Virus record (IMG/VR): IMGVR_UViG_3300046804_001132
Span: 1 to 64,000 of that record
DNA length: 64,000 nucleotides
Strand: one strand, 5' to 3'
Source of the DNA: a virus
Position numbers and translations under genes: made by a program. The notes under the pieces were generated by a model, which searched no databases, was not told the DNA's origin, and worked only from the letters and a program-made list of their open reading frames with translations. Shown piece after piece: positions 1 through 64,000 of this stretch; within the stretch, counting starts at the first letter, position 1; every line of letters begins with the position of its first letter.

Positions 1-2
1 TG

Positions 3-1058
3 GTAACAACTGGTGATACTGGCACGGTAACATCAACAATGATTGCTGATGGAACTATTGTAAATGGAGATATCAATGCATCAGCAGCAATTGTAGATAC
101 AAAACTTGCTACCATTTCTACAGCAGGCAAAGTATCTAATTCAGCAACAACAGCAACTGACGCTAACACAGCATCTGCTATTGTTGCTAGAGATGCATCT
201 GGAAACTTTTCTGCTGGAACAATTACAGCAACATTAAGTGGAACATCTTCTAAGGCAACAAATCTTGTTGGTGGAAACTCAACAACACTTCTTGGGTCAA
301 TTGGTTATCAATCAAATACCGATACAACAACAATGCTTTCTCCAAATACTACAACAACCAAGAAGTTTCTTCGTCAAACTGGCGATGGTACAAATGGTGC
401 AGTTCCAGCATGGGATACATTAGTAAATAGCGATATTCCTTCTGCACTCAGTTCAAAGACTTACGAGGGTATGACAATAACCTCAAGCACAGGAACCTTT
501 ACATTAACTAATTCAAAAACATTTGCTGTTCAAAACAGCATAACCTTGGCTGGTACTGATTCAACTACAATTACCTTGCCATCAACAACAGGAACAGTTG
601 CACTCAACAATCAAACCATGTATATTGGTACAACATCCGTCGCCATTAACAGGTCAAGTGCAAATCTTGCTTTGACTGGAATATCAAGTGTTGCTTTTCC
701 TGGATCAAGTTCTGGCACTGCAACTTTGCAGGCTGCATCAGCAGCGGGTACACCAACAATTACCCTACCATCAACTACAGGAACACTTGCGCTAACTTCT
801 GATCTATCTTCTTACGCTGCTCTTTCAGGTGCAACATTTACAGGAACAGTTATAGCAGCAACTCCAACAACTTCAATTGCATCTATTAGACTGCCACATG
901 GATCTGCTCCAACATCTCCAACAGATGGTGATGTGTGGACAACTAGTGCTGGAATGTATGTTCAAGTTAATGGAGCAACAGTTGGTCCACTTGGTACAGG
1001 CGGTGGCGGTGGTGGAACCACTGGTCTGCAAGATATTTTACTATTTGCTGGCATGTAA
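3..1058 (+). CDS. Tail fibre / virion fibre protein, C-terminal part (truncated by window start)
   Basis: Frame is open from base 3 (VTTGDTGTVTST-MIADG...). Thr/Ser/Gly/Ala-rich repeats (ITLPSTTGT x2), APTSPTDGDVW motif and poly-Gly linker are typical of phage fibres. Confidence 0.65.
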   Translation, partial: VTTGDTGTVTSTMIADGTIVNGDINASAAIVDTKLATISTAGKVSNSATTATDANTASAIVARDASGNFSAGTITATLSGTSSKATNLVGGNSTTLLGSIGYQSNTDTTTMLSPNTTTTKKFLRQTGDGTNGAVPAWDTLVNSDIPSALSSKTYEGMTITSSTGTFTLTNSKTFAVQNSITLAGTDSTTITLPSTTGTVALNNQTMYIGTTSVAINRSSANLALTGISSVAFPGSSSGTATLQAASAAGTPTITLPSTTGTLALTSDLSSYAALSGATFTGTVIAATPTTSIASIRLPHGSAPTSPTDGDVWTTSAGMYVQVNGATVGPLGTGGGGGGTTGLQDILLFAGM

Positions 1059-1143
1059 CAAAATTGTTACAAATTAATTTAATAAAATACTTGTTTATTT
1101 GCAACACTTTTTTACAATACCACTTGTAGAATTTTTTAAACGC

Positions 1144-1152
1144 TGGTATACT
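1144..1152 (+). promoter_or_regulatory. Extended -10 promoter (TGG-TATACT) for the RNR gene
   Basis: TGn-TATACT in an AT-rich intergenic gap, 36 nt before the ATG at 1189. Confidence 0.55.
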
Positions 1153-1188
1153 AAAGTCTTATTACAATTCAAAATGGAAGGTGTTAAT

Positions 1189-3144
1189 ATGTCATTTATT
1201 GACGAGAATGGATCAATCTCAGATCCATATAGAAACTTTATTCACGTTAGTCGTTATTCCCGTTGGTTAGAAGATAAGGGTAGGAGGGAAACGTGGGTAG
1301 AGACTGTAGATCGTTATATGACATTTATGAAAAACCATCTTGTCAATAATTTTGAATATGATGAGAACGATATTAAGTTTGCTCAGATAAAAGATGCAAT
1401 CGTTAATCACAAGGTTATGCCTTCTATGCGTGCTATGATGACCGCTGGGCCTGCATTAGAAAGAGACAACATTGCTGCCTACAACTGTTCTTTCATTGCT
1501 GTAGATAGCCTTAGAGCGTTCGATGAGGCCATGTATATTCTTATGAATGGAACTGGCGTAGGATTTTCAGTAGAACAAAAGTATGTTGCTCAATTGCCAA
1601 TTATTGCAGACGAATTCTTTCCAACCAATACCACCGTTATTGTTGAGGATAGTAAGTTGGGATGGGCAAAAGCATATAAGGAACTTATTGGTCTTTTAGT
1701 TATGGGACAGATTCCAAACTGGGATATGTCAAAGGTGCGTCCAGCAGGAGCAAGACTAAAGACTTTTGGTGGTCGTGCATCTGGTCCTAAGCCACTTAGT
1801 GATCTATTTAAGTTTACAGTTGAGCAGTTTAAGATTGCTGCTGGTCGTAGACTAAAGCCAATTGAGGCGCACGACATTATGTGTAAGATTGGTGAAGTAG
1901 TTGTTGTTGGTGGTGTTCGTCGTTCTGCTCTTATTTCTCTTTCAAACCTTGATGACTTTGAAATGGCTAAGGCTAAGTCAGGTCAATGGTGGGAGACAGA
2001 AGGACAGCGTGCTCTTGCCAATAATTCAGCGGTATATAACATGAAGCCAAATACAGCACAGTTCCTCAGAGAATGGAGAAATCTCTATGAGTCAAAGTCA
2101 GGAGAGCGTGGGATCTATAACATGGATTCCGTTAGAAAGCATATTGACAAGTTCGCAAGGCGTGACTCTTCCAAGGTTGCAGGCACTAATCCTTGTGGCG
2201 AAATCCTTCTCCGTGCCAATCAGTTTTGTAATCTAACTGAGGTAGTTATTGATGCACAGGATACAGAAGAAACTCTTGCAGAAAAGATTCGTCTAGCATC
2301 CATTCTTGGTACATGGCAATCAACACTTACAAACTTTAAGTACATTAGAAAGATTTGGAAGGATAACAGTGAAGAGGAAAGGCTTCTTGGTGTTTCTCTT
2401 ACTGGAATCTTTGGTAATCCTATTACTGGCACAAATCATTCTGCCCTACCACAGATTCTTACTAATCTACGTCAAATTGCTGTTGAGACAAATGTTGTTG
2501 AGGCAGAAAAACTTGGTATTCAGCAGTCCACTGCCGTAACAACGGTAAAGCCATCTGGAACTGTTTCTCAGTTGACTGGGGTATCAAGTGGAATCCATCC
2601 TTGGTATTCAGAATATTACATTCGTTCAGTAAGAGCAGATAACAAAGATCCCCTGACTCTATTCCTTAAGGACTTTGGTATTCCCAATGAGCCAGATGTA
2701 ATGAAGCCAGATGCAACAACAGTCTTCTACTTCCCAATCAAGGCTCCAGACGGAGCAACCGTAACAAAGGATCTATCTGCTATTGATCATTTGGAAATGT
2801 GGAAGGCATACCGTGAATTCTGGACAGAGCACAATCCATCTGTAACCATTAACATTGCAGAAGAAGAATGGCTAGAAGTTGGTGCTTGGGTATACAAGAA
2901 CTTTGATTCTATTGGAGGCGTTTCATTCCTACCATTGTCAGAGCACTCCTACAAGCAGGCACCATATCAAGAAATAACAAAAGAAGAGTATGAAATTGCG
3001 TTATCAAAGATGCCAAATAGCATTCCTTGGCAATCGCTACCACTTTACGAACTAGAAGACACAACTACTGGAACACAGGATCTCGCTTGTGTTGCAGGAG
3101 CATGTGAAGTTGTAGATATCACCTCATCTGTAAAAACTGCATAA
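1189..3144 (+). CDS. nrdJ: Class II (adenosylcobalamin-dependent) ribonucleotide reductase
   Basis: YNCSF, GTGVGFS, VVVGGVRRSALISL, TNPCGEI (thiyl Cys), FCNLTE, VKPSGTVSQL, C-terminal CVAGAC. The start is moved to the ATG at 1189 (GGAAGG RBS). No intein-sized insert. Confidence 0.93.
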   Translation: MSFIDENGSISDPYRNFIHVSRYSRWLEDKGRRETWVETVDRYMTFMKNHLVNNFEYDENDIKFAQIKDAIVNHKVMPSMRAMMTAGPALERDNIAAYNCSFIAVDSLRAFDEAMYILMNGTGVGFSVEQKYVAQLPIIADEFFPTNTTVIVEDSKLGWAKAYKELIGLLVMGQIPNWDMSKVRPAGARLKTFGGRASGPKPLSDLFKFTVEQFKIAAGRRLKPIEAHDIMCKIGEVVVVGGVRRSALISLSNLDDFEMAKAKSGQWWETEGQRALANNSAVYNMKPNTAQFLREWRNLYESKSGERGIYNMDSVRKHIDKFARRDSSKVAGTNPCGEILLRANQFCNLTEVVIDAQDTEETLAEKIRLASILGTWQSTLTNFKYIRKIWKDNSEEERLLGVSLTGIFGNPITGTNHSALPQILTNLRQIAVETNVVEAEKLGIQQSTAVTTVKPSGTVSQLTGVSSGIHPWYSEYYIRSVRADNKDPLTLFLKDFGIPNEPDVMKPDATTVFYFPIKAPDGATVTKDLSAIDHLEMWKAYREFWTEHNPSVTINIAEEEWLEVGAWVYKNFDSIGGVSFLPLSEHSYKQAPYQEITKEEYEIALSKMPNSIPWQSLPLYELEDTTTGTQDLACVAGACEVVDITSSVKTA

Positions 3145-3152
3145 ATAGGTCT

Positions 3153-3195
3153 AGCAAGCGGGGTAAGGGTTGAGCCTGCCCCGCTTTGCTATACT
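3153..3195 (+). terminator. Stem-loop after nrdJ, overlapping the next extended -10 (TGC-TATACT, 3187-3195)
   Basis: AGCAAGCGGGG ... CCCCGCTTTGCT inverted repeat. Confidence 0.6.
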
Positions 3196-3210
3196 TAGAT
3201 AGGAGATAAT

Positions 3211-6200
3211 ATGGCTATACCACTTAATGATTACGCAACAAGGGCTTTCTCTGAACACCCAGTAGCCATTTGGAATCTTGATGATGATGCTTATTATGTC
3301 TCATTGATGACAAATACACAAAGACTATTTTCAAACTGGACAAAAACTGGGTGTACCGCAGATGATACTCCAACATTGCCATTAGTAGATTCTCCATTTG
3401 ACAGCGATATTTACTCATCGTTTTATGCAAACTCTGTTCCAGTATCAGATACAAGCATCACGCTAACTAGTCCAAGTCTTTTTCAACTAGATTCATTAAA
3501 TCAAGAACTGGGAACATTTTGTATAAATCTTTATTTATATCAAGACTCACTATTTGTTAATTGGTACGAAATTGGATATAAATATTATGACACTTTCCTT
3601 GGTGCAGAAAAAGAAGTTGTCAAGAAAATAGAAGCACCAAGCATAAAGCAGTGGATTAATTTTAACTTTACATTTACTATTCCACAAGACGATTCAAATA
3701 CTGTTGAAATGATTATTAGAGCAAATATAAAAACTGGTGGATCAACAACAGCAGACTACAACTTTATAGTAAATGGAATGTCTGTTGGTCAATGGTCAGA
3801 GGTTACTTGCTCAAAGTCATTGGGTAGGCAAACTGTTTCTTTGCCAGTATCATGTGGACTCTCTCCTTTAACAGGTATATCGGCAGATCAGTATGGTGTA
3901 TTAAGTGATAATGGATACTATATTGTAGAAGACAATGTTCTTCTTGCTCAAAATGAAGGCTTGCCAATAATATTTGGCACAGACTCTGTAACAAAAATTA
4001 TTGCATCGCAGTCTGGCAATCCATCATTTATTTTTCCTGGAAAAGGAATGCTCAATGCCGATGGAAGATACAAGAACTATTCTCTAGAAATGTGGATGAA
4101 GATAAAGCCAAACACATTAGAGTCACGAAGAATTCTTGGACCACTATCAAATGATTATGGCGTTTATGTAAGAGAAGGATTTATATCCTTGGTTCTTGGC
4201 GATGAGATTGGATCTTATTCAGTTTCTCAATGGTATAGACCAATGCTTATGCAATTAGTTTTTAATCAGATTACCGCTTCATTGATTATCAATGGAGAAG
4301 AAGTTATAACCATAAACTATGATAGAAAGAATATTGATCTTCCAACAGATACTGATTGGTGGGGAGTATATTCATACTCAGATATAGAAATATTTGAGAT
4401 TGACTGTATTTCAATATTCCCCTATATCATGCCAACACAGGTAGCAAAAAAGCATTTTGTTTGGGGACAAGGAGTTGAGTCTCTTCAATTCATTAATAAC
4501 GAGTTTATGGGGACAGCGGCAGCAATAGATTTCTCAAATGCTAACTATACATCAAACGTTGTTTACCCAGACACCTTCAGGTGGGATGCTGGATACTTCA
4601 ATAATATTAATGCTGGAACAACGTCAGTATCATTGCCAAATTACTCTTTACCAGTCATAAATATTGGAGGAAGAAAATTAAGTGACTGGTATTCAGCAAA
4701 TAAAGAAGTAAATCTTTTAGAGTATCCAGCAGAAGATCATCCAAAATTCTTTACATTTAGGCCAAATATTGATGATGGTGCTTGGGTAACATCGGGTACA
4801 AACTGGAATGAAACATCATATTTGAATTTTCCAACATTAAATATTCTTACAGATCCATTAAGTGCAATATACGGAGTATTTGAAATAAATGAAGAAATCA
4901 ACGAAACAAGACCATTAATACATTTTGTGAATGCCATAACTGGAACACGTTTAGAGATCAATGTAAATGGACTACATGTTGAGTATTCTTTTGATGGAAA
5001 TGTTTTTTATACAGATCCAATATCTATTGATAGTCATTTTGTGGTGGGGCTAAATTTTGAGTGGGTTTCTACAGAATTTGGATACGAACTATTAGCATTC
5101 TTTGGATCTCCATCATCAATAGAAATGTATGTTGGTGGGGACGGTATTACAACATTTGAAGGAAAAATTTATAGAATAGGATTTTGTAATCAAATAAACT
5201 TTAATGAAGTTTCAAGTCACTTTAGATTTAATGGAATAACAAACGTTGGAGATAATGGTCTTTTTGAAGAACACTTTGCAAGTTATACCCTTGTTGCAAT
5301 GAAAAGGTATAACAGATTTTTCCTTGATATATCTGTTTCATCTCAGTGGGAAGAATATTACCCGCTATCTCGCTTTGCTAGTTATATAAGAAATAAAAAT
5401 AATACCTCTTACTACGATCTAGATTTTATGCAAATAAATTTTGGTTATCCATCAATGATTGACTATATCGAAGAAATAATAGAAAATCTAGGATGGACAT
5501 ATTCAGAATTATTTAATGCTTATAATAATCCAGTAGCAAAGAGTTACGAAATTCTTGATGATCAGTTTATAACGGGGTATACAAATTATAATGATCTTAA
5601 AAATAATAACCAAGTAGACATTGTTTTGGATATGTCAAAGTCATCAATACAAGCGGATCTTACCTTCCAACTTTTGCAAGAAGGTGCAAACGAGCCTCTT
5701 AGTAGTTTCCCATATACAAAATCTTTAACGGATTCACTTGTAATTGATGCACAAGCAGAGAATACAAATGAAAGTCCGTACAAGGCATATTCTACAAAGT
5801 TTGAGTTCACCGACAATGTTGTTATTTATCCACCAAAGAATATAAATATTAATGACGTTGCTATGGTTATTCACTTTACCATAAATCAGGACGGTATACT
5901 TAGTGCTCCACTAAACATTAGAGATATGGAAATTACCTCTAGATCCCTTAATGAAAACACATTTAATCAGTTTGGAACAAAATTTGGTGTTCCACTGTAT
6001 CCATATGTACTAGATGGATTCTATTACAACAACAAAGAAAAGAATCCAATGTTAATTTATAAAGGAAATACGCCCTATCTTTATATGACAGAAACCTCTG
6101 GAGTCAAGGTTCTTACTAAAGGATCTGGACAAAAACAATATGGTTTCTCTATGCCAGTAAACTCAAACAGAAAATCAAAGTTTTCAGTTGGTGCCATGCA

Positions 6201-6846
6201 ATTATGGATGATGTATGATCTTCCAAACTTTCCAGAAACAAATATGCCAATATTTGAAATAGATTCATTAAACCAACAAATAGAATTTTGTATCTACCCA
6301 GACTATTCAGCACAAAGGGGGGTAATTTTTGCCAGAGATAAGATATCGAAGCAAGAAATTTATAATATATCCTACTATCAAAATGGTATTTATGTAAAAA
6401 ATCCTATTGTAAAACTTAATGAATGGAATAGCATAGGCTTCTCCTTTAATGAAGGATTAAGTTTTGATAACTATCCAGGTCTAATAAACATGTTGGGCGG
6501 AATCACCTTTAATAATATTTCATATTACATGGTTGATGGATTAGGAAAATCAGAAAGCCTGGTTGCAAGACCTTGGCTTAATGTCCTTAGTGATTTGGAC
6601 ATAAGTCCAACGGATCTTACTTGGCAATACTGGTATGCCGATAATCCAGAGGGCACACAGTGGAAGAATGTTTATATTCTAAGTCAAGAAAGTGCCTATA
6701 CCATCAGTCCAAAAGAAATCTATTCAAAGTATGTTGGCACAAACAGACAAGTTATAGATGATGATACTGGAATCGAAGTATCTGCAAATGCTTTTAGCAT
6801 ATTCTCTGACGCACTTTGGTCATCATATGCCGAAAAACCAGTGTAA
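3211..6846 (+). CDS. Large virion structural protein (minor tail/baseplate, LamG/ConA-like beta-sandwich segments)
   Basis: 1211 aa, aromatic/Asn-rich; LamG-like YSLEMWMK...LIINGEEV segment; AGGAG RBS; next to the structural module. Confidence 0.55.
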   Translation: MAIPLNDYATRAFSEHPVAIWNLDDDAYYVSLMTNTQRLFSNWTKTGCTADDTPTLPLVDSPFDSDIYSSFYANSVPVSDTSITLTSPSLFQLDSLNQELGTFCINLYLYQDSLFVNWYEIGYKYYDTFLGAEKEVVKKIEAPSIKQWINFNFTFTIPQDDSNTVEMIIRANIKTGGSTTADYNFIVNGMSVGQWSEVTCSKSLGRQTVSLPVSCGLSPLTGISADQYGVLSDNGYYIVEDNVLLAQNEGLPIIFGTDSVTKIIASQSGNPSFIFPGKGMLNADGRYKNYSLEMWMKIKPNTLESRRILGPLSNDYGVYVREGFISLVLGDEIGSYSVSQWYRPMLMQLVFNQITASLIINGEEVITINYDRKNIDLPTDTDWWGVYSYSDIEIFEIDCISIFPYIMPTQVAKKHFVWGQGVESLQFINNEFMGTAAAIDFSNANYTSNVVYPDTFRWDAGYFNNINAGTTSVSLPNYSLPVINIGGRKLSDWYSANKEVNLLEYPAEDHPKFFTFRPNIDDGAWVTSGTNWNETSYLNFPTLNILTDPLSAIYGVFEINEEINETRPLIHFVNAITGTRLEINVNGLHVEYSFDGNVFYTDPISIDSHFVVGLNFEWVSTEFGYELLAFFGSPSSIEMYVGGDGITTFEGKIYRIGFCNQINFNEVSSHFRFNGITNVGDNGLFEEHFASYTLVAMKRYNRFFLDISVSSQWEEYYPLSRFASYIRNKNNTSYYDLDFMQINFGYPSMIDYIEEIIENLGWTYSELFNAYNNPVAKSYEILDDQFITGYTNYNDLKNNNQVDIVLDMSKSSIQADLTFQLLQEGANEPLSSFPYTKSLTDSLVIDAQAENTNESPYKAYSTKFEFTDNVVIYPPKNININDVAMVIHFTINQDGILSAPLNIRDMEITSRSLNENTFNQFGTKFGVPLYPYVLDGFYYNNKEKNPMLIYKGNTPYLYMTETSGVKVLTKGSGQKQYGFSMPVNSNRKSKFSVGAMQLWMMYDLPNFPETNMPIFEIDSLNQQIEFCIYPDYSAQRGVIFARDKISKQEIYNISYYQNGIYVKNPIVKLNEWNSIGFSFNEGLSFDNYPGLINMLGGITFNNISYYMVDGLGKSESLVARPWLNVLSDLDISPTDLTWQYWYADNPEGTQWKNVYILSQESAYTISPKEIYSKYVGTNRQVIDDDTGIEVSANAFSIFSDALWSSYAEKPV

Positions 6847-6864
6847 TCTGGTATACTTATAACC

Positions 6865-7233
6865 ATGAGCAACGGTAATAAGCCAAAAATTGGTAAGTCT
6901 AAGGCAACTTTCATCCCTAAAATGTATGATTGGGGTCTATACTTTTGGAAACTACCAAATGGTCACCTTTTTCATGATGGCGAAGGAAATCTTTTGAATA
7001 TTCCAGCAAATCGTGGGGATATTGCTAAAATGGCAGAACTCAAGGCAGCCGCTGCTCATTATGGTCAGCCAGATGGATCTCCTTGGTTCTACGCAGGTAT
7101 TCAGAGAGCAACAGATGAAGAATACAGCGAGCAGGTTGACAGAATGAAGCAGGGACTCATTCCAACAATGAATGATCTTGGAGCAGTTGCAGCAGCCAAG
7201 AAGACTCTTGAACTTTATGGAGATGAAGGATAA
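6865..7233 (+). CDS. Hypothetical protein upstream of portal (leaderless)
   Basis: 122-aa ORF, ATG 7 nt after TGG-TATACT (6849-6857), stop overlaps the portal start (TAATG). Confidence 0.7.
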   Translation: MSNGNKPKIGKSKATFIPKMYDWGLYFWKLPNGHLFHDGEGNLLNIPANRGDIAKMAELKAAAAHYGQPDGSPWFYAGIQRATDEEYSEQVDRMKQGLIPTMNDLGAVAAAKKTLELYGDEG

Positions 7234-8864
7234 TGGAAGATTTTCAAAAGTATGTAGAAGCAAGAATGTCTGAATATAATAAGGAAGATGTTTTTGGTTC
7301 ACTAGATCCATTTGCTAAGAGTTGGGAAGAGTTGCGCGACCTTAGAGGTGCTTCAACAAACTTTAAGAGAAAGACAAGCAGAGTTGAAAAGGCAAATACT
7401 ACTGTAAATCAGGTTCCTCGTCAGGCAGATGGACAAATTGCAGAATCATACATTATTACATCATTGGCACAACCAGCAGGAAAGGGTGCTAGTTCAAAGA
7501 GAATTAATCCTGGTCAGGTATACCGTAATGGGTACGGAATCTTTGACGTAATCACACCACCATATAACCTTTATGAACTTTCTTCCTACTATGACACATC
7601 ATTTGCTAACCATGCTGCTATTGATGCCAAGGTATCTAATACAGTTGGTCTTGGATACAACTTCCAAATGACTCCAACAACAGTAATGAAGTTGGATATG
7701 GTAGAAAATGAAAAGAACAAGGCAGCAGCCAAGAAAAGAATAGAAAGATTAAAGATTCAACTTACAGAATGGCTAGAGTCATGCAATGACGAAGATAGTT
7801 TTACAAAGACTATGGAAAAGGTGGTGACAGATCTTGAGGCTACTGGAAATGGCTATATTGAAATTGGCAGAACTGTTGCAGGAGATATCGGATACATTGG
7901 ACACATACCATCAACAACGGTAAGAGTCCGTCGTATTCGTGACGGATATATTCAGATTATCGCTGGTACGATTGTATACTTCCGTAATTTTGGTGCTACT
8001 AATCCTAACCCCATTACTGATGATCCTCGTCCCAACGAGATTATTCATATCAAGGAATATTCACCACTTAACACCTTCTATGGTATTCCAGACATTATGG
8101 CAGCAATGACTTCACTTGTTGGAGATCAAATGGCTGCACAATATAACATTGATTACTTTGAGAATAAGGCTGTTCCACGATACATCGTTACCGTAAAGGG
8201 GGCGAAGTTGACCCCAGAGGCAGAGGATAAACTGTTTAGATTCTTGCAGACAGGACTCAAAGGTCAAAGTCATCGTACACTTTACATCCCGCTTCCTGGG
8301 GATAGCGAAGGAAGCAAGATTGAATTTGAGATGCATCCAATTGAGTCTGGTGTACAAGAGGCTTCATTTGAGAAGTATCGTCGCCAGAATCGTGATGACA
8401 TTCTTATGGCCCATCAGGTTCCTCTATCAAAGTTGGGCGGCGTAGATGGTGCAGCCGTTGCAGCAGCAATGTCTCAAGATCGTACATTCAAAGAACAGGT
8501 TTCTCGTCCAGCACAGCAATACTTAGAAAAGATTATCAACAAGATTATTAAAGAAAAGACAGATGCAGTAGAGTTGAAGTTCAATGAACTTACACTTACT
8601 GATGAAGTTGCTCAATCTCAAATATTCGAAAGATACCTTAAGACAAAGGCTATGCTTCCCAACGAAGTCCGTGAAAAAATTGGCTTGGCTCAAATTGATG
8701 GTGGAGATGCACCATTAGAACTTACCGCTCGTCAAGCAACGGATGCTCGCGCAAATACAGCACAGAATCGCCAAAGAGATGCAGAAAGAGCCAACAATCA
8801 ATCAGATGGTGCAGCGGCAATTTCTGGAAGAAATCCTAAGGGCGAAGGCGCAAAAACATCATAA
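7233..8864 (+). CDS. Portal protein
   Basis: DLEATGNGYIEI, NEIIHIKEYSP...YGIP, YFENKAVP, ILMAHQVP, PNEVREKIGL motifs; sits directly before protease and capsid genes. Confidence 0.9.
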   Translation: MEDFQKYVEARMSEYNKEDVFGSLDPFAKSWEELRDLRGASTNFKRKTSRVEKANTTVNQVPRQADGQIAESYIITSLAQPAGKGASSKRINPGQVYRNGYGIFDVITPPYNLYELSSYYDTSFANHAAIDAKVSNTVGLGYNFQMTPTTVMKLDMVENEKNKAAAKKRIERLKIQLTEWLESCNDEDSFTKTMEKVVTDLEATGNGYIEIGRTVAGDIGYIGHIPSTTVRVRRIRDGYIQIIAGTIVYFRNFGATNPNPITDDPRPNEIIHIKEYSPLNTFYGIPDIMAAMTSLVGDQMAAQYNIDYFENKAVPRYIVTVKGAKLTPEAEDKLFRFLQTGLKGQSHRTLYIPLPGDSEGSKIEFEMHPIESGVQEASFEKYRRQNRDDILMAHQVPLSKLGGVDGAAVAAAMSQDRTFKEQVSRPAQQYLEKIINKIIKEKTDAVELKFNELTLTDEVAQSQIFERYLKTKAMLPNEVREKIGLAQIDGGDAPLELTARQATDARANTAQNRQRDAERANNQSDGAAAISGRNPKGEGAKTS

Positions 8865-8897
8865 CAATTTAATAAAAGGTGTATAATGGAAAATAGT

Positions 8898-10490
8898 ATG
8901 GATATAAATAAAGTTTCTTGGTCCACAGATAAGCAAAACATTAGACTATCAATGCCAATTGCAAAGGTAGATAAGGAACGTCGTATCGTTTCTGGTTTTG
9001 CAACACTAGACAATGTTGACAAGCAAGGCGATATTGTTCCAGCAGAAGCAAGCATCAAGGCTTTTGAAACTTTCCGTGGCAATCTTAGAGAAATGCATCA
9101 GCCAGTTGCTGTTGGCAAGGTTGTTTCATTCAAAGAAGATAAGTATTTTGATCAAGAATCAAAGAAGTTTTATAATGGCGTTTTCGTTTCTGCTTATGTA
9201 AGCAAGGGTGCTCAGGATACATGGGAAAAGGTCCTTGACGGCACCCTCACAGGATTTTCTATCGGTGGTAGTATTGATAAGGCCGATGATATTTATGATG
9301 AGAATCTAGATAAGCCCATTCGTGTAATCAAAGAATATCAACTTAATGAACTATCCTTGGTTGACAATCCTGCAAACCAGTTTGCTAATGTTGTTAGCAT
9401 TGAAAAAGGCGTAGCAACTGGATATCTTACCAAGGCAGTAATTGAAAATATCTTTTGGTGTAATTCTGATGACATTGTTCGTCTTTCAGGAGACAATTCT
9501 TCTGCTTGCCCCCAATGCGATAAGTCAATGTATAATATTGGTTTTGTTGAAAACAATGACATAGATAAGGCAAATGTTATTAAGTCAATTCTTCTTGAAA
9601 CAAAGAGAAAAGAGTTATCAAAGTCAGTAAATGAGAACGCTTATGTCAAGTGTGATAACTTTTACGGCAAGGTAATTCAAATGATCGAAAAGGGATCAGC
9701 AAGAATTTCTAACGACGAAATGGCTCTTTTTGCAAAAGAAAATGACCCTATTGCCGTTATTCGTGTATATTCACAAAAAGAAGGTACAATTGTACCAACG
9801 AGTCGTCGTGTTATTAAGAATGTTTCTTCATTAGAAACAATTAACACGATAAATAAATCGCAGGTAAAGGAGGTAAGCAAAATGGAAGACACAAATATTG
9901 AACCCACCTCTGTAGATGAGGTTGCCAAGTCAGACGTTATTGTTGTTGATGAATTCGATACAGATGTAACAAAGGCTGTAAATATGAATCAAGAGCAAAT
10001 GAATCCTGAACCACAAACTGCATTCGCTGTTAAGGAAAATGCAGAGACAGAAATGGATGATGCAGGAGACAATCTAGCAACAGAGGCCGATCCAAAAGCC
10101 GATGCCGCTGAAGATGCAGCAGAAGGCGAAATGGATGATCCAAATATGAAGGCAATGGGGCCAGGAGGAAAGGGTTATGACGCAGAACTTCATGCCACAA
10201 AGTCAATTCTTTCAGATGTTACTGTTGCCATTTCTAGCCTTGCCGAAACAATGAAGTCCATTAACGCTAAGATTGAGGACCTTAGCAAGGAAGTTACTGG
10301 AGTTCGTGGCGAGGTAAAGGAAGTAAAGGATAACTATGATAATTTTGGTAAGCGTGTAGACGCAGTAGAAAAGGATACCGCTTTCCGCAAGTCTGGCGAT
10401 CTTGGCGAGATCGTGCAGGAAAATCCAGTAATTATGGAAAAATCCCTATGGGACGGTCGTTTCCTCACAAATGCCGACCTATTTAAATAA
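8898..10490 (+). CDS. Prohead maturation protease fused to scaffolding domain
   Basis: RIVSGFAT...DKQGD, LREMH, TGFSIGG, ELSLVDNPAN protease motifs; acidic coiled-coil C-terminal half. The ATG at 8886 lies inside a TATAAT box (8882-8887), so 8898 is the likelier start. Confidence 0.85.
   Translation: MDINKVSWSTDKQNIRLSMPIAKVDKERRIVSGFATLDNVDKQGDIVPAEASIKAFETFRGNLREMHQPVAVGKVVSFKEDKYFDQESKKFYNGVFVSAYVSKGAQDTWEKVLDGTLTGFSIGGSIDKADDIYDENLDKPIRVIKEYQLNELSLVDNPANQFANVVSIEKGVATGYLTKAVIENIFWCNSDDIVRLSGDNSSACPQCDKSMYNIGFVENNDIDKANVIKSILLETKRKELSKSVNENAYVKCDNFYGKVIQMIEKGSARISNDEMALFAKENDPIAVIRVYSQKEGTIVPTSRRVIKNVSSLETINTINKSQVKEVSKMEDTNIEPTSVDEVAKSDVIVVDEFDTDVTKAVNMNQEQMNPEPQTAFAVKENAETEMDDAGDNLATEADPKADAAEDAAEGEMDDPNMKAMGPGGKGYDAELHATKSILSDVTVAISSLAETMKSINAKIEDLSKEVTGVRGEVKEVKDNYDNFGKRVDAVEKDTAFRKSGDLGEIVQENPVIMEKSLWDGRFLTNADLFK
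9882..10490 (+). CDS. Nested in-frame scaffolding protein (internal start in the protease gene)
   Basis: AAGGAGGT Shine-Dalgarno 7 nt before an in-frame ATG (MEDTNIEP...), exactly where the acidic/coiled-coil region begins. Confidence 0.65.
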   Translation: MEDTNIEPTSVDEVAKSDVIVVDEFDTDVTKAVNMNQEQMNPEPQTAFAVKENAETEMDDAGDNLATEADPKADAAEDAAEGEMDDPNMKAMGPGGKGYDAELHATKSILSDVTVAISSLAETMKSINAKIEDLSKEVTGVRGEVKEVKDNYDNFGKRVDAVEKDTAFRKSGDLGEIVQENPVIMEKSLWDGRFLTNADLFK

Positions 10491-10517
10491 TTAAACATAC
10501 ACAGGAGGTGAAAGTCA

Positions 10518-11612
10518 ATGTCACAAGATATTTTAAAGAATCAGCCTGGTCAGAGCGGAGAGTACGGAGGAACAGCCCCTGGGTTGTACCAAGGTCAAGG
10601 TTCCGTTGCATCAGGTGGTATCGGTACAGTTACCGATCCCGCAGCAGGTATTTTGGGAAACATCCCAAATGCTAATTACGGAGATGATACTCCAATCAGT
10701 ATCAATCCCGTAGGTGCTCCAGGTGGTATTCTAAACCCAGAACAGAGCCGTCGTTTTATCGACTACGTTTGGGATGGCACAGTTCTCGCACAAGACGGTC
10801 GCAAGGTAACAATGCGTGCAAACACGATTGAACTTGAGAAGGTCAATGTAGGAGAGCGTGTAATCCGTGCCGCTGCTCAGGCAGATGGTGCTTACACAAA
10901 CGCTGGTGCAACCTTTACCAAGGTTGATCTTACAACCAAGAAGATTCGTCTAGATTGGGAAGTTTCAACTGAGGCATTGGAAGATAACATCGAAGGTAGT
11001 GCAGTAGAGGATCATCTAGTTCGTTTAATGACAAGTGCATTTGCAAACGACCTTGAGGATCTCGCCATCAATGGCGATGGTGGAGCCGATCCATTCCTAG
11101 GAATCATGAACGGTTTCGTCAATCAAACTACAGGTGGTGACTCACATGAGGCCATTGTCACTGTTACAAACAACCAGTGGACCCCAGAAGTTCTTCAGTC
11201 AATCATCAATGCACTTCCTCGCCGTTACCGTGCAGTCCGTAGCGGTTTGAAGTTCTATGCAGGCACAGATACCTTTGCTGGTATCGTTGCAAGCAACGGA
11301 ACTCTTGCCGATTCAGTCTACACATTCGGTGCTCGTGATACATATCTGTCAGGTGCAGATCAGGCAATCGGTAATGCTCGCATTACTCGCGCCCTTGGTC
11401 TTCCCGTCATGGAAGTTCCTTACTTCCCAGCAGATTATGTAGAACTCACATTCCCACAGAACCGCGTATGGGGCTTCCAGCGCGATATCTCTGTAAATCG
11501 TGAGTACCGTCCAAAGAAGGACACCATCGAATACACAGTATTCGTTCGTTTTGGTATCGCTTGGGAAGAATTGGATGCAATTGCTTACGCAGATGCAGCC
11601 TCTGATGCCTGA
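10518..11612 (+). CDS. Major capsid protein (HK97 fold)
   Basis: GGILNPEQSRRFIDYV, EALEDNIEG, FANDLEDLAINGDG; strong AGGAGGTG RBS; follows the scaffold. Confidence 0.9.
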   Translation: MSQDILKNQPGQSGEYGGTAPGLYQGQGSVASGGIGTVTDPAAGILGNIPNANYGDDTPISINPVGAPGGILNPEQSRRFIDYVWDGTVLAQDGRKVTMRANTIELEKVNVGERVIRAAAQADGAYTNAGATFTKVDLTTKKIRLDWEVSTEALEDNIEGSAVEDHLVRLMTSAFANDLEDLAINGDGGADPFLGIMNGFVNQTTGGDSHEAIVTVTNNQWTPEVLQSIINALPRRYRAVRSGLKFYAGTDTFAGIVASNGTLADSVYTFGARDTYLSGADQAIGNARITRALGLPVMEVPYFPADYVELTFPQNRVWGFQRDISVNREYRPKKDTIEYTVFVRFGIAWEELDAIAYADAASDA

Positions 11613-11635
11613 TTAGATAACTGAAATATACGGCG

Positions 11636-11682
11636 GGGAGGCAGCCTAAAAACTGCCTCCCTTAAGTATATTCTGATATAAT
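11636..11682 (+). terminator. Stem-loop after capsid gene, followed by extended -10 TGA-TATAAT (11674-11682)
   Basis: GGGAGGCAG-cctaaaaa-CTGCCTCCC perfect 9-bp stem. Confidence 0.7.
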
Positions 11683-11700
11683 TGAGAAGGAGGTACTAAC

Positions 11701-12168
11701 ATGTCAGAAAATCTAACTGAGTTGACAGTTAAGGAATTGAAGGAATATGCTGATACAAACAGCATTGACCTTGAGGAAGCAAAGACAAAGGCAGACATAG
11801 TTGCAAAGATCAGTGGAGTTACTTCATCAATTACTGAGGTAAAGCCAGAAGAAAATAGCGATCAGATCGTTATTACTGGTCCAGATCAAGCACCAAAGGC
11901 TCCAGCCGTATCTAACCTTAATTCTGAAAAAGACGGAATTATTGGATCAAAGGTTGCCGACAAGCCTGTTGCCAAGGTCAAGCACAAGGAAGAAGCAGTA
12001 GAGAAGGTTGCTATTTGGTCACCCAAGAATTCTTATTGGGAAGGTATAGGAAAGGTAAAGGCTGGCTACAATATTGTCACCAAGGAGGCTTCCGCTAAGT
12101 GGCTTACTCGTAAGGGTGTTAGACTAGCAACACCACAAGAGATGGCTACCTTTTACGGGAAAGAATAA
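11701..12168 (+). CDS. Head-associated protein with N-terminal HeH/Rho-N-like helix-extension-helix
   Basis: LTELTVKELKEYA...KTKADIVAKI motif; AAGGAGG RBS; position after the capsid gene. Confidence 0.55.
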   Translation: MSENLTELTVKELKEYADTNSIDLEEAKTKADIVAKISGVTSSITEVKPEENSDQIVITGPDQAPKAPAVSNLNSEKDGIIGSKVADKPVAKVKHKEEAVEKVAIWSPKNSYWEGIGKVKAGYNIVTKEASAKWLTRKGVRLATPQEMATFYGKE

Positions 12169-13109
12169 TGGAGATTGCTAGATTAGAGCCATTCCCACTT
12201 GTAATAACATATTCTGATCTGGAAAATGATTCAGAGTACAATGTTGTAATTTCTGATGATCATAGTAATGTTCTTGAAAATATTACAGCAACAAGTAATG
12301 GGAGTGGCAATCTAGCAGTCACATTAACAGACTATTTTTCAAAATATGATGACGAATACATGGTTCAAATTTTTGATGCCGATGATGTTCTTGTCGTACT
12401 AGATACGCTTACAATTATGCGTCCATATGTTATTCCTAGTTCTCTTGCTACAACAGAAGAAGAATTAATAAGCATTACAGACTATGAAATGATTGCCCGT
12501 GCGATTATTAACTCTATTACTGGTGGATTTAAGTATACCCTTGAAAGAATTGAGGCAGTTGGACTTGGAACAGATTATTTATCACTTCCATATCGCCTAA
12601 ACAAAATTTTGCAGGTATATGAAAATAACGTTTTAGTATATGACTCAGAAGATCCAGAGTTTGTCAATGTAAGAGAATATTATATTACCCCAGACAAGGC
12701 AACCATTAGTGTTGTTTATCAGGGGGCATGGGATAGAAGACAAGGAAACTCTGTAGACACAGAACTTGCTGCATCAGACTCATTTACACTTCACAATACC
12801 AATGACTCTCCCAACATCATTCAGGCAAGAACTGGCGTGCCAGCATTTCCAAATGGATGGGATTATACAGTTAATGTTGAAGCAGGATGGCCTATTATTC
12901 CGCTTGATATAAAGCAAGCAACAACTCTCATCATTAATGATATTAAGTGCAATAACTTGCCATATGTCAACCAATATATTTCAGAATACAAGAGCGATCA
13001 GTTTAATATCAAGTTTAGCGAGTTGGCATTTAAAGATACTGGAAACAGAATTGCTGACAGAATTCTATCCGCTTATGTTAGACCAATTTATCGTCTTGGA
13101 GTGTTGTAA
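12168..13109 (+). CDS. Head-tail adaptor/connector
   Basis: Synteny; ARAIINSITG...GW-IIPLDIKQAT...TGNRIADRIL pattern of gp6/gp15-like adaptors. Confidence 0.6.
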   Translation: MEIARLEPFPLVITYSDLENDSEYNVVISDDHSNVLENITATSNGSGNLAVTLTDYFSKYDDEYMVQIFDADDVLVVLDTLTIMRPYVIPSSLATTEEELISITDYEMIARAIINSITGGFKYTLERIEAVGLGTDYLSLPYRLNKILQVYENNVLVYDSEDPEFVNVREYYITPDKATISVVYQGAWDRRQGNSVDTELAASDSFTLHNTNDSPNIIQARTGVPAFPNGWDYTVNVEAGWPIIPLDIKQATTLIINDIKCNNLPYVNQYISEYKSDQFNIKFSELAFKDTGNRIADRILSAYVRPIYRLGVL

Positions 13110-13591
13110 TGCAACTGAGTCCATGTTATAGTTTGTTTTTTCCAATGCATGTTGATATTTATTATGCAGTAGAAGAACAAGACGCCTATGGGAAAATGAC
13201 TAAAAAGTGGTTGCTTGATAGGACAGAACATTGCTCAATCTTTTCCATAAGTGATAAGGCTAATGACGAAAACTTTACTTTTGATTCTACTAGAAGAGTC
13301 GGAACAGAATTCTTCAAATTAGAGACAATGCTTTATGGGAGAACTCAAACTGACATTAGAAAGGCTTCAGACGGGGTATACCATCCAGTTTCTCACATAT
13401 TAGTTAAGAATATTCGTGGATTAGAAACAGATCCTTCATTCTTTATTGAAACAGTTGGTGGATATGTAGGACAACCAACTATCTATGAAATAAAAGCAAA
13501 TCAGCCATATGTTGGTCCATTTAACAATATTGAATATTACAAAGTTCAATTAGAAAGATCAGATATTCAAGGGGAGTTGCCAACATGCTAG
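13109..13591 (+). CDS. Head closure / stopper protein (putative)
   Basis: Synteny, size and the QDAYG...W N-terminal motif. Confidence 0.5.
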   Translation: MQLSPCYSLFFPMHVDIYYAVEEQDAYGKMTKKWLLDRTEHCSIFSISDKANDENFTFDSTRRVGTEFFKLETMLYGRTQTDIRKASDGVYHPVSHILVKNIRGLETDPSFFIETVGGYVGQPTIYEIKANQPYVGPFNNIEYYKVQLERSDIQGELPTC

Positions 13592-14259
13592 CAGTAAAGG
13601 TTGATGCAATAAATCTGGGGAATATATTAAAGAATAGCGTTAATTATTCTAATGGCTTCATTGAAGGAGTAGAGTTAGAAAAAATTGAGTTTAACAGAAT
13701 TTTGGGTGGGTATACTGTAGAGGCTTTAGGAAAGTATATTGATGCAAAAGCAAGAATGAACCCTAATGCCCTTCATCACGTTTATGAATGGGATTGTGTG
13801 GGACAGTCAAACTCAAGATTATTTAACTTTAGCGTAAATGCAACTCAGTCTAATATATCAATTACTGGGAAATTCCTTCCATCTAAAACAATGAGTTCAA
13901 CATCTATGCAGACTTTTCCAGACAAGGCAAATGTCATGGAAAATTCAATTGCCATAACTATTAAGCCAAAAAGATCAGATGTTCTAGTATTTGAGGCTGA
14001 TGGAGAAACAGTGTTTACAAGAAATTCTATTTATATAGAACATCCTGGTGGAGATGAAGTTGCTGGAAGTTTTGGCAATACGGTTGATGATTTTTTCAAC
14101 AACTACTTTACAAATTCTTTACTTAGACCCTTTATTGAAAAACTTTCTACTGCAAAAGAATTTTCTGAAAACTTTGCCCAGGGAACTAAGTCTGGCAAAT
14201 CTGTAGGGGTAAAAGCAGGAAGAAAATATTTTGATATCTCTGGAGTTGTTATAGAATGA
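13585..14259 (+). CDS. Neck / tail completion protein (putative)
   Basis: Synteny; ITIKPK...VLVF...VFT...HPGG motif seen in neck proteins. Confidence 0.45.
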   Translation: MLAVKVDAINLGNILKNSVNYSNGFIEGVELEKIEFNRILGGYTVEALGKYIDAKARMNPNALHHVYEWDCVGQSNSRLFNFSVNATQSNISITGKFLPSKTMSSTSMQTFPDKANVMENSIAITIKPKRSDVLVFEADGETVFTRNSIYIEHPGGDEVAGSFGNTVDDFFNNYFTNSLLRPFIEKLSTAKEFSENFAQGTKSGKSVGVKAGRKYFDISGVVIE

Positions 14260-14759
14260 GTCTTTCAGATCTTACCCTTCCAGTATTGACTGTAAATGGA
14301 TACCTTTGGGATACCATGAAGCAACTTGAGCCAACTTTCAATACCACATATGGATCTACCGTTCCATTTTTCCCACTAAGCGATTCTGCAAGCGGATCTG
14401 GATGGGAAAACAAGGCTTATGTAATCTATGACAGAATAATGAGAACAACCTCTAGCCCATTTTACCCAATAAAGAAAGATCATATAATTTACAATATCAA
14501 GGCAAATGATATTGAATCCTTGCAATGGGGATTGGCCGTTCAGTATATTCTTGATAGATGTGATGATGCCGCACAGGATATAAACGAATGGAATAGAAAT
14601 AGAGATACCCAATATAATGTATATTTTCATAATTTGAGGGTATATCAAGAAGATTCTTCAATCAACAGAAACTTCAGCACAAGACCATTCTATATTACTC
14701 AATTCATTGTTGAGGCAGAATATCATTTTACAGACTCAATAGAGTCTATTTTGTCATAA
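14256..14759 (+). CDS. Tail terminator protein (putative)
   Basis: Synteny immediately before the tail tube gene, 167 aa. Confidence 0.45.
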   Translation: MSLSDLTLPVLTVNGYLWDTMKQLEPTFNTTYGSTVPFFPLSDSASGSGWENKAYVIYDRIMRTTSSPFYPIKKDHIIYNIKANDIESLQWGLAVQYILDRCDDAAQDINEWNRNRDTQYNVYFHNLRVYQEDSSINRNFSTRPFYITQFIVEAEYHFTDSIESILS

Positions 14760-14821
14760 AAATGCTATATAATTGTAATGAGGAAACACCGCCAATCTAA
14801 TTAAAGAAGAGGTGAAAAAAT

Positions 14822-15499
14822 ATGGCATATACCCGTGGTGATTCAAAGCAGATTATCGTTGGCGCAGCAGCACTTTTCGTCAGCGTAGATGCAGAATTTG
14901 ACCCAACAAATGCAAGCCCAACACTTCCAGATTTCGACGGTGATGTAAAGTACACAGAGACACTTTCCGATGCAACTACTGTTGTTCGCAACATCGGTTA
15001 CACAAGCAATGGTCTTGAACTACAATTCCAGCCAGATTTCGGTGAAGTACAAGTGGATCAGTTGCTAGACGTTGCAAAACTCTACAAGCAAGGTATGCAG
15101 GTTAACCTAAATACCAGTTTCGCAGAAGCAACACTTGAGAACCTTCTTGTTGCTATTGCAGCACAAGATGCAGATCTTGATGCTGATACACAACTTGATA
15201 ATCCACTAGAAAGTGGAACAAAGGCTGACGCTAGCGTTCTTAATGTAAAGTCAGGTGAAATTGGAGAATGTCCAGTAGAGCGTGGACTCATTGCAGTAGG
15301 CCCAGGTACAGGAGACTGTGCTCCAGGCAACTACATTGAGCGCATTTACGTTGCTTACCGTGCATTGTCAATCGACAATGTTACAGTATCTGCAAAGCGC
15401 GATGCTCCTTCAATGTTCGACGTATCCTTCCGTTTGCTCCCAGCAAACAATGGTTCATACGGAAAGATTGTTGATCGTACCGTTGCAACACCAGCATAA
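14822..15499 (+). CDS. Major tail (tube) protein
   Basis: IIVGAAALF, IGYTSNGL, VDQLLD, FAEATLENL motifs of siphoviral tube proteins; GAGGTG RBS; followed by a terminator. Confidence 0.8.
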   Translation: MAYTRGDSKQIIVGAAALFVSVDAEFDPTNASPTLPDFDGDVKYTETLSDATTVVRNIGYTSNGLELQFQPDFGEVQVDQLLDVAKLYKQGMQVNLNTSFAEATLENLLVAIAAQDADLDADTQLDNPLESGTKADASVLNVKSGEIGECPVERGLIAVGPGTGDCAPGNYIERIYVAYRALSIDNVTVSAKRDAPSMFDVSFRLLPANNGSYGKIVDRTVATPA

Positions 15500-15523
15500 T
15501 TCAAAATAACTTAATAGTCGATT

Positions 15524-15562
15524 GCCCCTCTGGAAACAGGGGGGCTTTCGTCATGCTATAAT
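15524..15562 (+). terminator. GAAA-loop terminator after the tail tube gene, followed by TGC-TATAAT (15554-15562)
   Basis: GCCCCTCTG-GAAA-CAGGGGGGC-TTT. Confidence 0.7.
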
Positions 15563-15592
15563 ATTTTCCACAATAGTTATGAAAGGACTATA

Positions 15593-15928
15593 ATGCCAAC
15601 ATCAGTATATGAAACAACAGAAATTGAACTCCTTGATGGAAGCAAGGTAAAGATGCGTCCATTGAAGATCTCTCTTCTTAGAGACTTCATGAAGAAGTTT
15701 GAAAGCATTCAGCAGGTTGCTGAAGATAATGACAAGTCTATGGATATTCTTATTGACTGTGTTCAGATTGCTATGAAGCAATATGCCCCAGATTTTGCGG
15801 TAGACCGTGAGAAGTTAGAAGACAATATTGATCTTCCTAGCGTATATAAGGTAATTGAGGCAGCCTCTGGAATCAAGTTTGATGATTCGGGAAACGCTCT
15901 GGCGACGGGGATTCTTGGTCAGAACTAG
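15593..15928 (+). CDS. Tail assembly chaperone (gpG-like)
   Basis: Between tail tube and tape measure; carries slippery G GGA AAC near its 3' end. Confidence 0.75.
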   Translation: MPTSVYETTEIELLDGSKVKMRPLKISLLRDFMKKFESIQQVAEDNDKSMDILIDCVQIAMKQYAPDFAVDREKLEDNIDLPSVYKVIEAASGIKFDDSGNALATGILGQN

Positions 15929-16284
15929 ACCTAGTAAGATTAGAATCTGAATTATTCCTTTTAGGAATATGGAAGGATTATGAAGAGTTAGAAAATAATC
16001 TTTCTATGCCAGAACTTACTGCAATCCTCGTCGCTAAACGTGAATCAGATAATCAAGAGAAAAAGTTTCTTGCTGCTTTACAAGGGGTAGATCTTGATAA
16101 AGAGTCTGGTGCGTCTTCTAATGCTTGGGAGGATATGAAGGCTCGCGTATTTAGCGGAGGAAAGGCTGCAAATTCAAAAGATATCCTTTCTTTATCTGGA
16201 ATTAATGCACAGAAAGCAGGTTTTGGTATTGGCGATGGCTTGGAATATTCCAACGCTTCTAATGCAAAAAATCCTTTTGGGTAG
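15889..16284 (+). CDS. Tail assembly chaperone, -1 frameshift extension (gpGT-like)
   Basis: The -1 frame is open from GGGAAAC (15889-15895) through RSGDGDSWSELDLVRLESELFLLGIWKDYEELENNLS into the listed ORF 16006-16284. Confidence 0.75.
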   Translation, partial: GKRSGDGDSWSELDLVRLESELFLLGIWKDYEELENNLSMPELTAILVAKRESDNQEKKFLAALQGVDLDKESGASSNAWEDMKARVFSGGKAANSKDILSLSGINAQKAGFGIGDGLEYSNASNAKNPFG

Positions 16285-16311
16285 TGTATAATTAAACAGA
16301 GGTGCTAATCT

Positions 16312-19300
16312 GTGGCTGATGTAAATGCAAATATAAATATTAATGTTGACCCTAGTGATGCACTAGCGTCATTAAAGAGTTTGCAAGACAGAATTACTCA
16401 GTTCAATAACTCTGTTATTAAAAGTAATACTGCTGCGGTAGCCGCTCAAAAAAGTCTATTAAATACTCTTAATGCTCAAATTGGTGTAGCAGGACAATTC
16501 TCTACGTCAATAGTAAATGTTGAGTCAAGCGTAAACAGGCTTGGAACGGCCATTGATAAAAATAAACTATCTCTTGGAGAATATTTTAGGTATGGTATTG
16601 CTTCAACAAAAAGTTTTGGCAAGGTATTTTCACAAGAACATAATGCTATTATGGATCTTGCTCAAGATAGAGTAAAAAGACTTCAAACTCAATATATAGC
16701 CCTTGAAAAAGCGCAAAATGGAGCAACAAAGGCAATGGCCGTAAGGCCAATGACCCTGTTTAATGCTGATACAGCAATAGCAATTCAAAGACAGCAACTC
16801 TTTAATAAACTACTTCATGACGGAAGCACAAGCCTAATTAATTTTGGTAAGAATACGCAATGGGCTGGTCGTCAGTTGATGGTTGGATTTAGCGTTCCGT
16901 TAGCAGCATTTGGAGCAGCAGCAAGTAAAGTTTTCATGGATCTTGATAAGCAGTCAAGAGATTTTAAGCGTGTTTACGGAGATGCCTTTACTACTCCAGA
17001 AGAGATAGATCAAAATCTTAAGGCTATTCAGGATCTAGGAAAAGAATACACTAAATATGGTATTGCTCTTTCTGACACAATGAATATTGGAGCAACTGCT
17101 GCTGCCGCTGGTATGAGAAACGATAAACTTACTGCTAATACAGAGCAGGCATTGAGGTTGGCAACTGTAGGTCAAATTGACTATCAACAGGCTTTGACAA
17201 CGACTATTACTTTGCAAAATGCTTTTAAGATTAGCAACGAACAACTTGCGCCAACTGTTGATTTTATTGGTGCAGTGGCAAACCAAACTGTTCTTAGTGT
17301 AGACGATCTTACCGCCGCCATTCCTCGTGTTGCTCCAGTCATTCAAGGTTTGGGCGGTGACGTAAAGGATCTGGCCGTCATGTTGGTTGCTATGAAAGAG
17401 GGTGGAGTATCAGCAGAACAGGGAGCCAACGCATTAAAGTCTGGTTTGGCTTCACTAATTAATCCAACAAAAGCAGGTGCAAAAGCCGCTGAACAATATG
17501 GAATAAATATTAAAAAGATTGTTCAGGTAAATAGGGGCGACCTTATGGGTACAGTAGAGGCTTTTGGCGCTGCACTTGGAAAACTAGATCAATTTAGCCG
17601 TCAGCAAGTCCTTGAAAAAGTTTTTGGAAAATATCAATTTGCTCGTATTGGCGCATTGTTTGATAACATCAACAATAAGACTGGTCAAGTAAAGCAATCA
17701 ATGGATCTTCTTGGCATGAGTGTTCAAGATCTTGCAGCAATGTCTGACAAATCTTTGAACCAAATTGCGGAATCCACAACTGCAAAGTTTCAATCAGCAG
17801 TAGAAAAGTTAAAGATTGCTATTGCTCCCATTGGAGAAACATTTCTTAAGGTTGCCACTCCAGTAATTGAGTTTGCAACAAAATTACTTGATAAGTTTAA
17901 TGAACTTAGTCCTGGAGTAAAGCAATTTATAACTATTTTAACAATTGGCCTTGGAGCAGTTGTTCCTGCAACCATCATGCTTGTAGGTCTTTTTGCCAAC
18001 TTTGCTGGTAACATGATTAAAGGTTTGTCTTTAGTAAATACACTTTTTAATAAAATAAAAAGTGGTGGCTCTGTATTCAAGTATATGACTGGAGAAGAAC
18101 TTGACGCAGCCGCAGCAGCATCTTCATTAGAAGGAAAAACAAATAGACTAACATCTGCTCTTAATGTTCAAAAAGAAGCAGTAATATCTTTAACTCGTGC
18201 ATACGCTTCATATGTTCGTGGAGCAAATGCGGCAGCAGGAGGTTTGCCTCAAGGATTTAGGACACCTAGAAGAATGGCGACTGGTGGAATTGTTCCTGGA
18301 TCTGGAAATCAAGATTCTGTTCCAGCACTTCTTACTCCTGGAGAATCTGTAATAACAAAAAGTGCAACACAAAAATTTGGACCAATTCTTGAAGCAATGA
18401 ATCAAGGTAAAATTGGAAGATTTGCCAAAGGCGACATTAATATTGGCGGTGGTGAAATATTAAATATTGCTACTGGAGGCGTAAAGCAGGATGCAGCAAT
18501 ACAAAACATGGTTGATCGTGCTTTACAAGCAGGCCAAGGGGTGGCAGACTCACTTATTCAAATTCTTAGAGATATGCAATCTGCTCAACAAGTTGCAAGA
18601 CAAGAAGGAATAGAACTTAAGGCTAGCGCAAAAGAAGTTAAAAGAGCAATGCTTGATGCTGGAATGTCCCTAAAGGGAGTTTCAGAAGCCAGATATAATG
18701 CAAGTTCTGCTGGTATAAAAGGGGGAATACAGCAGGGTATTGCACAAAATCCATTAATGAATCCTCAACAAGCACAACAAGAATTTGCTCGCGCTACCGC
18801 AGCGGCACAAGAAGCAAGAAGCGAAATAGCAAGATATTATGCTCAATTATTAGAAAACGATTCATTAGAACAAAGTCAAAGAATGGCATTGGAAAGTGAA
18901 AGAGATGCTGCATTAAGAAGTGCTACTCAAATTACTAGGGCGCATACAGCACAACTTTCCAATTTTGAAAAAACTTTTGCAGAAGCATGGGACCCAAGAC
19001 TTTGGATGCCTCAAACTGAATCAGAAAATCAACTTTCAAACATTCTTGCTGGATCTGAAACAAATAGACAATTATATGAAAATCATTTAAGAAGTATTGT
19101 TCAGGATTCAGATCAAGCAGATTCCATAATGCGTAAGATTAATGGAAACTTGGCATTGACTGAAGAAGAATTGCAGATTCAATCCAGAGTTCTACAAGAT
19201 ATGTTGGCTACTACATCAACAATGTCCCGCGTTACTGGAGGATTTGCCCCAAGTGCAGTCGGGGCAGTAGGTGCTGCCAGAGCAAGAGCATCAATGCCAG

Positions 19301-22300
19301 GCGGCTTCTTTACTGTAGACACTGCTGAACTTAGAGCACAAGCAGAATTGACTGCACAAATGGCATTAGACGAAACGATATTGGCTTGGCGTGAAAAGTG
19401 GAGAATTAGTTCTCCATCAAGAGTGGCATCAGATCTTTCTGAAGAAATTCCTAGAGGAGTTGCCGCTGGAATTGTTGAAGGTACTCCACTAGCAGTACAA
19501 AAAGCAGAAGAATTGATGATGAAGATTCGTGCTGCAATTCAGGAAGGATCTAAAATACCAATCACCCTACCTCCTCTTGTTGGTGGTCCATCATCTCCAC
19601 TAGTTCCAGGAGTTGCTGGACCTGCATCTGGAGCAGGAGGAAGACCAAATAATCCAGGAAGATCAGCATCAATGATAAAGAATGCTGGAGGTGCAATTAC
19701 TGGTTTAGGCTTGGCTGCCACAACTGCAACATTTGCACTATCTGGAATGGAGGGAACCGTAGGAGATGTTGCTAATACATTAATACCATTTACAGGATTG
19801 CTTGACATTGGCGGAATTGCTATGCAAATGCTTGGATCAAGAGCAGCAAAGGCTGCAATTCCTGTTGCTGAAGTAGGAACAGAAGCAGTAATAGCATCAG
19901 AGGGACTTGGGTCACTTGTAGCAGGGGCTGAGGGAGCGACTGGAGCAGTTGGTGGACTTGCTGCTGTAGCGAATCCTGTTGGTATAACCATTGCAGCCAT
20001 TGCAGCGGCAGTTGCGGCATTGGTAGGAACATTTGTTCTTGCCTATAAAAACTTTCAACAGGTTCGTGATGGCGTAAGTAATATTGGAAAAGCATTTTCA
20101 GAACTGTTTAATCAAATTTCTGGCGGCTCAGATGTATTTAATACATTTAAGAGTATAGGACAAAAAATTGTTGCATTCATTAAAGGAGTATTCTCTGCTG
20201 CAATTAAAGCATTCGGCGTCTATTGGACTATAGCGACCAAAGCAATAGAGGTTTTTATTAAGATAATAGGTTTATTGGTTTTTGCTATTAAGGCAACAGC
20301 GGCTGCCATTGGTAAAAAATTTGCAGAAATAAAAGATTTTATACTAAATTCAACTGGTCCTATAGGATCTACATTGAAAGGTTTAGGAGATTCTCTTTAC
20401 AATTTCTTTACTGCTATTCCTGGTTTTATTAGTGATTTCTTTGGTAAAGCATTACAAACTCTTGAAGATTTTGTTAATAATACTATTGATATTATTAATA
20501 TGGCAATAAGGGCGGCTCAAAGATTAGGTTCAACTATACAAGAAATTGGTCATGTAGATATAACTGGAATAGTTGGAGGCGGTCCAACTCCAAGTGGTGC
20601 TCCAGCACCAACTCCCACTGGTGCAGGAGCAAATGCCTTAGCACAAGATGGGTCCATTACAATTCCACAAGAAAGTCGTAACGATCAACAACGTGGATCA
20701 AGATCTTGGCTACAACAATTAATTGCAGATACAAAAGCAAATATGAAACTTTTTCCTGGCTTAATGGATCAAATAAGAAATATAAAAGGGGTAAGCATTC
20801 CTCAAGCAATTATTGATCAAATAGGTATGGGCGAGGATGGTCTTAAAAATGCTACAGAACTATTGAAAATGAATAAAGAAAAATTAAAGAAACTAATTAC
20901 AGATTATACTGATTCAACAGTTGCCTCCACATTATCAAATGTTCAAGCACAAATTGCAGGGAAAAAGCAACAAAATAAGGCACAAGGTATTTTAGAAAGT
21001 GCTGGATTTACTAAGGAAAATGCTTCATCAATAGCATCAGATAGCGCAAATGCTTTTGCAATTGTCAGTGCAGCATCAGGAAAAACAAAAACATCTTTGC
21101 TTGAATTAATGAAGGCGTACAAGCAACTTGATGAATCAACAAGAGAACCAATGCAGGGATTAAAAGATTTGATGGAAGTTGAGCAACTTCAGCACAAGCA
21201 ACAAATGAAGTCAATAGACGATACTATAAAAAATTATCAAAAGCAAATAGAGATTATTAATGAAGAAATTGCTGCAATTCAAAGATTAAATGATGCAGAT
21301 AATGACAGGATAAAAACCCTTGAACGACAAAAAGAAATGATTCAGCGTCAAATAGATGCTAAGGAAAGAGAAAATGAACTTGATCAAAGAAGAATAGAGT
21401 CTTTGAAAAGAGAAGATGAATTAAGAAATCGTGTTTCAGATAAACTTTCTCATGATTTAGAAATTATGTCAAAGCAAGAAACAAAGATTAAAGATCAGTA
21501 TCAAAAGAGAATTGATGCTTTAACAAAGATTTCTCAAATAAATGAACATATTTCTAATCAACAGAAATCACAACTTGATGTTGCAAAAGCATTTTCTGAA
21601 GGAGATATTTATGCCGCCGCACAAGCAGCAAATCAAATGTCTCAGGCTAATGCTCAGTTTGCACAACAGCAACAGCAAGAAGCACTTCAACAAGGAATGA
21701 ATAATGCTGTTGCTGGACTAAGAACTGGTGGTGGGCTAACAAGAGAGCAGGCAGAACAACAGATAGCAGCGATTAAAGAACAGTCCTACCAAACAAGTTT
21801 GCAGATTCGTGATATTGAAGATGTGATTTATCAAAGAAATCTTGATATGATTCCACTTAAAGATCAACAACTATCAATTGATTCACAAATACAAACAATA
21901 AAAGACATAATATATATTCGTGAATCACAAATAAGCGATATTCAAAAAACCAGACTTGATCCATTGCAGCAACAATTAGCAGCAGAACAAAAAATTAAGC
22001 AAGAAAAAGAAGATGCCTTTGCAGCACTTATTGATTCTCAGCAGGCATTGATAGATCAGTATGATTTGACTAATGCCCAAAATGATGCTGTTGCAGCACT
22101 TGCTAATAATTGGAACAATGTTGCTCAACAAATTGTTAATGCTAATAAAGCAATGAAACAATCTCTTTTGGCTATTGGTCCCGCTCCAGATCCAGCAAAA
22201 TATAGTAAAGCGGATAAAGAAAAATTTGCAAAAGCAGTTGAAAAGTATAATGCAAGACGTGCCGAAATACTTTCTACAAGAGATAATGCAGTAAATGCAG

Positions 22301-22710
22301 CATATTCATCTGGTGTTTCTGCTACTAAGAAAATGTATATGGGTGGAATGGTTCCAAAGAAATATGCCAATGGAGGACATATTAATATGGACTCAATGCT
22401 TGCTATGCTTACCCCTGGAGAATTTGTTATGCGTAAGGCTGCTGTTAAAAAGTATGGATCTAATATGCTTTCCAGCATGAATATGGGTGCCATTAATATG
22501 CCAAGATACAATAACGGTGGAAGCGAAATGTCTCTTCCTGTTCAATCAGGATCAAATATTTCAAATATCTCTGCTCCAGTGTATAATACATATAGCATCA
22601 ATGTTCCAGTAACTCAGCCGAATGCCTCCGCAGATGAAATTGCAAACAGGGTAATTATGAAGATCAAGCACATTGATGGATCAGCAGTAAGGAGTAATCG
22701 TGGCTACTAG
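16312..22710 (+). CDS. Tape measure protein
   Basis: 2132 aa, Ala/Gly-rich helical, TP901-type core, hydrophobic repeats, long coiled coil; follows the chaperones. Confidence 0.92.
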   Translation: MADVNANININVDPSDALASLKSLQDRITQFNNSVIKSNTAAVAAQKSLLNTLNAQIGVAGQFSTSIVNVESSVNRLGTAIDKNKLSLGEYFRYGIASTKSFGKVFSQEHNAIMDLAQDRVKRLQTQYIALEKAQNGATKAMAVRPMTLFNADTAIAIQRQQLFNKLLHDGSTSLINFGKNTQWAGRQLMVGFSVPLAAFGAAASKVFMDLDKQSRDFKRVYGDAFTTPEEIDQNLKAIQDLGKEYTKYGIALSDTMNIGATAAAAGMRNDKLTANTEQALRLATVGQIDYQQALTTTITLQNAFKISNEQLAPTVDFIGAVANQTVLSVDDLTAAIPRVAPVIQGLGGDVKDLAVMLVAMKEGGVSAEQGANALKSGLASLINPTKAGAKAAEQYGINIKKIVQVNRGDLMGTVEAFGAALGKLDQFSRQQVLEKVFGKYQFARIGALFDNINNKTGQVKQSMDLLGMSVQDLAAMSDKSLNQIAESTTAKFQSAVEKLKIAIAPIGETFLKVATPVIEFATKLLDKFNELSPGVKQFITILTIGLGAVVPATIMLVGLFANFAGNMIKGLSLVNTLFNKIKSGGSVFKYMTGEELDAAAAASSLEGKTNRLTSALNVQKEAVISLTRAYASYVRGANAAAGGLPQGFRTPRRMATGGIVPGSGNQDSVPALLTPGESVITKSATQKFGPILEAMNQGKIGRFAKGDINIGGGEILNIATGGVKQDAAIQNMVDRALQAGQGVADSLIQILRDMQSAQQVARQEGIELKASAKEVKRAMLDAGMSLKGVSEARYNASSAGIKGGIQQGIAQNPLMNPQQAQQEFARATAAAQEARSEIARYYAQLLENDSLEQSQRMALESERDAALRSATQITRAHTAQLSNFEKTFAEAWDPRLWMPQTESENQLSNILAGSETNRQLYENHLRSIVQDSDQADSIMRKINGNLALTEEELQIQSRVLQDMLATTSTMSRVTGGFAPSAVGAVGAARARASMPGGFFTVDTAELRAQAELTAQMALDETILAWREKWRISSPSRVASDLSEEIPRGVAAGIVEGTPLAVQKAEELMMKIRAAIQEGSKIPITLPPLVGGPSSPLVPGVAGPASGAGGRPNNPGRSASMIKNAGGAITGLGLAATTATFALSGMEGTVGDVANTLIPFTGLLDIGGIAMQMLGSRAAKAAIPVAEVGTEAVIASEGLGSLVAGAEGATGAVGGLAAVANPVGITIAAIAAAVAALVGTFVLAYKNFQQVRDGVSNIGKAFSELFNQISGGSDVFNTFKSIGQKIVAFIKGVFSAAIKAFGVYWTIATKAIEVFIKIIGLLVFAIKATAAAIGKKFAEIKDFILNSTGPIGSTLKGLGDSLYNFFTAIPGFISDFFGKALQTLEDFVNNTIDIINMAIRAAQRLGSTIQEIGHVDITGIVGGGPTPSGAPAPTPTGAGANALAQDGSITIPQESRNDQQRGSRSWLQQLIADTKANMKLFPGLMDQIRNIKGVSIPQAIIDQIGMGEDGLKNATELLKMNKEKLKKLITDYTDSTVASTLSNVQAQIAGKKQQNKAQGILESAGFTKENASSIASDSANAFAIVSAASGKTKTSLLELMKAYKQLDESTREPMQGLKDLMEVEQLQHKQQMKSIDDTIKNYQKQIEIINEEIAAIQRLNDADNDRIKTLERQKEMIQRQIDAKERENELDQRRIESLKREDELRNRVSDKLSHDLEIMSKQETKIKDQYQKRIDALTKISQINEHISNQQKSQLDVAKAFSEGDIYAAAQAANQMSQANAQFAQQQQQEALQQGMNNAVAGLRTGGGLTREQAEQQIAAIKEQSYQTSLQIRDIEDVIYQRNLDMIPLKDQQLSIDSQIQTIKDIIYIRESQISDIQKTRLDPLQQQLAAEQKIKQEKEDAFAALIDSQQALIDQYDLTNAQNDAVAALANNWNNVAQQIVNANKAMKQSLLAIGPAPDPAKYSKADKEKFAKAVEKYNARRAEILSTRDNAVNAAYSSGVSATKKMYMGGMVPKKYANGGHINMDSMLAMLTPGEFVMRKAAVKKYGSNMLSSMNMGAINMPRYNNGGSEMSLPVQSGSNISNISAPVYNTYSINVPVTQPNASADEIANRVIMKIKHIDGSAVRSNRGY

Positions 22711-23311
22711 TACATATATTTCTGGCAGAAAAGTTTATGCAAGGCCACAAGCATTGCTTTTTTCAGACAATGCTGGTACGCTAACTGATGGAGTATATTA
22801 TCCAAGTGGCACAGAAAAAGAAGACTTCATTGTTTTGTCTGATCACAATAGAGGAGAAATTTCAATATCTCAGCAAAGAATTGAGACACGACAAAGAATG
22901 ATTAATGGAACAATGCGTTCTTATCATACCGCTGACAAAACAAATATATCTATTGCATGGAGCAACTTACCATCAAGATCATTTAATAGAGATATCTCAT
23001 TCGGTCCTGATGGAAAACCAGTAATGCCAAATCCAACAGATTATGAAAATACTGTCGATGGCGGTGCGGGTGGAGTAGAACTTTTGGAATGGTATCAAAA
23101 TCATTCTGGACCATTCTGGGTATATTTAGCCTATGACAAATATATTAACTTTACAACTGATGGAGTTATAGATGATGATTCATTCGATCATTTAGCAATT
23201 TACAATGATATTAAGCAGATGTATTTTGCATCATTTGACTATACGATTACTAAGCGTGGGGGAACTAATTTTGACTTTTGGAATATTTCCTTGACATTGG
23301 AAGAAGTGTAA
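22700..23311 (+). CDS. Distal tail / tail tip protein (putative)
   Basis: First gene after the tape measure; RIETRQRMINGTMRSYH...ISLTLEEV. Confidence 0.55.
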   Translation: MATSTYISGRKVYARPQALLFSDNAGTLTDGVYYPSGTEKEDFIVLSDHNRGEISISQQRIETRQRMINGTMRSYHTADKTNISIAWSNLPSRSFNRDISFGPDGKPVMPNPTDYENTVDGGAGGVELLEWYQNHSGPFWVYLAYDKYINFTTDGVIDDDSFDHLAIYNDIKQMYFASFDYTITKRGGTNFDFWNISLTLEEV

Positions 23312-26300
23312 TGTTCCAGTCTGATGAATTAAAAAATCATCTAGCAACATCTCATACCATAGAAAATGAGCACGCAGTCTATGTTGAGTGGAATTTAAAC
23401 CAGCCAGAAAATATTGAAAGGCTGGGAAACTACAGACTTAGAAATATTGATAGATCTGTTTACAGCACATATCTAAATGTTCCATCATCATATGATCCTG
23501 TCGATTCTGGAGGGTACTATACTGGTGCCACAGATTCAGATATTGTAGTAGATAATGGATATGCTGATGATAATACTCCAGATTTTTTGGTATCACCTAA
23601 AAAGAAAATGAACCTGCTTTACTCCCTTGAGGATTGCATTAAGCAATACAGGCCAAGATCTGGAATTAACAAGATGCTTTATCTTGGAACCGCTGGTGCG
23701 TCATATGGATACAATCAGTATATTGATGACTTGACTAGATACGTTGCTCGTCGCCCAAGATATTATGTCTCATCAAAATATGATCAATTTAAATACTGGA
23801 CTTCCTATAGAACAGAATCTTTTGATAATACAAATTATGAATATGGTATTTCAAAAAGCGCAGCAAACGGAACCTATTCAATAGACGATGCCGTACCATT
23901 CGTGGTATATAAAGAAAAGATTCCAACAAATAAAATTGTCATTAAGATGCAAACTAATGTAGGCGAACAAAATTTAGGTCCATTCCGATTTGGCAATGAG
24001 ATGGTAGATGATCCACTATATGGAGATGCAAATAAAACCGTTCCTAGGAAGTGGAGAATAGAAGCACTTTATGATTCTCAATGGGTAACAATAAGATCAT
24101 TTGAAGAAAATGAAACAAGAAAAGATGGAACAGCAATCATCAAGGCAGACGGCTATGTAGAAATTTCATATGGATTAAACATTCCAGATGAATATGCTGA
24201 CACCTTTACCTTTGCAGAAGTAATCACCTCAGCATCACTTCTACCAGATGCAGCACCAGTTGGATATGCGTATCTTGTTAGAGAAAATGTTGGCGAAATT
24301 GGGACCATGTATGTCTATACTGGATCAGAGTGGGCATCTTTTATACCAGATTATGACTGGGATATTTCAGAAGAAGATATAACTAGAAATAGTAAAATTC
24401 TCAAAACACCAGTAAACCCAGAATACTTTATATCAGAAGGTGAAACGGTATACAGAGAGTTTCAATTTATCAGAGGAATTAGATTAGTTGTAGAAACAAT
24501 GAATGTTCCTAATGCAACATTTGATCTTATTGAGGTTTCACCAAGGCTTGTATATGATATCTCAGACAAAGTTCTGTCATTCTCTATAACAAAAACACTA
24601 TCTGATTTAGGCAATAACTCAATACCCGTTGGAAATCTCATTGCTTCAGTTGGAGATATATCAATCTATGACAATGATTTTTCTCTAAACTCAAACAATG
24701 TTTTTGATGAAGAAACAATGACGGGAAGCATTTTAGCAAAGTATTCAGACATAACATCAAAGTTTAATTTCTATGACATTATTAAGAATATTGGGTCGTA
24801 TGACTACTACATTCCCATTAAGACCATGTATTCCCAAGGATTCCCACAGGTTAGTGATACCACTGGAACCATAAGCATGTCTCTTAGAGACTTCTATTTC
24901 TTCCTTGAATATGCAAAGGCTCCACAAATGTTGCTAACAGATGTTTCTCTTAGTTATGCAATAACTGTGCTTTTGGATAATATTGGATTCAGCAACTATA
25001 CTTTTAAAAGAGTAGAAGGAGAATCAGAACTTATTATTCCCTTTTTCTTTGTTGGTCCAGATCAAAACGTGGCAGAAGTTCTGCAACAATTGGCGGTATC
25101 AAGTCAAAGCGGAATGTTCTTTGACGAATACAATAATTTTGTAGTTATGTCAAAGAACTATATCCTCCCTACCTCTGATCAAAGAAGCACAGATTTAGTT
25201 CTATATGGAAATGATCAGGATGGCAATCTACCAAACATTATCAACTTGTCATCAAAGGATAAGAAGGTATACAATGGTGGAAATATCAATTACACAACTA
25301 GATATATTCAAAGATCTATTGGATCAACTGTTCAGGCACCATATGTAAATACAGATTATCAGACGTATATTTATAAGCCATCACTTCTTTGGGAGGTAGC
25401 GGCACAGGATAAAACAACAAGTCAAAATGAAATTGTATCTCAGCAGACTGGTTATTCTTTGGCTGCCGCACCTCTTAATAGCGATCTAACCTCTGATGTA
25501 CCTTATGTTATAAACAATACAATAAAGAACAATGTCATAGACCTTGGCGAAAATGTTTTGTGGATGACAAACTTTGCTGGCTATCTTTATGCAAACGGCG
25601 AAATTATTAGATACGATGCAGTTGAATATTCGGTACAAGGTGTAGGAAATGTTTGGATTAGCAACAACCATGAATACCAAGATTATTTTGGAAATCTGGA
25701 ATTTAATGGAAAGATGTATCCAACAGGAAACGTAAGAATATATGCAGAACCTCAGTATGAATATAACGGAGATATTCTGCAAATGGCTAATGGAGAAATA
25801 AAGTCTCATGGCCGTGGTCAGTTTGGAACACAGATAACATCTCATTCTGCTGGTTTAACCAATGACAATTATTGGACAAATGATGAGTACGTTAGAGGAT
25901 GTATTCAAAATACTAAAGACTATATGTTTAATGGAAAATCAAAAACTGTATACCCATCTAACATGACGGCAACAACTGCTGGTAAAACTAAATACATTGA
26001 TCCTACACTTTATTTTGATGCTGATGCTCAAGCAAAGAATACGACAAGAAACGGCATCATCAAGAACTTTATGACAAACAAGGATCTTACCGAAAAGAAT
26101 GCAAATTATCTAAAAACAACTGTTGCTGGATCTGTACAATCATCTGCATTAATTATGAATGGACCAACACTTGACCTTAGAGTAAGGCCAGCAGATTTTG
26201 TTTCCTATGTTTATAAAGAATTACCAGAACAATTTAAGCATTTTGGTACAAGGATGAGAGTTATTGGTAAGGTTGAATCTGGAACAAATAAGACTCAGAC

Positions 26301-28212
26301 CCCAAGCGGAGCGGTAACAATCTATGGAGATAACTCCATTACATCCTCAGATCCTTCAAAGGATGTTTCAATTCTTGGTGGTTCTGGAGGATTAGGATTC
26401 AATATAAATAAGGATACTAATAATGGATACTTCTTTGAGATTGTAGCCTTGACAACAGATAACGTATCTCTTTACAATACTAATAACAATGTTTCATCAT
26501 ATACCATTCAAAAATATCCAGAAGGGGCAATCGTTACAATCGTCAATGACTTGGTAACAATTACCACAACCACACAGCACGATTTTAATGTTGGAGATCT
26601 AGTTACAGTTTCTGGATTGATTGATTATAACGATACTGCAAATACTGACTTCAAGGCAAACGGAGAATTTACCGTAACTGCTATTGGAGAAGACAGAAAG
26701 ACTTTACAATATCAAATTAGTCCAGCAACAGGCATTAATACCCAATGTAGAAATGGCGGAACAATATCAAAGGATCTTACACAGGATTCATCTTTCTCAA
26801 ATATATTCTTCTACAAGGTTATGGCAGGACCAAATCAATCTGAGATTATTAAAAAATCTCTCACATCAAATGTTGCAACATTGACAGCATCAAGGCCACA
26901 TTCGTTTGTGGTTGGAGATCAGGTCATTATTACTGGAGTTGATTCAACATTTAATGGAACGTTTGCCATTACAGCGGTATCAGAAGATGCAACAACATTC
27001 TCATATAACAAGACTGCTTCAAATGTAACAGAGGCAGATGTTTCTCCAATCGGTCTTGCAAAGGGTGTAGAAAGTATAGCAATTCCTCAGGTACTATGGA
27101 GTGGGCTATCTTCTATCAATGTTGATGATGGAAAGTTTACTGGTCAAACAAAGTTGACAACATCAGATCTTTTGACGGTATATGATTTATCTGTTGAATA
27201 CATTAATATAGGTTCCAAGAGAAGATTCTATTTATACATAAATGGAAAGCAGATAGCGACTGTTGATGATGATGAGCCACTAAATGAGTACAAGAACATG
27301 GCCCTATTTGTTCGTGGAAGTTCACGATGTATGTTTGAGAATATCTATGCTCTTACCAATAATTATTCACAAAATACATCAACATCATTACAACTTCCAG
27401 TATCAAAGGCATTTGTTGATTCAGATATAAGCACAAGCGATGCGCTTTATAAATATGCTATTAATGGATTTATTCAGAATACATTCTTGTCTACCGTTGG
27501 GTCAGAAGGACCACCAGAACATAAAATATACTATGAAGAATTTGGAACCATTATGAGAGAGTGTGCTCATTTCAACATAAGATATGATCGCGCCTACCCA
27601 GCACTCTACGCAAAACTAGCACCAGTTGTAAACAGATCAAGAGGATATTCTGTTTCTGGATTCCAGTCGGGGGCATATGGAGCAGACTTCCTTATCTTTA
27701 ATTGCATAGATAAAAACATTCAACTTGATGATACTTCTGGGAACTATCTAAAGATTCTTGGTATTGCATTTACTCAAAGCACAACATATTCTTTAACTGT
27801 AGATGATTACTTCAAGAAGGTTGGAAATCTTGCAGATCCTCCACTACAAGGAGATACCTTGTTGTACAATCCATTAATCAACAAGCAGATATATGATGAG
27901 ATAAAAAACAGCAGGTTGAAGTATGGTCTAAATGAGTTTAGCCTTGAAAGTCCCTATGTGCAAACAACATCGGCGGCAGAAGAAATGATGGGATGGATTA
28001 TTAACAAGGTCATGAATCCAAGGAAAACAATTGGAATAAATACCTTTGCTACATCTAATATTCAGTTAGGCGATATTGTTACAATTGATTACAAGAACAA
28101 TGAAGGCTTGGATGTTATTTCTGATACAGCAACAAGATATGTTGTATACAATATTGACTACAAGAAAGAAAGTCCAAATCTAACTACAACATTGTATCTG
28201 GCGGAGGTATAA
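23311..28212 (+). CDS. Large tail tip / baseplate hub protein
   Basis: About 1630 aa; LQQLAVSSQSGMFFDEYNNFV and IQLGDIVTI hub-type motifs; TAATG coupling at 23311. Confidence 0.6.
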   Translation: MFQSDELKNHLATSHTIENEHAVYVEWNLNQPENIERLGNYRLRNIDRSVYSTYLNVPSSYDPVDSGGYYTGATDSDIVVDNGYADDNTPDFLVSPKKKMNLLYSLEDCIKQYRPRSGINKMLYLGTAGASYGYNQYIDDLTRYVARRPRYYVSSKYDQFKYWTSYRTESFDNTNYEYGISKSAANGTYSIDDAVPFVVYKEKIPTNKIVIKMQTNVGEQNLGPFRFGNEMVDDPLYGDANKTVPRKWRIEALYDSQWVTIRSFEENETRKDGTAIIKADGYVEISYGLNIPDEYADTFTFAEVITSASLLPDAAPVGYAYLVRENVGEIGTMYVYTGSEWASFIPDYDWDISEEDITRNSKILKTPVNPEYFISEGETVYREFQFIRGIRLVVETMNVPNATFDLIEVSPRLVYDISDKVLSFSITKTLSDLGNNSIPVGNLIASVGDISIYDNDFSLNSNNVFDEETMTGSILAKYSDITSKFNFYDIIKNIGSYDYYIPIKTMYSQGFPQVSDTTGTISMSLRDFYFFLEYAKAPQMLLTDVSLSYAITVLLDNIGFSNYTFKRVEGESELIIPFFFVGPDQNVAEVLQQLAVSSQSGMFFDEYNNFVVMSKNYILPTSDQRSTDLVLYGNDQDGNLPNIINLSSKDKKVYNGGNINYTTRYIQRSIGSTVQAPYVNTDYQTYIYKPSLLWEVAAQDKTTSQNEIVSQQTGYSLAAAPLNSDLTSDVPYVINNTIKNNVIDLGENVLWMTNFAGYLYANGEIIRYDAVEYSVQGVGNVWISNNHEYQDYFGNLEFNGKMYPTGNVRIYAEPQYEYNGDILQMANGEIKSHGRGQFGTQITSHSAGLTNDNYWTNDEYVRGCIQNTKDYMFNGKSKTVYPSNMTATTAGKTKYIDPTLYFDADAQAKNTTRNGIIKNFMTNKDLTEKNANYLKTTVAGSVQSSALIMNGPTLDLRVRPADFVSYVYKELPEQFKHFGTRMRVIGKVESGTNKTQTPSGAVTIYGDNSITSSDPSKDVSILGGSGGLGFNINKDTNNGYFFEIVALTTDNVSLYNTNNNVSSYTIQKYPEGAIVTIVNDLVTITTTTQHDFNVGDLVTVSGLIDYNDTANTDFKANGEFTVTAIGEDRKTLQYQISPATGINTQCRNGGTISKDLTQDSSFSNIFFYKVMAGPNQSEIIKKSLTSNVATLTASRPHSFVVGDQVIITGVDSTFNGTFAITAVSEDATTFSYNKTASNVTEADVSPIGLAKGVESIAIPQVLWSGLSSINVDDGKFTGQTKLTTSDLLTVYDLSVEYINIGSKRRFYLYINGKQIATVDDDEPLNEYKNMALFVRGSSRCMFENIYALTNNYSQNTSTSLQLPVSKAFVDSDISTSDALYKYAINGFIQNTFLSTVGSEGPPEHKIYYEEFGTIMRECAHFNIRYDRAYPALYAKLAPVVNRSRGYSVSGFQSGAYGADFLIFNCIDKNIQLDDTSGNYLKILGIAFTQSTTYSLTVDDYFKKVGNLADPPLQGDTLLYNPLINKQIYDEIKNSRLKYGLNEFSLESPYVQTTSAAEEMMGWIINKVMNPRKTIGINTFATSNIQLGDIVTIDYKNNEGLDVISDTATRYVVYNIDYKKESPNLTTTLYLAEV

Positions 28213-28213
28213 C

Positions 28214-28858
28214 GTGGCAGACTATACTTTTAGTAATTATAATGATGTTCAGGCTGCATTAAATAGAGAATATGAGGCTTGGCGTAATGGTCAAGTTCCA
28301 ATTAATAATGCTGGTCTTGCTCAGACAGCAGAAGGAACTGCTGCTAGAAACTGGTGGAACGGTCAAACATCACAATCAACACCAGCAACTTATAGTCCAC
28401 CCCCTCCTCCACCCCCTCCAGCCCCAATTCTTCCACAGTTTAGATCTATTGCGTCAAATTTTGCCATTAAGCAGGCACCAATTGATACAGTTGTTTTTGA
28501 TGATGCAAGTGTTCCAGTAGGTCTTCTTGAGGATCTCATGTATGAAGATATTGGTGGAATAAAACTAGCAAATATGTCAAGATCAGATTTGATAGATGGT
28601 CAAGAAGTATCATATTCTCCAATTAAAAATCTATCTTCACTAAGAAGAAGGTTTAATCCAAATAATATTATTTCTACTGCAACTTCAGCAGGTAATAATT
28701 TTTCTAGATTCTCCATAGATTTGATAAATAGGGGCATGAATATCCCATATATTGATGCTGATGGAAACCTTGTCATTGAGATTGACGACGTTTATCCAAA
28801 TGAGGTTATTGAGGTAGAAGTGGCTTCCAGTGGTACAATTAATACGGTGAACATTTAA
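28214..28858 (+). CDS. Minor tail protein with poly-Pro linker
   Basis: GGCGGAGG RBS, GTG start, PPPPPPPPAP tract, within the tail operon. Confidence 0.5.
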   Translation: MADYTFSNYNDVQAALNREYEAWRNGQVPINNAGLAQTAEGTAARNWWNGQTSQSTPATYSPPPPPPPPAPILPQFRSIASNFAIKQAPIDTVVFDDASVPVGLLEDLMYEDIGGIKLANMSRSDLIDGQEVSYSPIKNLSSLRRRFNPNNIISTATSAGNNFSRFSIDLINRGMNIPYIDADGNLVIEIDDVYPNEVIEVEVASSGTINTVNI

Positions 28859-29952
28859 TGATTACAGATAATGGCAAAGATGTTATATCAAAATATCTTC
28901 TTGGACAAGTTTCTGCCTATGCAACACACATAGCCATTGGATGCGGAGCAGAGCCGCTAGATACTGGTGACCCCACTCCAGCGGGATTAAATGAAAAGGG
29001 TGTTCTTGATTTTGAAATGGCTAGGGTTCCCATTGTCTCTAAGGGATTTGTTGATGACAATGGTACAACTAAAATTTCTTTGAGTGCTGAACTACCAGCA
29101 GAAAATAGATATGAAATAACTGAAGTAGGATTATGGTCTGCACCAAGCAACAGCCTTGCTGTTAATTCTGATAGTCACCTTCTTTTTGACTTTACAAGTT
29201 CTTGGCAAAGTCATGGAACATCAATAACTCAGCCACCACTAGTAACAAATCTAGGTTCTGCTGGAGATATCACAACAACAGAAACAATTTTCTATGCTCC
29301 TTCTGATGATATAAATCTTCATGGAGTTCAAAGAAGATTGAGAAAAGAGGGTCCAAGATTTCTTAATCAGAATCTTTTTGTCAGAGGCGACACATCTACA
29401 ATCTCTGGTGCTACTGGTTCTTGGGCGGCAGATAGTGGATCAACTCACGTTCACTTAAATAGCGTTAACTTTAATATTGGAAACAACAGCCCATCAGATA
29501 CTATTACCCTTGCGTTTAGCCTAATAGACAAGGATTACCTAGGAAGCGGAGATCCTGACTATGTAAAGATTTTGGTTGAGTTTTATAGAAATGAAATATC
29601 AACATCAAATGGCTATGCCAAGAAAGAAATCTACATAAACGGATCAGAATTTACAGGTAACAGGTATAAGTCTGTTACTTTCCCAATATCTGACTTAATT
29701 ACATCAAATGATTTTAGTGCTTCAGATATCAGGGTTTGTAGAATCTTTACTTCTGTGATAAAGTCTAGTCTTCCATCAGAGGATCATTATGTTGCTTTTG
29801 ATGGAATGAGAATTGACAACATAACAACAGACAATCCAGTTTATAAATTAACTGGTTATTCAATCGTTAAATCTAGCAATGCTTATCCTATTGTCAAGAA
29901 TAAGAATTCAAATAACTATATTGAATTTAGATTTAATCTTGGGATAGCATAA
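28858..29952 (+). CDS. Minor tail/baseplate protein
   Basis: MITDNGK...HIAIGCG...EITEVGLW, the N-terminal pattern of fibre-attachment proteins. Confidence 0.55.
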   Translation: MITDNGKDVISKYLLGQVSAYATHIAIGCGAEPLDTGDPTPAGLNEKGVLDFEMARVPIVSKGFVDDNGTTKISLSAELPAENRYEITEVGLWSAPSNSLAVNSDSHLLFDFTSSWQSHGTSITQPPLVTNLGSAGDITTTETIFYAPSDDINLHGVQRRLRKEGPRFLNQNLFVRGDTSTISGATGSWAADSGSTHVHLNSVNFNIGNNSPSDTITLAFSLIDKDYLGSGDPDYVKILVEFYRNEISTSNGYAKKEIYINGSEFTGNRYKSVTFPISDLITSNDFSASDIRVCRIFTSVIKSSLPSEDHYVAFDGMRIDNITTDNPVYKLTGYSIVKSSNAYPIVKNKNSNNYIEFRFNLGIA

Positions 29953-30380
29953 TGGCTAAGATAATAATCAAGAAGGAAAATCTTCCAGCAATAAACTCTG
30001 AAACAGAATCATATTCTGTTCGATATAGACTAACAACAGAAGATAGAAATAGATTTTCATACTGGTCACCAATATATGATGTTCCAGTCGATGTTAATTA
30101 TAGTTTAGTTTCTGGTTCAGTCACTCATTCTGGAACTCTAGTAACTACCGTGTGGGATAGCGTTGCTAATGTAACCTCATACGATGTTTGGGTGGCGTGG
30201 GCAACTTCTACAGTGCCAACCAATTTTACCTATTATGGGACACTTTCTCAGAATATGGCAAATATCTTCAATCCATCATCATATAATAGGTTTTCTGTAA
30301 AGGTTTATGTAGCAAGTCAAGATAAGACTCAGCAGTACCCCAACTTCTTGATATATCAGAATTCTGATGTTCATATCTAA
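29952..30380 (+). CDS. Minor tail protein (Fn3/Ig-like, putative)
   Basis: Y-VRYR...SYWSP beta-sandwich pattern; coupled to the previous gene. Confidence 0.4.
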   Translation: MAKIIIKKENLPAINSETESYSVRYRLTTEDRNRFSYWSPIYDVPVDVNYSLVSGSVTHSGTLVTTVWDSVANVTSYDVWVAWATSTVPTNFTYYGTLSQNMANIFNPSSYNRFSVKVYVASQDKTQQYPNFLIYQNSDVHI

Positions 30381-30407
30381 ATGGTATACTTGTAATAGGA
30401 GAAAATA

Positions 30408-30854
30408 ATGGCAAAAATACCCTTACCAGATCGCGGTCAGCCACTAGACGTAACCTATATTTATCAGGTTGCGAATGCTGTAAATGACATTGCAAATCAG
30501 GTTTCTTCTGCAACATATAACTATACTTCTGTTTATACCAGAGATGGTGGAAAACAAGATACAAAAACAAGTGAAACAAGAATCATTGGCGGGTATATTG
30601 ATATTACAAATAATGAAACTATTTCAACTGTAGGAACTACAAAAGAAAAGACATTCAACTTCCCCACAGACTTTAAGTACCCACCTATCGTTACAGCAAC
30701 TGTGACAAACTTTTTGGGTACAGATGTTGGAAACGATGTTGCAGTTGTTATAAAAGAAGTAACAACTTCTGCTGTAACCGTTATTGTTAAGTTTAATAGA
30801 ACTGGACAATTGACAACATCCGTAAATTTCATTGCAATCGGCATTCCCAATTAG
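30408..30854 (+). CDS. Small virion protein with H-type-lectin-like C-terminus
   Basis: FPTDFKYPPIVTAT...VNFIAIG motif; AGGAG RBS and TGG-TATACT promoter (30382-30390). Confidence 0.5.
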   Translation: MAKIPLPDRGQPLDVTYIYQVANAVNDIANQVSSATYNYTSVYTRDGGKQDTKTSETRIIGGYIDITNNETISTVGTTKEKTFNFPTDFKYPPIVTATVTNFLGTDVGNDVAVVIKEVTTSAVTVIVKFNRTGQLTTSVNFIAIGIPN

Positions 30855-30873
30855 TCTGATATAATTTAACGCT

Positions 30874-31068
30874 ATGTTATTCTGTAAGCGTTGTGGCGGC
30901 AGAATGTTTGTTGATCGCGCATACAACGCAATAAATCATATTGAAATATTTTGCGTGTGCTGTGGGCACCGCAAGTTTTACCATAACTTTGGACAAAATG
31001 ACAAGGATGCTCAATGGCTGCTTATGATGGAGAAGAAGAAGGCGCTCGCGTCAATATCACCCCTATAA
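30874..31068 (+). CDS. Small zinc-ribbon protein
   Basis: CKRCGG...CVCCG; 8 nt downstream of TGA-TATAAT. Confidence 0.6.
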   Translation: MLFCKRCGGRMFVDRAYNAINHIEIFCVCCGHRKFYHNFGQNDKDAQWLLMMEKKKALASISPL

Positions 31069-31556
31069 GAAGGCCAAGAAGGAAGACTTGGTTTCTTAAT
31101 GGCGATCTAGTAAGAATTACCCATACATCTCGTGCCGCTGGTATTGTTACACTATACAACTGCACACAGGATAAAAAAATGACAACAACGGTGGTAGAAT
31201 TTAGGAAGAAGAGAAAGCGTGCTTTCACGGTAACGGAAACTGCTCAACTTCTAAATTACCATAGAAAGAGTATGCCAAGATTAGTAAAATCTGGACTAAT
31301 CCCGCCACCAGTAGGAGAACTACCTGGAGGACAGGTAGCATTCCACTATCTGTCTTATTATTCAGAAGATACAATAATGGAAGCCAGAAAACTTATGGCG
31401 CAAACACATCATGGCAAGGCAAGAAAAGACGGCCTAATAACAAATAACAAAGTTCCTACCGAACAAGAGTTGCGTTATGCAATGGGAGATGCTATGATGG
31501 TGTACATAAAAAATGAACAGGGACAATTCATTCCTGTTTTCTCAGAAACACTCTAA
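31014..31556 (+). CDS. DNA-binding protein with MerR/excisionase-like HTH
   Basis: FTVTETAQLLNYHRKSMPRLVKSGLIP. Confidence 0.55.
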   Translation: MAAYDGEEEGARVNITPIRRPRRKTWFLNGDLVRITHTSRAAGIVTLYNCTQDKKMTTTVVEFRKKRKRAFTVTETAQLLNYHRKSMPRLVKSGLIPPPVGELPGGQVAFHYLSYYSEDTIMEARKLMAQTHHGKARKDGLITNNKVPTEQELRYAMGDAMMVYIKNEQGQFIPVFSETL

Positions 31557-31570
31557 CAGAAAGGATCGCT

Positions 31571-31768
31571 ATGGAGCCAACTAAGGTTTCGTGGTCGCTT
31601 GGGTATACCCTAAACACAGGAAACTTCCAGTCGCTCAGACTGGATTGTCAGGTAAGTGATTATGTGCGAGATGATGAGACTACTAAGCAGGCATCAGATC
31701 GCGTTTATCAATTTGTAGAGACTCAACTTATTGAAAAGTTGAACGAGGCCAAGGAGGAACTGGCATGA
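31571..31768 (+). CDS. Hypothetical protein
   Basis: AAGGA RBS; LGYTLNTGNFQSLRLD motif common in phage replication modules. Confidence 0.6.
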   Translation: MEPTKVSWSLGYTLNTGNFQSLRLDCQVSDYVRDDETTKQASDRVYQFVETQLIEKLNEAKEELA

Positions 31769-31956
31769 GTAAGAAGAGATATGTAGCATACGCAGAAGAG
31801 CCTCTGGTTCTCTGCTCCTATGGAAATACCCCAGCAGAGGCATTTAAGGAAATGTCTAAGATGCTGAAGGAAGTAGATGCAAAGTGGTTCTCAGGGGCAA
31901 CGGTAAATGTCCTTGAGGATGACAAGGATAATTTTGCCGTAACAGTTTATATCTAA
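31765..31956 (+). CDS. Hypothetical protein
   Basis: AAGGAGG RBS, ATGA coupling. Confidence 0.55.
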   Translation: MSKKRYVAYAEEPLVLCSYGNTPAEAFKEMSKMLKEVDAKWFSGATVNVLEDDKDNFAVTVYI

Positions 31957-31964
31957 GGAGCAAA

Positions 31965-32285
31965 GTGGTAGATCGCAAGGATAGGTTTGTTTTGCTAAGC
32001 CTATTTGAAAAGCATTGTAGGCTCAATGGCATGGAAAAGCCCAATCTTAATAAGAACAAGGAACAGTGGGCAGCAGATGCATTGCTTGAGTCATTTAGTC
32101 TTGACCAACTTGACAGTGCTATGAAATACTACTTCATGGTTAATTCCAAGCCAACATGGTCTTGGTATTCCAACAATGTAGACAAGATAATTAATGCTGC
32201 TGAAGCCTATCGTCAAGATCAGGAACTGAGAGCAGAGATGAGGATAAGGGCAAAGGAGTGGCTAAGTGAGCAACGTAGAGGCTAA
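31965..32285 (+). CDS. Hypothetical protein before the helicase (possible loader/initiator)
   Basis: AAGGAG RBS, GTG start, overlaps the helicase start. Confidence 0.5.
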   Translation: MVDRKDRFVLLSLFEKHCRLNGMEKPNLNKNKEQWAADALLESFSLDQLDSAMKYYFMVNSKPTWSWYSNNVDKIINAAEAYRQDQELRAEMRIRAKEWLSEQRRG

Positions 32286-33480
32286 GACAATTTCAGCGGT
32301 ACTAAATGACAAGCAGGTGCATGTGCTTCTGCAAGCAAATGTAGACACTCTTTTGCGTACTCATAATGATATCTGGGATTTTGTTCGTTCATACTATGAG
32401 CAGAATCAAACTGTTCCACCAGTCAATATCATTAAGAATGAGTTTTCTGATTTTGAGTATTTCTCTGATACTGGTGCAACAAAGCATCACCTTGAGCAGT
32501 TGAGGCAGGAATATCTTGAAGACAACATCAGGCTTATGCTCAGATCTGCTGCCTCAGATCTTCAGAGCGGTAGAAGCATTGATGCTCTCAATAATCTCAT
32601 TACTGAAACCGCAAACATTAAAAGGGTAACATCGACAGTACGAGATCTTGATGTTACCAATGTCGATGACGCTATTGCACATTTTGAGAGCATCAAGAAG
32701 ATGCAGGAGGATGGAATTCATGGAATCTATACAGGACTCGCAGGATTTGACAACTATCTCCCAGCAGGCATCACGCCTGGGCAATTGGGAGTTCTTCTGG
32801 CTTATCCTGCTATCGGCAAGTCTTGGATGGCTCTTTATCTCGCTGTTCAGGCTTGGAAGAATGGAAAGTCGCCACTCATCGTATCCTTGGAAATGACTGA
32901 GGCAGAGGTACGAAATCGTATCTTTGCTATCATTGGTCAGGGTATGTGGAGTCATCGTAAACTCTCCAAGGGTGAAGTAGAAATAGATATGTTTAAGAAG
33001 TGGATGCACAAGACATTTGATGGCAAGCCATCTCTTAATATTATTTCTAATGACGGTCTTGGCGAGGTATCTCCAAGCGTTCTACGAGGAAAGATTGATC
33101 AGTACAATCCAGACATTGTATTTATTGATTATCTAAACCTTATGACTTCAAATACAAAGACAGATAACGAAGTAGTAAAGATGAAGAATCTTTCTCGTGA
33201 ACTAAAACTGCTTGCTATTTCTGAGAACATCCCACTGGTTGCTATTTCATCTGCCACACCAGACGATGTTACAGATATGAATAGTGTTCCAACACTAGGA
33301 CAAACATCTTGGTCACGACAGATTGCATATGATGCTGACTGGCTACTTGCTCTTGGTCGTGCTCCTAACAGTGACGTTCTTGAGGCGGTATTTAGAAAGA
33401 ATCGTAATGGCTTCCTAGGCGAGTTTATGGTTCAGGTGGACTTTGATAGCGGAAGATTTATTTATAAAGATTTCGAATAA
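32266..33480 (+). CDS. dnaB: DnaB-like replicative helicase
   Basis: Walker A AYPAIGKS, SLEM, FIDYLNLM, SRELKLLA, YDAD, KNRNG. Confidence 0.9.
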   Translation: MSNVEAKTISAVLNDKQVHVLLQANVDTLLRTHNDIWDFVRSYYEQNQTVPPVNIIKNEFSDFEYFSDTGATKHHLEQLRQEYLEDNIRLMLRSAASDLQSGRSIDALNNLITETANIKRVTSTVRDLDVTNVDDAIAHFESIKKMQEDGIHGIYTGLAGFDNYLPAGITPGQLGVLLAYPAIGKSWMALYLAVQAWKNGKSPLIVSLEMTEAEVRNRIFAIIGQGMWSHRKLSKGEVEIDMFKKWMHKTFDGKPSLNIISNDGLGEVSPSVLRGKIDQYNPDIVFIDYLNLMTSNTKTDNEVVKMKNLSRELKLLAISENIPLVAISSATPDDVTDMNSVPTLGQTSWSRQIAYDADWLLALGRAPNSDVLEAVFRKNRNGFLGEFMVQVDFDSGRFIYKDFE

Positions 33481-33497
33481 CTTGATATAATTAGGGC

Positions 33498-33815
33498 ATG
33501 GCTTTCATGCATAAAAGAATAAAAAGATTTCATCTTGAGGGAATGATCTATGATGATTCTGCTATACCAAGATTGCGTGAAAACTATATCAATTTATTGA
33601 ACACATCAATGAGACTTGAGGGGTACGTTCCCCGCCTAGATATTGACCCAGATTTCTCAATAGAATACAATGGAACATCTTACAACTTTATACTTAGCGT
33701 TTACGGATCATTTATTGGAAAAAGGAATGCCTCATGCATAGAAGGACTAGACAAGAACAGGGCGATATATACGCCCCAGAGCAAGTCAGAAGAGTCATCA
33801 CAGGCGCAGGTTTAA
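33498..33815 (+). CDS. Hypothetical protein (leaderless)
   Basis: ATG 6 nt after TGA-TATAAT (33483-33491). Confidence 0.6.
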   Translation: MAFMHKRIKRFHLEGMIYDDSAIPRLRENYINLLNTSMRLEGYVPRLDIDPDFSIEYNGTSYNFILSVYGSFIGKRNASCIEGLDKNRAIYTPQSKSEESSQAQV

Positions 33816-34678
33816 ATATACCTACTGAGTTTGAAGATGGCTATCTGATTTTTTGCCCCTATCACAACAATTACAGAACTCCTTCTGGAGTCATATCAAA
33901 GACCAGAGGAATCTTTAACTGTTTTTCTTGTCATGAGACTAGATCCCTAGTAGACCTAGTAATGTACCTTACTAAAAAGAATTACTTTCAAGCAATTAGA
34001 TTCATTGACTCTATGGAAATTGAGTCAGATGTAGTGTCTATGATAGACAGTATGCTGAAGGTAGATCCAGTATTTGAACCCTATGATGAGTTGATGATTA
34101 AGAGGCTGCATTCTCAGGCTGTAAACTCTCCTAGGGCCATGCGTTACTATGAAGGGCGCAGAATATCAGAAGAATCTGTAAACAAGTTTTCTTTGGGGTA
34201 CAGCGAGAATCAGGATATGGTTATTATTCCTATGATGGACCCTGCTGGAACTATGTTCGTTGGATTTGTTGCAAGAAGTGTTGAGGGCAAGGATTTCAAG
34301 AATACTCCTAAACTTCCCAAATCCAAGATACTTTTTAATCTTCATCGTGCTAAGAAATATGACACGGTGTATGTTGTTGAGTCATCTTTTGATGCAATTA
34401 GGCTAGATCAAAACGGTGTGGCAGCAGTTGCTACGCTTGGCGCAAGTGTTTCAAATGCACAGTGTGATCTGCTATTAAAGTATTTTAATAACATTATCGT
34501 TGTTGGAGACAATGACGATGCTGGGAAAAATATGCAACAAAAGATACTTGACAAAGTTGGGAAGCGTGCTACACTTATTTCCATACCGTCACGGTTCAAG
34601 GATATTGGCGACATGACAGACAATGATATCCATGAACTAACTACTCGGATTGACGACCCACTACTAGCGATGTATTAA
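33734..34678 (+). CDS. dnaG: DNA primase (zinc finger + TOPRIM)
   Basis: CPYH...CFSC zinc finger; VVESSFDA and DNDDAG TOPRIM motifs; KDIGD. Confidence 0.88.
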   Translation: MHRRTRQEQGDIYAPEQVRRVITGAGLNIPTEFEDGYLIFCPYHNNYRTPSGVISKTRGIFNCFSCHETRSLVDLVMYLTKKNYFQAIRFIDSMEIESDVVSMIDSMLKVDPVFEPYDELMIKRLHSQAVNSPRAMRYYEGRRISEESVNKFSLGYSENQDMVIIPMMDPAGTMFVGFVARSVEGKDFKNTPKLPKSKILFNLHRAKKYDTVYVVESSFDAIRLDQNGVAAVATLGASVSNAQCDLLLKYFNNIIVVGDNDDAGKNMQQKILDKVGKRATLISIPSRFKDIGDMTDNDIHELTTRIDDPLLAMY

Positions 34679-34688
34679 GGAGAGTATT

Positions 34689-35348
34689 ATGTCAGTTATT
34701 AAGGGACTAAAGAACATGAGTGCAATTATTGATAAGCCTCGTTTTGAGTCATCTGATGCACCAAAGGTGCGTTGGCTCAAGGTTGAGGATAACCAGAGCA
34801 TCAAGGTACGTTTTGTCAATGAACTTGATGAGGATTCACCAAACTATACGCCAGAGCGAGATATGGCGATTGTAGTTTCAGAGCATACCAATCCAAAGGA
34901 TTACAAGCGTAAGGCTATCTGTACCATTGATACAGAGGGTCGCTGCTTTGGATGTGAGATGGCTCGCAAGGAGCCTAAGAGCGGGTGGCGTGCTAAGTTG
35001 CGCTTCTACACAAACCTGCTTGTTGATGATGGAATTGAGGACCCATACGTTGCCGTATGGTCACAGGGTGTTGGAAAGCAGTCTGCTTTTAACACTATCC
35101 GTGAGTATGTCATGGATACTGGAAGCGTAAGCAACCTCACTTGGAGGATGAAGCGTCAGGGAACTGGCACAGATACCACCTACGTTCTCCTTCCAACAAG
35201 TCCTGACAAGGAGCCATTCAATTGGTCTGGAGTTGAGCCATACAACCTTGAGAAGGTTGTTCGTGAGGTTCCATATGCAGAGCAGGAGTCCTACTATCTA
35301 GGATTTGATGGTCCTGCATCTGTTAATACCAGCAACATTAACTGGTAA
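34689..35348 (+). CDS. Single-stranded DNA-binding protein (gp32-like)
   Basis: H...C...CFGC zinc ligands, KRQGTGTDTTY motif, between primase and polymerase. Confidence 0.7.
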   Translation: MSVIKGLKNMSAIIDKPRFESSDAPKVRWLKVEDNQSIKVRFVNELDEDSPNYTPERDMAIVVSEHTNPKDYKRKAICTIDTEGRCFGCEMARKEPKSGWRAKLRFYTNLLVDDGIEDPYVAVWSQGVGKQSAFNTIREYVMDTGSVSNLTWRMKRQGTGTDTTYVLLPTSPDKEPFNWSGVEPYNLEKVVREVPYAEQESYYLGFDGPASVNTSNINW

Positions 35349-35354
35349 TTGACT

Positions 35355-35387
35355 GGTGGGGGTGGAAGTCACTACCCCACCCCCACC
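35355..35387 (+). other. G/C-rich inverted repeat between SSB and polymerase
   Basis: GGTGGGGGTGG (35355-35365) pairs perfectly with CCACCCCCACC (35377-35387). Confidence 0.6.
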
Positions 35388-35417
35388 CTCCATTTGTAAA
35401 CTACTGAAAGGATTATC

Positions 35418-38400
35418 TTGTCTAACTTTGTTCCATTGCATGTTCACACACACTTTAGCCAGATGGATGGGGTGGCTACACCAGAAGAATATATTAGTCG
35501 TGCGGTAGAGGTAGGGATGCCTGCTATTGCAATTACAGATCATGGAACATTGTCAGGCCACAGGCCAATGTATCGTGCTGCCAAAGCAGCAGGAATAAAG
35601 CCAATTCTTGGCGTAGAGGGATACATTACAGCAGATCGTTTCGACAAGAGAGATAAGTCTGAAAGAACGACTCCCCTTGACATGGTGTATAACCATATTA
35701 TTATTCTTGCCAAGAATGATCAGGGTCTTGAGAATCTTGGAAAACTCAATGAGATTTCTTGGACTGAAGGATACTACCGTAAGCCTCGTATTGACTTTGA
35801 GGTACTGGAGAAGTATCGTGAGGGACTTATTATTTCCTCTGCTTGCATGTCTGGTCTAATTAATAAGGCTATTGAGGTAGATGATTATGCTGTTGCAAAG
35901 CAGCATCTAAAGTGGTTCTCTGATAGATTTGGAGATGACTTTTATGTAGAGGTAATGCCTCACAATCCACCAGAGATCAACAAGGCTTTGGTGGAACTTG
36001 CTGATGCAGCAGGACATAAGATCATCGTTACCCCAGACTGTCACCATGCCACGGTAGATCAGAAGGTCATTCAGGAAATGATGCTTATCCTTAATACTCA
36101 TGCCAAACTTGAGAAGGATATTTCATATGACAAGTCTGTAAAGTATGCAGATATGATGGACAGGCTTGACTACCTTTATGGTAAAGATCGAATGATGAGT
36201 TTTAATAAGTTTGATATTCATCTTCTGTCTGCTGATGAGATGCGTATCGCTATGGAAGAAAACGGAGGATTCCGTGATGATATGTTTGCTAATACGCTGG
36301 AAGTATCGAATAAAGTTGAAGACTATACAATTAGTCGCAATCTCAATCTGCTTCCTGTCGAACACAGAGATCCTGATAAAGAGATTAGGGATCAGTGTCT
36401 ACGGTTCCTTAAGGAAAAGAATCTTGATTCTACGGAATATCTAGATCGCCTAGAAGAGGAACTTTCAGTAATCAAGAATAAGAAGTTTGCGTCATACTTC
36501 ATCGTTGTTCGTAATATGCTTACATGGGCAAAGAAGAATGGCATCATGGTAGGACCAGGCCGTGGATCTAGCGCAGGATCTCTTGTGTGCTATGCCCTTG
36601 GTATTACTGATATTGATCCTATTAAGTATGGTCTGCTATTCTTCCGATTCATTGATATTGATCGTGATGATTTCCCTGACGTAGATTCAGATATTCAGGA
36701 CAGCCGTCGTGAAGAGGTAAAGGATTACCTAGAAAGGCAGTATAGACATGTCGCTTCAATTGCCACCTTCCTACAGTTCAAGGACAAGGGAGTCGTGCGA
36801 GATGTGGCTCGTTGCCTCAATGTTCCACTCTCTGATGTTAATCGTGCGCTTAAGGCAGTGGATACATGGGAGGAATATCTAACATCCAAGAACATTGCAT
36901 GGTTCCGCGAAAAGTACCCAGAGATTGAGCAGTATGGTGATCAGTTGCGTGGTCGTATTCGCGGTACTGGTATTCATGCCGCAGGAGTTGTAACATCTAA
37001 GATTCCAATTTCCAAGGTAGCGCCTATGGAAACAAGATCAGTTACAGGACAGGATAATAGAATCCCTGTTGTCGCTGTTGATATGGAAGAAGCAGCAGAT
37101 ATTGGTCTTATTAAGATTGATGCACTAGGACTCAAGACTCTTACTGTTCTTAATGATGCGCTAAAGATTATTGAGGATAGGCATGGCAAAAAGATTGATC
37201 TAGAAAAGATTGATCTAGAAGATAAGAATATCTATGACATGCTTTCTAATGGATACACCAAGGGTGTGTTCCAGTGTGAAGCAGCCCCCTATACCAATCT
37301 ATTGGTTAAGATGGGTGTAAGCAAGTTTGATGAACTTGTTGCATCTAATGCTCTTGTTCGTCCTGGTGCTATGAATACTATTGGCAAGGAGTATATTGCT
37401 CGTAAGCGAGGTACTAGTGGCATTGTTTATAGTAATACTATTCTAAAAGAATTCACAGAAGACACATATGGGTGTATCCTATACCAAGAGCAAGTTATGC
37501 TCGCCTGTCAGCGTCTTGGAGGCATGACAATGGGTGAGGCTAACAAGGTTCGAAAGATCATTGGTAAGAAGAAGGATGCTAAAGAGTTTGATGAATTCAA
37601 GGAGTTATTTATTCGGAATGCGACTGGGCCACTTGGTGGGGCGGCTGCTGAGAAGATGTGGCATGATTTTGAGGCCCACGCAGGGTACTCGTTCAATAAG
37701 TCTCATGCGGTCGCTTACTCAACTCTGTCGTACTGGACAGCATGGCTCAAGTACTACTATCCGCTAGAATTTATCTTTGCTCTTCTTAACAATGAGAAGG
37801 ACAAGGATACTCGTACAGAGTATTTGATTGAGGCAAAGCGTATTGGAATTCCTCTACGCCTTCCCCATATCAATGACTCTGATATTGATTTTAAAATAGA
37901 AGGGAAGGGAATTCGTTTTGGGCTGGGGTCAATTAAGTTCATTTCTGATAAAATCGCTGATAGATATATCTCTGCACGTCCTTTCACTTCCTTTGCAGCC
38001 GTTCAAGAATTCACATTTACAAAAGGAAATGGAGTTAACAGTAGAGCATTGGAAGCAATGAGGTCTGTAGGTGCTCTAACATTTCCAGATAATCCTCGTA
38101 ATGATGATGAGGTTAAGCAAAATATGTACGAATATCTTAACCTGCCAGAATTCAATATTCAGATTCCACAGCATTATCATGCCTACATTAGTCCTGTAGA
38201 TGATTTTGATGAGAAGGGTGCCTTTATTCTGATGGGTGTTGTTCGTGCAATAAAGCGTGGCAAGGGATGGAGCCGTGTAGAAATTCTAGACGGTACTGGA
38301 TCAGTAGGAGTGTTTGATGAAGAAGAGACTGCTATCGAAGCAGGTAGGACTTACATTATTCTTGTTGGATCTAACAGAATTGTGGAAGCAGTTCCTGTTG

Positions 38401-38690
38401 ACCAACTACAGGAAAGCAAGTCTCCGCTTGTTAGATTCTTAAACTATAAGCAACTACCTTATGGTCAAGATGAGTATTATGTGCTATCCTTTAAGCCTCG
38501 TATCACTAAGGCTGGCAAGAGAATGGCTAGTCTAGTAGTGGCTGATAGCGGAAGAGAACTTATGTCGATGATTGTATTTCCATCAACATTTGCAATGGCT
38601 TACACTCGCATTGAAGAGGGTAATGCATATAAGATTAATTACAGTGTCTCAAAAGATGAGGACTTAGTATTTCAGGAGGTAGTAGCATGA
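35418..38690 (+). CDS. dnaE: DNA polymerase III alpha subunit (family C)
   Basis: PHP domain HVHTHFS/TDHG, GPGRGSSAGSL, PDVDSD, GIHAAG, KIDALGL, YSFNKSH. Confidence 0.95.
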   Translation: MSNFVPLHVHTHFSQMDGVATPEEYISRAVEVGMPAIAITDHGTLSGHRPMYRAAKAAGIKPILGVEGYITADRFDKRDKSERTTPLDMVYNHIIILAKNDQGLENLGKLNEISWTEGYYRKPRIDFEVLEKYREGLIISSACMSGLINKAIEVDDYAVAKQHLKWFSDRFGDDFYVEVMPHNPPEINKALVELADAAGHKIIVTPDCHHATVDQKVIQEMMLILNTHAKLEKDISYDKSVKYADMMDRLDYLYGKDRMMSFNKFDIHLLSADEMRIAMEENGGFRDDMFANTLEVSNKVEDYTISRNLNLLPVEHRDPDKEIRDQCLRFLKEKNLDSTEYLDRLEEELSVIKNKKFASYFIVVRNMLTWAKKNGIMVGPGRGSSAGSLVCYALGITDIDPIKYGLLFFRFIDIDRDDFPDVDSDIQDSRREEVKDYLERQYRHVASIATFLQFKDKGVVRDVARCLNVPLSDVNRALKAVDTWEEYLTSKNIAWFREKYPEIEQYGDQLRGRIRGTGIHAAGVVTSKIPISKVAPMETRSVTGQDNRIPVVAVDMEEAADIGLIKIDALGLKTLTVLNDALKIIEDRHGKKIDLEKIDLEDKNIYDMLSNGYTKGVFQCEAAPYTNLLVKMGVSKFDELVASNALVRPGAMNTIGKEYIARKRGTSGIVYSNTILKEFTEDTYGCILYQEQVMLACQRLGGMTMGEANKVRKIIGKKKDAKEFDEFKELFIRNATGPLGGAAAEKMWHDFEAHAGYSFNKSHAVAYSTLSYWTAWLKYYYPLEFIFALLNNEKDKDTRTEYLIEAKRIGIPLRLPHINDSDIDFKIEGKGIRFGLGSIKFISDKIADRYISARPFTSFAAVQEFTFTKGNGVNSRALEAMRSVGALTFPDNPRNDDEVKQNMYEYLNLPEFNIQIPQHYHAYISPVDDFDEKGAFILMGVVRAIKRGKGWSRVEILDGTGSVGVFDEEETAIEAGRTYIILVGSNRIVEAVPVDQLQESKSPLVRFLNYKQLPYGQDEYYVLSFKPRITKAGKRMASLVVADSGRELMSMIVFPSTFAMAYTRIEEGNAYKINYSVSKDEDLVFQEVVA

Positions 38691-39025
38691 ACACAGTAAA
38701 TCTAGATGCAGAATCAAAGCGTTTGCATGACAACGCTGTAGACAAAGGCTTTTGGGAACCAAACAATAAGGATACTCATACAATCTTCTATCTCAAGCAG
38801 ATTGCTATGATTCATTCAGAATGTTCAGAGGTTCTTGAGGCAATTCGCAAGAGCAAGGGCGATCAGCAGGTTGTTGAAGAACTTGCAGACATTATCATTC
38901 GAACCTTGGATCTTTATTGGGGTCTTAAGGAAGATGGCTATACAGATATTTCTCTTCACGATACTTATCTAGACAAGACTGCATATAATGAGCAGCGTGC
39001 AAGAATGCACGGGGTATTGGCGTAG
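38687..39025 (+). CDS. MazG-like nucleotide pyrophosphohydrolase
   Basis: IHSECSEVLEAIRK...EELADIIIR. Confidence 0.8.
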   Translation: MNTVNLDAESKRLHDNAVDKGFWEPNNKDTHTIFYLKQIAMIHSECSEVLEAIRKSKGDQQVVEELADIIIRTLDLYWGLKEDGYTDISLHDTYLDKTAYNEQRARMHGVLA

Positions 39026-39026
39026 T

Positions 39027-39437
39027 ATGGAAAAGTTCTACAGCAAAGCAATTGAGCAAGGTGATTGCATTGTTTGGACGGCTGCAAAAAATGTAGAAGG
39101 CTATGGTAGATTTCACTATAACGGTAAGTTTTGGATGGCCCACAGGTTATCGTGGACCTTGGAGGTTGGAGAGATTCCTGATGGAATGCATGTTCTACAT
39201 AAATGCGATAATCCACCATGCATAAATGTTAATCATTTATTTTTAGGAACAAATTCAGATAACGTTGCCGACAAGGTATCAAAAAATCGTCAAGCAAGGA
39301 ATTATAAGACACATTGCAAAAATGGTCATGAATATAAAAAGGAGAACACTTTGATCCGAAAGCAGGGATGGAAAGAATGCAGAACGTGTATAAGATTAAA
39401 TCAGCGTGAGGCAAGAAAAAGAAGGATTTCAGGATGA
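39027..39437 (+). CDS. Free-standing HNH homing endonuclease
   Basis: CIVW...GYG...AHR...VLHKCDNPPCINVNHL...N; C-terminal THCKNGH...CRTC. Confidence 0.85.
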   Translation: MEKFYSKAIEQGDCIVWTAAKNVEGYGRFHYNGKFWMAHRLSWTLEVGEIPDGMHVLHKCDNPPCINVNHLFLGTNSDNVADKVSKNRQARNYKTHCKNGHEYKKENTLIRKQGWKECRTCIRLNQREARKRRISG

Positions 39438-40450
39438 CAAACGTTGATGAGATCCTTGCACAACTTAATCCTAAGTTGCGTAAGAAGATTTCCCTTGGTT
39501 CTGAGATTGAGCAAACTCAGTTTGCCAGAACTCCTAGTTATGGACTAAATCGTGCTCTAAATGGAGGCTTTCCCTATGGCCGACAGGTATTGGTATGGGG
39601 AAATAAGTCTGCTGGCAAGTCATCATTCTGCCTACAGATCATTGCTGAAGCACAGAAAGAAGGTAAGGTATGTGCATGGATCGACGCAGAGATGACGTAC
39701 TCCCCAGAATGGGCTGCACAACTAGGCGTAGACAGTACAAAATTAATTCATTCGACTGCTCGTACCATAAACGATATGGTAGATGTTGGTACGGATTTCA
39801 TGAAGGCTGGTGTTGATGTTATCGTTGTTGATAGTATCTCTGCCCTTCTTCCTGCTATCTATTTTGAGAAGGACTCAACAGAACTAAAGCAGTTGGAGAA
39901 TACCAAGCAAATTGGTGCTGAAGCCAGAGACATGACCAATGCAGTCAAGATGCTTAACTATTCTAATAATCAGGTAAAGCCAACGCTGCTGATCCTTATT
40001 AGTCAGGCTCGTAATAATATTGGTGCCATGTATGTGTCACAGCAACCTACTGGCGGTATGGCTACGAAGTTCTACTCATCCACTATTATCAAACTATTTT
40101 CATCAGAATCAGATAATCAAGCGATCAAGGGAAAGATATATGTCGGAGACAAGATCATTGAAGAAAAGATTGGCAGGAAGGTTCGCTGGGATGTTCAGTT
40201 CTCTAAGACTAGCCCAGCATTCCAGACTGGAGAATACGACTTCTACTTCAGAGGACCAGACCTTGGAGTGGATTCAGTTGCAGACCTTGTTGATACAGCA
40301 GAAATGCTTGGCTTCATTGAACGTGGTGGAGCATGGTATACAGTCGAAGGTGAACGCTTCCAAGGTAGGGAAAAGTTAGTGGCTGGTATTAAGGAAAATC
40401 TTGATCTTCAGGAACTACTAATCAGCAAGGTATCTAGTGAACAAGTATAG
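39434..40450 (+). CDS. recA: RecA-like recombinase
   Basis: GNKSAGKS Walker A, WIDAE, VVDSISAL, PTGG...FYSS, GAWY. Confidence 0.92.
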   Translation: MTNVDEILAQLNPKLRKKISLGSEIEQTQFARTPSYGLNRALNGGFPYGRQVLVWGNKSAGKSSFCLQIIAEAQKEGKVCAWIDAEMTYSPEWAAQLGVDSTKLIHSTARTINDMVDVGTDFMKAGVDVIVVDSISALLPAIYFEKDSTELKQLENTKQIGAEARDMTNAVKMLNYSNNQVKPTLLILISQARNNIGAMYVSQQPTGGMATKFYSSTIIKLFSSESDNQAIKGKIYVGDKIIEEKIGRKVRWDVQFSKTSPAFQTGEYDFYFRGPDLGVDSVADLVDTAEMLGFIERGGAWYTVEGERFQGREKLVAGIKENLDLQELLISKVSSEQV

Positions 40451-40592
40451 TCTCTATCGTGGTAGATTTGTTTGTCATAAGTGTAAGTCTGAAGTAGAGA
40501 AGGCAAGATTCTGGTACGACACAATGGATCTTACTTGGCAATGTGAATGCAAATATATTTCCAAGGTTGCTCTCGTAGGTAGGAATTACTAA
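40437..40592 (+). CDS. 51-aa zinc-ribbon protein (missing from the ORF track)
   Basis: GTG start; MNKYSLYRGRFVCHKCKSEVEKARFWYDTMDLTWQCECKYISKVALVGRNY. Confidence 0.6.
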   Translation: MNKYSLYRGRFVCHKCKSEVEKARFWYDTMDLTWQCECKYISKVALVGRNY

Positions 40593-40669
40593 TGGCTGGA
40601 AGTTTGTTCGTTAGTGCTTTGTTCTGCTTCTTTATTGCAGTCATCTTGGATGGTGATTTCAATGAGTGA
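40592..40669 (+). CDS. 25-aa hydrophobic peptide (possible)
   Basis: TAATG-coupled ORF MAGSLFVSALFCFFIAVILDGDFNE filling the gap exactly. Confidence 0.35.
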   Translation: MAGSLFVSALFCFFIAVILDGDFNE

Positions 40670-40958
40670 GCGTGGAGAAGCAAAAAGAATAAACGCACGG
40701 CTTCATAAGAATTCTGGAAGAAACTATACCAAGGGCGATGCCACTTGGAGAGACTATGTTGTTGACTTTAAAGAATATGCAAAAAGTTTTAGTATCAATC
40801 AAGATGTTTGGGCTAAAGTTGTAACGGATTGCATGAAAGTTGATAAGTCAAAATCTCCCGCCATTATACTGGTGCTTGGAGAGGGAAACAATAAGATTAG
40901 GCTAGCCGTGATAGAATTAGACGAATTAGAAAGGCTAACAGATGACAACGACTCTTGA
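40662..40958 (+). CDS. Holliday junction resolvase-like PD-(D/E)xK nuclease
   Basis: E...NSGR...KGD...VDFKE motif; start at MSERGE. Confidence 0.65.
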   Translation: MSERGEAKRINARLHKNSGRNYTKGDATWRDYVVDFKEYAKSFSINQDVWAKVVTDCMKVDKSKSPAIILVLGEGNNKIRLAVIELDELERLTDDNDS

Positions 40959-41265
40959 ACTTGTAAATGAAGTTGCAGAGTTTACAGAAATATCAGAGAT
41001 ATGTGAAGACGATCAACTTACAGAAGCATTAGCACTTATTGTAAAACTAATGATGAATCCAGATATACCTCCACAAAAGGCGGTAAATCTAATCGTTCAA
41101 CTAGAAGCCTACGCAGCAAAGTTTGCAATGCTTGCTTCATATTACACAAACGTAAAAAAGGATGACAGGGTAAAGAAGAATCTTTACTTTTCTGCTCGTG
41201 ACGCTATACAGAGACTAACTGATTCTCTAAAGTATAGTGCTAAACTAGGGAGTTTTTATGGCTAA
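40942..41265 (+). CDS. Hypothetical helical protein
   Basis: 107-aa ORF coupled into the recombination operon. Confidence 0.55.
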   Translation: MTTTLELVNEVAEFTEISEICEDDQLTEALALIVKLMMNPDIPPQKAVNLIVQLEAYAAKFAMLASYYTNVKKDDRVKKNLYFSARDAIQRLTDSLKYSAKLGSFYG

Positions 41266-42025
41266 GAATTTTTTGAAGCAGGTAATTAACAAGCCTGTTG
41301 ATGGTGCGATTGATACGAAGGCTTTTATTGAAAAGATTGAGTCTGGCTATCTTGTAGGAAGAGATCCAGAGTTTAAGACTAAGAAAACATTTAGTCCATC
41401 TACCCTTGTATATGGTAGTGGTGCATGTGCTCGTTATTGGTTCTTGGCATTCTCTGGAGCAGAGTTTGTCGATGACGCAGATCCATATGCCGTAGCAAAC
41501 ATGGGAAGCGGCACGCAGGCCCATGAACGCATTCAGACGGCCATTGAAAATGCAGGCATCATGGTAGAGAAGGAAAAGCGTATCGTCGCTCAAGACCCTC
41601 CTATCTTTGGTTTTGCAGATGCTATCGTACAATGGGGAGAAGATCAGCCTGTTGTAGAAATCAAGACTATGCGTGAAGAATCGTTTGCCTATCGCAAGCA
41701 CGCCAAGCCACCGTCATATCACGTTATGCAGTTGGTAATCTATATGAAGGTGCTAGGAAAGAAGTTGGGCATTCTTCTTTACGAGAACAAGAATTCTCAT
41801 GAACTCCATGCTATTACTGTTGAGCCAACACCAGAACTTATTTCTTGGGCAGACTATGCCTTTGACTGGATGAAGAAGGTTAGGGCACAATGGGAAAGCA
41901 AGGAGATTCCAAAGAAGACATACCGATCAAATTCCAAGGTATGTGGGGGCTGCCCTGTAAGAAATGCTTGTGCAAATGCTGACAAGGGAAGCGTAAAGAT
42001 TGATCCTTTGGAGTATCTTGAATGA
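41258..42025 (+). CDS. Cas4-like PD-(D/E)xK exonuclease
   Basis: C-ARY, GTQAHE, GFAD...EIKT, QLVIY, C-terminal CGGCPVRNAC Fe-S ligands. Confidence 0.82.
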   Translation: MAKNFLKQVINKPVDGAIDTKAFIEKIESGYLVGRDPEFKTKKTFSPSTLVYGSGACARYWFLAFSGAEFVDDADPYAVANMGSGTQAHERIQTAIENAGIMVEKEKRIVAQDPPIFGFADAIVQWGEDQPVVEIKTMREESFAYRKHAKPPSYHVMQLVIYMKVLGKKLGILLYENKNSHELHAITVEPTPELISWADYAFDWMKKVRAQWESKEIPKKTYRSNSKVCGGCPVRNACANADKGSVKIDPLEYLE

Positions 42026-42312
42026 AATATTGTGCTTGGTGCTCTGCTGAATTTGTTGCAAAAGTAAATTATCAAATTTACTGTGGTGCAGAATGCAGAG
42101 AACTTGCTACAAAAGAAAAGATAAATGAAAGATCTGAAATAAACAGAAGAAAGAATCTTTCTAAGAAAAGAAGAAGATGCAGCGGAGGATGTGGAACCGT
42201 TATCAGCATGTACAATGATAACGGATTCTGCAATGTTTGCATGATAAATAAAAAGAAGGTTGACAAAATGCTAAAGGAACTCAAAGGATTATTTGACTAT
42301 GAGCAGAATTAG
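42022..42312 (+). CDS. Cys-rich zinc-finger protein
   Basis: CAWC...CGAEC and CSGGC...CNVC. Confidence 0.6.
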   Translation: MKYCAWCSAEFVAKVNYQIYCGAECRELATKEKINERSEINRRKNLSKKRRRCSGGCGTVISMYNDNGFCNVCMINKKKVDKMLKELKGLFDYEQN

Positions 42313-42892
42313 TAAGATAAAAGACTTTGATGTTCCTAGTTCATTTTGTGCCATAGATGCAAGCACAAATAGTTTAGCCTTTGCCTACTTTACTAACAAT
42401 CAGTTAAAAAGTTATGGAAAGATAAAGTATCAAGGAAATAATATTTATGAAAAAATAGGAGATACTGCTCACAAAACTATGGCATTCTTTAATTCATTTC
42501 CTATTGAGACAATCATAATTGAAGATACAATCTTTGCAAATTCTCCAAAGACTGCTGCACAACTTGCGAAGGCTCAGGGAGCATTGCTGGCAGCAGCAAA
42601 TTTGGCAGGAGTAAAAGCGGTATACGCAATCAGTCCAGTTGCTTGGCAAAACTATGTAGGAACACGGCTTCTTACACAAGAAGAAAAAGATAAGATTAAA
42701 AATGCAACACCAGGCAGAAGTAATTCTTGGTACAAAACAAGAGAACGTGAAATGAGAAAGAACAAGACTATCGCTACAATGAATGAGAGATTTAATATAA
42801 ATATCTCTGATAACGATGTTGCAGATGCCATAGGTATTGGTGTATACTCTATGGAAAATTGGACAAAGGTTATTGGAAGTAATAATGCCTAG
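42299..42892 (+). CDS. RuvC-like Holliday junction resolvase
   Basis: AIDAST, IIIED, DNDVADAIGIG acidic catalytic residues. Confidence 0.75.
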   Translation: MSRISKIKDFDVPSSFCAIDASTNSLAFAYFTNNQLKSYGKIKYQGNNIYEKIGDTAHKTMAFFNSFPIETIIIEDTIFANSPKTAAQLAKAQGALLAAANLAGVKAVYAISPVAWQNYVGTRLLTQEEKDKIKNATPGRSNSWYKTREREMRKNKTIATMNERFNINISDNDVADAIGIGVYSMENWTKVIGSNNA

Positions 42893-43037
42893 GGGAAGCA
42901 CACTACATCACTCTGAGGCTTTTTTGAGAAAGAGAATTCTTGTCGATAAGAAGACTCCAGAAGAAATTGCAAAAGAATGCAACGTAAGTTTACAAATTAT
43001 TTATCGTCAACTAAAAAAGTTTGGATTAAGAAAATGA
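42885..43037 (+). CDS. Small HTH DNA-binding protein
   Basis: KTPEEIAKECNVSLQIIYRQLKKFGL. Confidence 0.65.
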   Translation: MPRGSTLHHSEAFLRKRILVDKKTPEEIAKECNVSLQIIYRQLKKFGLRK

Positions 43038-43270
43038 CAGACATGGTAAATCATCCTGCACACTATACATCAGATCCTTCTGGCATCGAATGTATTGACA
43101 TTGTTCGTCATAGGAACTATAATATAGGTAATGCGATCAAGTATCTTTGGCGTGCTGGTCTTAAGAATGAAGACAAGCACATTGAAGATCTAAAGAAGGC
43201 AGTATTCTATATCAATGATGAAATCAAAAGACTAGAGGGATTAAAGAATGTCTCGCAAAAAGATAGTTAG
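43034..43270 (+). CDS. DUF3310-type protein
   Basis: DMVNHPAHY...IECID...GNAIKYLWRAGLK...EDLKKA. Confidence 0.8.
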   Translation: MTDMVNHPAHYTSDPSGIECIDIVRHRNYNIGNAIKYLWRAGLKNEDKHIEDLKKAVFYINDEIKRLEGLKNVSQKDS

Positions 43271-43532
43271 TCCATTCGCACACCTTTATCATCGTGAGTC
43301 AAGTATCGCTATTGAGGGCGGTAGGGTGATTCAAAAAGGTGAGGTCATCAAGATTAAGGGAATAAATGCCACAAAGTTTGTGTTCAAGGAATATGTTCGC
43401 AGAACTGATAGTGGAATAGACTGGATTGACTGCTTTGAATTGGACAAGGGTGTAAGTTGCGGTCAGAGATCATTTAGGAAGGATCGCATTAAGCCCACAC
43501 CAAAGCCAAAAAAGAAAAGAACTAAAATTTAA
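43248..43532 (+). CDS. Hypothetical protein
   Basis: 94-aa basic ORF ending the operon. Confidence 0.5.
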   Translation: MSRKKIVSPFAHLYHRESSIAIEGGRVIQKGEVIKIKGINATKFVFKEYVRRTDSGIDWIDCFELDKGVSCGQRSFRKDRIKPTPKPKKKRTKI

Positions 43533-43539
43533 TAGTTGT

Positions 43540-43613
43540 GCGTCTGTGGTGTAGAGGTAACATGTCATCCTTCCAAGTTGAAGTCGCCAGTTCGATTCTG
43601 GTCAGACGCTCCA
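43540..43613 (+). tRNA. tRNA-Gly (TCC), CCA encoded
   Basis: GCGTCTG/CAGACGC acceptor, loop CT-TCC-AA, T-arm GCCAG-TTCGATT-CTGGT. Confidence 0.88.
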
Positions 43614-43648
43614 AAAATGCGTATTATATCAAATAAATTATCCGACAA

Positions 43649-43677
43649 TTGACACGTTTATTTTACTGTGTTAATCT
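43649..43677 (+). promoter_or_regulatory. Sigma70/SigA-type promoter
   Basis: TTGACA-17 nt-TAATCT. Confidence 0.65.
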
Positions 43678-43709
43678 AGAATGGTGTTGCCGCCGCAAGG
43701 AGGAAACAA

Positions 43710-44252
43710 ATGACGAAAACGAAACTGGTAGGAGGTATCATGGCTATAGCATTGATGTTTAGTTCATCTAGTGCTGTTGCTGCTACCAACGAACAGGTGT
43801 ATGCTAAGTCAAATGCACCTATTGCGACGGAGGCTTTATCAAAGCCTGTCGTAAATGAAGCAAGGGCAAAGATAAAGCCAGAACCTGCCTGTAAGAATTG
43901 GCTTGCCAAATCATTGGCTAAGGCTGGCTTTAAGGGCAGAGGATTGAAGATTGCTTGGGCGATTGCCATGCGTGAGTCTGGTGGCCGTGCCAACGCCATT
44001 TCTTCTACAGGAGATTATGGTGTTTTTCAATTCAACCGCGCAGCATGGGGAAAGGAACCTTGGTGGAATACCTCCAAACTCCTTACCCGTGATTACAATA
44101 TCATGATTGCCTATCGTATCTCACAGCATGGGAAGACATTCTACCCTTGGGATATTGACGGGGCAGGAAGATACAAGGGGCGATACACCCCTAAATCTGT
44201 ATACAAGAAGTATAAGTCTTGGTATAACCAATTTCCAAGCAATTGTGAATAA
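43710..44252 (+). CDS. Secreted lysozyme-fold lytic transglycosylase (SLT/Rpf-like)
   Basis: Signal peptide (MTKTK-LVGGIMAIALMF-SSSSAVA); AIAMRESGG catalytic Glu; GDYGVFQFN; AAGGAGG RBS. Confidence 0.75.
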   Translation: MTKTKLVGGIMAIALMFSSSSAVAATNEQVYAKSNAPIATEALSKPVVNEARAKIKPEPACKNWLAKSLAKAGFKGRGLKIAWAIAMRESGGRANAISSTGDYGVFQFNRAAWGKEPWWNTSKLLTRDYNIMIAYRISQHGKTFYPWDIDGAGRYKGRYTPKSVYKKYKSWYNQFPSNCE

Positions 44253-44321
44253 GTAGTAGGTGGGGTAGGAAACCGAATTTAAATGTAGGTGGCAACATTC
44301 CTACCCCACCACTGCTATAAT
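44252..44321 (+). other. Long inverted repeat overlapping the extended -10 (TGC-TATAAT) of the terminase operon
   Basis: GGTGGGGTAGGAA (44259-44271) / TTCCTACCCCACC (44298-44310), 13-bp perfect stem. Confidence 0.6.
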
Positions 44322-44340
44322 TGTCCCTCTAGGGAGAACT

Positions 44341-44859
44341 ATGACAGACATAATGCTTCATCTTGAAGAAGTTAATACAGTAGCAGCAGAATATATCAAG
44401 GGTAAAAATGAAACTGAGATTTCAAAAGAACTTGATATTCCTCGCGCAAGAGTTTCATCAATGCTTAGAGAATGGAAGCAAATGGCTTCCAACAATGAGG
44501 CTGTTAGAAGCAGAGCAAGAGAGGCTTTGGCTTCAGCAGACCAGCATTACAACTATTTAATTAGACAGGCTTACGAAGTAATTGATGATGCTAACACAAC
44601 TGCCAATCTTGGTGCAAAGACCACGGCAATTAAACTAGTTCTTGATATTGAGACTCGCAGAATTGACATGCTACAAAAGGCTGGTCTTTTAGAAAACAAA
44701 GAACTGGCAGAAGAACTTATTGAACAAGAAAGAAAGCAAGAAGTCTTGATCAATATTCTCAAAGACGTTTCTGCTGATTGTCCACGATGCAAGAATGAAC
44801 TTGCTCGTCGTTTGGCTGCTGCGGCAAGTAGCGAAGAAGTGATTACAATTGACAATTGA
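44341..44859 (+). CDS. Terminase small subunit (putative, HTH)
   Basis: NETEISKELDIPRARVSSML HTH, helical, overlaps the large terminase start. Confidence 0.6.
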   Translation: MTDIMLHLEEVNTVAAEYIKGKNETEISKELDIPRARVSSMLREWKQMASNNEAVRSRAREALASADQHYNYLIRQAYEVIDDANTTANLGAKTTAIKLVLDIETRRIDMLQKAGLLENKELAEELIEQERKQEVLINILKDVSADCPRCKNELARRLAAAASSEEVITIDN

Positions 44860-46639
44860 TTTTAGTTCGTTCCTAGAAGCACTAGATGATTCACCATTTG
44901 AAGAGATTCCAGTAGATTTGGAAACCTTTTTACATTCAGAAAACTTTTTGAATCAACCAGAACTTTCTCAGATCCAAAGAGATCTTGTAGAAGCAATGAG
45001 CCAGATTTATAAAGAAGAAGATCTAATTAGATTTATGGGTGAAAAAGATGGTAGAGCACACTACAAGAAATACACCAAGGGCGAGGTAATTCTTCAGTGT
45101 GGCAAGGGAAGTGGAAAGGATCACACATCAACCATTGGCTGTGCTTACTTAGTTTATAAACTTATGTGTCTAAAAGATCCTGCTAGATATTTTGGCAAAC
45201 CACCTGGTGATGCTATTGATATTATCAATATTGCTATTAACGCACAGCAGGCTAGGAACGTGTTCTTCAAGGGATTCAAAAACAAGATTGAGCGTTGTCC
45301 TTGGTTTGCTGGAAAGTATGATCCCAAGGCAGATAGTGTTGAGTTTGACAAGGCCATAACGGTCTATTCAGGACACTCAGAGCGAGAATCACATGAGGGA
45401 CTAAATCTCATGCTCGCCATTCTTGACGAGATCTCAGGCTTTGCTCAGGAGTCAACAAGCGGCAATGAGAATGCCAAGACTGGTGATGCAATCTATAAAG
45501 CATTCCGTGCATCTGTTGATTCACGTTTTCCAGACTACGGTAAAGTAATTCTTCTGTCATTCCCACGTTACCCAGGAGATTTTATTTCCAAAAGGTACGA
45601 TGAAGTTATTGTTGAAAAGGAAACGGTATTTAAGAATCATAAGTTTATTATTGATCCAGATCTTCCTCCAGACCTAGATGGCAATAACTTTGAAATAGAA
45701 TGGGAAGAAGATCACATCATCTCCTATAAATATCCAGGAATTTTTGCAATCAAGAGGCCAACATGGGACGTTAATCCTACTCGCAGCATTGAAGACTTTA
45801 AGATTTCTTTCTTAACAGATCATGCAGATGCAATGCAAAGATTTGCATGTATGCCATCATTTGCTTCTGATGCTTTCTTCAAGCAAAGAGATAAGTTGGA
45901 AAAGGCAATGAGCATGAGAAATCCCATCGACTCTTACAAGAGGATTGAGCCTACATTTATTCCAGAAGAGGATAAGGTTTACTTCCTTCATGCTGACCTT
46001 GCACAAAAGCATGACAAGTGTGCCGTCGCAGTTTCACATGTAGAGAAATGGGTAGAAGTAAAGTCATTTAATGATTACACTCAGATTGTTCCATTCGTTA
46101 TTGTTGACGCAGTTGTGTGGTGGGAACCTCGCAAGGAAGGTCCAGTAGATTTATCTGAGGTAAAGAATTGGATAATTGACTTCCGTCGTCAAGGATTTAA
46201 TTTAGGAATGGTTACGTTTGACCGCTGGCAATCATTTGATATTCAGCAAGAACTTAAGACAGTAGGTATCAGAACAGATACATTGTCAGTAGCAAAAAAG
46301 CATTATGAGGATTTGGCAATGCTTATCTACGAAGAAAGAGTTGCTATGCCACATATTGATTTACTTCTTGAAGAGATGAGTGAATTGAGAATCGTTTCTG
46401 ACAAGAAGGTCGATCACCCTAGAAAAAAGTCTAAGGACTTGGCTGACGCTATGTGTGGGGCGGTATACAATGCAATTAGCCATACCCCTCGTAATAGGAA
46501 TCAAGAAATAGAAATTCATGACTGGAAATCAATTTCAAGATCTAATGATCTAAAAGAGATGCAGAAGAATGCAATCAAGATTCCAGAAAAGGCACCAGAA
46601 GATATATCAGATTACCTATCTTCATTTGGATTTTTTTAG
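44849..46639 (+). CDS. Terminase large subunit
   Basis: GKGSGKD Walker A, ILDE Walker B, HADLAQKHD nuclease Asp, DHP...SKDLADA. Confidence 0.9.
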   Translation: MTIDFSSFLEALDDSPFEEIPVDLETFLHSENFLNQPELSQIQRDLVEAMSQIYKEEDLIRFMGEKDGRAHYKKYTKGEVILQCGKGSGKDHTSTIGCAYLVYKLMCLKDPARYFGKPPGDAIDIINIAINAQQARNVFFKGFKNKIERCPWFAGKYDPKADSVEFDKAITVYSGHSERESHEGLNLMLAILDEISGFAQESTSGNENAKTGDAIYKAFRASVDSRFPDYGKVILLSFPRYPGDFISKRYDEVIVEKETVFKNHKFIIDPDLPPDLDGNNFEIEWEEDHIISYKYPGIFAIKRPTWDVNPTRSIEDFKISFLTDHADAMQRFACMPSFASDAFFKQRDKLEKAMSMRNPIDSYKRIEPTFIPEEDKVYFLHADLAQKHDKCAVAVSHVEKWVEVKSFNDYTQIVPFVIVDAVVWWEPRKEGPVDLSEVKNWIIDFRRQGFNLGMVTFDRWQSFDIQQELKTVGIRTDTLSVAKKHYEDLAMLIYEERVAMPHIDLLLEEMSELRIVSDKKVDHPRKKSKDLADAMCGAVYNAISHTPRNRNQEIEIHDWKSISRSNDLKEMQKNAIKIPEKAPEDISDYLSSFGFF

Positions 46640-46668
46640 TTGACATAGCCATCAATATGGCATACAAT
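46640..46668 (+). promoter_or_regulatory. Sigma70/SigA-type promoter
   Basis: TTGACA-17 nt-TACAAT. Confidence 0.75.
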
Positions 46669-46690
46669 ATTCACAACATTAGGAGAGAAA

Positions 46691-46867
46691 ATGATTCTTG
46701 CATTTCTTATCATGTCATTAGTAATTTGGACACTATCTGTCATTATGAATCTTTATACCGTTGCAAGTCAGTCAAGAGGGTCAGGCATTACCTTTGTCAC
46801 GGTGCTGTCTCTTATTGTCAATCTTGTTATGGTTACATTCAATATTATTGCCATAGCATCTTTGTAG
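46691..46867 (+). CDS. 58-aa two-transmembrane protein (missing from the ORF track)
   Basis: AGGAG RBS; MILAFLIMSLVIWTLSVIMNLYTVASQSRGSGITFVTVLSLIVNLVMVTFNIIAIASL. Confidence 0.7.
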   Translation: MILAFLIMSLVIWTLSVIMNLYTVASQSRGSGITFVTVLSLIVNLVMVTFNIIAIASL

Positions 46868-46872
46868 GACGA

Positions 46873-46951
46873 CGGCAGGTAGGCAAATTGGTTACGCCGC
46901 CAGTCTTATAAACTGGGAATACGATTGTGGGTTCAAGCCCCACCCTGCCGA
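46873..46951 (+). tRNA. tRNA with TAT anticodon (nominally Ile, reading AUA)
   Basis: CGGCAGG/CCTGCCG acceptor, GGC/GCC D-stem, CCAGT-CTTATAA-ACTGG anticodon arm, GTGGG-TTCAAGC-CCCAC T-arm, 10-nt variable region. Confidence 0.8.
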
Positions 46952-46983
46952 CTATTAGTGATATAATATTTTAGGAGGACAAT

Positions 46984-47373
46984 ATGTTTAATAGAGAAAA
47001 TTTATTTCAAGATTCTGCTGAGAATGCAGAAAGTGTAGTTGAAGACGCAGTTGTTGTTGTAGAAGAGCCAGAGGCTGCTCCAGTAGTTGAGGAAGCAGTA
47101 GCAGTTGAAGAGGCTCCAGTAGAGCAACCAGTTGAGAAGGCTGTTAAGGATTCTGGTAAGTATCCAGGAGTTGCAGCACTATCCGCAGGACAGAAGAATG
47201 AATCAGTATCAAAGGTTCAAAGAGAACTTTCTGCAAAGGGCTTTGCTGTAGCAGTAACTGGAACATATGACAGGGCAACAGAAAACGCTGTAGCACTTTT
47301 CTGTAAGTCAAAGGGCGTACATGCCGATGGGACACAAGTTGGTCCCAAAACATGGAAACACCTTTTTGGATAA
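46984..47373 (+). CDS. Acidic-linker protein with C-terminal peptidoglycan-binding domain
   Basis: VSKVQREL...G...TGTYD...TENAV...F...DG...VGPKTW; AGGAGG RBS; TGA-TATAAT at 46959. Confidence 0.7.
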   Translation: MFNRENLFQDSAENAESVVEDAVVVVEEPEAAPVVEEAVAVEEAPVEQPVEKAVKDSGKYPGVAALSAGQKNESVSKVQRELSAKGFAVAVTGTYDRATENAVALFCKSKGVHADGTQVGPKTWKHLFG

Positions 47374-47375
47374 TT

Positions 47376-47684
47376 ATGCCTTGGAATATTAGACGTTCAG
47401 GATCTCAGTATGAAGTTGTTCAAGAGAACAACGGAAGAGTCATGGGCAAGCATCCAACAAGATCTTCAGCAGAAAGGCAACTTGCTGCATTGTATGCAAG
47501 TGAGCCAAGCGCAAGCAAGATTTCTGATTCAGGTCCAACTCCTCCAATTGATGGATCTGCGCCAATCAGCAACCAAGATACAATAAATCGTAATCCTCAA
47601 ATTATCAATGGCTCAAAGCAAAAGAAGAAAAAGCCACAAGATAATTTCTGGAACGGTTCTTTCTTTCCAAGAAATAATCCATAA
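47376..47684 (+). CDS. Small protein with scaffold-like C-terminal tag (candidate internal head protein)
   Basis: MPWNI...GKHPT...AERQLAAL domain; ends DNFWNGSFFPRNNP. Confidence 0.65.
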   Translation: MPWNIRRSGSQYEVVQENNGRVMGKHPTRSSAERQLAALYASEPSASKISDSGPTPPIDGSAPISNQDTINRNPQIINGSKQKKKKPQDNFWNGSFFPRNNP

Positions 47685-47702
47685 TAATGGTAAAATGAAG
47701 GA

Positions 47703-48011
47703 GTGAGAATGCAATTTCTTGCAGCACTTATTCCTTGGATCGTAACAGCAATATTTCTTTTAATAGTTATAAAAAGAAAGCCACAAGAAGATGATTCTTT
47801 TGATACAGAAAACTGGCCCGAAGAAGACATTGTGAGAGTTGCAGTTATTGACAATAAGGCATATTGGGTATACAATAATACTTTCTATGAGGCTGATGTT
47901 GAGGGAGAAGATCCAGATTTTGAATCTGCTCGCCCAATCAATACCATGAATATGCCACATAAAGAACTTAATAAGTTATTGAATATTCTAGACACACTAG
48001 AAGAAAACTAA
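47703..48011 (+). CDS. Membrane-anchored hypothetical protein
   Basis: N-terminal TM helix; start 6 nt after TGG-TAAAAT. Confidence 0.6.
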   Translation: MRMQFLAALIPWIVTAIFLLIVIKRKPQEDDSFDTENWPEEDIVRVAVIDNKAYWVYNNTFYEADVEGEDPDFESARPINTMNMPHKELNKLLNILDTLEEN

Positions 48012-48032
48012 TAGAATCGAAAGGAAATTTTA

Positions 48033-48377
48033 ATGAACATCGTTGTTCAGGGTACAAAGGAATTTGTTGATTACAACGTCTTTATGCGTGCAATGGGCGT
48101 TGCGCTATCAACAATTGAGGATGAAGAGTTCAATGTTTACTCAGTAGGTCCTGCCCAAATTAATTCATTTACTGCTGAGTTCTGCAATCTTTCAGAGAAT
48201 GGATTAAAGCGACGAGGCATTAAAACACGTTTCTTCAAGGTTCCAACATCATATGTTGAAGAGCATATTTCCGATTTCGACTATTTTGCCTTTCTTTCCA
48301 ATCCGAATCAGCGACCGTCTAAGTTGGTAGCGTCTGCTGAGTTGGCTGGAGTGGAGACTGGCATTTTCCGATACTAG
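48033..48377 (+). CDS. Hypothetical protein (SLOG/YspA-like N-terminus)
   Basis: MNIVVQGTKEFVDY resembles the SLOG V-V-G-R-F-DY start; AAGGA RBS. Confidence 0.45.
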   Translation: MNIVVQGTKEFVDYNVFMRAMGVALSTIEDEEFNVYSVGPAQINSFTAEFCNLSENGLKRRGIKTRFFKVPTSYVEEHISDFDYFAFLSNPNQRPSKLVASAELAGVETGIFRY

Positions 48378-48385
48378 GAGATGCC

Positions 48386-48745
48386 ATGTTGAGTAAGAAG
48401 GATTTTGCGTATCTAAGTGTTGCAAGATATTTTGCAAAAAAGTCTAAGGCAAGAAATACTCATGGCGCTGTCGTTGTAAAGGGCGGCAGGGTTTTGGGTA
48501 CTGGATATAACAAGGATCGAAATCATCCTAAGATAGTCTCTCCAGAGCATATTAAGACTAATTGCTCTATTCACGCAGAAGAGGTTGCTATTCGTGACGC
48601 AGGAGAGGATAATGTTAGGGGAGCAATCATTTATGTTGCAAGAGTAAATCGTCATGGCAATGATAGGGATAGTAAGCCATGTCCACGTTGCAGCAGATTG
48701 ATTGAAAAGGTTGGAATCAAAAGAGTAATTTTCACATCTCAATAG
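48386..48745 (+). CDS. Cytidine/dCMP deaminase-family protein
   Basis: HGAVVV...GYN, IHAEE, KPCPRC zinc motif. Confidence 0.82.
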   Translation: MLSKKDFAYLSVARYFAKKSKARNTHGAVVVKGGRVLGTGYNKDRNHPKIVSPEHIKTNCSIHAEEVAIRDAGEDNVRGAIIYVARVNRHGNDRDSKPCPRCSRLIEKVGIKRVIFTSQ

Positions 48746-48753
48746 GAGAAAAA

Positions 48754-56049: not shown

Positions 56050-56328
56050 ATGTCATCATCATCAGTTATTCAAAATAATTTTACACTCTCCTCAGGAGAC
56101 TCAACACTCGTAAGCCTTGCTGGTTACGACACAGGAATGGATATAACAATTCAGAACCTTTCCAGCGGATATGTTTATCTTGGAACAAGCAACGTTACCA
56201 CATCATCTTTTGGATATCGCATTCCAGTAAATGGTGCATGGTCAGTTAAACTCAAGGGAAACGATGATTTGTATGCAATTGCTCAGAATGATAATTCAGA
56301 GATTTGCGTACTAATGGTTGGTGCATAA
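56050..56328 (+). CDS. Small beta-rich virion-like protein (leaderless)
   Basis: ITIQN...VYLG-SNVT-SSFGYRI...DDLYAI; ATG 6 nt after TGG-TATAAT. Confidence 0.55.
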   Translation: MSSSSVIQNNFTLSSGDSTLVSLAGYDTGMDITIQNLSSGYVYLGTSNVTTSSFGYRIPVNGAWSVKLKGNDDLYAIAQNDNSEICVLMVGA

Positions 56329-56330
56329 TT

Positions 56331-56693
56331 ATGGCTACATTTTATAATGCAACTGAAAGCATTAATGTTCATACCGTTGGAGAAAGCGAAAACATTACCG
56401 TTGGATCAGAGCATAACGGAACTATGTTTGTTTTCAATGGTGATTCCAACAATACACTTTACATTGGTGATTACACCGATGGGCACTATGTGGCAATAGG
56501 AACTGTTATCACAATCTGCACAGCACCATATGGCTCATGCTATCTAGACGTAAACAATGCTAACATTTGGGGTGCAGGATTTAATGATACTAGCAACAAC
56601 TGGTTCTTCCCATCAAACACAATTGGCACTCTTGTCAAGATAGATAATGGCAACACTTGGATGATCAGTGGAGCATCTTTGGGGATTGACTAA
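56331..56693 (+). CDS. Fibre-tip-like beta protein
   Basis: AIGTVITI...GTLVKID-NTWMISG, resembling the C-terminal module of phage fibres. Confidence 0.45.
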   Translation: MATFYNATESINVHTVGESENITVGSEHNGTMFVFNGDSNNTLYIGDYTDGHYVAIGTVITICTAPYGSCYLDVNNANIWGAGFNDTSNNWFFPSNTIGTLVKIDNGNTWMISGASLGID

Positions 56694-57274
56694 TGATTAA
56701 TCAACAGATGATCATTGGTTCCAGTTTCGTTTTTTCAAATTGGCCCACGGCAGTAGATCCTGGTGGAGCAGTTGAATCAATTTATGGTACTCCACAACTA
56801 GGATTTTGGAAGAGACATTATCCATACTACTTTGCTGACAATGTTCCTGGACTTATTGGCGCAACTCCAGATTCCTCTTCAGTAGATACTGTATTTAGTT
56901 TTAGTCAAAATGTTGCAAATAATTTTAGTTTAATGTGGACTGGATATCTTCAGGCTCCTGCAACTGGGGCATATAAATTTAAAACTGTTAGTGATGACTG
57001 TTCATATTTTTGGATTGGTACAGACTCCATAACAAACGTAGGTATATCAAATGCAGACGTTAATAACGGCGGTTTACATGGAACAACTGGTGTAGAATCT
57101 GTTACTCCTGTTCAACTTACTGGTGGACTATATTATCCAATCAGGGCAATGTTTGGAGAACAAGGTGGAGCGGAAACATTCTATATGGAATGGAACTATA
57201 ATAATACTTCATGGGTTCCATTCAACATGGACTATGCTCGTCATAATGCTGACAATACTTTTGACGGCTACTAA
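56693..57274 (+). CDS. PA14/GLEYA-like carbohydrate-binding protein
   Basis: NFSLMWTGYLQAPATGAYKFKTVSDD-SYFWIG...L-GGLYYPIR-MFGEQGG. Confidence 0.75.
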   Translation: MINQQMIIGSSFVFSNWPTAVDPGGAVESIYGTPQLGFWKRHYPYYFADNVPGLIGATPDSSSVDTVFSFSQNVANNFSLMWTGYLQAPATGAYKFKTVSDDCSYFWIGTDSITNVGISNADVNNGGLHGTTGVESVTPVQLTGGLYYPIRAMFGEQGGAETFYMEWNYNNTSWVPFNMDYARHNADNTFDGY

Positions 57275-57295
57275 TTATAGTGCTATAATTTAATC

Positions 57296-58036
57296 GTGAA
57301 CCTATATGACATGTTGGCGCAGCCAGAAAAAGAATTTCATGATTCCCTTGTTAATATTGCAAAAAAGTATGGTCCAATAGACCAAAATCATTCTGGCATT
57401 TGGGTAGGGTATGTCCCAGCAGAACAAAATGAGGATGCTGAAATTGGCGTGATGTGCTGCAACTGTTCAATGTATATGGATAATGGTGGGTGCATGATTC
57501 TTTCATACAAGGTACAAGAGGCAGCCGTTTGTAGGCTTGCCGCAATCCCAGATGAACTTGTTAAGCCAGAGGTAGATGAAGTGACAAAGCAGGCTCCCTG
57601 TTGGGATGGATATGTTCAAAGAGGAATGAAGCCTGGTAAAAATGGACAAATGGTTCCTAACTGTGTTCCTGTCACAAATAAGGCAGATGATGGTCACTAT
57701 CCAAATGCTGGCATGAAGGCTGCTGCTCGTAGGGCAATTGCTTGGAAAGAGCAGGGTAAGGCAAACGGAGCAGGTACTCCAGTAGGATGGACAAGAGCAC
57801 ATCAAATTGTAAATGGAGAAAGACTGTCTCTTGATACAGTAAAGAGAATGTATTCCTTCTTCTCTAGGCATGAGGTTGACAAAAAGGGTAAGGACTGGAA
57901 TAATAGTTCTAATCCCTCTAATGGAAGAATCATGTGGGAAGCATGGGGTGGCGATGCAGGATTTGCATGGTCACGATCAATTGTAAATAAAGAAGAAGCC
58001 AAGAAGGTTTGGCAAGACTCACCATTCTCAAGATAA
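57296..58036 (+). CDS. Multi-module protein with C-terminal tag (candidate internal head protein)
   Basis: Cys cluster, PCWDGY...VPNCVP module, helical GTPVG...RMYSFFSRH...WGGDAG module; ends AKKVWQDSPFSR; leaderless GTG after TGC-TATAAT. Confidence 0.7.
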   Translation: MNLYDMLAQPEKEFHDSLVNIAKKYGPIDQNHSGIWVGYVPAEQNEDAEIGVMCCNCSMYMDNGGCMILSYKVQEAAVCRLAAIPDELVKPEVDEVTKQAPCWDGYVQRGMKPGKNGQMVPNCVPVTNKADDGHYPNAGMKAAARRAIAWKEQGKANGAGTPVGWTRAHQIVNGERLSLDTVKRMYSFFSRHEVDKKGKDWNNSSNPSNGRIMWEAWGGDAGFAWSRSIVNKEEAKKVWQDSPFSR

Positions 58037-58041
58037 TCAAT

Positions 58042-58113
58042 TGGTGTGTAGCACAACGGCAGTGCATTCGACTGTTAATCGAACGGTTGCTGGTTCGAAT
58101 CCAGCCACACCAG
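58042..58113 (+). tRNA. tRNA-Asn (GTT)
   Basis: TGGTGTG/CACACCA, TTCGA-CTGTTAA-TCGAA, GCTGG-TTCGAAT-CCAGC. Confidence 0.88.
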
Positions 58114-58116
58114 CAA

Positions 58117-58145
58117 TTGACACCACAAAATCTTTCCGCTATAAT
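58117..58145 (+). promoter_or_regulatory. Consensus sigma70/SigA promoter
   Basis: TTGACA-17 nt-TATAAT. Confidence 0.8.
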
Positions 58146-58184
58146 AGTGCCACGGAAACTGGCGCACTGAGATACGGAGTAATT

Positions 58185-58373
58185 ATGGCAAGGCGAAAGA
58201 AGGAAGATCTAATCTCCTATCCATATACCCCAGAAATACAACTAGAATATCCATCAGGTTGGTGTATGACTAACTATCATGATGGATGTAGATATCAATT
58301 TAATCACGGCAAGTGTGGATGCGAATGCCACAAGACAGAATCAGATCCTAGACCTTGGAGACAACATGAGTAA
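58185..58373 (+). CDS. Small Cys/His protein
   Basis: GGAG RBS; SGWCMT-YH-GC...CGCECH. Confidence 0.55.
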   Translation: MARRKKEDLISYPYTPEIQLEYPSGWCMTNYHDGCRYQFNHGKCGCECHKTESDPRPWRQHE

Positions 58374-58737
58374 CAATCTTTACATGACCACAGAAGATTT
58401 TGCACATCTAGTAGTTGATGCACTTGATGCACATAATTATTTTAAGAAGGGTAGTCTGGCTCATCCAGAAGATATTTCCATTGCATTTGCTACGGTTTCA
58501 GAAACTATTGGCGTTGCAATGAGTTGGGCCATTAGCAAGGATGTTGAGGCCAAGAAGAAGCAGGCCATGATGGAGACAACAACGTTGGCTAAGAATTACG
58601 CCAATAATGCAACCTATCATAGAAGCACCGTTCTTCCTATGGATGAAGAGATTGCTCCTGCTTTGCTAGAAGAAGGAGAATCGCTTGTTGCCAGTTCAAA
58701 TGGCATGGGTTATTCAGAGTGGAAGAAGAATAGGTAA
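58366..58737 (+). CDS. Hypothetical protein
   Basis: GGAG RBS before MSNNLY. Confidence 0.55.
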   Translation: MSNNLYMTTEDFAHLVVDALDAHNYFKKGSLAHPEDISIAFATVSETIGVAMSWAISKDVEAKKKQAMMETTTLAKNYANNATYHRSTVLPMDEEIAPALLEEGESLVASSNGMGYSEWKKNR

Positions 58738-59006
58738 TGTCTTATAGCAGATGGGGGTGGGAGGGTAGCGATCTTTATATCTACATGGATGTTAATGGTT
58801 ATCTTCACTGTGCTGCCTGCCCCCTCATGCCTATTGCAGAAAATGCAAAGATAAAGATGAACGAGTCATTTTATGCTTATAGCACAATGGAAATGATTGA
58901 TCATCTTGGAGAACACATGGATGCTGGACATAATTTTCCAGATAGTGTTATTCCTGATATACTTTCCGACCATGAAAGAAATTTTGGAGCAAGTAATGAA
59001 ACTTGA
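58737..59006 (+). CDS. Hypothetical zinc-binding protein
   Basis: MSYSRW...SDLYIY...CAAC...HL-EH-DAGH. Confidence 0.55.
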   Translation: MSYSRWGWEGSDLYIYMDVNGYLHCAACPLMPIAENAKIKMNESFYAYSTMEMIDHLGEHMDAGHNFPDSVIPDILSDHERNFGASNET

Positions 59007-59157
59007 TTTTGTTGATTGGATCAACTATGGAATTGACATGGGCTGGTGTACTACTATTTATTGTGATACACACGATGGTCCACAACTAACAGAGGATGAG
59101 GCAAAAGAGTGGGATGAGGGTGGAGATCCCTGCTATCCAGTAGTGAGGATTTGGTAA
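58996..59157 (+). CDS. Hypothetical protein
   Basis: W-YG-GWC...C-THDG...GGDPC-VVR motif. Confidence 0.55.
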   Translation: MKLDFVDWINYGIDMGWCTTIYCDTHDGPQLTEDEAKEWDEGGDPCYPVVRIW

Positions 59158-59339
59158 TGCCTATCTATACTTATATGTGTGCTAATTGTGGAGAAAAAGA
59201 AATACAGCAAAGCATTTTAGATCATCGTCTTGATAAATGTCCTGACTGTAATACCACGAAGTTTAAGAAAGTAATCTGTCCAGCAAATGTCTCATTCAAG
59301 GGGCCTGGATTTTATTCAACTGACAGTAAAGGCAAGTGA
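59157..59339 (+). CDS. FmdB-family zinc-ribbon protein
   Basis: MPIYTYMCANCG...CPDC...FKGPGFYSTD. Confidence 0.8.
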   Translation: MPIYTYMCANCGEKEIQQSILDHRLDKCPDCNTTKFKKVICPANVSFKGPGFYSTDSKGK

Positions 59340-60376
59340 TGATTCAATACAACAAGACTGCACTTTGTTTTGATGATATTCTTCTAGTTCCCAAAGAAAG
59401 TAAGATAAAGTCTCGTCATGATGTAGGACTTACCATGATCATTGGTGAGGAACATAAGATAGTTCTTAAGTTCCCTGTCATTGCTGCGCCTATGGATACC
59501 GTCTGCGATATACAGATGTGCAGGGCTATTTCTGATGCTGGTGGTCTTGGAATTCTTCATCGTTATATGTCGTATGAAAATCAGACTGCTAAGGCTAAAT
59601 TGCTTGCTGATGCTGAATTTAATTTTGGTGTTGCTATTGCATCCAATAATGGATTTATGGAGCAGGCACAAAAACTTTATGATGTTGGTACTCGCATTTT
59701 TCTTGTAGATACCGCTAACGGTCATGGAGATTATGCTGTTGCCGCTGTTGCTGAATTGCGAGATAAGTTTAATGATATCCACATTATGGCAGGCAACGTT
59801 GCAACTGCACAAGGTTTTGCAAAACTATCTGCCGCAGGCGCAGACTCTATTCGTGTTGGTATTGGTGGGGGTAGCGCATGTACAACTAGATTAGTTAGTG
59901 GTCATGGTGTCCCAACTCTTGCTTCAATAATTGACGTAGAAGAATGGAGAGAGACAACTTCAATTTATCGTACATCTATTATTGCTGACGGAGGTATTCG
60001 TAATAGCGGTGATATGGTCAAGGCTTTTGCAGCAGGAGCAGATGCAGTTATGGTTGGCTCAATGTTAGCAGGCACAGATGAATCTCCAGGAGAAGTCATC
60101 TATGATGCTCAGGGAAATCCATCAAAGCGTTTTCGTGGTATGGCTTCTGCTGATGCTCAGATAGATGCTACAGGAAAGATATCAGTATCTGAAGGCATCT
60201 CTACTACGGTTCCATATAAAAGAACAGTTAAGCACATCTTTGATCAAATTCGCGGCGGTCTAGGAAGTGGCTGCTCATATTCTGGAGTACAAAGTCTATC
60301 TAAACTATCTTATTCTGCTGAGTATGTTGAAGTAACTCAAGCATCTCTCAATGAATCAAGGCCACATGCATTATGA
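59336..60376 (+). CDS. IMP dehydrogenase / GMP reductase family enzyme, no CBS domains
   Basis: [37 protein letters not shown] catalytic Cys loop, IIADGGI, FRGMAS. Confidence 0.88.
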
Positions 60377-60615
60377 GTCATTCAGCATGGTGGTGGTCAT
60401 GGCTTCTCATGATCGTCGGAGTCACAGGTCTTTACTTTTCTGGTAAACAGAAATGGTGGGGTTGGTTAATTGGATTGCTTTCTGAGATCCTGTGGATGAT
60501 TTATGCAGTCGTTACAGAACAGTATGGGTTTATTGTTTTTGCGCTGGTATATGCGTTAGTATTTATAAAGAATTCATATTACTGGTATAAGAATCAAAGC
60601 CAAAATATGTTATAA
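60373..60615 (+). CDS. Three-helix PnuC-like membrane protein
   Basis: 80 aa, three hydrophobic helices, WWGWLIGL...LWMIYA...QYGF. Confidence 0.55.
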   Translation: MSHSAWWWSWLLMIVGVTGLYFSGKQKWWGWLIGLLSEILWMIYAVVTEQYGFIVFALVYALVFIKNSYYWYKNQSQNML

Positions 60616-60622
60616 TCATTGT

Positions 60623-62092
60623 ATGACAGATACATTCATTCCCCCAGCGCACATCCCCCCAAGAATTGGGGAGCAACCAAGTTCTCTCATTGTCGCAAAG
60701 CACAAGTCCTTTGCTGGCGATGCTATTACCGTTCGTAATCCTTCTGGTCAAGCAGTTGTTGACTACGTTAGCGATGGAGTCCATCTTTCCAGAGCGGGAG
60801 ATCAAGGACTCATTAATATTCTTGAAGAAACAAGTTGGCACAATAATACCAGCCCAGCAAATACCTCATGGAATGCTGATGGTTGGGAGGATCTTCACCT
60901 CCTTGATACCAGAAACTGGACAAATTTTAGAAGTGCTTTAAATAATCACATTGGAGAAAATATAATCAACAACGGTTACAAGTTGATTATGCGTGATAAC
61001 ACCACTGGCAAGTATTACAAGATGCAGTTCCATTTCTGGCAAGCAGGTGGAAATTATGGTGGAGATGCCCATAATAACTGGACCACAGAAAATGGTGGAT
61101 TCTCATACACTCGTCAAGAAATCTTCATGAGTGAGTCACTTTCATTCGTTCACGCTCAGGCTGGAGATCCAGGCGATCAACTATCAGAAACCGTAACAAT
61201 CGTTAGAGGCGAGGCTGGTGGAATTTATAACTCTGTTCAAGAGGAGCAATGGGACCCAGCAGTTAGCCCCGCAGGTGTTCTTTGGAATACCGAAGGATGG
61301 GATGATCTTGCAAACATTACAATACGAGAATATCATCCACTTTATGCCGTAACTGGTCAACTTGGAAATAACATTGAGAACAAGGAATACGTCATGTATG
61401 ACGTAGCAGCCGATGAATACTACCAAGTCAAGTTCTATGACTGGGGTAGCGACAATGGAGGATCTTTCTCATATGTAAGAACCAAGTTAAATAAGTGGGC
61501 AAGCCCCGAAGGTATTCAATTTGGTGACGGATCAGTTCAGGTTGATGCCGCTGGTGAAGGTCTTAACAAGATTAAGGCTGAGTACTGGGGATACCCAGAC
61601 CATACCGTCCAAATCAAGAATGCCAAGGACAATGATGCCATTGCTCTTGCTTCAACATCACGCTCCATTGTTCGCTGGCAGGCCAGAGAAGAGGCTCAGG
61701 GAGTTGAGATTGAGGCTTTGATCAGCGTTACAGATATCGGAGGCGGTGAATGGGAAGTTAAGTTCAGCGTAAATCCAGATAGAGTAATGCTTAATGATTA
61801 TGTCTACTATGTAAATAATGCTGGAGACTTCAATGGAGAATGGTATTCAACCAGTGGAGGAGAAGGAACAGTCACTCTAATTTATGACTACTCACCAGAA
61901 GGAGATCCAACAGGAGGCAGAATTGGTGGACCTTCTAGATACAGTCAAGTAGAAGCAACTGAAAGCGCACTATACATCAAGACTGCACAATGGGACCCAG
62001 ATGAGACACATCAGTATTTCTGGGAGTTCATGCATGATGGTGGACTTAGGTTCCCCAACGGCACTGTTCAATACTCAGCATGGGAAGGCTAA
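60623..62092 (+). CDS. Virion-like protein with a tandem internal domain repeat
   Basis: Two copies of SPA--WN-GW-DL...G-NI...M-D...YY--F-W...GG-FSY-R; fibre-type GIQFGDGSVQ and GLRFPNGTVQ motifs; leaderless start. Confidence 0.55.
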   Translation: MTDTFIPPAHIPPRIGEQPSSLIVAKHKSFAGDAITVRNPSGQAVVDYVSDGVHLSRAGDQGLINILEETSWHNNTSPANTSWNADGWEDLHLLDTRNWTNFRSALNNHIGENIINNGYKLIMRDNTTGKYYKMQFHFWQAGGNYGGDAHNNWTTENGGFSYTRQEIFMSESLSFVHAQAGDPGDQLSETVTIVRGEAGGIYNSVQEEQWDPAVSPAGVLWNTEGWDDLANITIREYHPLYAVTGQLGNNIENKEYVMYDVAADEYYQVKFYDWGSDNGGSFSYVRTKLNKWASPEGIQFGDGSVQVDAAGEGLNKIKAEYWGYPDHTVQIKNAKDNDAIALASTSRSIVRWQAREEAQGVEIEALISVTDIGGGEWEVKFSVNPDRVMLNDYVYYVNNAGDFNGEWYSTSGGEGTVTLIYDYSPEGDPTGGRIGGPSRYSQVEATESALYIKTAQWDPDETHQYFWEFMHDGGLRFPNGTVQYSAWEG

Positions 62093-62108
62093 TAAAATAG
62101 TTTATAGT

Positions 62109-62145
62109 GAGGGGCGGCAGAGAAATCTGTCGCCTCTTTCTATTT
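62109..62145 (+). terminator. Rho-independent terminator
   Basis: GGGGCGGCAGA-GAAA-TCTGTCGCCTC-TTTC. Confidence 0.75.
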
Positions 62146-62181
62146 ATTGACCAAACATATTTCATGCACTATAATTGATGC

Positions 62182-62394
62182 ATGACACATAAGAATCCAG
62201 ATCCACTGTGCCCCACGCTTATTCCAGATGGTTGGCACTATGACTATTGCACTACCTGTTCTGATTACAAGAACATTAGACAAGATGAGCGAAACAACAT
62301 TGCTATCGTAATACAGGATTATTTTAAGGGTGTACCATCTTTAAACAAGGTTCATGTAGATGCGCTTGTGAATAGCATCGTAAACCCCTCTTGA
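62182..62394 (+). CDS. Small Cys protein (DPLCP family), leaderless
   Basis: TTGACC-17-TATAAT (62147-62175), ATG 6 nt later. Confidence 0.55.
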   Translation: MTHKNPDPLCPTLIPDGWHYDYCTTCSDYKNIRQDERNNIAIVIQDYFKGVPSLNKVHVDALVNSIVNPS

Positions 62395-62448
62395 CAGTAA
62401 AGATTTTTTGCGGTAATATTGGTCGCAACGAACTCATTTAGGAGAGAC

Positions 62449-63519
62449 ATGACGCAATGGATTCCGCTTCAGCGTAAGGACAAGCCTTCTATCTCTATGG
62501 TTGAGATGGATGAGATTACATCTAGGCTTATTCTTCCATTTGACTATGCCTCCGATGGGACTGAAAAGTTTTATCCATATGAGGTTCCTGCTGATCTTCC
62601 CTTGAATTGGGGCATTGGCGTAATTGTTGGTGCAAGCGGCACAGGCAAGTCTACGATGCTTAAAAATTTTGGTACTGTCTGCACACCCCAATGGAATAAT
62701 ATGGCCTCCATTGCCTCTCATTTTGATTCTGCGGAGGATGCTAGCGAGCGTCTAGCGGCGGCAGGGCTAATGAGTATTCCAGAATGGGTAAAGCCATACG
62801 ATGTTCTTAGCACAGGACAGAAGTTCCGTGCTGATCTAGCAAGGAGTATTAAGAATAATGCTGTTATTGACGAGTTTACTAGTGTTGTTGATCGCAATGT
62901 CGCTATGGCAGCGTCAACAGCATTGGCAAGATACGTTAGAAAGAACAATATATCTGGTATTGTTCTGGCTACTTGTCACAGGGATGTTTTGGATTTTCTT
63001 CAACCTGACTGGGTTATAGATACTGATAAGGGTGCTTGGACTACTTCTAAGGAGTGGCAAAGGCGACCTCAAATGGATCTCACAATTTATCCGTGCGACT
63101 ACTCCCTTTGGGGCTACTTCTCTAAGTATCACTACCTCACAGGAAACATCAACAGATCAGCACATTGTTATGTTGGGATCTGGGAAGGACAACTAGTTGC
63201 GTTCAATTCATGCATCACAGCGCCCAACGGTAATTATAAGAATGCTTACCGTGGTCACAGACTTGTTGTTCACCCTGACTATCAAGGCTTTGGCTTTGGT
63301 CCAAAGATTTCAGAGGCTGTTGCACAACATTATGTGGATAACGGAAAGCGTTATTTCGCCAAGACTGCTCATCCCAGACTCGGCGGGTACAGGGATAGCA
63401 GCCCTCTGTGGAAGCCTACTAGTAAGAATCACATGAAACGTAAAGATGGTGCAGGTAATACACGATGGGAAATCAATTCGGAAAGGTGGACATTCAGCCA
63501 TGAGTACATCGGAAAATAA
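62449..63519 (+). CDS. ABC-type ATPase fused to a GNAT acetyltransferase
   Basis: GASGTGKS Walker A, LSTGQ signature, IDEFTS Walker B, ATCH His-loop; RLVVHPDYQGFGFG acetyl-CoA motif; promoter TTGACA-17-TAATAT (62391-62419) and AGGAG RBS. Confidence 0.85.
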   Translation: MTQWIPLQRKDKPSISMVEMDEITSRLILPFDYASDGTEKFYPYEVPADLPLNWGIGVIVGASGTGKSTMLKNFGTVCTPQWNNMASIASHFDSAEDASERLAAAGLMSIPEWVKPYDVLSTGQKFRADLARSIKNNAVIDEFTSVVDRNVAMAASTALARYVRKNNISGIVLATCHRDVLDFLQPDWVIDTDKGAWTTSKEWQRRPQMDLTIYPCDYSLWGYFSKYHYLTGNINRSAHCYVGIWEGQLVAFNSCITAPNGNYKNAYRGHRLVVHPDYQGFGFGPKISEAVAQHYVDNGKRYFAKTAHPRLGGYRDSSPLWKPTSKNHMKRKDGAGNTRWEINSERWTFSHEYIGK

Positions 63520-63769
63520 TGGTGCCGTAAGGCATATAGAAGGTTGTCCATGCAACAATGCTGATGAGCGTGGATGTTTTCTTATTAGTGCAAATACAAA
63601 CAAATGTGTTTCGTGTACATGTCACGAAGATATAAAGTGGCAAACACATTACATGCTGTGCTTGGCTAAAAATCAGTGTCCTTATTCAGGTCTTGGTGGT
63701 CCTGAATGTAAGTCTTGGCTTTGTGATTGTTTTGAATTTGAAGATATTTGGGGGGTGAGTCAGAAATGA
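63500..63769 (+). CDS. Cys-rich hypothetical protein
   Basis: Many Cys pairs; overlaps the upstream stop. Confidence 0.45.
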   Translation: MSTSENNGAVRHIEGCPCNNADERGCFLISANTNKCVSCTCHEDIKWQTHYMLCLAKNQCPYSGLGGPECKSWLCDCFEFEDIWGVSQK

Positions 63770-63957
63770 AAGGTCACGATGGACTATGCCCAACTCCTAA
63801 TCCACAATTGATTGATGCAAAGAATTGCGCTTATTGCAATATCATTGCTAATGTCAAGGATCACTACAAGGAAAAGGGTAAGGGAAGTAAGACATATGAA
63901 GAAGGTTATCATGATGGTTGGAATGCAGCCATTGACAAGTTAAAGGAGTTAGCATGA
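63766..63957 (+). CDS. Small Cys protein (HDGLCP family)
   Basis: HDGLCP...CAYC...YEEGYHDGW. Confidence 0.5.
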   Translation: MKGHDGLCPTPNPQLIDAKNCAYCNIIANVKDHYKEKGKGSKTYEEGYHDGWNAAIDKLKELA

Positions 63958-64000
63958 TACACGACCCGCTGTGCGAATGGTCAACGCCGTGTATTCACGG
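63954..64000 (+). CDS. Start of another HDPLC-family ORF (truncated)
   Basis: AAGGAG RBS, MIHDPLCEWSTPCIH... Confidence 0.45.
   Translation, partial: MIHDPLCEWSTPCIH

Follow-up and report, generated by a model that had tools for sequence, protein, structure and literature searches.

Short targeting peptides of the kind considered here are already known from T4 and P1, from 80alpha and CpmB, and from encapsulin cargo. For HK97, Duda, Oh and Hendrix reportedly found in 2013 that the C-terminal part of the S78-type maturation protease directs the protease, and reporters fused to it, into proheads. The partner of this signal is the delta domain of the capsid protein, and we know of no separate HK97 cargo genes that reuse it. 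The 80alpha scaffold binds the capsid N-arm through its last 16 residues; CpmB of SaPI1 carries the same motif and binds the N-arm in the same mode (PMC5644958). The internal proteins and Alt of T4 carry a capsid targeting sequence and DarB of P1 an N-terminal packaging signal, short peptides that load unrelated proteins for delivery with the DNA; the T4 signal is removed by the prohead protease (PMC9024508). Polyvalent proteins, described by Iyer, Burroughs, Anand, de Souza and Aravind in 2017, string disparate small domains along a single chain that frequently also includes MuF, portal or other head domains, and packaging and injection have been predicted for them; the part of that study consulted describes no shared terminal peptide (PMC5512222). 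The idea that procapsids could co-assemble cargo-like proteins was raised in a 2026 paper (PMC13669383).

The phage genome analysed here is 72 kb long; the window, the whole stretch of 64,000 nucleotides, comprises bases 1 to 64000 and the remainder bases 64001 to 72090. The host group is freshwater-type actinobacteria. The initial annotation had placed similar C-terminal peptides on the protease-scaffold and on four small proteins, and reading the sequence at all five sites confirmed each of them (Table 1). The starts at 47376 and 50636 match those of orthologues; the longest open reading frames begin at 47352 and 50603 respectively. The four small-protein genes lie in the accessory region, 37 to 48 kb from the head genes.

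Table 1. Head genes and proteins bearing the C-terminal tail in the window
Feature	Position	Strand	Length (aa)	Character	Tail	W, counted from C-terminus
Portal protein	7233..8864	+		Pfam Phage_portal, E 8e-33		
Protease-scaffold fusion	8886..10490	+	534	Peptidase_S78 / S78_2 N-terminal domain; Pfam above curated cut-offs		
Extra module inside scaffold	9648..9833	+		residues 255-316; homologous to module of tail-tagged multi-module proteins		
Scaffold C-terminal tail	10440..10487	+		W at nt 10449	KSLWDGRFLTNADLFK	13th
Major capsid protein	10518..11612	+		HK97 fold family; Pfam Phage_capsid		
Module A protein	47376..47684	+	102	long linker plus tail	DNFWNGSFFPRNNP	11th
Module E protein	50353..50634	+	93	three-helix domain DGSFPI...AIQSVGRA plus tail	KFNWSGSFSPFNKG	11th
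Minimal HAD phosphatase (predicted)	50636..51025	+	129	DIDGT motif plus tail	KAIWHGAFVKDEYL	11th
Module B-C-D protein	57296..58036	+	246	modules B (4-Cys), C and D in one protein; variant tail	KKVWQDSPFSR	8th

The protease-scaffold scores 27.3 bits against Peptidase_S78 (cut-off 24) and 26.7 against Peptidase_S78_2 (cut-off 21) in Pfam, and its gene sits between those for the portal and the capsid protein, as is characteristic of S78 prohead proteases. It also matches the head maturation protease family phrog_9427 (E 2e-119) and has 594 relatives in viral contigs. Its tail is nearly invariant across the lineage: of 80 related loci, 67 hold a complete scaffold and every one of these ends KS.W[GD]G[RS]FL..., the remaining 13 being truncated where the contig stops; the tail is kept in 6/6 further relatives and in both cultured Streptomyces phages examined, SparkleGoddess and MulchMansion. 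The scaffold C-terminal region matches 123 Streptomyces phage records. Two complete Streptomyces phage genomes that have the scaffold tail hold no other tagged ORF, thus the scaffold tail needs no cargo. The extra module within this scaffold, whose relatives are about 100 aa shorter, is 37% identical (BLASTP E 1e-7) to part of a 543-residue multi-module protein of the relative L159, which itself ends ...GNWSGSIFDLNPFVK. In the capsid protein, the N-arm sequence PEQ.RRFIDYVWD is invariant in 25 relatives and is also kept in SparkleGoddess, where overall capsid identity is 41%. We found no solved structures related to the capsid protein or the scaffold. The capsid protein is a candidate docking partner of the tail, with the portal as an alternative candidate.

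Within real reading frames of the 72-kb genome, W-x-G-x-F occurs four times only, each 11 to 13 residues from the stop: in the protease-scaffold, the 102-residue protein, the 93-residue protein and the 129-residue HAD phosphatase. A six-frame scan of the window gave ten W.G.F in all, four in stop-to-stop frames of at least 60 aa, all of them C-terminal, and six in frames of 28 aa or fewer; a search of bases 64001 to 72090 found no further W.G.F in frames. The closest whole relative (G001) has all four of its W.G.F near the C-terminus, in the same four genes. Among 4933 unique ORFs of at least 60 aa, pooled from 166 related sources, 73 W.G.F lie within 16 aa of the stop, a zone holding 10% of positions, against 34 elsewhere. 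C-terminal enrichment, the check attached to the earlier claim, was borne out when the motif was widened to W.G.{1,2}F, with 133 in the last 20 aa of the pooled ORFs, against 5.8 expected from the internal rate, and 41 elsewhere; these pooled counts take in many orthologues, so that the independent units are about five families and not 133 events. The measured internal rate of W.G.F in the pool is about 5e-5 per position, and for this genome (112 crude gene calls) about 0.08 C-terminal W.G.F are expected against the four seen. The tail observation is real and far beyond chance.

In all four families the tail columns best conserved are those of Lys and Trp, and the adjoining columns drift, in keeping with the claim that the tail is under selection. 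K.{1,2}W.{3,4}[FLI] is found in the last 22 aa of 103/120 module E homologues and 36/48 HAD homologues, compared with 39/4750 control ORFs. A weight matrix made from the near-invariant scaffold tails alone misses the cargo tails, which score 5.6 and 3.2, inside the shuffle range; the likeness therefore rests on Lys at W-3, Trp, Gly and Phe and on the near-C-terminal position, and it does not extend over the whole peptide. Co-variation of the small-protein tails with the scaffold C-terminus, which had been expected, was not seen: the scaffold end hardly departs from KS.WGGRFL, whereas the cargo tails vary. Nor did the TGn-TAWAAT -10 box prove specific as a structural-gene promoter, and its enrichment is weak (19 against 11.9 expected, with 7 of 100 shuffles reaching 19).

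The tagged genes keep their tails in relatives at 45-90% identity. In the module A orthologues of L101, L102 and L122 the W, G, F, F and P of the tail are retained. Strict W.G.F is present in the 22 C-terminal residues of 35 of the 120 best module E homologues, in 27 of the 120 within the last 16; tails in relatives include MWSSALSPKW, SWGSLFQPKFSK and LWRGSIAGPVDYKI, and two relatives whose scaffold tails are normal have KSANYSDSRFMKYM on module E, with the Trp absent. The AlphaFold model of the module E protein has three helices, with pLDDT below 50 over the tail (79-93). The HAD protein begins MATIVDIDGTLL and has the N-terminal DxDGT nucleophile motif and the profile match of the HAD superfamily. 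Its score against Pfam Acid_phosphat_B is 23.9 bits, under the cut-off of 27; most homologues lie above it, and homologues carry PF03767 and HAD_PNKP. We predict a phosphatase of the polynucleotide-kinase-phosphatase type. HAD profile matches stop near residue 114, which puts the tail outside the domain and, together with the low-confidence tail of module E, upholds the claim that the tag lies beyond the folded domains. K..W is present in the last 22 aa of 45/48 close HAD homologues, and the tail is absent from 63 of the 70 short HAD relatives among the 150 best HAD representatives. The looser KKVWQDSPFSR is a true variant of the tail, because K.W.G[ST][AP]F.. closes every one of the 21 unique module-D proteins that stand alone. 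No tail is present on the ferritin-like gene at 49513-49980, though elsewhere ferritin domains occur in fusions with HAD and S78 protease.

In relatives the small proteins are pieces of a larger repertoire. Module A is the head of multi-module proteins of 212-543 aa; chains of two to five modules (A-F-C-I-E, A-B-H-E, B-D-E and others) form proteins of 200-540 aa with the same kind of terminal tail, and at least 20 distinct module arrangements occur, with the tail ending the last module. Stand-alone module proteins are all tailed in the four genomes holding any (5/5, 3/3, 2/2 and 2/2). Elsewhere the same domains are part of head proteins. Among 80 longer HAD relatives, 38 carry a head domain in the same chain: Peptidase_S78 in 30, Peptidase_S78_2 in 6 and Phage_portal in 2 (the portal fusions being P0319 and P0279). 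Gordonia phage DalanDe, GX15bay and Actinomycetia phage DSL-LC01 have module E at the C-terminus of their capsid maturation proteases, and the fused forms of DSL-LC01 and GX15bay have no W tail. Cultured viruses of bacteria and archaea have modules B, C and D inside their capsid, portal and protease genes; module D sits inside an 836-aa capsid gene of Synechococcus phage S-CBS1, is joined to the portal in HRTV-28, and in Roseobacter, Halorubrum and Halogranum viruses is also present in proteins annotated as capsid, portal or prohead protease. Such fusions of the tagged domains to protease, portal and capsid elsewhere are what one would expect of a tail that takes the place of covalent attachment. 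The four proteins, which the initial annotation had called unrelated, are so in sequence, but they are not arbitrary picks, since they belong to one pool of modules fused together in relatives. The first interpretation thus survives in its core, a real, modular and selected tag, and is not upheld in the co-variation or the promoter specificity and is corrected on the choice of proteins.

With moderate confidence, and on the strength of these sequence comparisons, we read the tail as a C-terminal prohead-targeting peptide standing in for covalent fusion. Lying 8-13 residues from the C-terminus, K-x-x-W-x-G-x(1-2)-F would be a short linear peptide docking into the assembling prohead. The protease-scaffold would use it as its shell-binding (or core-binding) end, and four or five accessory proteins (module A, module E, HAD, B-C-D) would co-assemble with the scaffold as internal cargo. 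Where other phages bring the same domains to the head by fusion to prohead protease, portal or capsid, this lineage would keep separate genes and let the tail do the job of fusion. The tail would bind the capsid interior, candidate partners being the capsid N-arm, the scaffold core and the portal; the S78 protease may cleave on the C-terminal side of the conserved Lys, and the cargo may stay in the virion and enter the host with the DNA. The broader picture is tentative, possible rather than probable: a large uncultured lineage of actinobacterial phages with a general-purpose, scaffold-derived tag of about 12 residues, whose cargo is packed, clipped by the head protease and injected, and free evolutionary switching between tag and fusion. 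If true, phages would possess an equivalent of encapsulin cargo peptides that forms a living link from scaffold to cargo, and actinophage heads could be loaded with proteins by a ready-made tag.

The Lys at W-3, the best-kept position beside the Trp in all families, could be given a larger part. Cleavage by the HK97 protease falls between Lys and Ser-Leu of the capsid protein, and the tail here might mainly serve the S78 protease as the site it recognises and cuts (after Lys), left terminal by fission of a polyprotein gene; that protease would then mature the proteins or free them from each other. The relative L118 has a tail-like KSIWSSF internally, between two modules, a position that could point to a linker or a cleavage site and not to a terminal tag, and KKSLFEDF stands ahead of module E in L159. 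Most junctions of multi-module proteins have no such motif, however; it is overwhelmingly terminal, and trimming 10-13 terminal residues would serve no evident purpose unless they had acted beforehand. As the main function of the tail we consider cleavage unlikely. We note that it is compatible with docking, of which it could be the second step. The fusions of HAD and module D to portal proteins in some phages raise the question of whether the tail docks instead on the portal or another unique-vertex or packaging component, the tagged proteins then being low-copy head-completion or ejection proteins. Terminase ends contact portals, and the large terminases of L149, L153 and L157 end W[SND]GG[FL]R[VI]I; these form one close group, though, with some 3-6 chance C-terminal matches expected in the pool, and the terminase of this phage lacks the motif, its end being ...SSFGFF. 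Protease fusions outnumber portal fusions by 36 to 2 among the longer HAD relatives, and hundreds of scaffold copies are unlikely to reserve their sole conserved end for twelve portal subunits, which makes this a quite improbable reading.

Short C-terminal motifs common to unrelated proteins are typical of hub binding, and the tail might serve shared regulation or turnover through a non-capsid hub of host or phage, such as a chaperone, a protease adaptor or a replication or transcription factor. The remoteness of the cargo genes from the head genes and the variation of their tails beside a constant scaffold tail would suit such a hub. Lineage-wide invariance is nevertheless found in the scaffold alone, at the end where scaffolds bind shells, and a cytoplasmic hub leaves the repeated fusions of tagged domains to head proteins unexplained; we give the idea little credence. 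That the tails of scaffold and small proteins are unrelated, with W, G and F coinciding by accident, would accord with the failure of the scaffold-only matrix and with a motif defined post hoc, after the data had been seen. Against the 0.08 matches expected and the retention of the tail by the same genes in diverged relatives, this explanation is highly improbable and close to refuted.

The reading of the tail as a prohead-targeting peptide sets the locus beside the known systems as follows. The encapsulin cargo-peptide consensus appears to differ from the tail, although both are C-terminal peptides on diverse proteins associated with an HK97-fold shell, docking being proposed here. Encapsulin loci have no portal, terminase or tail genes and hold their cargo beside the shell gene; here the shell is a true phage capsid, encoded along with a portal, a terminase, a tape measure and tail genes, and the cargo genes lie 37-48 kb from the capsid gene. 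The capsid protein, unlike that of HK97, has no delta domain. The T4 and P1 signals, as described in the part of the source consulted, are N-terminal (about 10 residues in the T4 type) and are not copies of a scaffold end, whereas the shared peptide here is C-terminal and resembles one. As in polyvalent proteins, relatives have two to five modules per chain, and the B-C-D protein is of this form; the modules here are, in contrast, split into separate genes with their own tails, the other three cargo proteins are single-domain, and neither a zincin metallopeptidase hub nor a MuF domain was seen in this phage. The likeness to 80alpha and CpmB is that the scaffold's extreme C-terminal motif also stands on other proteins, here on four or five. 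CpmB is a satellite's competing scaffold that alters capsid size (PMC5644958), whereas these are the phage's own proteins, with enzyme-like or uncharacterised domains, for which shared capsid binding is a proposal; the motif differs too, the tails here being of the KSLWDGRFL... type without the RIIK helix-and-hook. What is new, judged from the sequences, is that the tagged proteins are not a random set: they are small modules that other phages fuse into longer tailed proteins or weld to head proteins.

The main new result of this analysis is that the tailed proteins are drawn from a common pool of small modules. The initial annotation had described the four small proteins as unrelated; the five proteins have no sequence relation to one another, but all come from this one pool. 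Module A is the N-terminus of one tailed protein, module E is the three-helix DGSFPI...AIQSVGRA domain of the 93-aa protein, and modules B (a four-cysteine domain), C and D together make up the 246-aa protein. Module F is marked by an EGDFV motif, and modules G, H and I correspond to DUF5872, Hva1_TUDOR and DUF5824. Related phages combine the modules in at least 20 orders (for example A-F-G-E, B-D-E, A-B-H-E and A-F-C-I-E) to give proteins of 200 to 543 aa, with the tail found at the end of the final module. Four whole relatives hold stand-alone module proteins, and these are tailed in 5/5 cases in G000, 3/3 in G001, 2/2 in G002 and 2/2 in G003; G004 and G005 are fragments that hold no stand-alone module genes. 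The scaffold of this phage exceeds those of its relatives by about 100 aa, and the extra stretch (residues 255 to 316) is homologous to a module of a tailed 543-aa protein from related locus L159 (E 1e-7). AlphaFold models the 93-aa protein with moderate confidence (pLDDT 66.8) as three helices plus a tail that lacks structure, an arrangement expected of a linear docking motif. A Foldseek search of the PDB with the module E model gave no match at E ≤0.001. The four cysteines of module B are conserved (C-x2-C ... C ... C), a relative shows a weak HiPIP match in Pfam (E 0.11), and in Actinomycetia phage DSL-LC01 a neighbouring gene is annotated as a high-potential iron–sulfur protein; module B may be a phage-head-associated Fe–S domain.

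The window covers bases 1–64000 of one 72,090-bp virus record with a G+C content of 39–40%, and also encodes a tape-measure protein and replication genes. The cultured phages nearest to it are Stanwilliamsviridae that infect Streptomyces (capsid protein identity about 41–44%), which together with the WhiB gene point to an actinobacterial host. Metagenome virus records are the source of many related contigs. The tRNA genes lie mostly at 54.1–56.0 kb, interspersed with accessory genes. A peptidase gene sits directly 5′ of the module A gene, and the same arrangement is seen in five relatives (L103, L105, L108, L118 and L129).

Features of the window and of related loci (window coordinates unless a locus is named)
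Feature	Position	Remark
Portal	7233-8864	
S78-type prohead protease fused to scaffold region	8886-10490	tailed
HK97-family capsid protein	10518-11612	
Capsid N-terminal extension	10518-10730	Gly/Pro-rich, ~70 residues
Nine tRNA genes	43540-58114	Gly, Ile, Arg, Tyr, Thr, Glu, Gln, Leu, Asn
Large terminase	44849-46639	
Peptidoglycan-binding or M15-like peptidase	46984-47373	
Module A protein	47376-47684	tailed
Ferritin/Dps-like gene	49513-49980	no tail
93-aa protein (module E)	50353-50634	tailed
HAD phosphatase	50636-51025	tailed
258-aa M15-like protein	51151-51927	rejected as tagged
246-aa protein (modules B, C, D)	57296-58036	looser tail
Module B	57296-57600	
Accessory region		WhiB, dCMP deaminase, ferritin-like protein, SpoU methylase, nine tRNA genes
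Extended -10 boxes (TGnTAWAAT)	47688-47696, 50338-50346, 52179-52187, 56035-56043, 57281-57289, 60608-60616	
Large terminase, short related contig	L149 5167-6939	
Large terminase, short related contig	L153 145-1371	
Large terminase, short related contig	L157 1567-3348	L replaces F in the tail
Module B, related locus	L212 158-892	
GX15bay gene annotated as portal	L182 2234-4216	

The observation of a shared tail is solid. All five C-terminal peptides listed in the initial annotation lie where it had placed them. A six-frame scan of the window finds W.G.F ten times: four occurrences are in frames of at least 60 aa, every one 11 to 13 residues from the stop, and six are in frames of 28 aa or less. 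The final 8 kb of the genome, beyond the window, contains no further copies. Enrichment was assessed in 4933 unique ORFs of at least 60 aa from 166 sources (160 related loci and the six genomes). W.G.F occurs 73 times within 16 aa of the stop, a zone holding 10% of positions, and 34 times elsewhere; the wider motif W.G.{1,2}F has 133 occurrences in the last 20 aa (5.8 expected from the internal rate) and 41 elsewhere, these pooled counts including many orthologues from about five independent families (scaffold, module A, module E, module D and HAD). A weight matrix built from the scaffold tails alone did not pick out the cargo tails when run on the proteome. A sixth group, terminase tails of the form W[SND]GG[FL]R[VI]I on three short related contigs, is probably due to chance, as three to six chance matches are expected in a pool of this size; a portal-binding tail, if real, would make these terminases of interest. 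The 258-aa M15-like protein has W as its 11th residue counted from the C-terminus (KTIWKELRV...) and was rejected as tagged since this ending is not kept in its orthologues.

Conservation differs in degree between the families. Among the 80 best related loci the scaffold tail, KS.W[GD]G[RS]FL..., is present in 67/67 complete protease–scaffold genes, the other 13 genes running off the contig end. It is identical in kind in six more relatives reached via the cargo proteins, and is found in the cultured Streptomyces phages SparkleGoddess (STWGGRFLGLSDLH) and MulchMansion (SKWGGHFLSVSDIK), whose whole genomes show the scaffold tail only, with no tagged cargo. A tblastn search of the phage collection with module A gave no match. 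In the closest whole relative, G001 (protease identity 59%), W.G.F in long frames occurs exactly four times, on the same four genes as in this phage; the tails keep W, G and F with other residues changed (QFWDGFFFPRRNP, DIWGGSFAPFKKA, SIWAGAFTKWKTI). The HAD protein has K..W in the last 22 residues of 45/48 close homologues and strict W.G.F in 23/48. A tail after LPEDW..K is kept in all 120 best homologues of the 93-aa protein; within their last 22 residues strict W.G.F is found in 35, and K.{1,2}W.{3,4}[FLI] in 103, compared with 39/4750 control ORFs. The looser fifth tail, KKVWQDSPFSR, proves to be a real variant, since 21/21 unique stand-alone relatives of the last domain end K.W.G[ST][AP]F. 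The best-kept columns in every family are W and the K at W-3. Two relatives with normal scaffold tails have a module E tail without any W (KSANYSDSRFMKYM). The proposed co-variation of cargo tails with the scaffold C-terminus was not seen: the scaffold tail is fixed and the cargo tails vary. As the scaffolds are invariant, a co-variation test cannot work in this lineage.

The same modules are also found fused to head proteins. In Gordonia phage DalanDe (1633 aa), GX15bay and DSL-LC01, annotated capsid maturation proteases have module E as their C-terminal domain; the module occurs under the same annotation in ChisanaKitsune and Microbacterium phage Cece. Module D forms the N-terminus of an 836-aa capsid gene in Synechococcus phage S-CBS1; in Roseobacter, Halorubrum and Halogranum viruses, too, it falls in genes annotated as capsid, portal, head-morphogenesis or prohead-protease genes. 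Genes with a protease annotation hold modules B and C in DSL-LC01 and Haloarcula virus HSTV-1. Some atlas look-alikes of the 246-aa protein are clusters that have portal, XkdF protease or capsid-plus-S78 domains; these are leads only. A profile search with the HAD domain covered 1.84 billion representatives. Among the best 150 matches, 80 are longer than 160 aa, and 38 of these carry head domains in Pfam (Peptidase_S78 in 30, Peptidase_S78_2 in 6, Phage_portal in 2). The 70 short matches mostly stop just past the domain, 63 without a tail and 7 with a W.G-type tail. The profile match covers residues 3–114 of 129, and the tail is thus an add-on to the HAD core. A distant HAD relative of 680 aa (P0207) joins the domain to a Zeta_toxin kinase domain. 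A GX15bay gene annotated as a portal resembles a prohead protease split by an intein-like insert and ending in module E.

The simplest reading is that the head is where the modules act or from where they are delivered, and that they would reach it by two routes: covalent fusion to protease, portal or capsid protein, or the tail. The cargo tail is the same kind of peptide as the scaffold's end. Comparative support for such putative head targeting is good. The fused forms examined, those of DSL-LC01 and GX15bay, have no W tail. Head targeting is weakened by the varying and sometimes W-less cargo tails, by the failure of the scaffold-only matrix to find them, and by the ferritin-like gene, as it has no tail while a ferritin domain elsewhere lies between the HAD domain and S78 prohead protease (P0231, P0268, P0276 and P0281) or is joined to HAD alone (P0188).

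In systems where the role of the scaffold end is known, it binds the shell. The 80alpha scaffold attaches to the capsid N-arm by its last 16 residues, and the same end is copied in the satellite protein CpmB (PMC5644958). The capsid N-arm of the present phage, PEQ.RRFIDYVWD, is invariant in 25 relatives and, like the scaffold tail, is also kept in Streptomyces phages; because this invariance parallels that of the scaffold tail, we infer that the N-arm is a candidate site for the tail. It is immediately preceded by the Gly/Pro-rich extension, and a Streptomyces phage capsid protein is without this extension. Complex prediction with the capsid protein and residues 66–110 of the module A protein (47352 reading) gave an uninformative score of 0.00 in two runs, with alignments of 25 and 4 sequences. 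Neither the capsid profile nor the scaffold had a match in PDB sequence searches. The HK97 protease cuts after a Lys, and the conserved Lys at W-3 may be a protease site.

The initial annotation had also linked the cargo genes to structural genes through a shared TGNTAWAAT promoter box. This link is not supported: the box is only weakly enriched (19 against 11.9 expected, with 7/100 shuffles reaching 19), and since it precedes non-structural genes too, it is no sign that the cargo genes are expressed late. Six boxes each end exactly 6 nt 5′ of the next start codon, which suggests leaderless transcripts; such transcripts are common in actinobacteria. The remaining copies lie 16–30 nt 5′ of their genes.

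Phages pack proteins into their heads; to our knowledge few head-loading signals have been defined (T4, P1, HK97 protease), and we know of none in which several of a phage's own genes carry a C-terminal copy of the end of the scaffold. A literature search covering the main text of mostly non-subscription papers found no description of the tail motif. If correct, the proposal would allow proteins inside the head, or injected from it, to be predicted by a simple sequence rule across hundreds of genomes of uncultured freshwater actinophages. It would also account for how often small domains, for example minimal HAD phosphatase, Hva1-TUDOR, DUF5872 and DUF5824, are joined to a prohead protease, portal or capsid protein. 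The link from scaffold to cargo that has been proposed between phage procapsids and encapsulins would be open to direct test, and protein loading of capsids would gain a short tag.

By their defining features, the tail system is outside all five systems with which we compared it. It resembles the scaffold-end mimicry of 80alpha and CpmB, but the motif is not RIIK. The capsid targeting sequences of T4 and P1 are N-terminal, whereas the signal here is C-terminal; there is also a likeness to the HK97 protease targeting signal, of which the tail system is not a member. Encapsulin cargo peptides are similar, although the shell here is a true phage capsid. Finally, the modules behave like the polyvalent proteins described by Iyer et al. 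(PMC5512222), except that here the proteins are split.
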